Positions 1 to 64,000 of a stretch of 64,000 bases of DNA are shown here, in pieces (within the stretch, counting starts at the first letter, position 1; each line of letters opens with the position of its first letter). Both the position numbers and the translations under genes were made by a program. The notes beneath the pieces were generated by a model. It had not been told where the DNA came from, made no database searches, and saw nothing but the letters and a program-made list of their open reading frames with translations. The DNA is from Trichoplax adhaerens (Eukaryota; Animalia; Placozoa): contig NW_002060966.1 in NCBI RefSeq assembly GCF_000150275.1, positions 529,922-593,921 on the forward strand, in the 5' to 3' direction.

Positions 1-596
1 TAATCATAACAACCTAAACGGAGTGATTAGAGAACGATTGTACGATGATAATCAGGCGCCATTATCAATCAACAATACACTTTAGTGATTTTGTGTTGCA
101 AATGATAGGGTGGAAAATATCGACGAAGTTAATGCTTTTCCCTGCTGTTGTACAAATTTTAATTAAATTAGTTCATTGCAGTGAATATATAATTCTTGTA
201 GATCGATCATTATTTTTCTTTTAATCATCGGTAACTTTTCGATTAACTATTTATTGAGTATTGTTGTATTAACATTTCCACAGTATAGCAGAAAAAGCAC
301 TCATTTCTATTTCTATTTACATATACATATATAAAATTTAAACGAGAAAATGTTGTACCGTAATTAAAATGAGTTAAGCTGCTAGTAAACTTTAATTTTC
401 TTTAAACGAAATTGACAGCTTACTGCAAGCTTTGCGCCAATAAGTAATATTTAATGGAAAGTAAATTGTGATTATGCCAATGGGGTCTAACGGTAGTTGC
501 AGTTAAGTTAGATTCAACTAGTCTTTCCAATGGTAGGTACATATTACTTCATAGCAAGGATGTTTCTGATCGGTTTTTACCTATTATAAAAAATAG

Positions 597-3500
597 GTGA
601 GATCCCGGTCATATCTTTAAATCTATCGTATTTATCCAATGAGAGTCCATTTAACCGTGATACTATCGAGGCTTGCGTAAAAGAGGTCCTTATGGCTCTG
701 TCAAAGTCGGTTCGAGCAAATCGTAACATAGAGTTTACATTTACGGGCGTCGGTAGACTATGCATTCGTAGCAAAAAGGTCAAAATGAAGTTTTTCAAAG
801 AGTTTATTAATTGTATGGACGGCTCTGGTCATCTGGCTCAAGCCTTGAGCAATGTAAGATATTTATAATAAAATAAGTTCAAAACATGTGACTGGTTCAT
901 GCTAATAACTAATCAACGTTATCCACAAACAGAGACCTTTTACCGCTGATTCAGTCATTTCACCCACTAAACGCCCTGGAACTGGGAATACAGTTATTTT
1001 ACCCAGGTACTACTCAGAACATAAACAAATCATTGGGATATAAATGGATATTTCATCAATTATGATACAAGCTGAAGTTAACCGTTTATTTCTTATTTCA
1101 TTTGCTGTAAATTAGATTGAATACACCCGTAGATAAAGATGCCTTAGCTCCAGAAACTAGCCGACTAACTCCAATTTCCAGGCGTTCAGTTACTTCTTTA
1201 GGCCATGTAAGTGATGGTCGAAAAAGTATGCCAATTATCCAAGAAGACATGGAGGAATTTAAATTAAACGGTATTGGAGAGAGTACTTTAGGATGAGCCC
1301 TTCATTTTCTAGTTGATATCGTTTTTATCTGACAGCTTAATAACTTTAACTAGATGAGGAAAATTTAAAGCACGATAATAAATCAAACGTTTTGAGGGAA
1401 AGCGAGATACACGGAAATTCTGATCAAAAATTGTCGTTTAAAAACAGTCCAGAAGAAATGATTGAAAATCAATTATCACCTATTAAACGTGATACGCTTC
1501 TAACTCCGAATAATTCCAGAGCCCCTTCACGGCAGCAGTCATTATCGCCTAGAGAGCAGTTGAGTCCATCAAGACGCACTAGTAATGCAAGCAGGTTATC
1601 TGTAGAAAAACCTTCCGGAAGTCGTTCTCCTTCAACAGCTAGAACTCATGTTGATAATCAGAAACCATCTGAGGATTCAACTGGCAAGCTACAAACCGAG
1701 TTTGGAGAAAAGAATGCTGTTGCCGCAGGTAAGGTTTTACTATGCCCCCATCATGGTCAAGCTGGACAAGAATTATGTTATTTGTGTCACCAGCGGGAAG
1801 CAAAGAATGTTCAAATATCTTATGCTAAAGAGAAAGCTCAAATGGATAGAGATTATGATACAATCTTACAAAAATATCAACAACAACAAGATGCAGAACG
1901 TATTACTAAAGAATTGGTAAGCACTATTATGCTTTCGGCATAGTTTATTTCATAAAGAGCCCTCAATATCGATTAGTTCACTGTACTATTTTCAGTCAAT
2001 TAGTCATTTTCTTTTACCTTGTCGGCAAATTAGAAGATTCTATTTCACACTTAAGTTTCGATTGAGGCAGACTTTAGTTTTCTTGATTGCTTTCCTGGTA
2101 CATTGTGTATTATAGGCAAAAGACAAAGCCTATCGAGACTATATTAAGCAATTATCCGAATACAATTTGAAGGCAGCCGATGTGAAAAAAGTAAGGGTAT
2201 AAGAAATTTAAAACGTTGCTAATTTAACTATCATTTTAAGGCAATTACAGTAGAACAAAAATTAAAGAATTTACCCTCTCCAAATAGAAAGCACTAAAGG
2301 AAAATGCCAGTGGTACTCCGGTAAGCCATTCCCCTAAATAAATCGTTAAATAAGTTCTTTACCTAAGTATTAGATTTATGAGATGATTTATAGAGTCTAC
2401 TTCCTTTCCAAACAATTAGAAAATGATTTTGAATCGAGCAGTTACCCCGTTACCCTACGAGAAGCAAAAGCAGTATCATTCCATGCTAGATCAACAGGTG
2501 CCATAGTGTTGAAACAAAAACAAATTTGTTTACGAACATTAAAGTTAGTTTTTACCGTCCTGCTTTGCTAATAGGTACAAGAAAAGCGTGAAAAAGGTAA
2601 AATATTAATGAAGGAGAAGGAATTTTTGGAAAAGCTGGAGCAGGCTCAACTGGCAGAAGAGTAAGATCTACAGTTGCAGAAAGTTTACTGTTCTATGTTT
2701 ATAGCCCAATGATCAGATCTAAATTTCTAATAACTGATTGTCATTAACGAATTTCGAGGAGAACGCTAATCACTATGTTACGTTACTTTTCAATCCATAT
2801 CAGCATAAAGCGAGAAGAAGAACACAAAGCAACTCAGCGCAAACAAAATTTAGAAAATTACGCAACTTGTTTGAAAACGCAGGTTACTAGCCATTTCATC
2901 CTAATTTAAAGTTGTGTAATTCCTTCCATAAATAATCTTAATAAAAATCCTTAGTATTTAAGTCCATTTTTTTATTAGCATAAAGATACCATAATATCTT
3001 CTCAATTTCTTTATCCATTGCTACTTGTATGATAATGTTTCGATTAAGTAACGTAAATTAACTTATCAAGGAAATTTGTACTATTAGAATCACAGCTAAT
3101 AATACAAGACAGGTTGTATATTGTAATCTAAATTAACCAAATTTAGATAGTTTGAACTTTGTGACTAGTTTAAATGCATTCGTAAATCATAAACATTGTT
3201 ATTTTCATCTAACGATATATTTTATCTGTGTAGATTCATGTTAGTAGTCACAGTAAAATACTTACGGGCACACAATTTAAAGTAATGCATTATTTTCTTG
3301 TTAGATGGCGAATAAGAACCCGGAGCTACCTGCAAATTATCCAAATTCGCTAACACCAGTGTTTGGAACAGATGCAGAACGTTTAAATCTTGCTGCAAAA
3401 AGGCGAAGGCGCGCTCATGAAATTTACAAGGAGCAATTAGCTTCAATTGAACAAGCTAAAAGGGATAAGATATTGCAAAAATTGCAAAGAGAGAAGGAAG

Positions 3501-3872
3501 AAATGGACTCTATTCAGAAAGCTAAAGCTGAGTTAGTTACTTAATGCCACTAATGATACCCATAACTTTTCGATTTTACACAAATTATTCACAATTTTTT
3601 TATCTGGTAGTTTAAAAGAGGAGCTAGTTCACCGCTATATCCATTCGACTGAAGCTCGCGACAGACTCGAGAAAGAATGGCAACAGCAAGCTGCACATAA
3701 GAAAATAAACGATCGAGAAGCAACTCGAATTCCTAGCCCAGATGAATTACTACTAACACAATGTGATAAATACACACGATGTTTACAATGTCAACGAAAG
3801 CCGACCAATAATGGTAAATCCAATTTCTTCAAGGACACGGTTTTCATGTCGGGTACTCGATACATAGTATAG
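597..3872 (+). CDS. CCDC81: Coiled-coil domain-containing protein 81 (5' exons not found in window); 11 exons: 597-853, 933-1006, 1116-1270, 1354-1916, 2116-2190, 2288-2320, 2420-2497, 2575-2660, 2804-2882, 3305-3531, 3611-3872
   Basis: Phase-consistent GT-AG splicing. The first exon encodes EIPVISLNLSYLSNESPFNRDTIEACVKEVLMALSKSVRANRNIEFTFTGVGRLCIRSKKVKMKFFKEFINCMDGSG, the HU-like N-terminal region of CCDC81. Internal AGQELCYLCHQR, LEKLEQAQLAEE and the C-terminal CDKYTRCLQCQRKPTNNGKSN...GTRYIV* match my recollection of CCDC81. AATAAA follows at ~3881. Confidence 0.9.
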
Positions 3873-3892
3873 AAATATAGAATAAATTTAAT

Positions 3893-5562
3893 TGAATTAA
3901 ATCACATTTGAATGGTTATGATTGGTTGGATCAGAAAGAAGAAATTTTAAATTGCATTAGAATCAGAAAAACCTGAATTTTGTATTTGTTATTGCAATCT
4001 TATTTATTATTCATTTATATTTTTAGAATAAAAATTTGTATACAGTACTTGTTATAACAAGCGCCAGTTTGATATTATTTCCATTCAACAAAATTCATTT
4101 TCATAATAGGTGCATAGCTATAGAAAGAGGCTAGACTGTAAGGGCAATATTAAAACCTATCTGTACCGATGATATTCTATTTTTTTAAGGATTTGATGAA
4201 TTTTTGTAATGGACAATTTAATAAACCTTTGATACTGTGTTAGAAAAGAGTTTTGGTAGATAAATAAAAGAAGTATCGATACAGAATTGATAGAAAGGTG
4301 TAGAGAGTAAGTAAGAGCTTTAGAAAAATGTAAATTTTATTGTCGTTATTATTTAATTCAATGTTCTAACTTTAACCTGCAATGTCAGAAAATATAAAAC
4401 ATAACAAGAATGACTGCAGATAAATACTTCATGATCATATTTAGATGGTGTATGATTTTATGAAATGGCTGTTTTCGAATAATTCCTATATAATGCAAGG
4501 TTTTGTACTGTATAGTCAATGCTCTTAATTTTAGATTGTCCGCTATCACGAATAACTAATAAATATAAACAGATAGTCCTAATCAATAAACCTGATTATG
4601 TAATTTAAAATTTAACATTACGTCTCTTCAGAACAGTTACTCTTGATAAAATTGCCACAGAGCAACTTTCGTGATCGATCCCAAATTCGTCTATCTACTC
4701 TATTTGATCTCTGGTTAAACTCCGAGGATCCTTGACAAAAGCTAACTTATTCTAGTACTACTGTTACAAGCGTATTGATAGAAATTTAGGTTAAGGATTT
4801 TATTTATTTATGGCTAGTTAGTATACGCCAGTACCAGCGTATTATAAGTTACTCTCAGTGTAACTGAGGAGTAAGTAATAATTAAAATTTTATATAATTT
4901 CCCCATATTGAACACGGCTGCCTTAATAGTAGCCTCTTACAGTATAGTTATATGATAGTATGCCTTATATATGGGGCTATTACAGTCTAGAGCACCAAAT
5001 TAAAAATAATTGTCGCTAATGAATATTAATTAGCAATGACGTATTGTTGTCCAGTCATCAAACACCACGAGATCCCCCTTTATTCTATACAAACCATACT
5101 GTAAAATTTAAAAAAATACTAATAGATATATAATAATCCAACCCAAGGGCGTTATTAATAGTATTTATTAATTACTATTTGGGGAAAATGTCTACTGCAT
5201 AACAGTCCTCAATAATCATAATATTTTTAATTACCCAGTTAAGATTTACTATCAGCCAACAAAGACAGTAACAACAGCAACCGAGCCAGTTAAAATATGC
5301 TACTTTCTATAAAAAAGTCAAATTAATTATGGATAAAATAAATCAAAATTCAAAAGTTTTCTTTATCATTGTTATAGAAATATTGAATAAAACTGACTTG
5401 TAGTAAGACATGTTATCTTACTATAAATGATCTATGTTATTGAGTACAGGAATAAATAGATCAGAATATCAAATAGCATTATGTTAATGCGCTATTAAAA
5501 AGACATAAAATTAGTCACTATTATTACAAATCAATTGAACATCAATATTATCGTGATAATAT
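3893..5562 (+). repeat. Segmental duplication copy 1 (CCDC81 3' flank), homologous to 7053-8082, with extra sequence at ~4650-5290
   Basis: Colinear matches, e.g. aattaaatcacatttgaatgg (3895/7053), ttcaatgttctaactttaa (4357/7502), aatgactgcagat (4409/7555), aaaactgacttg (5389/7910), atcaatattatc.tgataat (5541/8062). Confidence 0.85.
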
Positions 5563-7052
5563 AGCCTAATGTATTTTAATATAAATTAAAAGTCAAGTCA
5601 ATAAAATTGGTAGGCTGTCAATAAAGCTTGGATATATCCGTGAAATCTTTTGATGCATTTGGTCATTCCACATCACGCAACCCTTAACTATGAATCGGAA
5701 ATGGAGTTTTCCTTTTTTGAAAGTTTGATTTTAGATTATAATTAGAGCAACAAACTTCATTTCTAGTCTAAAAGCATAGCCCAGACTAGGTGTAAAATAT
5801 TCAATACTCGCAAGCCTAACTACGGGAAGGAATATAAAAACTCTACGCCTTGAATTTTCAAATGATCTTAAATGATTATTATATCTAGGCTATCCATGAT
5901 CAATCACCTTGCTGATTTTTAAAATTCAAGTCAATAGAATCCCGATATTTTCGGCGATATTCTTAACATTGAGGAACTAAATATGGTGTGGCACTATGGT
6001 ACTTGGCAGTCACATTAGGTATATTTAATCATATTGGATAAATTAAGCGATAAAATAATGATATAATGATAGCCAATTTATTTGTAAAATGACCATAAAA
6101 ATTCTCATTGGTCTTCTTGAATAATATGGATATAAAGGTTGGTCAAGTTATGAAATTCTTTGACCTGCGTGATAATTTACGGCCTTATAACAAATGAAAT
6201 TAAGAAAATAAATCAAAGCGCAAATTCATCTGTGTTAATTCTACAAAGATCTAGCCTTGCTATATTGTCAAAGCCGGTATATTTATCGTAGCTGAGTGTT
6301 CAATAATATTTGGCAGATTACAGTAGAACTGGGCAGATTTACAGAAATTAATATAGTTGAGTTTACTTCAAATTCATGTCAATGATGATTCACGGTAGAA
6401 TCATAGTTAATCAGCTTATTAGATTAGATTCTTAATTGGTAATCGTTACAAGTTGCCAGCTAGACTGGATGTTGTACTTAACAAAACCTAGGCATTATCT
6501 AACCAACCAGCAGTTTCTACGGTTGATTTACGAGTATTTGCAGATTCTAATACATTCTCAAGTAACCCTACTATTAAAATTGAAATTTCCATTTCTAAAT
6601 TCACTTTTATACTCCAGACTTAGTTTTCCAGCACTTGTGCAGCTCATAAATACATCTAACCCAATCGGCAGTGTAGAAATATCCAAAGTTTTATGCTTAC
6701 TGTATTAATTTTCAATTTACTAGTATAATTTAGGGCGTTGCGTTAGTGAGGAATCTGTAATATGCAAATATTGTAAATTTGCTGTAATATGGTAGCATGT
6801 GCTATATGTTACAAATTTGCGATATGTAGTATAAAAGTATGTGATTACTAGAAATAAAAGAGAGTTTTTTCGTGGTCAAACAAAAATTGTACTCGTTAAT
6901 CTTGGTCTTACTCCAGCAATAGAAGAGCCTCGTGCCTAGTCCGCCCATATAAACTAGCAGATAACATAGTACAGTACATTAGTATTTCAGTTGTATAGAA
7001 ATACAGAATAAAATTGAACTGAGTTAAATCCTATTCTGAGTAGATGTGATTA

Positions 7053-8082
7053 AATTAAATCACATTTGAATGGGTATGACTGGTTTATCCAGAAAGAAGA
7101 AATTTCAAATTTTATCGTAATGAAAAAATTTGAATTGGATATTAATTATTGCAATTTTATTTATCGCTCATTTATATTTTTAGAATGAAAATTTGGATAC
7201 AGTACTCTACTTTTAATAACAAACGCTAATTTGATCTTGTCCACAATCAACAAAATTGGCTTTTATAATCAAATAGAGTTATTTTAGAAAAATGCTACAC
7301 AAGTAAAGCAACATAAAATCCTATCTGCACCGATTATTTTTTTATAGCTTTGCAGAATTAATGGACACTTTAATATGCCTTTGGTACTGTATTACAAAGA
7401 GTGTTGGTAGGGAAAGTATGGTATCGATACAGAGTTCACTTAAGGTAAATACAGAGTAAATAAGAATTAAAAAAAACATAGCTTTTGTTGTAATTATTCA
7501 CTTCAATGTTCTAACTTTAATTTACAATGCAAGAAAATATAATAACCTAACAATAATGACTGCAGATGAAATACTTTATAATCAATCATATTTAGATGGA
7601 TTATGATTAAATGAAATGATTATTTACGAAATATTCCGATATAGAGCAAGGTTTTGTACTGTAAGGTCAACGCTCTTAATATCGGATTATCAATCATCAT
7701 AACTCATAGTAGTAAATTGATGGTCCAGGATTAATAAACATGGTTATTCAATTTAAAATTTGACGTAATATCTTTTCAACAGTAACTCTTACTAAAGTCA
7801 GCTCTCGAGTTGAAATATTCTACTTTCTATAATTAAACCAATTCAGATTAATGCCGATAAAATAATTTAAATTAGATGCTTTCGATTATCTTTTTTGATA
7901 TATTGGATAAAAACTGACTTGCTATAAGATATATTATCTTACTAGAAGACCATCAATGTTATTAATAAGGTATAAATAGAGAAGATATTTCGAGTAATAT
8001 TCTGTTAATGCACTATTAAAAAGGCACGAAATCAATCTTTGTTATTATAAATCAATTCAGTATCAATATTATCATGATAATG
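7053..8082 (+). repeat. Segmental duplication copy 2, directly upstream of the intact GNAT gene
   Basis: See copy 1. A third partial copy lies at ~9950-10047 (gacttgctatgagatattgtatcttacta...cgagtaatattatgttaatg). Confidence 0.85.
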
Positions 8083-8401
8083 TGATTGATCTGAATAGGA
8101 ATATATAAAGTATTATTCCTGCTATTCTTGCCAGAAGTCTATTGTTTTCCTCGACAGTAAATGCTAATGACCCATTACGTCGAACAAGATGATAATAGAC
8201 GCCAATTTGTGCTTAGCTCCGTAATCTCCATATGCCAACTTATCCATTTCTTGTTGATTGTATCAGCAATAAAAAATCGATAGGTAAATGCTAGAGATTT
8301 CATTAAAACAACACTTCAAAGCGATAAATCACAATAACCATTAGAATCTAAGTATAGAGAAATTTACGAATTTATGGTACTAATGCTTTAGTTTGGCCAT
8401 A

Positions 8402-9238
8402 ATGTCACAAGATTCTAACTTTGAAATTGTAACAGCTACTATCAATCAAATGAAATGGATCATTTCTATGGCTAAAGATGAAGGATGGAATCCCGGAGAA
8501 GATGATTTTGTATTTCAGTTAGCGGATCCCACTGGTTATTTTATTGGGCTATTAAATGGAGAACCAATTTGTTGTATATCTGCGACAAAATACAACATTC
8601 AAGCAGAAATGGGGTACTATGTTGTTAAAAAAGAACACCGTGGTTTAGGCTATGGTAGGGCTATCATGCAACATAGCTTGAAATACTTGAAAGGCTATAA
8701 TATTTTAATTTATGCCTTACAACATAAAATTGGTACGTATGAAACTATAGGGTTTAAAAAACATGAGGCGATGATACGATATGCAGGAATTATAGCGAAA
8801 AAAGAGGTTATTAGTGATAATATTTATTCAGCTAGAGACATTCCTCTGGACAAAATTGTAGAATATGATGCACGTTATTTCGCAGAAGAAAGGAAAAAGT
8901 TCTTAAGTGCGTGGTTAATGATTGGAACAGCAAACAGTTTCGTATATAAAATAGGAGATAACATTCGAGGTTTGGGGGCAATACGAAAAGCTCAAGATGG
9001 CTATCGTATAGGACCTCTATATGCGGAAACACCGGATATCGCAATAACTTTATTTCATCGTCTTTGTCAAGACTACGAAAACTGTAAAATCACCGTTGAA
9101 TGTCCTGCATCCAACGCCGATGCCAAAGAATTGGTGAAGAAGTTCAAGCTGGACAAAGTCTTTCAAGGTTCAACTATGTATTCGGGAGAGCTGCCTAAAG
9201 TTAATTTAAATCACATTTATGGCGTTATAACTCATTAA
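8402..9238 (+). CDS. Intronless GNAT-family N-acetyltransferase with a YitH/HolE-like two-domain layout, 278 aa from ATG 8402
   Basis: Uninterrupted ORF. N-terminal EGWNPG...DPTGYFIGLLNGEPICCISA, acetyl-CoA motif A (EHRGLGYG), C-terminal domain with YDARYF..RKKFL..W and GYRIGPLYAE. The ORF-track start at 8393 is TTG; the first ATG is at 8402. Confidence 0.9.
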   Translation: MSQDSNFEIVTATINQMKWIISMAKDEGWNPGEDDFVFQLADPTGYFIGLLNGEPICCISATKYNIQAEMGYYVVKKEHRGLGYGRAIMQHSLKYLKGYNILIYALQHKIGTYETIGFKKHEAMIRYAGIIAKKEVISDNIYSARDIPLDKIVEYDARYFAEERKKFLSAWLMIGTANSFVYKIGDNIRGLGAIRKAQDGYRIGPLYAETPDIAITLFHRLCQDYENCKITVECPASNADAKELVKKFKLDKVFQGSTMYSGELPKVNLNHIYGVITH

Positions 9239-10081
9239 AGTCTACTAGTGTCGCTTATTTTGTTTGCAAAAATGTAAAAATATTTCTAGTTATAGCTTTC
9301 TATGCCTTCTTAATTCTAGTTAACACTGTACCCAATGGATGTAATACTTCATCTACATGATAAATAAAGGTTTCAGAATCTTTTTCGATTAGATTTGATT
9401 TCATGATATAAGTGTTTTCAAATGGTTCCAACCAGTAACGATATTGACTATGTGAATATAGTCAATACTGTTGCTATCGGATTGTGAAGCTATTTTGGAT
9501 AATTTTATTACCGATAATATCTATCAGTGGGTGATTGATGATTCAGTAAATACGATTGTTTCATTCAAATTTGTTTTACACCTTCATTTTTGATATAAGG
9601 ACTGAAAACTTACTTTTCAATGTATCAATTCAAATCACGGAGACTAGTCACACGTTTTTTTCTAACAACTAGATCGTGCGTAAGTATTCTTGCTATTTTT
9701 TAATGCTCATCGTCTTCCATTTTAGTGTCTATACTAAAATTCAACTGAATTGGAGCTACGTATTACTTGAGTGCAATGCAATATTTCTGTCGTTCTTAAC
9801 CATTATATCTGTAGTGAGGCTGTTAGGCAAACTGTTGTTGTCAATTTGTTAAGTAGAATAACTCAGATATAGCTTAAAAACGATACTAAAATCTAAGGCT
9901 GTTGACTATAATAGGCATATATAAGTAATGTTGGTGATAAATCAAGTAGGACTTGCTATGAGATATTGTATCTTACTACAGGACGAGTCATGTGATTAAG
10001 TATAGGAAAATACAGATCAGATATATCGAGTAATATTATGTTAATGAGTTATCCAACAGAAACTCTGGATTGCTCTAAGAA

Positions 10082-10206
10082 TTGAATCCTGGAGTAGACG
10101 ATATTATAGTTTAGCTACCAGATTCTACAGGCTATTTTATTGGGCTATTAAAATAGAGAACCAGTTTATTGTATATTTTGAAAAATTACAGTTTTCAAGC
10201 AAAATG
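10082..10206 (+). pseudogene. Decayed fragment of a GNAT paralogue
   Basis: Translates LNPGVDDIIV*LPDSTGYFIGLL versus WNPGEDDFVFQLADPTGYFIGLL in the intact gene. It has an in-frame TAG and then a frameshift, and is preceded by a copy of the same upstream flank. Confidence 0.85.
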
Positions 10207-11749
10207 GAAGGATGCATATTCCACGTAACGAAATACATTTAAAGAAAATTCACAGTTAGATTCACTTGCTACATACGCTTCTTTGATATAATAAAGGCAT
10301 ATCATAAATTTTGTGAAAATTGCATATTAACGGCTAGAACTGCGATTACAATACTGAACAGAGAGTGTACATTGATCAGTAATAAAACACAATTTAGTAT
10401 CAATATAATATCCTTGTAACACAACCTGTTCTACAAACTGTAATTAAAGTGTAGTTCACACAAGTAATTTTAGAATAGCAGATTTTATTACTGGTTCTCT
10501 ATCGATTGAAATACTGTGTAGATAATAGTACAACAAGCTCAGACAGACAAGGAAAACTTTCTACAACAGCAGATCTTAGAAAAGAAGGACTAAGAACAAC
10601 AATGACAGAAAAGTGTAGCTGCTTGTATATGTTATCTAACTTGTTTATAACATGATAATTGCGAAAAACATTAATTCAACACTTACAGAACTTAGTATAA
10701 GAATAAAATTATATGATTATGTTCTACGAAGCTGAAATCAACATACTTGCATTATCACAAACATTACTTATATATATACCTATTATTGTTAACAACCCTA
10801 GATTTTGGTATTATTTTATGTCTAATTCACTTCTACGTAACATGTTGACAACAATAGCTTGTCTAACAGCTTCTCTGCAATCCTGTGCTAGTTTTAGCCA
10901 TTAATGCGAGCAAAACTGAATAATAAATTATTGTAAATGTCATCGGCAAGATGGTAGATAATGAGCTAATCTAAATTAACAAGGACCTTACGCCAAACTT
11001 CTTTTACAAGTCCATTAGTTCTCCAGCGATATGTATCAAACTACAAGATCTTTCAAGTTAACCAAATACTTTAAATATACGCTTATATGAAATCATGAAT
11101 CAAATTCAATTACATCGGTTTCATTTAAACAGCGGCAATCGGTAGTATACGTATTGATAAAGTAACGTGTTGCCGCCGATGATAGCAACGGATTTAGCAT
11201 TTTGTTGAGTAGGGAGAATGTTACCATGCGGCTGAGCATAGACTAGTCGGGGCAACTTGAAGAAGGCTGAACGTGTATGATCGATGCTTTTCAAAATAAG
11301 AAAACAAGTTACTCTAGTTTCTTGCAAACTTTATTACATCAATCTCACAATGTAATAAGATACATGTGGAATTATTCTCGTACATTATTGCACTCTTAAT
11401 CTTAGCTACAGTATATCTGTAACATAAGTCGACAAGGCGATATTAATAACGCTAGTCGTCGTATACTGTTTCTTAAGATAAGTGGTACAATAATATACAT
11501 GATAGACGTAGAATAGAGCTACAATGCGAAAAATCAAGCCATAAAATACCGCAACAAAACAAGTGAAATTTTGTAGAATCTATCCATTTTTGAGGAATTA
11601 ATTGGTATTGATGGCGTCAGACAAATTTTATTTCAGTGTAATAGCCTAGTTAGGTAATATTGCACGAGATACAATTTTGGATGCATGGAGCTGTGGAAAA
11701 GTTATTTTGAGTTATGACCTTCAATGGCCGAATAACACGTAGCGTTTTA

Positions 11750-12865
11750 TAGTACTGATTTCAAATTTTTAAAATCAGTAAAGCGATCCATCATTTGTAG
11801 CCTAGATATATCATAACCCCATTGTTGATTTTGAAAGTCCATAACAGCACCTATTCATCTCTAGTATAATCGCATAGTCATCTAAAATCGCACGAGATGT
11901 CTAATCTCGGCATTACTGTGGAATAGGCAGCTTGAGCTAGTACCAGCAATCAGCGATCGAATGAAAGAGTTGGATGACATTGACTCGAACATTCAAAATT
12001 AGCAAAGCGATTCATCATTTATGGCCTAGAGGTGTTATAATCCCTTTGCTGATTTTGAAAGCTCAATTCTATAATAGCACGTATTGATCTCTAGTGTAAT
12101 CGCATAGTCATGTAATACCATATGAGCACCTATTAATTTGTAGCATAATCTCATAGTGATGTAGTATCCTACGAAATAAAATACTGTCTAATCTTGGCAT
12201 TCCTTAGGAATAGGCAGCTTGAGCTAGTACCAGCAATCAATGATCGATTGAATGAGTTGGATGATATTGACTCTAACTTTCAAAATCAGCAAAGTCATTC
12301 ATCATTTATAACTTAAAGATGTTCTAACCCCTTTGCTGATTTTGAAAGCTCAATTGCATAATAGCTGGTATTGGTCTCGAGTGTAATCGCATAGTCATGT
12401 CCTGTAATAGTATAGGAGATAAAATACTGTCTAATCTGTGCATTACTGTGGAATGGTTAGCTTGAGCTAGTACCAGCATTCAGCGATCAACTGAAAGAGT
12501 TGGATGATATATATTGACTCTAACGTTGAAAATCAGTAATTTATATATTATATATCAGTATATAAGGCATTACCAGCAATCAGCGATCATCTGAAAGAGT
12601 TGGATGATATTGACTGTAACTTTTAAAATCAGCATAGCCCACAGATGTTTTAACCCCTTTTACTGATTTTGGAAGCTCAATTGCTTAATAGCTCGTATTG
12701 ATCTAGATCTAGTGTAATCGCATAGTTTTATACTACCATCAGAGATAAAATACTGTCTAATCTCGGCGTTACTGTGGCATAGGCAGCTTAAGCTAGTACC
12801 AGCATTGAACAATCAACTGAAAGAGTTGGATGATGTTGATTCTAGCGTTCAAAATCAGTAATTTC
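11750..12865. repeat. Tandem array of ~240-330 bp units with an internal inverted repeat
   Basis: Anchor ctt(g/a)agctagtaccagca at 11931, 12218, 12461, 12787. Perfect 18-bp inverted pair ctttcaaaatcagcaaag 12277-12294 / ctttgctgattttgaaag 12331-12348. Confidence 0.9.
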
Positions 12866-12979
12866 TATATTATATCTGCGTATATATATATATAGATATA
12901 TATCATATAGAGAGAGATATAAATAGATATGTATATTACATATAATATATTATTATTATATATGAGTATATACATATAC

Positions 12980-13011
<32 letters not shown>

Positions 13012-13790
13012 GGATAAATATTTATTATAGAACCGAACCGTTAGCAAGTCTAGTTGTAGGCATTTTGCCGATTTTGAAAGTTGCATTGCGCCAGAGGCTG
13101 CAGTCATCTGGAGTGTAATCGTCGAGCCATGAAGTACTGTATGAGATAGAATACTGTCCCATGAATAGCAAGCTGTCCAAAAGACGAGCGTTGCTTAGGT
13201 CAATCAGAAATTTCCATATTATATCTTAGCATATATATATAGATATATATCTATATAAATCGATATATATCATGTTAGCAAGTCTAGTTGTAGGCATTTT
13301 GCTGATTTTGAAAGTTGGATGACACCAGAGGCTGCAGTCATCTCCAGTGTAATCGTCGAGCCATGCAGTACTGTATGAGATAGAATACTGTCCCATGAAT
13401 AGCAAGCTGTCCAAAAGACGAGCGTTGCTTAGGTCAATCAGAAATTTCTATATTATATCTTAGCATATCTATAGAGATATATATCTATATAAATCGATAT
13501 ATATCATATAGAGAGAGATGTAAATAGATATGTATATATATTATATATGAGTATATATACATATATATATATATAGAGAGAGAGAGAAAGAGAGGATAAA
13601 TTTCTATTATAGAACCGAACCGTTAGCAAGTCTAGTTGTTGGCACTTTGCTGATTTTGAAAATTGGATGGCACCAGAGGCTGCAGTCATCTCCAGTGTAA
13701 TCGTTGAGCCATGCAGAGATAGAATAGGAGATAGAATATGAGTAGCAAGCTGTCCAAAAAGACGAGCGTTGCTCAGGTCAAATCCAATCA
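12866..13790. repeat. Three ~170-180 bp units separated by (TA)n/(GA)n microsatellite tracts
   Basis: ttagcaagtctagttgt...ccagaggctgcagtcatct...agcaagctgtccaaaagacgagcgttgct at ~13041, ~13275, ~13623. Confidence 0.9.
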
Positions 13791-14436
13791 TAGCTTATTC
13801 ACTGATAGGATTTGACTGGAAAATAGAGTCATGTATACTACAGTAGATAGTCATTTGGAGGAGGATCGAGCCTCGCGTAGGCCAAATCCAGTACTTTCAA
13901 GATCTGATAGTAAACACTATAGCACGTTCCATACTATACTTGAATGTCTATAGACAATCCAGTCGACACCAGTCAGTCCATTCAAATCCACACCAGCCGC
14001 TGTCGTCTAGCCAATCAGAGATCAGCTGCCAATCTGCTGTCTGACGATCGACTAGTATGTATCAAACATCGACGTGGTTGCATACACATTCCAGTTAAAT
14101 TAGGCCACAAAAATAAGCTTGTATAAAAATCTCCAAATGATCCATTGATCGCACTAGACTGCTAACGAAAATCTTCTCCATTAGCGGCCTTGGCAGGCGT
14201 TCTTCTTGCTCATTTTCACTTCATTTGTGGCATTTTTGCCTTGTTTTACTTATTGTAGGAGAGCGATACAATCCGATTGGTATTAAGAAAGCATTGAGTC
14301 ATCTTTTTCAACTCATTTGGACTCTATGTACCCTGTAGGATTGAGTTGATTGAGAAGTGAAGAGGAAATTAACCCTTGAAAGGCAACAACAACAACAACA
14401 ACAACCTTCGACATCGGCAAGCGTTGTAGGTTGAAA

Positions 14437-17400
14437 ATGGATCCTGAATTTAAGAATCGTCTTGAAAAGAAACGCCGTAAAGTCCAAGATACCTTTGAAT
14501 TTGAAGGATGTAAAGTTGGACGGGGTACTTATGGCCATGTTTATAAGGCCAAGATGAAAAGCAGGTAAACATGAAGACGATGCAATCGTCCTATCCTATA
14601 GCCAACCAATTTTCCTTCCATGGCTACTTTCTCCGTTCATAGTCGATACATTCCGTCAATAATAAATAATAATAATAATAATAATTAAAAAAGAGCGCTT
14701 AAAAAAAGGACGGTCGATAGCATGATTTTAAAGTGTATCCATCTACCGTGCTTATTCCATCGGTATGATGCCAACAAAAGAGTCTTTTTCTTGCTGACAA
14801 GGAAGGAGTTTTTTCCAACGAGTTGCACAGTGTTGAAGATCCAATCGCTTGACATTGATAGCATGTTGTGACCAATAAATGTAATTTCTTTTTTATCGGA
14901 TGGATAGTGGCAAGGAATATGCCTTGAAATTAATCGAAGGAAGTGGTATTTCCATGTCGGCCTGCCGTGAAATTGCTGTAAGTCATGACAACGTTGAATC
15001 ATACTTTGAAAACCGACCGTAGTCAATTTAATTTGTATTAGTAATGCATGACTTCAAGCATGATGCTGTTAACCAAGTTGTCATCTCGACTATTTCTTCC
15101 TTTTCTATTACATCCTTAGTTATTGCGAGAAGTCCATCATCCCAACGTCATCTCATTACAAGGAGTATTTCTAACTCATACCAATCGAAAAGTTTGGTTA
15201 CTATTCGATTTTGCCGAGCATGATTTATGGGTAAGACAGGATGAACTAATCGAGTAGAGCCCAGGATAGCATAGCTCTTTCTACGATCATGTAATCGTTC
15301 TAGTTTGTCAAGAGCCATCTACGAAGGCCCAACGACAGTGCCTGCATGCAAATTTCGACTCGTTCTAGTCTAAAATACCCCAGATAAATACTTAACCATA
15401 ATCTAGAATTCACTAGTCGAATCCACAAGCAATTTTATGCATGACCTACATTCATCGCAAACAAATATTATGCCTGACCAAGACAGTCATGATCTTTTGC
15501 TAATTTTTCATCCTATCTTTGACGTCCTGTTGCAATCCATCTTGCCACTGTCATTTATCATCTTCCTCATGAATATTCCGTTAATGCTTGTAATAGTATT
15601 TGTTATCATTGACAGCGACCAAAGTATCCCTTTTTCGTTACATTCCTCGCTTCTAGTCATACCAAAAGTTTTCCATCGCTTTATTTGCTTCTAGGAATGC
15701 CCAGCTTTCCTTGACTAAATTGTAACAAATGAAGTAAAGAATACCAAACGTTGCTTCCCTTATTTTATAGGATTCTAAAAACTCGATCAATTGTGACTAC
15801 ATTCCAAACAGGAACTCATTTTATTACCATCATTAAATCAGCTGCAATAGCAATAACTGCTCACCTTGTCCTTGAATTAGTTCGGGCGCCATTTAATAAC
15901 CAAGATTGTGACCACGTTACGTTCCACATAGTCAGTGATTGCATCCATCAAAGACCTACAGAGGCAATTAACGTCCTTAGTCGTATCATCCATTTCATTT
16001 GGAAATGAAATGGATGAATCTTCAAGTTCACAAACTAATCCTTGTGTCATGACATTCCATGAGTAAGCATACTTGTTAACTAGTAACTTGCACAGTTGTT
16101 GCAAAAGTATCTTAGCATAATAGATGCTGTAATCGTTGTTGATGAACGCTCTAGTAAAAATGCCTTAATTCGGTTAGACGCTAATCTCCAAAGAAATGTG
16201 TAGAAATGGATTATCTTCTCCACTGAATATTGTATTAATATTACTTGTCTTTATTTGTCATGATGTATAGCACATCATCAAATATCATCGATCGAAAGCA
16301 GGTGATAAAGCAATCTCTCTCGATTCCAAAATGGTCAAATCTTTACTAAAGCAGATTTTAGAAGGGATACACTATTTACATGCCAATTGGATTTTACATC
16401 GTGATTTGGTAAGTTTGCTATAGTACGGCATAGGAAATCAATTCGTTCACAACGATGCTCTTTCTGTAACATAATATTCGATTGCATTGAAATAAGAAAC
16501 CGGCCAATATTCTCGTCATGGGCGAAGGACCAGAAAGAGGAAGAGTCAAAATTGGTAATAAAGTGGAACTTATCAAGTACTTTGTACCAGTAAATTGTCT
16601 TTCTCAGCCTTGTTTTAATAACTACTGTCCGTATTGATCATAACAGCCGACATGGGATTTGCAAGACATTACTGGTCGCCTTTGAAACCCCTTGCCGAGC
16701 TAGATCCAGTCGTAGTGACATCTTGGTATCGAGCTCCTGAATTACTCCTGGGTGCAAGGCATTATACTAAAGCAATCGGTAAATTGATATAGCAGGTTTT
16801 GAGCTCTCTAATTATAATCAGTAACTAGCTATTCATTAAAAGTTGATAATTGCATCGTAATACTGCTCACGCTACTCATCATAAATTGATTTCATAATCT
16901 GTTGTTCATTTTCTTCAACGACTGCAACCACTGTTAATGCGCTTACCTTTGAAATAGTTCTTATCGATTGCTTCCAATATCATTCACTTCCATTATCATA
17001 TTCTTTTGTAGACATTTGGGCTATAGGCTGTATTTTTGCTGAATTGCTTACTTCAGAGCCGATTTTTCATTGTCGACAAGAGGATTTTAAAACGAGCAAC
17101 CCTTATCATCGCGATCAATTGGAAAGAATCTTTATGGTCATGGGATATCCGCATGGTATAACTTTTAAAATTGTTCTGAATTAAAATCAAAACAAATTTG
17201 CCATGTAGCTATGTTTTTGAGTTGTGCTTATCCATGCATTAAATAACTATAGAAAAGGATTGGGAAGATATAAAAAAGACACCAAACTATGCTAAATTAG
17301 CGTCTGACTTTAGAAAAATTTCGTATGTCTAAAATCGATAGAATTCGAAATGAATAATTGTTGATATTGATTCTATGGTCCTTCTAATGCCTATTGCTAT

Positions 17401-18532
17401 TTTCAAATTAAGGACGTACACAAATTGTAGTTTGGCAAAATACATGGATAAATTTAAGATTAAGCAAGACAGTAAAGAATTTATACTGGTTAGTTCATCC
17501 TATTCTATATTTTGTTTAGCCATATCTGGCTGATTATGAGATGTTTTGTCAACAATTTTCTCTCCCATAGCTTCAAAAATGCCTAACAATTGATCCAAAT
17601 AAGAGAATATCGTCTGAACAAGCCATTGATGATGCATACTTTCGCGAAGAACCACTACCAACGGAAGAGTAAGTATAGTGACTAATTGGTAAATTTCTAC
17701 TGCGTTCAAAACAGTTGATGTTGTCGAATTGGCTATAGCGTATTTGATCACAAAACAATTCCATATCCGAAAAGAGAATTCCTAAATGAGGATGACAATG
17801 AAGACAAGGGTGATAAGCATAAGGTATATTGCGATGGCGTAGATTATATATATTAAACACTTTATGACATATCAGCGGTTGGTTGTGAAATAGAAATGAT
17901 TTGTTATACAAGCATAAGGATGTCTTTATTACTGTGACTTAAAGTTAATTTTATGGAAATGTAATATCCTATTCCCAGATAATCTTCATTATACGTTCCT
18001 GTTTATTCATAGAATAAAAAGATGGAAGCTACCACTACTCATAATGTTAACATGGATAACATGATCCATAACAGGTCGCATCAACAACAACGAATGAATA
18101 ACGCCTATTCTGCAAAGCGTGCGCTGCCAACAAATCCAGTGGCAAATTACCAGCGGCAGCAAGCAACTCATATGGCTGTTACCGCTAATAAAGGGAATTA
18201 TAGTTCAGGTAGCAGTTTACTTCAACTGTTATTAGCATCAAATTACTATAAGTTCTTAAGTGTCAATCACTTATTACTCACCTTGACCCGTGATATTATC
18301 GGACTTATTTTCATGTCTAGTTTAATTTACTTTTTCATTTTTCCTATATGGATACTTATACTAAAGATAAATATAACGTCATTGTAATTGACTTGGTAGT
18401 GAATAATATCATTTCTTATTCGAGCGTGGTATTGTGCAGTAATTAGAAATTGTAAACAATTTTTTAATTATAGCTAACAAAAATAACAAGATGTTTAATG
18501 ACTGCAAAAAGATGAAGGGGTATGCGAAATAA
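14437..18532 (+). CDS. CDK8: CDK8/CDK19 Mediator kinase, paralogue A; exons 14437-14564, 14908-14977, 15120-15230, 16271-16408, 16497-16554, 16647-16778, 17012-17155, 17253-17322, 17413-17488, 17571-17668, 17739-17823, 18013-18208, probable last exon 18474-18532
   Basis: [29 protein letters not shown] (CDK8-specific C-helix), [48 protein letters not shown]-rich tail. All junctions are GT-AG and in phase; the last exon is less certain. Confidence 0.93.
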
Positions 18533-19764
18533 CATCCATGTCGAACTAATTTCAATCGAACGCGTAAAAGACACTTTATTCTATGACATAACTTTATTGG
18601 AGCTCTGCTTCAAGTTGTGTATACTACTATTTCGAGTAGTTGTAATTTTGATGTAAATGCAAGGCATAGTTGCTCCGGATTGCCTTTACAGTAACAAGAT
18701 TAATCAGAAATTCTGCCTCGTATAGAATAAGCTATCCAATTTTTCAGGTCCTCAATAACATTGTATAAATTTACTGAATCTGCAATCCAATATGTTATAA
18801 ATGGACTATAAGCTTTGTGTACAAATAGTCGTTTACCTTTTAGTATTAGCAAAACGATATTATGAATGACAAGGTAAGCGTAGTTGCGCCAAGGATAAAC
18901 CTGTGAATACGGTGTAAATGGATTATGAGACCTCTTTGATAGCAAAATTAGGATCCCTCATTTATTGTATTATAAGTAATCTGTCTGGTATATATGTAAT
19001 AATACTGTCTAATTGGCGCTCCTAAATATGTCATGTGTTTAAAGTATTCCAATAAGCGATACGAAATGAGTCAGTATCGTATTTCGTATTGTAAGCGAAC
19101 AACTGCAATACTTTGTGCTCAATATCGACTGGTCATTGGCGGATATCCTGCAATACCTTAATCAAAATTATAATGGTAGACATGACTGACATTAGCCAAC
19201 TGCACTGATCATGTTAGATTGCCTTCTCTATAATTTTAATGAAGTCAGTGTCGTTAGTTTGTAAATATTTGCTGTTAAATGATGCTTTATTGCGTTGGTA
19301 CGTATCAAGCAAACGGTACATGCACAGTTTTAGGAATTCTCTACTAGAATCCTGATGGTGTTAATATTCTTCATCCTTAGCCTCATTGAAAAATATCCTA
19401 TACACCTTTGACTGAAATAAAATTATAATTGCGAATTGAATTGCTATTTGCTGTAATGCAAGATGTGTGTTTAGGTCGCACATATCGGCTAAATTATCAT
19501 CGTTTATTCTTTATTGGATAATTAGCTGTGCAATCTAATTTCTAAAGATAGCAAAATCTTTTTAGCAATGATAGTTGGCAGAGTAGAAAAACTTGACCTA
19601 ATCAATAACTCGTTACTTATGGTTACGGTAGATATAGATCGAAAGAGTACTTTAATTTGAAGATTGATCGTTTACTTCAGTATTAATAAAAAACATCTCG
19701 ATTCAAACGAAAATAACGTTACGATATATAGTTTCATTGCGAGTAACGTAATCGCAAATATGAA

Positions 19765-20450
19765 ATAGTCTAAATTGTTAGCCAATACCATCTGCTTAGA
19801 GGCTTAAGTAAATCTATACAATGTACTTTTAAAGCAATAAGAAGAATCTTAAAATCCAACCGCAAGTTGTATATGTAATTTAATAAATGAGGTATATGAG
19901 ATACTTGTACTCTAATTGTAACAAATGCTATCTAATGGATAGAGATAACGTATGCTTTGTATTTAAAGCTAAACATTATTAAACATATTCCGGGTAAAAT
20001 TGCGCATTATTAATTAACTATAAATTCTAAATGGTCTACGGCTGTATCACGTTAAATTAGCAAGATGTGCGATGGCCTTACAGCGTAATATTGTTATGAC
20101 GGAGTTTTAGCAGTATTCGAATTAATGGCATAGTCTTATAAATACTGTTAGCCAATACTATATGCTTAGGGGACTAAGCTCATTGGTGCAGTGCACTTTC
20201 AATGGCATTGAAAGAATCCCCAAAGTCAATGCCAAATTGTATATCTTACTAGCTATCAAATAATTATCGAATGTTTGTGAGTAAAATCTAAATGCTAATT
20301 ATATGAGACACTTGTACTCCAACTATAGCAATACGATGGAAAGCAAAGTAGCGATAGCGCATGATTTTACTTAAAGCTAACGTTATGAATTTTACTCGAG
20401 GTCAAATTGTATATTAGTCATTCTAAATTCTAAAAAGCCTACAGCTGCAG
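19765..20450. repeat. Degenerate direct duplication (~370 bp period)
   Basis: tgttagccaatac.at.tgcttag at ~19776 and ~20146; tatatgaga.acttgtactc at ~19893 and ~20300; ttaaagctaa at ~19963 and ~20371. Confidence 0.7.
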
Positions 20451-20772
20451 TACATGAAAACCAGCACGAGATACTGTGCGGTATAATAACATTACAACTA
20501 AATATTGCCATGACGTAATTTTAAACAGAGTCCTAATTAATGACCTAAATAATTCCATATGTTTTCCTGGACAGTTTTGATATTGGACGCCTTCTATTAT
20601 ATATGGTAAGTCAACTCAATCCGTAGTCGGCAGTAATACAGGTTTTAAAAGTCGTTCTACAGATAGTATATATATATAGTCTTTCCACTTAGCAAGAGAG
20701 AGTCATTTTATTCCTTCATTAAGCTCCATTTTAACGAAATAATACAAGTCCACTCGTTATTATTATATTAAA

Positions 20773-23332
20773 ATGAATTCAAAGGCAGTCAGTATGAGTA
20801 TAACATTAACAATCTTTCTAACAGGAACTTTTTGTTTCCCTACAGCAATAGGTGAGAATGAGAATTCAGTAATCCTGTAGAAATACGCTATCCAAATTGG
20901 AATGCTGTTAAGAATGCCATATAAGGTTGATAATGACGACGCATTAATAATCTGCTTGGAATTTCTTTTTAGCTCAATGCGATATCGCATTAAATTTCAC
21001 CAAAGGAGAATTTCACTCCATTGATTATCCTCAACATTATCCTGCTAAAAAATGTTCTTATACTATTCAAGCTCCTTCCGGTTATCATATTATATTGAAT
21101 TGGCAAAGTTTTCACGTAGGATTGCCGAAGCAAAATGATCGCTGCCCCAGCGATGAAGTTGCAGTTTATAATGGCCGAATTAGTTTACACCAAGGCCGAG
21201 TAACAATGTGCGGCTATGATGGAGAAAGTGTTACATCAAGTGGAAATATTTTAACAGTGGTTTTATCTGGCTACAGCAATCGAAGGTATACAGGATTTCT
21301 GGCTAAATATTTCATAGGTAAGTTATTTTAATCCTCATAACGATATACACACTTGTAAGTATTTGGCCTTTCATTTCGTTTTGGAAGCATTGATGATTGC
21401 TTTGAAACAAAGACTGAGTATATTTAAGTTCATTTACATTTAATATTTCTAATATACGTATCAATGCAGAAGGGTGTGGGGTTTTTCGTATGGATTTTCT
21501 GTATTGTGAGCTGTACCCCTCTCGTTTTACAAGATACTGGAAATTTAACAAATCAGATATATTTTATAAAACGGCTATTCTATAAGCTACACATACTGGT
21601 ATATACGACTACAGAATTTTTAGAGTTACATCACATAAATTGATGAACAATTTTGCGAAATGTAGCCATAATTAGCTAGAAACTGTGAGAATTACATTAA
21701 TTCAAATTGTTCGACTTTCTAATGGTTGTTGTTATAGTCAATGAACCAAATATAAGGCCATTGAATATGTGATAGCTATCAGTACTTGATCTGAACCTTA
21801 ATAGCAATGGCAATCCTTTCAGTATAACAGTCTCTATTTATCCATTTATGAATGATTTTTAAGTTACTATTTAATTATCTTCTCTGACAAATTAACAAGA
21901 GCTTCATGAACAAATTCCAGAAATGATTTCGGCCATGCTCTATAGTAAATCCGGCCTTCAGTAAAATGATATTACTAATCTTCTTAGTATGCAATTTCTA
22001 AGAAGATTCAGCTTAACTTTTCCCTTAAACATAACCACAATTGAAATAGTATTGCATAGATAGATAATAATTATTAGACTGCATTACATAGTTTAAATCG
22101 GTAACAATAAAGCGGATAATGCCGATCTGGTCTATTATGACTATCCCTTGCTTCACTGCTTTGGGTTATTTACACAGAGTAGTTTATAAATAATAATTGA
22201 GATTTACAGAGCCTCGTACATAATTGAAATATTTGTAATGAAGCGTCGGTTCGTTATATATTACAGGTACCGTAATCTCCTAATTAACAGTATTTACTAT
22301 AGCAATATACGGTAGCAATTTAGGCGTAATAATTTCAGTATTTGCTAAACTGCATATCAACTTAATTCGGGTTTCAGTTAGCCTAAGCAAGATTTAGTAC
22401 AAATTCGAGGATAATACAAATACTGTACTAAATTTCGAATTGTTTTTTTTAACTTTATTTCAGAACGCATTAAATGTGCTAGTATGACCATAACAACAGA
22501 TATTGGAATGCTTTCTGGCCCGCTAGCTTATCCTTGGGATTGCCTATATACGATACAGCTGGCTTCAAATCGAAATGTTAACTTTGAGTTATTGCATCAT
22601 AACGTTTCATTGCGATCTAGCCAGTCCGCCTGCCTATCTTACGTTGCACTATACATTAACAATTTCACACCCAAGAACGAAATCTATCAGTTTTGCTTTG
22701 ATCATATGTTTCCTCCTATGTATTCTTCGAGTTCCAATATCGCATTTGTACGATTTCGTAGTAAGGAGCAGCAAAATCCATTCTACGGGCTAACGGTTTT
22801 ATATCGTTCACGTAAGTTGAAAGTTCAATTGCAGCAAAAGGTGCCATATTTACTCTCTAGTATTGTACGTATATAATATGCATAATTTTGAAGTTATAAC
22901 TACAGGAATTTTTCAATAATTCAATTTCATTGGCTATTAAATGAGATATAGAATAAAGTATAAAAGTAAAATTCTGATACATTTGTACAAGCAAAACCTC
23001 ACAGCTATAGAAATTTAGTACAGTGTATTTTATTGAATTATTTATTTAAAGCTCAAAATGACATTTTCTTGTGCGTTGCTATTATTACTAGCTCTACACT
23101 TTGATAGCATAATCCACTAATTATTGCTATTGCTTTTGTAGATTTTGTTACTCATTCTTCTCCTACAAAAAAAACATCGGTGCCAGAACATAACATAGCT
23201 GTTAGAATTGTCTTAATCATAGCTATAGCATCAGTAGCATTGACCGCTATTTGCTGCTCTGGATATCATGGGCGAAAATACTACAACAGACGTATTGAAA
23301 ATCCTGAAGAAGTAGAGCCACTACAGCAATGA
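20773..23332 (+). CDS. CUB gene 1: signal peptide-CUB-CUB-TM-short acidic tail; exons 20773-20851, 20973-21317, 22464-22811, 23142-23332
   Basis: Signal exon MNSKAVSMSITLTIFLTGTFCFPTAI. CUB motifs FHSIDYPQHYP..CSYTI and YTGFLAKY. TM IVLIIAIASVALTAICCSGY. All introns phase 1. Confidence 0.85.
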
Positions 23333-25670
23333 GTGACAATAGCTATAGCTCTAGAGATGCGAGAAATTTTAACAATAAAGAAAGGCATATCAAAAATTTC
23401 TATCGACGAACTTATGGCAATATATCATGATTCGGAAATTGACTAATGAGTAAAAATTTTTCATATAATAATGGCATATCACTTATGATGGTTTGCCGAT
23501 CGAACTGATGGAGATTATACTCTATAAAACAATACGGGTTTGCCTTCATTATCTTTATAATATCATTTTTGGTTTGGTAGTAATCATGTAAATGCTACCG
23601 TTAATTACTGACAGATTGAGTCGCTTGCTGCACTTCACGATAGGCCCATTTGGAAATATTTAAATTCTAGATTTAATAAAACTAGACTACTATATGCATA
23701 CTAAATAGTAAGCTTATTAGTAATACAAGTACTAATCTTGGTACTATTTGAGCTGTATATGTAGTTTATAACAAGAATTATAGGCATGAGATTTTTCCCC
23801 AAACATAATAATTTATAAAATTATGGCTGAATTATATTATCCGAACACAATTAAGTTAAGATATCTAGTACTTATTAAAAGATATGAAAACCCTTTAGAC
23901 TGTCATCAATTACTATGCCGGGTCTGAAAGTACAATAATATTGCGAATTTTTTTGTCTATCAACGGTAATTAAACTCGGCAAGTAGATGATACTAAATTT
24001 TGCTAGCATATTGTAATACTACTTACGGATAATTCTATAAATTTAAACTTATAGTACTCTTTAAAATTTTCGACGGTAATTTTTAAACATGCAGATAAAG
24101 TAATATCATATTATAGAAAATAATTAATATCTAATATTTACCAGAATGCTTATATATGCACCTTATTTATTTATCTTATAAAACTAATCGTTGATGAAAC
24201 ATATAATAAATTAATCTAAAGTAAAAGCACCTGGGTTATTCCAGAAGAACTAATAGACAAATTATATACTAAATTTTAAAGAAATCTTTATTATAGGATT
24301 AGAATAGTATGCCTTTAAGCATTATGTTAGATATTAATTACAGTTTTTATTCGACAATGTATAGATTAGTATAACTACGCTTTAATTTATAGCATTTATA
24401 ATACTGTAGTTTCTTAATTGTGTTATTTATAAACTCACTACTATATATTCTTATAGAGGGCAGATTGATAACTTGGAACACCAAAATTTATACTAGCTCT
24501 ATACAAAATACATATAAAAATTTTTAAGAGCACTCATTCTCGTTTTACTACTGTTATACCTTAACATTGATAGTGATACATAAAATTTATTCGTAATTTT
24601 TATATGTAAAAATATTGACCAAATAGAATCGAATAATTGCAATAGTAACTCATAGTGAGATAGCTCAATATTTTGCATAACCTGTTACTTCAGTGATGTC
24701 ATAGAGTGAACTATTTATAACTTTACATTCGTATTGTTTGTTTGCATACCTTTATTAAATCCAATAAAAGCTTTGAAAAAATTAAAATATATCGGCATGA
24801 CAACGTTGAACGTAATCTGCGTTACTTGTATCCTATTAATTCAGGTCGAAAGAATGTGTTATATATCTGCTACTTATATTCAAGGAGGCCTTTTTCCTTC
24901 CTTTACCTTAAGGTGAGTTAATTCTGTTTGGGATTACGTTACTTCTGGACGTGCATGCGCATTCATTTCCGGTTCCTAGCTATATTATAATAATGCCGTA
25001 TCATACCTATAGCAGCCTATAACTAACTAAAGTTTGTAACGAAAAAACTAAAACTGCGAGCTTACTAGTAATGATATTCAACTACTTTCAATCCACTATC
25101 ATTAGAGGGCTGCAGTACCTGCACATCTCCCTTTTACTATTAGCTAATCAACGAAAGTAGATTAAATACCAAGCAGTCTATTGCCACATGAATATCAATT
25201 AAGATTGCGTACGTAACGTTACAAACAGATACACTTATGTCATAAAAATATCTATTTAATACTCTAAAAATATAATAATTAACATTAAATTTCTAGTTGT
25301 CAAGTGATAATTATGTTACTGCTAGTTAGCGCAAGTTACACCTTAGGACAGAAATAAATATTATCTCACTTTGTCGACATAACTTTATGTCGCTTTTTAA
25401 AGGTTGCTTAAATTGCTTTAATTACATGTACTGCATTTAGAAAACTCTGTATCAGATTTTTTACCCTATTAGCTTAATCTTTACCTATCACCTATTCATT
25501 CACTACGGTACCCTTTTCTGCTTTTGAATTTAATTTTGAAGACATGAGAATGATTTAAAATACTAAGATCAGATGAAAGTAGCTTATAAATTTTCTGATG
25601 CTGCAATATAATTACATTTCCTAACACTAATTAGGCGATTTTATTTATGTTTTAGAAGCAGATATCGAAA

Positions 25671-27826
25671 ATGAAGGTTGTCTTATTAACATTATTGTTC
25701 TTTATTACCATTGCCACGACCGTTCAGGGTGAGTTTTATAATTAAATAATCTCAATTAACCATTTTCTTTATTTTATTCTCAGTTACTCTAAGTTACAAC
25801 TAATTAAAGACCGACAACCTTTGTATAGCGTTAGGACTAGCGTCATTTATTTATGGACTTTTCTCTCAGTCCGTTGTAGCTATGTTCTGTTTAATTTAAT
25901 CATCGGTGTTTGAGTAACCTTTTATTTCAATTCTTAATAGCAAGTTGCAATATCACACTAACATCAAGGAGTGGCAGTTTTAAAAGCCCATATTATCCTC
26001 AAATGTATAATCGCACATATTGTTACTACTCCATTTTCGTTCCCAGTGGCTACATAATTCGATTACATTGGCAGACATTTGATGTTGGCACACCTCAGAC
26101 TTTCAGCAAATGTCATGGCGATAAAGTAACAGTTTATAATGGATACAAAAGACCAGGTACTAAGAAAGTGGAGCTGTGTGGTCAAAAGAAAAAGTCTTTT
26201 TCTTCAACATCCAATCGTCTTACGGTTGTGTTCGATGGACGCACTAGTCGCAAATATCGAGGCTTCTATGCAGTTTATGATACAAGTAAGTCTTCCTCTC
26301 TTCATCATCAACAAAATTAATAGAAATTATACTTAACAATTTTAATTAAAACAAGGTAACACAAATTATACTATTTGTTCTGTCCTTGTAGTAACCCCTA
26401 TCGTAATGAGCAGCTACTAATTAAACTTATTCCAACAATTTAACTATATAGCTGTTATTTAGAATTTGACTTTCTTTGCAAGTAAAACTTTTTGGTATGA
26501 TATTCGGCTTGGATTTTAATTGTAATAGAATTAATGCGTACTTTAGATACCCCGATGGCACGGTATGATTTTAAAATGATAGATTATTTTTTAAATTAGC
26601 AGCCAACCAATTTACTATATATTGGCCAACTGCAGCAGGACAAATTCATTATTAACTACCGTACCTACGCAAAGATTTCATTGAAGCACAAATCTAACAG
26701 CACGTATTAATTTCGATGGATCTTAATCTCAAAGAGCAAATACAATTGATCGTTCTTGGACCATCTTTAGAGAACGACATTGCATCTAATACCTGATAGT
26801 AACAATTAAATTGATGCCTTACTTTCCTATTTGATAGATTAATATCAAACTATAAAATCTTCCTGCTAACGACTGAGGGTCGACATTAAAGCCGAGTATT
26901 AAATAACAGTAACTTGCAATTATGGCTAAATTTTAAGATCGATGTCTAGCTTGTACTTATGTAGTAGGATAGATAGAATAACAAGGTAGCTTCCATTAAT
27001 AATAATATAGAAATGCTAAGTTGTAATAGCATTTGCTTATATTACACAAACTAGATTTATATGGCTGCAATGCATGCTGAACTTGTTGATTGAATAGACA
27101 GAAATAGCTAAACTCTTAATTATTATCCGGCTAAAGAATTTTATCGCTTATATTAAGCTTTACCATCAATCACCGGCACTCCGAAGAGACCTGTTACTCC
27201 TTCTCGTGTGAGTACCTCCTCTTATATCTCCAAGACAGTAATTTTCAAAAATTCAACTTGTACCCGCTATCAATGGTACCATAATACACCACAAGGAAAA
27301 GTCCCCTACAAAACAACGATTACTTGTACGAAAGGTAAATTTTATTCTTTGCTTCTTAACTTAGTCAATCACAAGGACGCATTCAATTGCTATTCAAAGA
27401 TACAATTCTGCAGTGACTACAGGATTAAAATTGGCTAAAATTTCCTGGTACTGTTACGGTTAATTGGATTAAATTATAAATTCTAGTTTTTCAAAATCAA
27501 TTTTCTCAGTATACTTATAATCAAGCTTACTCAGTTAGTAAAAACTTTTAAATGTTACGTATAGCTACAGGATAAGCAATTAGTACCTTTGATAAACTTG
27601 AATAACATTCAGACCGATGATATTTCAATCAGAATATGGACGATTTAAAGTAATAACAGTCATCGTACGATATAGTTGCACCCTTTACAACGTTTTGTTC
27701 GTCGTTTTAAGTACAAATTTGTTACCTGCGCGAGTTGCATCTTCAGCAAATTTCCATACAAAGCAAAACTATACTCAGATTCTACTGGTTGCGATATTAG
27801 TGTTAACGCTTTCTTACTATTTGTAA
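25671..27826 (+). CDS. CUB gene 2: signal peptide-CUB-Pro/Thr stalk-novel Cys module-GPI-like tail; exons 25671-25728, 25941-26285, 27158-27334, 27747 (or 27735)-27826
   Basis: MKVVLLTLLFFITIATTVQA; CNITLTSRSGSFKSPYYP...YRGFYAVY; terminal hydrophobic ILLVAILVLTLSYYL* with no cytoplasmic tail; phase-1 introns. Confidence 0.8.
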
Positions 27827-28429
27827 TTATTTTTGTGCTACATGATTTCTATTATAGGTGTGAGCGTGGTTACCATTATTGCTGTATCGGTTAGTATTTT
27901 CATTTGTGCAATAATTGCAGGAATTTTTTACACTATTAAAAGACGACGAGGACCTCATTTTGTTAGGCTATAAAGCGAGTGGACCACATCAGCACATAAA
28001 ATTTGCTGGAATACACAACATCCTTATATACAGTTGTTTCCAATTAGCGGTAACAATTACGAATATGATTATGTTATTAGTGCAAAAGATGCGCCGGTTT
28101 TAGTGTCGTAGGAAACTACAGCGATCGCAGCATTTCGTTCTTATTCGGAGTCTTGTTAATTAATAATAGATGTTATTCGTAATTCTCGTTTACAATCTTC
28201 GGCTTCTACAGTATACATACTAAGAATATAAGTATTGAAAGCAATGTAATAGCGATTGTCTATTAACTTGAAGTACTAGTCTGCATTTGGGTAGGTTTTA
28301 GATAATGAAAATTCAGAAATTACTGTATCCCGTAGAATTTCGTTCTAATGAGTTTACTAAGTTTAGTAAGTGGATCGATGTTATTCATAACTATTAATTG
28401 CGATCTTTGGATTTGTAAACAAAGTTAGA

Positions 28430-29750
28430 ATACAAGTAGTTAAAACAAGACAATTCGCAACAGCAGAGATTTATGTTAACGAAAACCATGCAATAAACTA
28501 TTTTATTCCAAATCGTCTGTGATTAGAATTTGTTGGAGAATTCCAAAAAAGCAGATTTATTACAACATATTTGATAAATATCGATAGCAATATGTTTTAT
28601 ATCTCCAAAATTAGCGTAGAACTATGCAAACCGAAGCGTACACGTAGTTAAAGTAATGCAAGAGAGGTTTTTGTGAGCGAAAAACCAATAATAAACTGCT
28701 TGCATTCAGTATCGTTAGTGATTAAAATTTGTTGAAGAATGCAAAAGAAGCAGATTTATGGCTCCTTATTTAGACAATATCAATAGCAATAGTAATCATA
28801 ACCTCAAAATCAGTCTAGAACATTGTGAACTTAAGGGATACAAATAGTTAAAGCAACGCAACAGATATTATCTTCTTTGTAGTGGAGATTATAACCTGCT
28901 GTTAGTGATGTTTGTTTACGATAGACTTGAAAATACAGTAACCACAGAATTTCCGTCTTATACTTAGTCTAGTACGTGAATCGATGTTGATCATAACTTT
29001 TATATGTGATTTGCAGCTTTTAAACAAGGTAAGTAGATGACCAGTTATAGCAACGCTGCAGAAATTGTCCCCTTGCATTTGATAGTCTGCAACTGGAGAA
29101 GTTTATATTAACGAGAATCCCGTAATAAACCATTTATTTCGAATTATTTGTGATTTCAATTTGTTGGAGATTCCAAAGAAGCACATTCATAACACCTCGT
29201 TTAGGCAATATAAACAGCTATATGCTTAACATCATAATAATCAGTCTTGAACATTGTAAGTATTAAGAATTGCTCCTTGGCGAGTAATATGCATTAATAC
29301 ATGTACTTCTCAACTCTCATGTGAAGACAAGAAGTGATTTTACTGAAGTTGTACCCGACTTTATATAACATATCTACGCATACCATAGCCGTATGATACT
29401 CCCACATTGTACAGTAATCTATTCCATAAAGATAAATGCATCATAAACATCATAAAGTCATATTACAATTTCAACGATTGCTGGTAACATAGCTTTATTG
29501 CTTGTTACTCTACACATTTTACAACTACTGACGTAACAGCAAGTGAAAGCAAATAAGTAATTAAAGCGACAAAATAGAGATTGTCTTCTTTGTGCTTGGA
29601 ATGATAGTCTGCAAATGGAAAGGTTCTTGTCAACAAGTAGGCTGTAACAAAGTGTTTTATTCTGAATTGTTTGCGATTAGAATTTGTTGAAAAATTCCGA
29701 AGAAGCAGATTTACATTGCCCCATTTGGTTAATACTAATAGTAATGTGTT
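28430..29750. repeat. Degenerate local repeat, about 4 copies
   Basis: Variants of gattagaatttgttggagaattccaaa.aagcagattta at ~28521, ~28720, ~29152, ~29676. Confidence 0.7.
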
Positions 29751-30439
29751 TCATAGCTTTTTCTCTCCCAAATTTTGAATAATCTCAAACAAGTGTATCA
29801 CTTATAGTAACGTAACCGAACAATAATAGTAGCCCATTAATTTGCTTATCTACATTAATGCCCATGCCATTCGATAAAATGAATTATACAAGCTCCAGAG
29901 TATGATTACAATTAACGCGGCTATCACAGATATACAACTTTCATCTTGCAGTAGTCAGCAATCCATCAAGAATGATATATGCACAAATGCATGCATGAAT
30001 GGAATGATCGCTGCTATTTCACAGGCATGCAACTATTAAAGTATTAGTTAAACAATCCATAACCATCATCAAATAGAGCTTCCTTGGAATGATAACAATT
30101 CTATCCCCAATAATTATGACAAGCATGATGAATTGATGATGTCAGTGAGAGAATGCGCAGAATAATCTTTTCATCAAATAGAAAAAATAAATCTGTGGTT
30201 GGCATTCTAGTGGATATATGATCTTTGTTAAAGAGCTCAACAGGACTTAATTTTAGCGATTCATATGTTAATTAATGCTTGCCACATTGATCAGTAACGT
30301 CGTTATTATTACCCTATTGACAGTTATTAACGAAGGCTATACAGTAGATTCATTAAAGGAAAAGAAAAATTGCCGTCATTCTATTCAAGAAGCTCTCTAT
30401 TAAGGCTAGGAAGGATAGTTAACGGAACTTTTTATCTAA

Positions 30440-31650
30440 GTTATCAGGAAATTTCGTGATAGACATACGATTTGGTAAGTTGAAATTCTCTTACTCGGTT
30501 TACGGATTCCTTCTCAGTTATCATGATGCAACAATGAATAGTGGAAGATATTGTCCACGGCAACGATTGTGCCTTTGCTTATCAATTCGAGCAGTATCTT
30601 TAATCATTGAGCATAACTTTTAGCGCTCTTTGGGAAAGTAAAAATTATTTTTAAGTCACAATTGAAACAATATCTTTCAAAATCTTCCTTAGCTACTTAA
30701 AGTAAGATCATGATGTAGTTTACTAACTAGTAAGGCTATCCTAGTAAAAGATAGAGTCCTTAGGATCGAACATGCTGGATGCTTGTCAACTCTAGTATCT
30801 TTAATTAGGCATTGAATATAAAACTTTAGCACTCCTTTAGGAAAGTGAAGTTTATTTTCAACTCAAGCTAAAAATATCATCTTTCAGTGTCGTTCTTAGC
30901 TACTAAAAATAAGACCATAAAGCAGTTCACTATCTCATGAAGCTATCAGATTTTAGTCTGGCAAATGATTTCTAAAATTTTAATGTATAGGTTACGGTTA
31001 ATATACGTAAGTTTTTTAGGTGTAGAATATCATGGACAGAAGTCAACAGGTCGCTCGCTTTACATCATCCTTCGTCTAATTACTTGCCATATACGTCTAA
31101 TAGACTGTAATTTCCACCATAAAATTAGTTTATTGCAATGAGTTAAGTCTTAATCATGACAACAAATTAACTTTCGTATCAAACTTACTGATCACTGCCA
31201 ATTTCTATAGGTTTTTTATGAAAGAATCGTAGATTTAAACCAATCAAGGAGACAGCTTCGCTTATATTTCACAGCTAGTAAAATCTTATCAGGTTCCTTT
31301 ACCATTAGTCATTCTACGTCAAACGATGCCTTAAATGATATATTACTTTGAAGAAGGTTTACAAAGGTTCATAAGTACACCTTTTAGGCTGTAATTTAAG
31401 ACAAAGATAGATAGTGTCCTCAAATATAACCTTTACAGTTTCTATTGCAAAGGATTCTGATGGATGGCAAGTCAAATTTTGAGAAAAATATGTTCGAAAT
31501 GGCATCTTATAATGCCTTTTCTCATACTCAGTAAAAGCATATATGCATATGCTTAAACATCTTATACTTAGAGGCTCAGCAAGATACAACTTAAGATAGT
31601 AAAAGTAGATATCGATAACAGTAGCGCAAATTGTATCAGAAATAGTTTGT
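30440..31650 (+). repeat. Upstream/5'-UTR-intron region of CUB gene 3, paralogous to 46140-46800 and 48225-49300
   Basis: gtctggcaaatgatttctaaaattttaatgtataggttacggttaatatacg at 30956 and 46216; acagtttctattgcaaagga at ~31435, ~46691, ~49079; shared probable donor gtaagt at 30475 and 48252. Confidence 0.8.
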
Positions 31651-31880
31651 GGCTAGTATGCCGATTTTGACTGATTATGATAGGCTTAATAAATATCCAT
31701 AAACTTCTCACTATACCAGTAATAACGTAATAAGCAAAGAAAGAACTAAAAAAAGACGCTATATTTTTATTTACTCTTATTCCTTCCATACCATTTTATC
31801 GATATCGAACTTAAAATCAAATTGTTTCTCTAAGAGTTGGATTCTAACTTTTCCCTAGAATACAAAAAACCCTTTCCGCC

Positions 31881-34800
31881 ATGAAATTAATTTCAATTGC
31901 TATCATAACTGCCATCATGATGGCCTGTGTCGACGGTAAGAAGTTAATTACAAGAAATAATGCTCTTATTACATTGCAATACTTAATTTTATTTTTAGTC
32001 TATAGGATGATAAACTGAAATTATGGCTTACAATCGTTATAATACACTATCTATTTTTTATTTGATTGATGATGGTAGCTAGTTGCAATTTCAAGTTGAC
32101 ATCGAACTCCGGATCCTTCCATAGCCCAAATTATCCAAATAATTATGCTAGTGGAAAGTGTGAATATAAAATTACAGTTCCTAAAGGTAAAGCGGTCCAG
32201 TTAACCTGGAAAACTTTCAATGTTGGTCCTTCCAAGGTGAATAAGAAGTGTCCTGGAGATACAGTTTCGGTCTATGATGGCACTAAGGACAAAAATAATG
32301 GCATTGACATTCTGTGTGGGCAAGAAATTCAATCAATTACATCGAGTGGCGGTAACCTGACTATCATTTTAGATAGTAAAAGCGACAAAAAATATAAAGG
32401 TTTTTCAGCTTCCTATACTACAAGTACGTGAATTCTTCTAATATTTATATATATAGATTAAAACCTACTAACAGATATAATTTAATTCTCAAGCCTTGTA
32501 AAACTTCTACATAACATGTATAATGCATACATATACCGCACATATTTATTGCAAATACAGTATATGGTACATTGCCTATAAAGTAACGTATGACATATAC
32601 AGTTTATACCTAAATTTTTCTAATATTATATTGATAGAAACCTACTAATACGTATAATTTCATTAAAAACCTTATATGCAGCGTAAATCGGCGACTGAAT
32701 TTCTTTTATTCTCTTTAAAATCACAGTTGACGTAGCCTGTAATGGTATGACTTTATCGACCGATTCAGGATATATTGCCTCTCCCAATTATCCTAACCCA
32801 TATCCAATTAATTCAAATTGTTTGTATAAAATACAACTGCCACCTAGGAAAGTTATAGCTATTGGCTGGTTAGGCTTTGATATTCCTTTTGGCCAACCAT
32901 CAAATTGTCAAGACTACGTGGAAGTTTATGATAAAGAACCCACAGAAAGCAGTAAAGTTTATCGCTATTGTGACCCTGGATATTATCCACCCCAATTTAC
33001 CTCTAGCAGCAATGTAGCCTATATAAAATTTGTTAGTTCCAGTACCAAAAACAAGAATCACAAAGGTTTTATTGCTTATTATCGATCAGGTGTGTTAAGC
33101 AAACACAGTGCCTATATTCATAATAGTTAGTCTTTCGAAGTATATCAGGCGTGATTGCTCATTAAAAGCTAATGGAAAAGAAATTTAGCTGATGTATAGA
33201 TAATTGCAAATATACTCGTTTTATTTAATAACCTTGTAATCTACCGTCTATTAAAATTAGGTACCAGACAAACCTGCAATATCAATTATGGTACTGCGAC
33301 AGGAGTCGTTACAGTTCCTAATGTACCATCACTAGTTGGTCAAAATTTGGACTGTAAAATTAACATCAACGCGAAATTGTCTGATATAATTAATTTTAAA
33401 TGGATGGAATTTGGCTCTGATTTATTCTCTAAGCCCGACTCTTGTCAAAATTTTATCGAAATTTACGGTGGTGACATGACTGCATCTAATTTAGTCTCGA
33501 AGAAATGTAATTCTAAAACAGGTTCTAGCGTCAGCATGAATGGTACAACGGCTATTGTGCATTATAAAATCAAAAATTATAACACCAAAAAAAACTTTCG
33601 CTTAGTTTATCAAGGAGGTTAGCCATATTATTTATACGTAAATAATAAATATTAATTAAATATAATTGGCCTCCAGTGTATATTTTTAAAATAATGGAAA
33701 GCACTTGATTAATATTTATTAATTTACTAAATTTATAATATATCAAGTGTTATGTCTATGATATTTTAAGATGATTCACTTAAATCTATTACTAACCAGA
33801 TTGTAAATAATAAAATCTATTTCATATATGAATCGTGCGTGGAATTCTTAAACGACTCGATTCTGTAGAAACTTGCTCTGATATTGTATAATTCAGATTA
33901 ATTAAATCATTTTTTTAGTGCTAGATAATACTATTAAATCCCATTCAATTGCTATACTGTCCCTTTTAGTAATACTCAGTTATTAGTATATTAGCAAATT
34001 GCTTGCTTATGATTACTTGGTTTTCTTCTTCTTTTAGTAACAACTGGAGTTTTACATAAAGAAATTATATTCAAAAATGCTACATGTGAAGCTATTGAAT
34101 GGTATTACAATACACCATTTGGCAAAGTTATTTCTAGAACTTCGTTCTCTTGCAGCTCAGGTAATTTTATTAGCATTTATAGTAGCATTTCAATTAATTT
34201 AAGAATGATATTTGATCATATTTCACCTAAATCACTTATTCAAAGGATAATCGTAACTAGGCATGCTATCTAGGGTTTTAGTAATCGATTAATTAGTAAT
34301 TGCAAAACTAATATAACATCCTCGATATTATAGATTTAATTAATTAAAATCAAATCTTTATTCTATTACAGCTACATAAGATAATTATTTAAAAATTTAC
34401 TTTACTACTTAGATCGAAATAAATTACATCTTTATTATTTATACTAAAATAAAGAGCATACCATCGTACGGTAACAACGTTAAATATTGCTGAAACACAT
34501 GGTTTATAATTTACTACTTCTTCGAGTAAACGGATATAGACCAATCTCACTATTTTATTATTGCATAGAAAGCTAATATATCCATTTGAACTTCTTATCT
34601 TATATTGATATCAATATCATTTGCAGATTAATACACTCGTACTGTTGTTATTTCGATATATCGCAATACGATTCCTTTATAAAACATACTCATGATATGG
34701 CGATCGAAATTGCAATAGCAAATTTACAATAGCTTAGAATTCATTTATATGATAGCAGCAACTGATTGTTTACGGATGGTATATTGTAAATGAATTTATG

Positions 34801-34995
34801 TTTAATTCAGCATGTATTTACTAACGACTTATTGTCATATTAGGGCATGGCATCAAAGGTACTCTACCACTTTGGGCCTTTGTCCTAATTATTATCGGTA
34901 GCTGTGCTGTACTGATAGGACTTTCCATTGGCGTGGGATGTTGCATCTATAAGGCTGTCAAAAGAAGACGAAGTACACCATACAGACAAATATAA
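31881..34995 (+). CDS. CUB gene 3: signal peptide-3xCUB-novel Cys module-TM-tail ending YRQI; exons 31881-31935, 32079-32423, 32727-33089, 33261-33617, 34038-34160, 34844-34995
   Basis: MKLISIAIITAIMMACVDA; SPNYPNNY, SPNYPNPYPINSNCLYKI, CQDYVEVYD; TM LPLWAFVLIIIGSCAVLIGLSIGVGCCIY; phase-1 introns. Confidence 0.9.
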
Positions 34996-36819
34996 TTGCA
35001 TAACGCCTAACTTACAAGTTAATTGGTTTGGTTTGTTCATCTGAGACACACATAAAATACTAAAATTTAACAACTAAGTACATTCTTCATACTTGCTTTA
35101 ACAATCGGCAAATGGATAGAGAATAATGTTCATTTGAGTTGCACTATTTTAGTGCCTCAAACATTATTTACTTTAAAGAATTATTCAACTATTTTAAAGC
35201 AGCGTCATAGACATTGGTATCAATGTTTCAACATGATTAACTAAGATAAAGCTCAATTAATTTTACTCAAAATTTAACCATATTTTTTATACTATCTTAA
35301 AATAGTAATACCAGTAGGACATCTGTATATTTCTTGGATTTAATGAATAAATTTGAAAAATGTACACATATATGTAGTGAAGCTCCAAATAAGCTTAAGA
35401 CTGAAATTAAGGAATAATGCGAAAATCGATAAATTGTACGCTAGGTTGTAAGACTACATAAGTTTCTAATTGTGGAAGATGTTTACGGAATGTATTGTAG
35501 TAATTGTGTAGAGATGTTTATATTAAGATTCCGAGATAATAATAGATAGCGCTAATTATGTTAGTACTGTGAGATTTGTATTGTAACGCTTTAATTAGAA
35601 GCGCGAATTATGAACTGATAGCGTGATGGTAAATTTAGAGGCGAACTTGTAACTCAATTGGCAAGATATGATTGTGCTTGAAAGAAAATTATTGTGTAAC
35701 TAATTGTATACAAATTTTGAATATTGCTGCGATAATTTAGAAAGTCCTTGGTAGATACGAGACAAACCTAATCTTATGTAATAAAGTGAAGTTTACAAAA
35801 TCTGTAGTTCGTGTTGTATTTTTGAGAAGATACTTAATCACAATGTACAATAAACTTAGTTAATCATAAGGCACGGCAATATTTGCGCAAAATTTTGTAC
35901 GAACAGTGCAAATGAAGAAGATATAGTCGCTACTTCATATTAATTTATTTCACTTAATATTTTGTACGCTTATTTGTAGTTCTAGCGTTATTTGACAGAT
36001 AAAACATTTTAAATTTATTTTATTGTAAGAAATTGTACTCTGTGAATTATAGTATCTTATCGAAAGAGGTAGAAGAAAGTGTGATATAGACTCCATTCAC
36101 TGATATCTTATTCTTGTTTTAGAATTATTGAAGAACATATGCAATCAATATGATGTGGAATATTCAAATTTAGCAAATGAGATTAATTTTAATCTCGATT
36201 AATCATTTAAATTTTATAGCTTCATCCACAGTAATTATGACTGCAAATTATTTCATGAAAGATTCAATAGATGACTTTTGCTGATTTCATCCTATCATAA
36301 CAAAATAATGTATTTAGATACGTTATTCGCAAATTAGCAAAAGCAAATAATTTTGAGCATAAATTACTTCTTTATGTGATTGATTGCTACCGGCCTATGG
36401 CAACTCTTGGAGTAGATGTTATCAATATTTATAAGATCTTATTGTGCTACAAACACGATAGTAGAATACCGTTATGTTGTAAATATAAGATATATTACAT
36501 ATATACGTATATAGATACTCTCATAATTGCAATTGAAATAGCATCTATCACACCCCAAACTAAAAAAAAATTTAATAGAATGCACTGTGTCTGATTTAAA
36601 GAAACAATAATTGCGATGAAGAAGCTGAAAAGAACGCCAATATCCTAAATAACGCTTAATCACTTTTCGTATGATAATTAAAATACAAGTCATGTATTCT
36701 ATACCGTTTACACCATATATTATAAATTATTCTGAAATTTAACAGTATTTTATTGAAATAGTTATTTTCATTCATTTGGACAGAACTCCTGATTTAAATG
36801 TACCCTAGAAAACATTTAT

Positions 36820-37225
36820 GTAAGCGCATACTGTATGCGAGTATTGCAGAGGTTATAATCCAAGGTGATAAATGCATAGCTATAAAACTTTAATCTGACT
36901 TATTCTTAGAGGGCCTACTTGTATTGCATACAATGTACGCTATTGTAAATTACCCTAAAAAATTTAATAGTACTTTATGGAAGGAGCCATTTCTATTCAG
37001 TTGAGCAGAGTTCTAGATTTGAAGAGTATCTTCGTCAACACCTACTCACACTATATGCAAGCATTGTAGAAGTTTCAATCCGAAATGATTATATGTATAT
37101 CTGTAAACTTTAAAATCCAATTTATTTTCAGAGAGCCTTATTGTATATGTGAGCATTGCAGAAGTTAGAATCCGAGATGATTAAATGCGTAGTTACAAAA
37201 CCGTAATGTTATTTATTTCTGAAAG
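36820..37225. repeat. Short degenerate tandem repeat (3-4 copies)
   Basis: Variants of gcattgcaga.gtt..aatcc.a..tgat...atg...a...taaa at ~36841, ~37061, ~37153. Confidence 0.55.
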
Positions 37226-39609
37226 CCTACTTCGATAATTAGAAAAATGATCAGTTTTTGACTGCTTGACTGCTATACTACAAATAATATAGAATAATTA
37301 TCAAACTGAATACTGATTATAAAGCAATTTTATCAAATCAATACCGAAAAAGTTCTGATAGCAAATGAGCTCATTAGAGGTATAAGATGAGAGTTTTTTT
37401 AACTATTAATAAAATCGTTGATATTAGTTATTAGTATAAGGCAAAATTAGCAATTTCATTCAGTACCGTAACATACTTTACTTCATCATTGAAGCAATCG
37501 ATTAATTAATTCCTGTATAGAATTTTTGCTATCTGGACTGATAACAAATGAAGTCAACGCCAACCTTTGATCTGGTAAGAATTTTTTAACTTAATTGCAC
37601 CATCAGCAAAACAGCCTTTCAGTTTATAATCTATGAGTTTATCACCCTTTAGATCAGTAACTTAAAATTTGAGTCATTCAAATTAAAAATGAGGAAATTT
37701 CTAGCGTGAAATAATTAGGTCAAAACCGTGATTAACCGAAAAAGGATCATGTTAAGAATCACACTAGTCCTTCATACAAATAAGGCATTTCATATAGCTG
37801 CAGTAATTAATTAGTTGAAATCGCTACAATCCCCATCAAAGCATGTCTACAAGCTGTCATAAGGGTATTAATTTGATATAAATAAAAATATTGACTCTAT
37901 AATCAACAAGTTATTCTTGCATTTTCATACAGAAGTGACGTTAAGTCGTGTTAAGGCTAATACTAATATGTGGGAGAGTCTTATAAATTAACTGTGTGAG
38001 ATTATGGTTTTGCTCATCTTTAGCGACTGACCAAAATCGGCCGTTGAAATCTAGTTTAAGGTTTCGTATCCAGGTTAATACAGTCTATTAACATTTAGGG
38101 ATAGGACAAAACTCCCATCGTGAGGACCGGCTAGTAGTATAGCACAGAACGCTATTTGGTTCCCTATCAGGATTGTGGGCAGTAATATATGTATATAATA
38201 TATGCGTAAGATAGTAAATATATAATAGATTATCATATTGTCACGGTACGAACCACCATGCAGAATAAATGACTAAATTTAGTGTTAAACATTTATATAT
38301 GGAGATAATTAATAATGACCTACAGTAAGAACTATGGTAGTTATTATTTTGTTACAATAAATTATACTGTATTGTAGCAAAATTTGTCATAAGGTAACTA
38401 ATATTAATTGATTATAGTGCTATGTCTTGTAACGCTTGTGATGAATATGCTGAAGATATTAAATTATATATGATACGATAATACTACATTACAAAGTCAA
38501 TTTGTTTTTTATTTTTAGTATGTTTTATATACATTTGAATAGTTAATTAATTCTAATTATTTTAACGCCCATTATAATTATTAACAGTTAAATTAATTGA
38601 TCTATTATGAGCGTAAGAAATACAAAAATATGTATCTAGAAATGACGAGATCATTACACCCAGGGTCGGAAAATTATAACAAGTGGCATTAATAGATTTT
38701 AACTTTCTCTAAGTTTTAATTTTGAAAGCTCGTTACTATCATAACTATTAGATAAAGTAAGTAATGACTGATTGATTTGTTCCAACTCTTGAACTTTGTC
38801 TATTACTGTAATTATGATTGTTTCATTCCTACTGGAAGACATAAGCCATTTTGTTTCTCTGAATTTACACCTACGATGTAAACTCATCTTTTTCACGTCC
38901 CATACCATGTTACCAATTTAGGAATGATCAGAGTTAGGGTTACTGTAATACTTCATTCACTCGTTTTCCTCTACAGTCCTTACTGTTCCTTATATCTTTT
39001 CACTTCTCTAGTTTGCGTTTCTTCCCAAATTTTATTCTAAATTATTGATAAATTCGCTTTAGAACTTTATTGACGATCTGACTGCGATGAAAGGGTTTAA
39101 GCCGTTCCTAAATAGATAAAGTGCGCTCACTATTTCAGGATTATGACGGTTATAATATGATTATTTATGCCTTTATTCTACTTTTTTTAAAAGACATACT
39201 TGGAGAAAGTTTTACGAAAGAATTATGTTGCCAACACGTCAATAAATCCAAAAGTAAATCACTTTTAAAGTTTTTTTCAGTTCATACTAACTGATTACGC
39301 CAATTATGTCAATTTTAAGACTAGAACTGATTAAAATTGATATAAACCTCAATATAGCAGCTTATTAAGTTAGACTTTATGCATTTATATATAAAAATTG
39401 AAGTAATATTTATAAAATAGTATACCAGTAGAATCATGCTTGCCATGTTAATGGAAATTATAGCTGGCATACCTAACGTGAAAAGTAACAAATTTACAAT
39501 GTTCTAATGGGCAGGCAATGCAGCTTTCGTAATCCATTTACAAACGCTTTCTAAATGACCTTACCAACAGTCTTTGATTTAGGTTAAAATATAGTCCAGA
39601 AGCCTGACC

Positions 39610-42600
39610 ATGCAATCTACACTGCTACTGCTATTGCTTTCAGTTCTTTTAACTAACGTTAATGGTAAGAAAATTCATTGACTATGCATTAGTTTACAGT
39701 ATGGAACAATTTTTTGTACATAGAAAATGCACTAATTGAAAATTTGAATTTTATATTTTAATAGCCGGATGCAATGTTAGTTTTTATGGTCCCAGTAGCA
39801 TAGCAGAAAGTCCTCATTATCCTGACATGTATGATGTCGGAAATTGTTATTACTTCATTAAAGTCCCGTTAGGAAAAGCTTTAGCTCTGTTCTGGCTCCA
39901 TTTCAATGTTGGAACTTCCAAAGAAGATAATCAATGTCGGGGAGATTCGGTTACAGTCTACGACGGTACCATGTTCTCACCTCTGCGCCGATGGACATTC
40001 TGTGGCAACGAAGAAGTAAGAAATCTAACATCGACATCGAACATGATGACTCTATGGTTTAAAAGCAATTCGACTCAGCAATATGATGGTTTTCAAGTGC
40101 AATATGATTCATGTAAGGATAGAAAAACAGTGATTACATGATGATAGCGTCTTGATCTACATGATCTATCGGATGATATAGTTAGCATGAAAGAGTGATT
40201 TGCATTAAACTAATTCTTGACGAAAAGATTATTTTTCCGAAACTTTCATTATCCTTTTGAATACGATTTCAGAATTTAGATGCTATAGATATAAATTACT
40301 TTCGCGGAAAAGGTTATCTACCCAATCAGAACAGCAATGAAAGATCGATACTACAACCTTTCGATGAATAGCTTAAGTAGATTATAAACAAGAATACAGA
40401 CGATTTACTGCAAATAGCTATAGAAATGATCTTCTGTTCCAAAATTGATAATACAACTTTAAAATAGTAAGATCAAAACGGTTTATAAACAAGTAGCTTC
40501 ACAGTTGCTACTGGTAGTTTCTTTGAATGGATGGATTTCGTTAATGCAATATCCGAAACTCTGGCAAAATTAATGAGCCACTAATACGAATCAGTTTAAT
40601 GTAGTTATTTTTGGAAATTAAATTTATTTAATGCATTATCATGATCAACCGGAGTCCTCCAACATTCACCTATTAATTTACTATTGAAGTAACAGCCGTC
40701 AATCTTGCAATTTATAAGGCAATATACACTTGATACTAGTATGAGAATAACTTGATAGAAAACGACTTTTATGCTACTAGACTCAAAAGCTGTAACATCA
40801 GATAGCACTAAACAGACCAATTATCATCAAAAGTAATTGATTGATATAATTTTACCTGTGCTTAATATTATTATCTGTTAGCATGCTATCAAATATCAGT
40901 TCAACTAATAAGCCTGACGTAGATCAGTGTTTAATTAAATCAATTGACCAGGGAAAAAAGCTGTTCGCTATTTGGCTAAAGAAAAGTTATGAAATTGTAA
41001 TAGGGTTATTCGGCTAATATCCTTGTACTTTTTAATTAAATATTGCAGTCGATGTTCCATGCGTAACTCAGACTTATCAAGGCAATCTTGGAATAATTAA
41101 GAGTCCCCATTTTCCCCAGCCTTTTCTAGTTCCATCCTGTAGCATTTACAGAATACAAGTTCCAGCTGGTCGCGTAATAAAATTAACCTGGAATAAATTT
41201 AGTATCAGCCCAAATGTTCCCGTTTCTTCGTGCTTGAATTACATCGAATTATATGATCAATGGCTAAAATCAGAAAATAAAATTTATAAATTTTGTTCTG
41301 GCGACAAGCTACCACCATCATTTACATCTAGTAGCAACACTGTCTACCTGACATTCACAGCGTCTACGATCAGCTCGCTAAATTCAGGATTCGAAGGTGT
41401 CTATCGCTCAAGTAAGTATTTGCATCATCAAGAAAATAGATATACATTCAGATTTTCTGTTTATCTATTACTATGTAGACTATAAGCATGAAATCTGTTT
41501 CATTTCTATGCATATGTCAAAATTAACAGATATAAGCACTCAGCAGCATTAATAAGTAAACTCATGACTTTATGAATGACACTGTAAAGTGATGGAGTTG
41601 AACTTTAAACTTTTAGTGATGAATTAAATCAGCACATATAGATTGCACATTAACTCAAAAAGACTATTTTTAACACTAATCATTCTTTCTCCAACTTTAT
41701 TCTAGTTACTCGAGATGTGTGCAATATTAAGAGTGAAACTCCAACTGGAGCTATTACCGTTCCTAATAATCCATCGTATCTTCACCTAGACCTCGACTGC
41801 TTTGTAACCATCAATATTATTGATATTGACTATATTATCCTTAGATGGGTAGAATTTGGTCCCCAACTATTTGACAATCCTTCTTTATGCAAAAATTATA
41901 TTGCTATTTATAATGGTCTAATCAATTCCACTGATTTGATTATGTCATTGAAAATGTGTCAAGAAGGAAACGCTACTACGTTGCCAGTAAAATCAAAGAA
42001 TTTGATCAATGTACGCTATCGTGTTTGGGATTATAATCACTTTAAGAACTTTCGATTCTTTTATATAGGGGGTAAGAAGCAAATAATATGAGAGTATAGT
42101 GAAAGATCATTCAACTTTTACTTGCCGATACTTTATTCATATTGGCATCGTAATATTGCACTCGAGTGAACGAAAACTACGGTTTATTCTCGTGTTGTAT
42201 AACTTATTTTAGAATCTTCATCATAGCCTTGGCATCAATTAGTGACATCGCCAAGAAATTTTCTGATGCAATAGCTTTTGTTAGTCTCAGTTTCGTAATT
42301 TATCGAACTACTTAATTCTTAAATAGCAGCTACAATCTTAAGAAAATGACATACAGTAAATTTATAGATATCTCAGCCTTAGCAATATTGATGCTCTAAA
42401 GTAAAAAATGTTGACAAAACGTTAGTGAGTTGCGATATTGCATATGATCTTAACTTCACCCATGTTATTAAAAGATAGAGTAATGTTTTACCAAATTTAA
42501 CTGTAGTTAATTCGAATTAAGCATAGCTTTCTTTACCGTAGTGTGATACTGGTTTATCTTTGGCCACAATCTTCTATCATTAGGAATGAGAAATTTTTAG

Positions 42601-43589
42601 ATTTTAGAGTAGTTATAGCGTACCTCGCAGTTCATTTATTACGTCTTTGCAGCCACCGTCTCGGCTCAATTATAAACTAGGGATCGATAATTCTCTGTAA
42701 TATTACATTTAGTAAACTTTATGATACAATAATGCTCTGAACTAGTTCAATACAAGGGTTATAGATAAATATCTGTATATGTTGTAATTATGAAAATTTT
42801 CTTTGAGTCAGGCATAGTATCGTAGTAAATACATTCATGATAATAAAGCATAAGCATAACCTCGCCAATTTTTAATTTAAAGTCTCTTCCCAACAACTAC
42901 AAAAGAAAATTAAATTTTCCAATGCCAGCTGTGAAGATATTGAATGGTATTATGAAGCGCCTTTTGGAAATGTAGTTGTTGAATCAACATTATCTTGTAA
43001 AGGTAAAAGATATCGTATTATTAATATCTATTCTAAGGCAATTCCTGCCATCAATTGACTACAATCTTGCTCTAGACATCTTAAATTATAAATTAAGCAA
43101 AAAATTGTCGATCATATCCCATTTCTTCATAATAAGAATATATTTACATTCATTTACTGTATACCTTATCTATATTTCAATTAGAAATAGTAAATTTGAT
43201 TTACTTACTTGCAAACGATAAAGTATAATGCATGGCTGTACACTCTAGGAATATTCGTTTCTATCCAAATATACTTACAGTAACTAAATAATAAATATTA
43301 ATTTGACATAATTACTTTATCGAAGAGCAACGATTTATAATTTTTATAGCTTGGTTTGTAGGTGATTATATGCCATTTATTAGTAGCTTTGATCTACGAA
43401 TATGATTGCTTACCTCACGTGTCTTTCCTGTCTCCTTTTCATACAGAACCTGCTTCTAAGCTAGCCACTTGGGTCATGATTGTTATTTTTTGCGGGGTAG
43501 GCTTAGCTTCGACTGTGCTTATTATTGTTTCTGGATGTTTGCTGGCCCGTTATTTGCAAAGAAGTAGACAACGTTACCAAAACTTGTAA
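39610..43589 (+). CDS. CUB gene 4: signal peptide-3xCUB-novel Cys module-TM-tail ending YQNL; exons 39610-39664, 39765-40112, 41049-41411, 41706-42071, 42883-43002, 43447-43589
   Basis: MQSTLLLLLLSVLLTNVNA; three CUB exons colinear with gene 3; TM LATWVMIVIFCGVGLASTVLIIVSGCLLA; phase-1 introns. Confidence 0.9.
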
Positions 43590-45230
43590 CATGTAGCATA
43601 TCTTGGTATCGAATTACAAAGTAAATCAGATGTCGTAATCTATAAACCAGAAATTTTAAAGTATAACACGATTGTAGCTTTTTTAAATACAAATATTGCA
43701 AGAAATATACTCTTATGGATTCATATTTTCTTTTCCTCTGTTGTAAATGTTATATTACTAGTATTACAAAATTATATAATTTTTTTCGTATTGCAACTGT
43801 ATCACTTTGTTACAGTGTTAAATACTGTATTACAGTACAAATATCTATGTTAGGATAATTCTATTAGACTATCCTTATTTAGTTAACTTCTAATTTGGAT
43901 ATACTGTGTTTTAATATAGCACTGACTTTTTATCACAGTGATACTTATACACATACTGAAATTAATAGTTATAATAGGGAATGCAAATCATCTACTTACA
44001 GTTCCAATCATTGTGATTGTAATTTACTTATGGTAGATTGTAAATTATCATGGAAATGTTCCGTGATAGGACATATCGTAATCTGACTATTCTGTATTAG
44101 TCATTACATGTCTATATTCGTAAATACCGTTGTCTGCATTAAGGGAGCAGTAGCTAAACTTAATGTCTAATTCAGTAAATGATTCCGAGGTTAATTGTAT
44201 TAACTATGACTCATGAACTATTGAGGAATAGTATATAAATGCAGTATATCGTGAAATAAAGAGAATTCTCCAACTTAGTGTTTAACGTAAAATACGAGGC
44301 GTTTAAGTCTTTGTGTAGTCTGCTAGTAGAGCAAAAGTGTTTGTGATAGTGCAGATATCGTTCCTTGATACGTGGTTCAAGGAATTGACTTATTGATCGT
44401 ATATTGAGTTATCTTGTTGCAAAGCTGTTTTGTGACACACTTGCATAAAAGATTACGGATATGCCATTTTATATATTTGCAATATAAAAGTGCAAATATC
44501 AAATGAAACTAAACACAACAACCATCATCATAGTTAAGCAGCGTCAATACCTAGTTGTCAGTGAATTTGATAGAAAAATCATAAGACGCACTAGAAGTAC
44601 TTTTATAATTCTTTCTTTTCCACTACATCTCAATTACCATGTTTTCAGGTCATAATACTTCAAAAGAGACATAGTATTCTCAGATATAGCTAACCTATTA
44701 TGACTTTACGTACGAGATAATAAAGCTTGCAAGAGCTGCTGCTATCAGTTTATCATTTTATTAGACATAGAAATACTGTATGCTTTAAAATTGATACCAA
44801 ATGTATTTTCTGTCAAAATGTAAATTATTTGCTTATTACCCTGGAAAATTGGATACTATGATTATAATGAAATTTTTGTAATCAATTTTCTTTTTTCTCT
44901 ATTGTTAATCCTTCAGTTGTAAAAATAATTAAGAGGTGATCTACATCAAACATTAAAAATTGCTCCCGTTATAGTTTTTGCAGCTCATGTTCAATGTATT
45001 ATATTAAGTATATTACATTTAGATTATTGCAACGATTTTCCGTTTAATCTACTGTCTACTCATTACCCCAATGGATATTCAAAGTATCGTAATCAGGTCC
45101 CTCTATATAAAGAATTATTGTCATAATTTTGATTTATACTATATGGCTCTCAATGTGTGCAATCCTCTATCGCTATTAAATTGTATTCTTCAATATCCAT
45201 TATTTTGTTGGTTAATACTTACTCTATATA

Positions 45231-45557
45231 AATGATCTACTTGCATACTCAAATCTATTGGTTACTCAATTTCGATCATGCAAGTATTGGCCACATGAAT
45301 TTCATGGTGGGTAGTAAACTTTGAAGTACATAAAATTTCTGATGCTCTATCTTGTACAATTTTAGTAGCAGTTTTAATATGATAACAGCCTCTAAAAATG
45401 ATCTACTTGTATACTCATATCTATTGGTTACTCAATTTCGATCATGCAAGTATTGGCCACATGAATTTCATGGTGAGTAGTAGACCTTGGAGTACATGAA
45501 ATTTCTGACGCTCTATCTCGTACAACTTTAGTAGTAGTTTTAATAGGATAACAGCCA
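45231..45557. repeat. Recent direct tandem duplication (~166 bp x2)
   Basis: aaatgatctacttg...tctattggttactcaatttcgatcatgcaagtattggccacatgaatttcatggtg...gataacagcc at 45231 and ~45397. Confidence 0.9.
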
Positions 45558-45629
45558 CCTAGGCTATTTGCTATCTTCGGATATCCGCTCTAATATAGAA
45601 AGATTACGCAGTTAAGTAGCGTTGATAAA

Positions 45630-46130
45630 GTATCTGTTGCAGCGCAATCAATCATCATCTCTTTGTTTACAGCTACTTTAAGAGCTTGACACTGTTGTTC
45701 TATAGTAAAGAAACTGATATCAAGTCATTTAAAGCTTAGAGATCCCCTTGAAAGACATTTAAAATTCATCAAATAATACTTGCACTAGATTAAAGCCATC
45801 AATTGTGTGTTTCTGCAATTCTGCAGTATCTGTTGCAGCGCAATCCATCAACCTTCCCATGTTTACATCAACTTTAAGAGCTTGATACTGTTGTTCTATA
45901 GTAAAGAAACCAATATCAAGTCTTATAGAGCTTAGTTCCCCTCAAAAGACATTTAAAATTCATCGAATACCAGTTGTACTAGACTAAAGCCATGAATAGG
46001 GCATTCCTGCAATTCTGCAGTAGCGCAATCCATCAACCTCCCATGTCTACATCCGCTTTAAGAGCTTGATACCGTTGTTCTATAGTATAGAAACCAATAT
46101 CAAGTCATATAAAGCTTAGAGATCCCCTTA
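45630..46130. repeat. ~190 bp satellite, about 3 copies; same family as 54030-55320
   Basis: gcgcaatc.atca...tttaagagcttga.ac.gttgttctatagta.agaaac..atatcaagtc three times. Confidence 0.9.
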
Positions 46131-46139
46131 AGAAAAATA

Positions 46140-46995
46140 ATTTTTCAGTGTCTGTCTTAGCTACTAAAATAAGACCGTGAAATAGCTTAATAACTGATAA
46201 AGCTATTAGATTTCAGTCTGGCAAATGATTTCTAAAATTTTAATGTATAGGTTACGGTTAATATACGCAAGTTTATTGAGTAGAATATCATGGACAAAAT
46301 CAACAGGTCGCTATGCGTCATCCTTGGTCTAATCACATGCAAAACATGTCTAACGGACTGTAATCTCTACCGTAACACTAAATTACTGCGATAAGTTAAT
46401 TCTTAATCTTGACAACAAATTAACTATCGTATCGAACTTAGTGATCACTGCCAAAATCTATAGGTATTTTATGAAAGAATCGTAGAAATTTTGAACTAAG
46501 CAAGGAGACAGCTTTACTTATATTTCTTAGCTAGTAAAATCTTATCCGGTTCCTTTACCATCAGTCATTCTACGCCAAACGATCCCTTAAATGATACAAT
46601 ACTTTGAAGAAAGTTTATAAAGGTTCATAAATATACCTTCTAGGCTGCAATTTAAGACAAAGATAGATAGTGTCCTCAAATATAACCTTTACAGTTTCTA
46701 TTGCAAAGGATTCTCACAGATGGCTACGTCAAATTTTACTGAAATACGTTCAAAATGGCGTCTTCTAACGCCTTTTTCATGCTCATTAAGGCATATATAT
46801 ATATATGTCAACGGCAATTTGCGAAATCCGGCATTTTGCAAAATAACTGAAATCCTTTAGGCATTTTGCAAAATGCCTAATCCCAATTCAACCATGTATT
46901 TCAAACGATCCTAAAATGGTAATAACAATAAGACATCTGTACATTTCTTGGATTTAATAGATAAATTTTAAAATGCGTATATATGCAGTGAACTC
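46140..46995 (+). pseudogene. Remnant of a CUB gene 3-like locus with the entire coding region deleted
   Basis: 46140-46800 matches the gene 3 upstream region (~30880-31545) and ~46885-46995 matches the gene 3 downstream region (~35271-35385). About 80 bp of unrelated palindromic sequence lies between them. Confidence 0.7.
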
Positions 46996-48224
46996 AGCTA
47001 ATCATAAGACGTGGTAATATTGTTGCAGTAGATAGAAACTACTTAAGTCAATTGCAAATGCTATCTGATAGTGGTATCCTTATCTTTAGTAGGTTATGCC
47101 ATATTTAAATAAATAAGCAAATAGTGATATCTAAGAAAAAAAGTATGCTTACCGCTAATAAGCTGCGACGATGATATATTCACGAATGGCCAGACTATAG
47201 TTATAAAATGTATTATAATGCTGCACTAGTATCAATCAAGTTCATGATCCAGAATTTATCACGAGATCATAGGCACTAATATTTACGCATTTAGTCCTCT
47301 GGTTTATAATGCATACTTCAGTTTCCCATTAGAATCTACTGTAGTTTAATCCTTTAATCTTTTCGACTTAAATTTCAGTAATTAATATATAGGCTAATTA
47401 GCTAATAGGTTTATAGTTAATTTTTGTACTTTTAGGGTAATATTAATTTTAGATAAATTGCCTAATACAATTTAGCAATACATTTTTAGAAACGATGACT
47501 ATAGACTGACTTAATTAACAATTTTAAAATATGTACTTCGGAAAAGGATCTGTCTTAACTAAGACTTGCAATAGTAGTTAAATATTGCAGCTTAGCTTTA
47601 CTTAAAACGTTAATTCAAATTTGCAGGAAGGGTTAATTTACTTCATGTGGGTTTAATAGCGGCCAAAAATAATGTAGTTATGAAAGTAAATGACCATTTC
47701 CACCCTAAATGATTATATGACATGCGCATAATGGCAAAATGTGCTATGTCATTTAAATTCAATTCTGCAAGGATAAAAAAGACGAAAACTTAAATTTAGA
47801 GCTAGGATTAAAATAAATAAAGACTAAACTATTGCATAGCAACCAGATATATAAGCTATATTTAATTAATTATATTGATATTTGCATACCAAAAGCTGAT
47901 ATTTTGTTTATCGGTGCTATGCAACTAATCTGGGTGAGGTTAATTCTATTTCTAGCCATCAATAGAAGAAATATAGCTATGGTCAGCATTAATCAGTTTG
48001 GTACTCTTTGTTTGCAAATTCAGAGGACTTTATTTCATCTGTTGATATATTAATTTATGCTTGCCACATTTGTCCGCTATAGCTCTCGTTGTTATTCTAT
48101 TCAATGTTGTTAACAAAGGTTTATACGTTAGATTAAGTAAAAAAGAAAAGTCATTTACTTTCTATTCAGAAGCTTTCTACGTCTAGCAGAAATAGCTAAC
48201 GAAACTTGTTATTCCAGTCGTCAG

Positions 48225-49300
48225 AAAATTTCGTGAAAGAAATACGATTTAGTAAGTTAAAATTCTTTTATTTGGTTGAAGGATTCCTTTTAGGTTATCA
48301 TGATACAACAGTCTATAGTAAAAGATAGGGTTCACGGCATCGATTGTATCTCGTACTTATTAACTCGAGCAATATCATCGTGCTTTGACGGTTAAATTTT
48401 AGCACTTTTAGGGAGATTAAAGGCTATCATTAAGTCATAATTGAAATAATATCTTTCAATATCTCCTTTAGTCACTAAAAATGAAGCCATAAAGTAGTAT
48501 ACAAGCTGGTGAAGCTATATTAGTAGAAGATAGAGCCCTTAGAATCGATTATGCCTGGTGCTTATTAACTCTAGTATCTGTAAGCATTAAACGTAAAATT
48601 TTCACATTCGTTTGGGTAAAATGGAGTTTATTTTGAAGTCGTGGCTGAAAGAATGTCTTCCAAAGATTCTTTTAGTCACTGAAAATTAAGACCCTGAAGT
48701 AGTTCACTTACTGGTAAAGCTATTTAATCCCAGTTTTGCAAATGATTATTAAATTTTAATGCATAGGTAGCTTACGGTTAACATATAAGAGTTTTGTTAA
48801 TAGAAGATAATGGATACAAATCATTCGTTTGCTATGCATTAGCCATGGATAAATCACTTACTAGGCACTTGTAAGAAACTGCAGTGGTTTCTATTAAAAA
48901 ATAAACCTATTGCATTGAATTGATTCTTAATTTCCATAAGGAATCAACTATTGTATCGATTTTAAAAATCGCTACCAATTTCAACAAGTAATTTATAAAG
49001 AAATCGCAGATTTAAATTACGTATAGGCTATACCATTCTTTAAGATAGGCATGATAGTATCTAGACATAGAACCTTGTACAGTTTCTATTGCAAAGGACT
49101 TCTTATAAATGCCTATGTCAAATTGTACAGAACAGCGTTTAAAATGATGAGTTCTAACGCCAATGCTCACTGACAGTATATACGCATATTCCTAAACATC
49201 TAATGCATTATAGCCCAGTAAATGTGTAATGTCATATAACAGAACCATTTATCGATAATAATAATTGTGCAAACCGCAACAGAATAATTTGTATGTCAAC
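48225..49300 (+). repeat. Upstream/5'-UTR-intron region of CUB gene 5, a diverged paralogue of 30440-31650
   Basis: aaatttcgtga.aga.atacgattt.gtaagtt.aaattct, ttatcatgat.caaca, aactctagtatct and gcaaatgatt..taaattttaatg.ataggt are shared in the same order. Confidence 0.75.
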
Positions 49301-50599
49301 TTTGACTACTGATTTATATAACTGTTATGAAATGAATTTGAGGTTAAAGTGAATTTACCGTTTAGATAAACTTCTTGTAATCAATCGCTGCGAGATACCT
49401 TGGCGATCAGGTTCTACTTTTTAATAATCATCGATACTAACATTTTTATGGTAATCGTCATCGATTTTTAAATATGACATACTATAATGCGATCCTCTTA
49501 TATAACGACATGAAAGCGTTTAGATTGCTATATTTTTTTTTGGGGGGGGGCAATAAACTAAACGAAATCATACCAAAATTGAAATCAAGTAGAGTACTAG
49601 CGTTATATCAACAGTAATAATTATTCCAGTATTATTTTTAATTTACGATAATATAGTTACCACATCGTAAAGATTATTAAAATCTCTTAATAAATGTCGA
49701 GATAAAATTATTGTATAATAAATATCATGATAGCGACTAGATACAGTACTATGTTTAATGTAGATACTATTTTCGTTCACAACATCCAATAATAAATTTT
49801 ATTTCAGGAAGTAAATATCAAAATTTCATAAATAGGGAACCTTTAGTACCATGCTAGGATAACTTCTAGCAAAATATTAGAAATTTTCTTTTTCTCAATT
49901 CGGGTCCATATCTTTCCATTATGAGTTTCTACCATTTTATGATCCGTAGTTCGTTAAGTGATCAAAAGATAATGAAAATTATTTAACTAAGTAAAAATCA
50001 GCTAATATTGTTTATTTGAGCATAACGTTTAGATTTGAAAGGCGCTGAAGCATACGTTTATGCTTACTTGCATGGGCATCGTAGAAATTACATAAAGGGA
50101 TTAATAAATGTGTATAATATTAACTAAATTTTTATCAAATTTAGCCTTAGAGGGCCATCTTCAAAATTAAGACTGTCATTCGACTTTGGCTAGTCTGCTA
50201 ATATTCTTCGAGGGGTGCAGCACAATTATTAAATAGAACAAGGATTGTTTAGCAATTTTATCAAATTAATTACGGTACGATATATCATACTCATTGCACA
50301 AGGAATTTATTCGTCCATGGAATGTTATCGGCAGTGATCACATTTTGATTAATTAATCTGAATTTGATCGGTTGTTTCCCAAAAATTCAAGAATAAAGTA
50401 CAGTTGATAAAAACCACGACACGGAAGTATATCTTACCAGCTATTGTTTATTTAGCAATTGTTTAGTCAGCGTTATTCAACTTGCCATAGAAATAAGACA
50501 TAATACTTTTTAATTGATACATATGCTCAATGATGACGATATATTTATTTCTGTGACATTAATCGAATTTTTGACGGTCGCGTATTCAGGCTAATCAAC

Positions 50600-52716
50600 A
50601 TGGCAATGAATTTACTCTTCTTCATTTTAATACTGTCAGCTTTACTTTGGACATCATGTAGTAAGTTTAAAGATTGGCTTAGCCAATGCAATGTTTTTGT
50701 TAATTTCTAATAATATAAATATTCAGTCTTACTAGCTTAATAGATCTTACGATGAATCTAACTTCTTTTGCCCAATCAGATTCAGTAACACTTACAACTA
50801 TGCCTCCAGGCGGTAAGTAAATTGTGAATTTTGGGATTATTACTTGTATAGCAAAACACTAATTCTTTCAATTACAGTATTTATTCTTAGTTCTTCGTGC
50901 TAACATGAATTATTCCTTACGTAGCCTTATCTACAAATTCAAGTAATTTGCATGCGCGCTTGGTAGATACTAACGCCACGTGTGCATCCTATGAATGGTA
51001 TCGTAACACATCAAATGGCCAGGTTGTAGCTCAGCAAACCTCTCACTGTTATTCAAGTAAGCAAAAATTTCATCAAGATGCAGCCAATACTTCAATTAAT
51101 AAATAGTTGTAGCTGAAATCGACATCAGTTGATATGATGAAACATAAGTCGACGCTTAGCTATTAAGGTCCATGACAAGGCTTAAATTATGAAAATGAAA
51201 TGTAATACTCGTACTTTTTCGTGATACTTATTACAACTATTATACAAGTAGATGATTAATATATTGCAACAAAGATATAGTAAAAATCAAAATTTGTTAG
51301 GTATAGAGATTAAGATTCATTATACCAGTTGATTGATATGAGGATATATAAACGGGAGTAAGAATAGCTTTAAGATATTGCGTTTTATAGTATCTAGCCT
51401 GCCTGTTCTATAGTAGGATCGTATAATGATATTTTTAGCAGCATCTAATATATCTATTCTACCTTAAATCTGTGAACTACATTCGCTCTGTGAGTGTTAC
51501 ATAGTTTCATAGATTTTGGAAAATAGAGCTATTTCAGTTAAAATTAAAAATCTTATTTAATTTATTTTCATACTTATTTCATTTGATAACTGTTGATGTT
51601 AACAATTAAAGAATAGGATACACTTTATGAAATTATGAAACTGTATGCAGATAATTGAGCTAGCTATGATAGAACATTCTTATTTTTAGAAAATATCATT
51701 GATAGCTATTGCTAAATCGAAAATTTTAATATGCAACATGTAGAAATTTTCCACTATTAAATGTTTAATACATTGACGTATTTCAGATCGCTGTAATGTC
51801 ACATTCCACCAGTCATCGGGCACCTTTACTAGTCCTTACTATCCACTTAGATATATGCCAGCTTTCTGCACCTATACTATCAACGCACAAAGTGGCAACA
51901 CTATCACCATTAACTGGCAAAAATTTAATGTTGGAGTAGCGGCATTATTTGGAAGCTGCTTACCTGATAGTGTTACGGTTTATGACCAATCAACTGTGTC
52001 TCCATTAAGTAAAAGTGTACTATGCGGTAACATGAGTCAAACCAGTTCATTCACGTCTAAATCAAATAAAATTATTATTGTTTTCAAAAGCATATCAAAT
52101 CGCCATTTTAATGGCTTTATGGCCAACTTTAAGACCAATGGTCTGGCTTCACATCAAAATCATCACTCGCTAGCTACTGTTATCCCAAGTAAGAATTGCA
52201 TGGCGATACTTTAATTGCAAATATCGACTTTTATTCTACAATTCAAAGATATCAATGAATACTGAAATGAATTAAGTTGATACTATAAATTCATTCTATT
52301 TTGATTTATATCCTGATAATAAGCAACTGGTGGTCAAATCTATACTCAGGTTAAAAGTATCAATAAAACCTGTAAATCTATTCAATGGTATTTTAATACC
52401 CCCCATGGAAAGCATATAGTTCGGATTTTACTGGAATGTGTTAAATGTAAGAAAATCAGGCTTAAAATATTGATTTTATATAATATAAAAATACGTAGCT
52501 TGATAATATATTTTTCAGCTATTGCTGTTGTTTCTTTGCTAATGTTGGATGAATAATTTTCCTTTACTTGCTCTAGTTACCGTTACCTTGCCAACATGGG
52601 CCATAGTAATGATTGGCATTGGCATTGGTTTTGTGGCAATAACAATATTTTGCTGCTTCTGTGCCAACTGCAGTATGATTATCAAAGGAAAGTGTCTAGG
52701 TTATAGAAAGATGTAG
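50600..52716 (+). CDS. CUB gene 5: signal peptide-linker-novel Cys module-CUB-novel Cys module-TM-tail ending GYRKM; exons 50600-50660, 50780-50812, 50925-51056, 51787-52188, 52324-52446, 52577-52716
   Basis: MAMNLLFFILILSALLWTSC; CNVTFHQSSGTFTSPYYP...FNGFMANF; TM LPTWAIVMIGIGIGFVAITIFCCFC; all junctions phase-1 GT-AG. Confidence 0.87.
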
Positions 52717-54029
52717 TGCTTGGGTTTTACAACCCCTTACTACTCTAATTAGCTGAAACTACTATAAAGAATAAGGAGAAAAGATCCAGAATAGGCGAAA
52801 TAGTTATGTATAAAATAATACATGCTAATCTTGGAATCTTTACATTCTCTAAAATGGTAGCAGAATGCTTTACGACTTCAAAAATTGCCATTTAATCAAC
52901 TAAACTTACCCAATCTTTAGATACCGTAAACCTTTATTTCTTAGTGAAATACGTAGAAAATTTAGCAGATACTGTAGATTGAAATTTTTCCTATCATTAT
53001 AAAACGGTTGCTAGCTATACTCTATTTTTATTTTTTAGATAAACTACATCGATACCTTAATGTTATAGATATAGTGATCGTTAAATGCTATAATAAGAAC
53101 GACATGTACTCATATTGTTTCTATCACTTTTAATTAAGACCTGTTTCTTTATCGTTTGACTAACTTATCCGATTTTTTTACAATATATCCCGATAAATTG
53201 CAACTGTTTAAGTAGATAATAGCGATATTTTGCATCATTGTTTGTATAATTATTATATGTCCGTATGTTAAGTAACATGTTGGTTTTACTTGAGCGATAA
53301 AAACAATCGTTTCGTAAGCTTTGATTTTAATAAAAAATATTTTCGCCTTTATACATTTCACAATAGACCATCTATTTTAACCTACTTCTATGGCTCGCAT
53401 ATAACATAACATAAATAATTCCTGGTGCAAGTAAGAATTTATGGTCGTTATATTGTTATACATTTAGCTTTCAGTATAGATAAGTTTTAGCTCTTGTTGG
53501 CTTGAGATTCTAGCTAAGGTGTCGGTTAATGTAATCAACTTAAGCGTAACTAATCATCATGGCCATTCTAACTACCTCAATAAGCCTTTACATTTGATGG
53601 AAATGTCATTTTGCAAATCATCGCTTGATGGCAGACGAAGAGTATCTGCCGAACGACTTCTGGAAATTTATTTGCGTTGCAGAAACTTGATGCTAGAGCC
53701 AATAAGAAGATTAGTGGGAAAGAGCACTTTGTAATCCAGATTGAATCACATTGTACTTAGCCATAACGACTTGAAATTATGTAATTGATAGATCTTTGAT
53801 CTAAATGTAAGTGAGGTCAGATTATATAGCTGCCATTCGCAGATCTGAGACATTAGCAATCACTAGATAGGAATAAACTCGAGTACTCGAACATAAAGCA
53901 TTAATATGTTTGGCTATATTTCACGGCTTCTTAAAGTTGTAATTATCTCAATTCCTTCATTCCCGTAATGCATTTTAAAGCAATAATAAAAAGCATTTAT
54001 TATTTATTCAAATACATCCTTAGCAGTCC

Positions 54030-55320
54030 TATTAAAAGCTTGATCCTGTTATTCTATAGCATAGAAACTGATATCAAGTTATATAAAGTTTAGAGATCTC
54101 CTTGAAAGACATTTAAATTTCATCGAATAACACTTGCACTAAATTAAAGTCATGAATTGTACATTTCTGTAGTATCTGTTACAGCGCAATCTATCAACCT
54201 CCCATAATTACATCCACTTTAAGAGCTTGATACTGCTGTTCTGTAGTAAAGAAACCAATATCAAGTCCTATAGAGCTTAGAGATCCCCTTAAAAGACATA
54301 TAAAATTCATCGAACAGTTGTACTAGATCAACGCCATAAACTGTGCATTTCTGTAGTATCTGTTGCAGCGCAATCCATCAACCTCCCCATGTTTACATCC
54401 ACTTTAAGAGCTTGATACTGCTGTTCTATAGTAAAGAAACTAATATCAAGTCCTATAGAGCTTAGAGATCCCCTTAAAAGACATATAAAATTCTTCGAAC
54501 AGTTGTACTAGATCAACGCCATAAATTGTGCATATTGCAATTCTGCAGTATCTGTTGCAGCGCAATCCATCCACCTCCCCATGTTTACATCCACTTCAAG
54601 AGCTTGATACTGTTGTTCTATAGTATAGAAACCAATATCAAGTCATATGGAGCTTAGAGGTCTCCATAAAAGACATTTAAAATTCATCGATTCACAGTTG
54701 TACTAGATTAAAATCTTGAATTGTGCATTTCGTCAGTATCTATTGCAGCGCAATCCATCAACCTCCCTATGTTTACATCCACTTTAAGAGCTTGATACTG
54801 TTGTTCTATGGTACAGAAACCAATATTAATTCACATAAAGCTTAGAGATCCCCTTAATCTAGTACAACTGTTAATCGATGGATTATAAATGTCTTTTAAT
54901 CTTTTAAAGCCATGAATTGTGCATTTCGGCAGTATCTGTTGCAGTGCAATCCATCCACCTCCCCATGTTTACATCCACTTAAAGAGCTGGATACTGTTGC
55001 TCTATGGTGTAGAAACCAATATCAAGTCCTATAGAGCTTAGAGATCCCCTTAAAAGATTAAAAAACGTTTATAATCCATCGATTAACAGTTGTACTAGAT
55101 TAAAGCCATAAATTGTGCATTTCTGCAATTCTGCACTATCTGTTGCAGCGCAATCCATCCACCTCCCCATGTTTACATCAACTTTAAGAGCTTGATACTG
55201 CTGTTCTATAGTAAAGAAACCAATATCAAGTCGCATGGAGCTTAGAAATCCCCTTAAAAGGCACTTAAAATTCATCGATCAACAGTTGTACTAAGTTAAA
55301 GCCTTAAATTGTGCTTTTCT
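54030..55320. repeat. ~185-205 bp satellite, 6-7 copies, upstream of CDK8 paralogue B
   Basis: Anchor g(c/t)gcaatc at 54184, 54368, 54560, 54748, 54944, 55148. Confidence 0.95.
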
Positions 55321-55392
55321 TCAGCTTGAAGATTGCTAGACCTTCAATTGGGTTCGAAAATATTCCATACAACTCATGCGCCAATCACTCAC

Positions 55393-55633
55393 CTGTGGTG
55401 AAAAAGCAGTCCATTCTTGACTTGATTGAGTATCGACCCTTGACGATAAGGTTGTATCCCTATTTCTCATACCAGCAACCCTATCCCCATGGTCAGATGT
55501 TTGACTGGAGAATTGAGTGTATTTTGCGTCACTAGACTCATGAAGGTTAGCTTGTAGAATAGGTCCGGTAAAGACCCGTCAACCCATACTGAAGACTAGA
55601 AGAGGAGAAAAAATGGCCATAGAGTTTATTCAT
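55393..55633 (-). other. Candidate divergent spliced transcript (putative exons 55633-55590 and 55504-55393)
   Basis: On the minus strand: ATG at 55633, GTATGG donor, 85-nt intron ending ttctccAG, a second exon in matching phase and open, then a GTGAGT donor. No recognisable homology. Confidence 0.3.
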
Positions 55634-56026
55634 TGATGGCGCCCCGGCCTGAACACCGCAATTCCAACGGCCTGGTCATTTCTAGTCTAGCCTATAAGCT
55701 CTACAGTCATGAATGCGTAGTATTACTCACTATGTATGGAGGATTTATCAAGGTTGTATAAGGCAACCGCGGGCCTAAAGCCTTGGCGATATTCTTCCTA
55801 TCATTTCCTATCCTATTAGTCCTTGAAAATCAGCCATTAAAAGCATTAAAACATCATTTATCCTTTATCCTTTAGGTTTATATTGATCCATTATTCAAAT
55901 TGGCTGTTACTAGATAGCCAGATTGAGTAGTTAGACCAGTAAGAAAGAAATCACTTGGCGTATGCAGATTTGTTGTTGTGTGTTGGCGAAAGGATGGAGA
56001 ACGAATGAGCAAGCGAAAGACGACGT

Positions 56027-62521
<6,495 letters not shown>

Positions 62522-64000
62522 AATCTTTGAACTATGAGTATATTGATATATCATTATCAATGTTGCTGATTCAAAAATTATCAGACTATATCGCAATCCC
62601 AATATGATATTCTAACTTGATGTTACTTGGATAATTTTTTTCAACGGAGCACCACTGGTGCGAACGTTCAGTATATGATATTACAACTAGTATCATAATT
62701 CCAACTGTTTTATATTCGCACACTAAGGTTCATCTTTTATAATTTCTTTTTGTATAATATTAAGCGAGAAATTGTTGTTTCATAGGCTATTTTTATTATT
62801 TTTGTTAAGGATATGGTTAGGTATTGCAATATCTCAATTTCAGTGCGTATAGGAACCGGTTATCCAATCTATAGGATAAAATTTACTAGCTATGTATTTC
62901 TGATGTGTTACTAGATATATCGTATCAAATTATTTTATTCCAATATCAGAACTAAGAAATAAAATTAAGAAATATCACTCATTTTATTATTCCTGTTTAG
63001 CTAAATATTCTTTCCAAGTAACTAATTATCACCCATGCATTGCTAGAAAAACCGCAACCAAGATATGACCCATTATGCAGATAATATCGAGTTACTGCAT
63101 AGTAAGTTGAGTACACGCTAATAACTATTTGAAACTGTACTTCCGTATTAAGAAGATAATTACTGCATGAAAAAGTAACAAGTGTAAACAATTCGTTAAC
63201 GACGAAATAATGTCATTGAAAAAAAAACGAGTGATCTAATTCAGAATGCAGCTTGCATATCAAAATAATCCTTTTAAGTAGAATATGATATGCACAAATA
63301 CTAATTTTAACATAATACAATATGTTATATATGTTATAATTACCAGACGTACATCAACCATTAAATACCTCGGGTCATAACTTCAATGCAGTGAAGTGTC
63401 TCAAAATCAGCACCACGAGAACTACGATTTCTTGTTATCTTCACTTCAATCACATGCATTATTTTGTATTAAGGAATATCTGCACCTGTATCTCTGCAGC
63501 AACGAAAGAAGCTACCGTTTGCATAATAGAGTGTATAAGAACTAGCTCATAGGTTAAAGGAAATAAAGTAATAATATTATGAAGCTGTTCGTTAGTAGTA
63601 TTTGACTGAAAAATCGCGATCACGGTAACAGTTCCATGTCATGCTAGAAAGTTATTTATATGCACAGTAGTGTGATAATCTAGCTGTGAATTTTGTTTTA
63701 CTGGAATATTTTGTGTAAAGCACATTCCTATTAATTTGAGCAGGTATTCAACTAGCGTAAATTTGTAAAAGCATGAGTGAATGCAGTGCGGAAATTATAA
63801 CGAGTTTGAGTATTTCATAATTATACCTCATGAACAAGCTTTCTATCCATAAGCCACAAGCACGATCTACTTATTTTGGGGTACAAGTAATCATCTATTA
63901 ACCTTTGAACATAATATTTCAATAGATTGTTATAATACATACTGCTATCGTCTTTTGCAAATTGCATTTAATTAGATACTTATTATAATTTCGCAATCCG

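What the first reader, a model, noticed from the sequence alone, without database searches (positions are those of the whole stretch)
27158..52446. Unrecognised ~40-aa exon-shuffled disulfide module (C-x21-C, WY/TPxG) in five copies across four CUB genes
Seen in sequence: five phase 1-1 exons encode KNSTCTRYQWYHNTPQGKVPYKTTITC (27158-27334), KNATCEAIEWYYNTPFGKVISRTSFSC (34038-34160), SNASCEDIEWYYEAPFGNVVVESTLSC (42883-43002), TNATCASYEWYRNTSNGQVVAQQTSHC (50925-51056) and INKTCKSIQWYFNTPHGKHIVRILLEC (52324-52446). All have exactly 21 residues between the two Cys, an invariant WY and G, and an N-glycosylation sequon directly before the first Cys. Only one of the five appears in the ORF track. 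The module is usually membrane-proximal, but gene 5 also has it N-terminal to the CUB domain and gene 1 lacks it, so it behaves as an independently mobile unit. Inference: a disulfide-closed, glycosylated beta-hairpin or small three-stranded sheet with a TPxG turn, possibly for oligomerisation or as a stalk. I do not recognise it as any named domain (not EGF, LDLa, Sushi, SEA or TSP1).
Basis: partly seen in the sequence, partly recalled or inferred. Interest (0 to 1): 0.85.

Follow-up and report, generated by a model that had tools for sequence, protein, structure and literature searches.

The report
Placozoan-only mini beta-sheet stalk module
Five short exons in one cluster of Trichoplax CUB-receptor genes encode a real, expressed, conserved 40-residue cysteine-stapled three-stranded beta-sheet that sits just above the membrane and matches no described domain, but it occurs only in this one gene family, so it is a modest lineage-specific novelty.

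Summary
All five peptides lie at the stated coordinates on the + strand. Each sits in an AG/GT-bounded exon whose length is a multiple of three. Invariant features are N-x-S/T-C, C-x21-C, WY and G (5 observed against 0.005 in shuffles). Public gene models carry the other three.

The genome is Trichoplax adhaerens. A diverged placozoan scaffold keeps the exon (72% aa identity, pN 0.16 against pS 0.75) while its introns no longer align.

AlphaFold2 predicts a three-stranded antiparallel sheet, alone (pLDDT 91) and inside a full-length protein (about 86). It ends four residues before the transmembrane helix.

Pfam, PDB sequences, ESM Atlas, Foldseek, VIA-align and a profile search of 1.84 billion proteins give no family match. 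The apparent bacterial Ig_7 hits are sums of weak per-repeat scores.

The "independently mobile, exon-shuffled" claim is overstated. The genome has at least 96 CUB exon matches, yet the module occurs only in this tandem cluster plus one haplotig-like duplicate.

Best reading: a placozoan-restricted, glycosylated, disulfide-stapled juxtamembrane stalk of small, probably endocytic, CUB receptors. Other notes of this scan cover the same stretch, not other DNA.

The parts
27158..27334 (+). Module exon of gene 2 (177 nt). An S/T/P-rich linker of about 18 residues is followed by the 40-residue module.
   Evidence: Peptide at 27247-27327. AG/GT bounds and length divisible by 3. Present in public model P0005.
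34038..34160 (+). Module exon of gene 3 (123 nt).
   Evidence: Present in public model P0001 between the third CUB exon and the TM exon. AF2 model pLDDT 91.
42883..43002 (+). Module exon of gene 4 (120 nt).
   Evidence: Present in P0003 (Trichoplax sp. H2 protein). Orthologous exon in L009 is 76.7% nt and 72% aa identical. Three strands in the full-length AF2 model.
50925..51056 (+). N-terminal module exon of gene 5 (132 nt), upstream of the CUB exon.
   Evidence: RNA contigs join it to 51787 (X6, X7, X8) and to the upstream micro-exon (X6).
52324..52446 (+). Juxtamembrane module exon of gene 5 (123 nt).
   Evidence: RNA contigs join 52188>52324 and 52446>52577 in three runs.
51787..52188 (+). 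CUB exon of gene 5, flanked by the two modules.
   Evidence: Pfam CUB E 2.1e-16. Exon bounds from RNA contigs.
52577..52713 (+). TM and short cytoplasmic tail exon of gene 5, ending in Y-R-K-M.
   Evidence: RNA joint 52446>52577. Translation.
50600..50660 (+). Signal-peptide exon of gene 5 (coding part).
   Evidence: P0004 residues 1-20 map here. RNA joint 50660>50780.
50780..50812 (+). 33-nt micro-exon of gene 5, between the signal peptide and the N-terminal module.
   Evidence: RNA joints 50660>50780 (X6, X8) and 50811/2>50924/5 (X6).
25937..26284 (+). CUB exon of gene 2.
   Evidence: The genome-wide Pfam CUB search matches this exon (C1391:555867-556199).
27827..27970 (+). TM exon of gene 2 (open frame).
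   Evidence: Hydrophobic stretch followed by basic residues in the translation. Splice bounds not verified.
32075..33616 (+). Three CUB exons of gene 3 (32075-32422, 32726-33088, 33263-33616).
   Evidence: Pfam CUB: 4.5e-21 for the second and 4e-07 for the third. The first matches.
34846..34992 (+). TM and tail exon of gene 3, ending in Y-R-Q-I.
39761..42070 (+). Three CUB exons of gene 4 (39761-40111, 41048-41410, 41708-42070).
43449..43586 (+). TM and tail exon of gene 4, ending in Y-Q-N-L.
   Evidence: TM helix from residue 287 in the AF2 model of P0003.
20972..23329 (+). Gene 1 of the cluster: two CUB exons (20972-21313, 22469-22810) and a TM exon (23108-23329), without the module.
   Evidence: No module hit here.

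Best explanation
The five exons encode a placozoan-restricted extracellular mini-domain of about 38-40 residues. It is not a member of any described family. It folds as a three-stranded antiparallel beta-meander. Strand 1 comes from the preceding domain. A tight turn carries the N-glycosylation sequon (N13-x-S/T15) and is followed directly by Cys16. Strands 2 and 3 form a long hairpin around the N-T-P-x-G turn, and this hairpin is closed at its open end by the Cys16-Cys38 disulfide. With an odd number of strands, the N- and C-termini lie at opposite ends of the sheet. The C-terminal Cys is only about 4-5 residues from the transmembrane helix. The module therefore stands on the membrane as a short, rigid, glycan-capped, disulfide-stapled pedestal. 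It holds the one to three CUB ligand-binding domains of these small type I receptors away from the bilayer. Three of the receptors end in an extreme C-terminal Y-x-x-hydrophobic motif, which suggests endocytic or lysosomal traffic; a protease-resistant stalk would be useful there. The module spread by tandem duplication of the whole gene. One extra exon-level event placed a second copy before the CUB exon of gene 5. Shown: existence, splicing (g5), conservation under purifying selection, restriction to this cluster, absence of matches to known families. Predicted: the three-strand fold. Inferred: the disulfide, glycosylation, stalk function and trafficking.
For: Peptides, invariants and exon bounds. 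Chance expectation 0.005 against 5 observed. Splicing of both g5 copies in three RNA studies. Public models contain the g2 to g4 copies. Organism: P0004 is TRIADDRAFT_61599 of Trichoplax adhaerens and P0003 is a Trichoplax sp. H2 protein. Conservation: on the diverged scaffold L009 only exons align, and the module exon has the highest nt identity of the four aligned segments (76.7%; the others are 69-76%). Its aa identity is 72%, with pN 0.16 against a saturated pS of 0.75. Fold: AF2 on 6 sequences gives pLDDT 91 with strands at 5-12, 16-25 and 28-38. The same three strands (250-256, 260-269, 272-282) appear at pLDDT about 86 inside full-length P0003, with the TM helix starting at 287. Strand positions show alternating hydrophobic and polar columns. 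No known family. Restriction to the cluster: against at least 96 CUB exon matches elsewhere. Tails ending in YRQI, YQNL and YRKM.
Against: The alignment has only six sequences, and high AF2 confidence for a short hairpin-rich peptide is not proof of an autonomous fold. A single-layer three-stranded sheet has no core of its own, and both faces carry conserved hydrophobic or aromatic residues. It may therefore need a partner: another copy, the CUB domain or the glycan. The homodimer test returned no verdict. Disulfide, glycan occupancy and function are not measured. Splicing of the g2 to g4 copies rests on public gene models, not on reads laid here. A 40-position profile has little power to detect remote homologues, and no profile-profile search against Pfam or PDB70 was available.
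Confidence: 0.6

Rival explanations
1. The module is primarily a pairing element. Its hydrophobic sheet face packs against a second copy. That would give homodimers of g2, g3 and g4 receptors, and an intramolecular clamp between the N-terminal and juxtamembrane copies around the CUB domain in g5. The sheet would then be half of a small beta-sandwich rather than a free-standing stalk.
For: Conserved hydrophobic and aromatic columns on the sheet (L/I5, I/V9, I/Y19, W21, Y22, V30, position 36) have no core to bury them. g5 carries exactly two copies. A single-layer sheet is predicted.
Against: No positive evidence. The homodimer job gave score 0.00, which counts as 'no answer' and not as evidence either way. 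The two g5 copies are the most divergent pair (25% identity).
Confidence: 0.15
2. The module is a strongly diverged piece of a known domain. One candidate is the 'I-Q-W-Y ... G-G' strand-turn-strand half of the bacterial Ig-like domain Ig_7 (PF19081). The other is the first Cys-loop of a CUB domain.
For: The module profile hits Bacteroidota-type repeat proteins with whole-protein E down to 2.9e-18, and Pfam calls these Ig_7. The core I-E/Q-W-Y-x5-G-x-V/L-I/L has the same spacing in both. hhalign of the module against Ig_7 repeats gives probability 44%, P 2.4e-4.
Against: Those E-values are sums over 5 to 23 near-identical repeats. The best single repeat scores 13.6 bits, with independent E above 3e3 for the library. 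The hhalign target was chosen because it had already matched, so its P-value is post hoc. The module's Cys16 aligns to a non-Cys column, and Ig_7 is 84 residues with Cys at both ends. Pfam Ig_7 does not hit any module copy even at E up to 10. For CUB, hhalign probability is 0.9% over 8 columns; the C1-C2 spacing is 24 residues with a G-x-F-x-S-P-x-Y-P motif that the module lacks.
Confidence: 0.08
3. The segment is not an autonomous fold. It is a linker whose strands add to the sheet of the neighbouring CUB domain, or it is ordered only in that context.
For: It is very small, has one disulfide and no core, and in g2 to g4 it always follows a CUB exon.
Against: In g5 the N-terminal copy follows only a signal peptide and a micro-exon. 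AF2 gives the same three strands alone and in context. The module is as conserved as the CUB exons.
Confidence: 0.1

Closest known systems
Small disulfide-bonded extracellular modules encoded by symmetrical phase 1-1 exons that accompany CUB domains in animal receptors (LDL-receptor class A in NETO and LRP12, Sushi in SEZ6 and CSMD, EGF in cubilin and tolloid). This comparison rests on my own knowledge of these families.
   Same: About 40 residues, one exon, phase 1-1, extracellular, disulfide-stabilised, placed between CUB domains and the membrane anchor.
   Different: Only two Cys (those families have 4 to 6). No Pfam match to any of them. All-beta three-strand meander. Restricted to one placozoan gene cluster.
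Ig_7, 'Ig-like domain CHU_C associated' (PF19081), of Bacteroidota surface repeat proteins
   Same: Shares a strand-turn-strand motif with identical spacing (I-E/Q-W-Y, five residues, G, then two aliphatic residues) in a T/S/N-rich context.
   Different: Ig_7 is 84 residues, its Cys lie elsewhere, and single-repeat scores are insignificant. There is no reciprocal Pfam hit. This is a motif-level resemblance, not membership.
Single-layer beta-sheet stalk domains (G5 and E repeats of staphylococcal SasG, IgA1-protease G5)
   Same: Flat three-stranded sheets without a conventional core that build rigid stalks holding functional domains off a cell surface (their role from my own knowledge). They appear among the structural neighbours (6oh1 Z 3.7, 5dbl Z 3.2).
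   Different: Z is below 5, which is only a common arrangement by the tool's own guidance. There is no sequence similarity. They are bacterial, without a disulfide or glycan, and occur in long tandem arrays rather than as a single copy.
LAMP-type short cytoplasmic tails ending in Y-x-x-hydrophobic (context for the host proteins, not for the module)
   Same: g3, g4, g5 and the L009 orthologue end in YRQI, YQNL, YRKM and YQHL after a short basic tail.
   Different: The luminal or extracellular parts are unrelated (CUB plus module). Trafficking is not tested.

Membership tests
CUB domain (PF00431) | About 110 residues with four conserved Cys, matching the Pfam model above 21.4 bits. | tested here: not met
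   No CUB hit for any module copy at E up to 10. hhalign against the window's ten CUB exons gives probability 0.9%. The flanking exons do meet it.
Ig_7 (PF19081) | An 84-residue Ig-like repeat matching the Pfam model above 27.3 bits, with Cys near both ends. | tested here: not met
   No Pfam hit. Reverse per-repeat scores are at most 13.6 bits. Cys columns do not align.
   Only two Cys per module. No Pfam family at E up to 10, apart from a single spurious Lactococcin hit.
WW domain (another 35-40 residue three-stranded sheet) | Two Trp about 20-22 residues apart with a C-terminal Pro; intracellular; Pfam match. | tested here: not met
   One Trp only. No Pfam hit. The module is extracellular, lying between a signal peptide and a TM helix.
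G5 / SasG E single-layer sheet domains | A structural match clearly above background. | tested here: inconclusive
   Z 3.2-3.7 among 1209 chains with Z of 2 or more, and none at Z 5 or more.
Any solved structure or large Atlas cluster | A sequence or fold match. | tested here: not met
   PDB hmmsearch best E is 1.1 over 18 residues. Foldseek has no hit at E of 0.001 or below. Atlas features give no usable hit, and the shape hits are unrelated families.

The most novel reading that the evidence does not exclude
The module is a new, autonomously folding extracellular domain family that arose within Placozoa. It would work as an obligatory pairing element: homodimerising the single-copy receptors, and clamping the CUB domain intramolecularly in gene 5. 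That would make it a lineage-born dimerisation domain controlling a family of endocytic CUB receptors in an animal that feeds by external digestion and uptake.
Probability: 0.15. Interest if true: 0.45.

Novelty: new variant of a known kind. Interest (0 to 1): 0.3.

Why it matters
It is a clean, small example of a lineage-born extracellular module. It has one exon in symmetrical phase, one disulfide and one glycan site. It is confidently predicted as a three-stranded sheet and is under purifying selection in at least two placozoan lineages, yet it is absent from Pfam and from 1.84 billion protein cluster representatives.

It could be added to domain databases, and it would improve Trichoplax gene models: the public model of gene 5 lacks its second module and its membrane anchor. 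It also gives a tractable 40-residue peptide for studying single-layer beta-sheet stability.

The reach is limited. The module occurs in one tandem gene cluster of one phylum, its function is inferred, and it does not open a long-standing question.

Tried and rejected
(1) Bacterial Ig_7 homology. The 18 non-placozoan hits of the profile search are repeat proteins whose E-values come from summing weak repeats. I rejected them as evidence of homology.

(2) Origin from the CUB N-terminus. hhalign probability is 0.9%. Rejected.

(3) Extra genomic copies. Two weak profile hits on C1413 (E 0.005 and 0.1) have stops and no CUB context. Three extra pattern hits are low-complexity or chance, against 2 in the reversed-pattern control. 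The C1122 copy is a near-identical duplicate of g4 on a small contig that runs into N.

I added the conserved E/Q codon. Only 4 carry the peptide motif in frame, and the best scores 13.4 bits against 52-84 bits for true copies. These are chance matches, so the scan is uninformative.

(6) ESM Atlas by features gave no usable hit. Atlas by shape, Foldseek PDB and VIA-align wide gave only generic three-strand matches.

(7) The complex prediction homodimer job returned 'no answer'. It is not evidence for or against binding.

(8) The search for homologous proteins with P0003 and P0004 found only themselves plus P0024, the L009 gene, so the alignment could not be deepened.

(9) A literature search for Trichoplax with CUB domain found nothing on this cluster.

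All searches and folds used single exons by reference or unaltered public models. The intramolecular pairing of the two g5 copies was therefore not modelled.


Full report
**Observation**

The window is G000:C1391:529922-593921 of a 105.6 Mb, 1414-contig genome with 32% G+C. One protein encoded here, P0004, is named TRIADDRAFT_61599 of Trichoplax adhaerens. Another, P0003, comes from Trichoplax sp. H2. The organism is therefore a placozoan.

Each exon starts after AG and ends before GT. The lengths are 177, 123, 120, 132 and 123 nt, all multiples of three, and the frame offsets fit phase 1-1.

The alignment has six invariant positions: N13, C16, W21, Y22, G28 and C38. There are 21 residues between the Cys, and an N-x-S/T sequon directly before Cys16. 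The motif occurs 5 times in the window, against 0.005 expected from shuffles.

**Expression and gene structure**

Open frames and Pfam scans show five tandem type I genes on the + strand:

| Gene | Architecture |
|---|---|
| g1 | CUB-CUB-TM (no module) |
| g2 | CUB-module-TM |
| g3 | CUB-CUB-CUB-module-TM |
| g4 | CUB-CUB-CUB-module-TM |
| g5 | signal peptide, micro-exon, module-CUB-module-TM |

I laid contigs of four runs on 50400-52900.
- Runs X6, X7 and X8 come from three studies. All three contain the joints 51056>51787, 52188>52324 and 52446>52577, each GT..AG.
- X6 and X8 join 50660>50780, and X6 joins 50811/2>50924/5.
- A 33-nt micro-exon (50780-50812) precedes the first one.

For g2 to g4 I have no reads. 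Public models P0005, P0001 and P0003 contain the module peptides between the neighbouring exons. Everything was searched exon by exon by reference, or with unaltered public models.

**Distribution**

A profile of the five copies searched against the whole genome finds the five copies and one copy on contig C1122. It also finds two weak hits (E 0.005 and 0.1) that contain stops and have no CUB context.

A DNA pattern encoding the invariants finds the same six copies, plus three low-complexity or chance hits against 2 in the control. C1122 repeats g4's third CUB exon and module almost identically and then runs into N. I read it as a haplotig-like duplicate.

The genome has at least 96 CUB exon matches at many loci. 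The module is therefore not a general companion of CUB. It belongs to this one tandem family. Pairwise identity among the paralogous copies is 25-49%, and the two g5 copies are the least alike at 25%. The duplications are old. Only the g5 arrangement needs an exon-level event. "Exon-shuffled, independently mobile" is an overstatement.

**Conservation**

The profile search of 1.84 billion cluster representatives returned P0006. Its contig, L009, is a 3.8 kb metagenome scaffold carrying a diverged orthologue of g4: part of a CUB exon, the third CUB exon, the module exon, and a TM/tail exon ending in YQHL.

Between L009 and the window only exons align. The module exon has the highest nucleotide identity of the four aligned segments, at 76.7%. 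Its protein identity is 72%. There are 15 nonsynonymous differences over 93 sites, against 18 synonymous over 24 sites. That gives pN 0.16 and pS 0.75, the latter saturated. This is strong purifying selection.

**Is it a known domain?**

Several searches returned nothing useful.
- Pfam gives nothing for any copy at E up to 10, except one spurious Lactococcin hit.
- A profile search of PDB sequences gives only E 1.1 over 18 residues.
- ESM Atlas features give no usable hit.

In the 1.84-billion search, the hits beyond the placozoan proteins are bacterial repeat proteins that Pfam calls Ig_7, Flg_new, I-set and similar. I re-scored them per repeat.
- The best single repeat reaches 13.6 bits, with independent E above 3e3.
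- The whole-protein E-values (down to 2.9e-18) are sums over many near-identical repeats and do not show homology.
- What they share is a strand-turn-strand motif (I-E/Q-W-Y, five residues, G, two aliphatic residues) with the same spacing.
- hhalign gives 44% probability with P 2.4e-4. The target was chosen post hoc, the Cys do not align, and Ig_7 is twice as long.

Descent from the first Cys-loop of CUB has no support: hhalign probability is 0.9%. A metagenome pattern scan returned only chance matches.

**Fold**

AlphaFold2 on the six-sequence alignment predicts three antiparallel strands (5-12, 16-25, 28-38), with mean pLDDT 91 and pTM 0.58. In the full-length H2 protein P0003 the same three strands appear at 250-256, 260-269 and 272-282. 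Their pLDDT is about 86, the best-predicted part of that model. The TM helix starts at residue 287, four residues after the module.

From the sequence I infer three further points.
- The N-T-P-x-G turn sits midway between the two Cys. Cys16 at the start of strand 2 and Cys38 at the end of strand 3 therefore face each other and can close the hairpin.
- The sequon lies in the strand 1-2 turn, at the membrane end.
- Three strands put the N- and C-termini at opposite ends, so the sheet spans the gap between CUB and membrane.

Hydrophobic and polar columns alternate along the strands.

Foldseek, Atlas shape search and VIA-align give only generic three-strand matches, with best Z 4.7. Single-layer sheet stalk domains (IgA1-protease G5, SasG) appear at Z 3.2-3.7, which is an analogy only.

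**Mechanism**

I read the module as a rigid, disulfide-stapled, glycan-capped pedestal. It holds the CUB domains of small receptors off the membrane. The tails of g3, g4 and g5 end in YRQI, YQNL and YRKM. From general knowledge of Y-x-x-hydrophobic signals, that suggests endocytic or lysosomal traffic.

A rival is that the exposed hydrophobic face pairs with another copy. That would be a dimer in g2 to g4, or an intramolecular clamp in g5. The homodimer job gave no verdict, so this stays open.

**Verdict**

The structural inference is supported by prediction. "No named domain" is supported within the reach of the tools. "Mobile, exon-shuffled" is not supported beyond one family.

This is a new small domain family of a familiar kind, restricted to one placozoan gene cluster. 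Interest is modest.

Noticed in passing
window 51787-52716 (gene 5; public model P0004 = TRIADDRAFT_61599): The public 217-aa model reads through the CUB exon donor at 52188 into the intron and stops there. RNA contigs instead splice 52188>52324, then 52446>52577. The real protein therefore has a second module, a TM helix and a tail ending in YRKM that the public model lacks.
   Followed up: yes
window 50780-50812: A 33-nt micro-exon lies between the signal-peptide exon and the first module exon of gene 5. It is seen in RNA contigs of X6 and X8.
   Followed up: partly
G000:C1122:63-1992 (L003, L010): A small contig duplicates g4's CUB exons and module exon almost identically and then runs into N. 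Its few amino-acid variants match the Trichoplax sp. H2 protein P0003. It looks like an unplaced haplotig rather than a sixth copy.
   Followed up: partly
L009:1-3843 (ENA metagenome scaffold): A 3.8 kb scaffold from a metagenome sample carries a diverged placozoan orthologue of g4: CUB, module, and a TM/tail ending in YQHL. Synonymous sites are saturated relative to the window. Which placozoan lineage it comes from is unknown.
   Followed up: partly
window 34846-34992, 43449-43586, 52577-52713: The short cytoplasmic tails of g3, g4 and g5 end in Y-x-x-hydrophobic at the very C-terminus, like lysosomal membrane proteins. g1 and g2 do not.
   Followed up: partly
window 27827-28108 (gene 2; public model P0005): The public model of g2 leaves the TM exon midway through the hydrophobic stretch and joins a downstream segment. 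The open frame itself runs through a full TM plus a basic tail to a stop at about 27971. The model may be mis-spliced.
   Followed up: no
window 54032-55314; also 45230-45556: A tandem array of a 196-nt unit (6.7 copies, 80% matches) lies downstream of the cluster, and a 166-nt unit occurs twice between g4 and g5. Related ORF-like fragments recur at 45629-45932.
   Followed up: no
window 50400-52900, runs X6 and X10 (organism B): Runs labelled as a different organism lay on gene 5 with several contigs only 95-99% alike. X6 shows the same exon joints, so a close relative expresses the same architecture.
   Followed up: no
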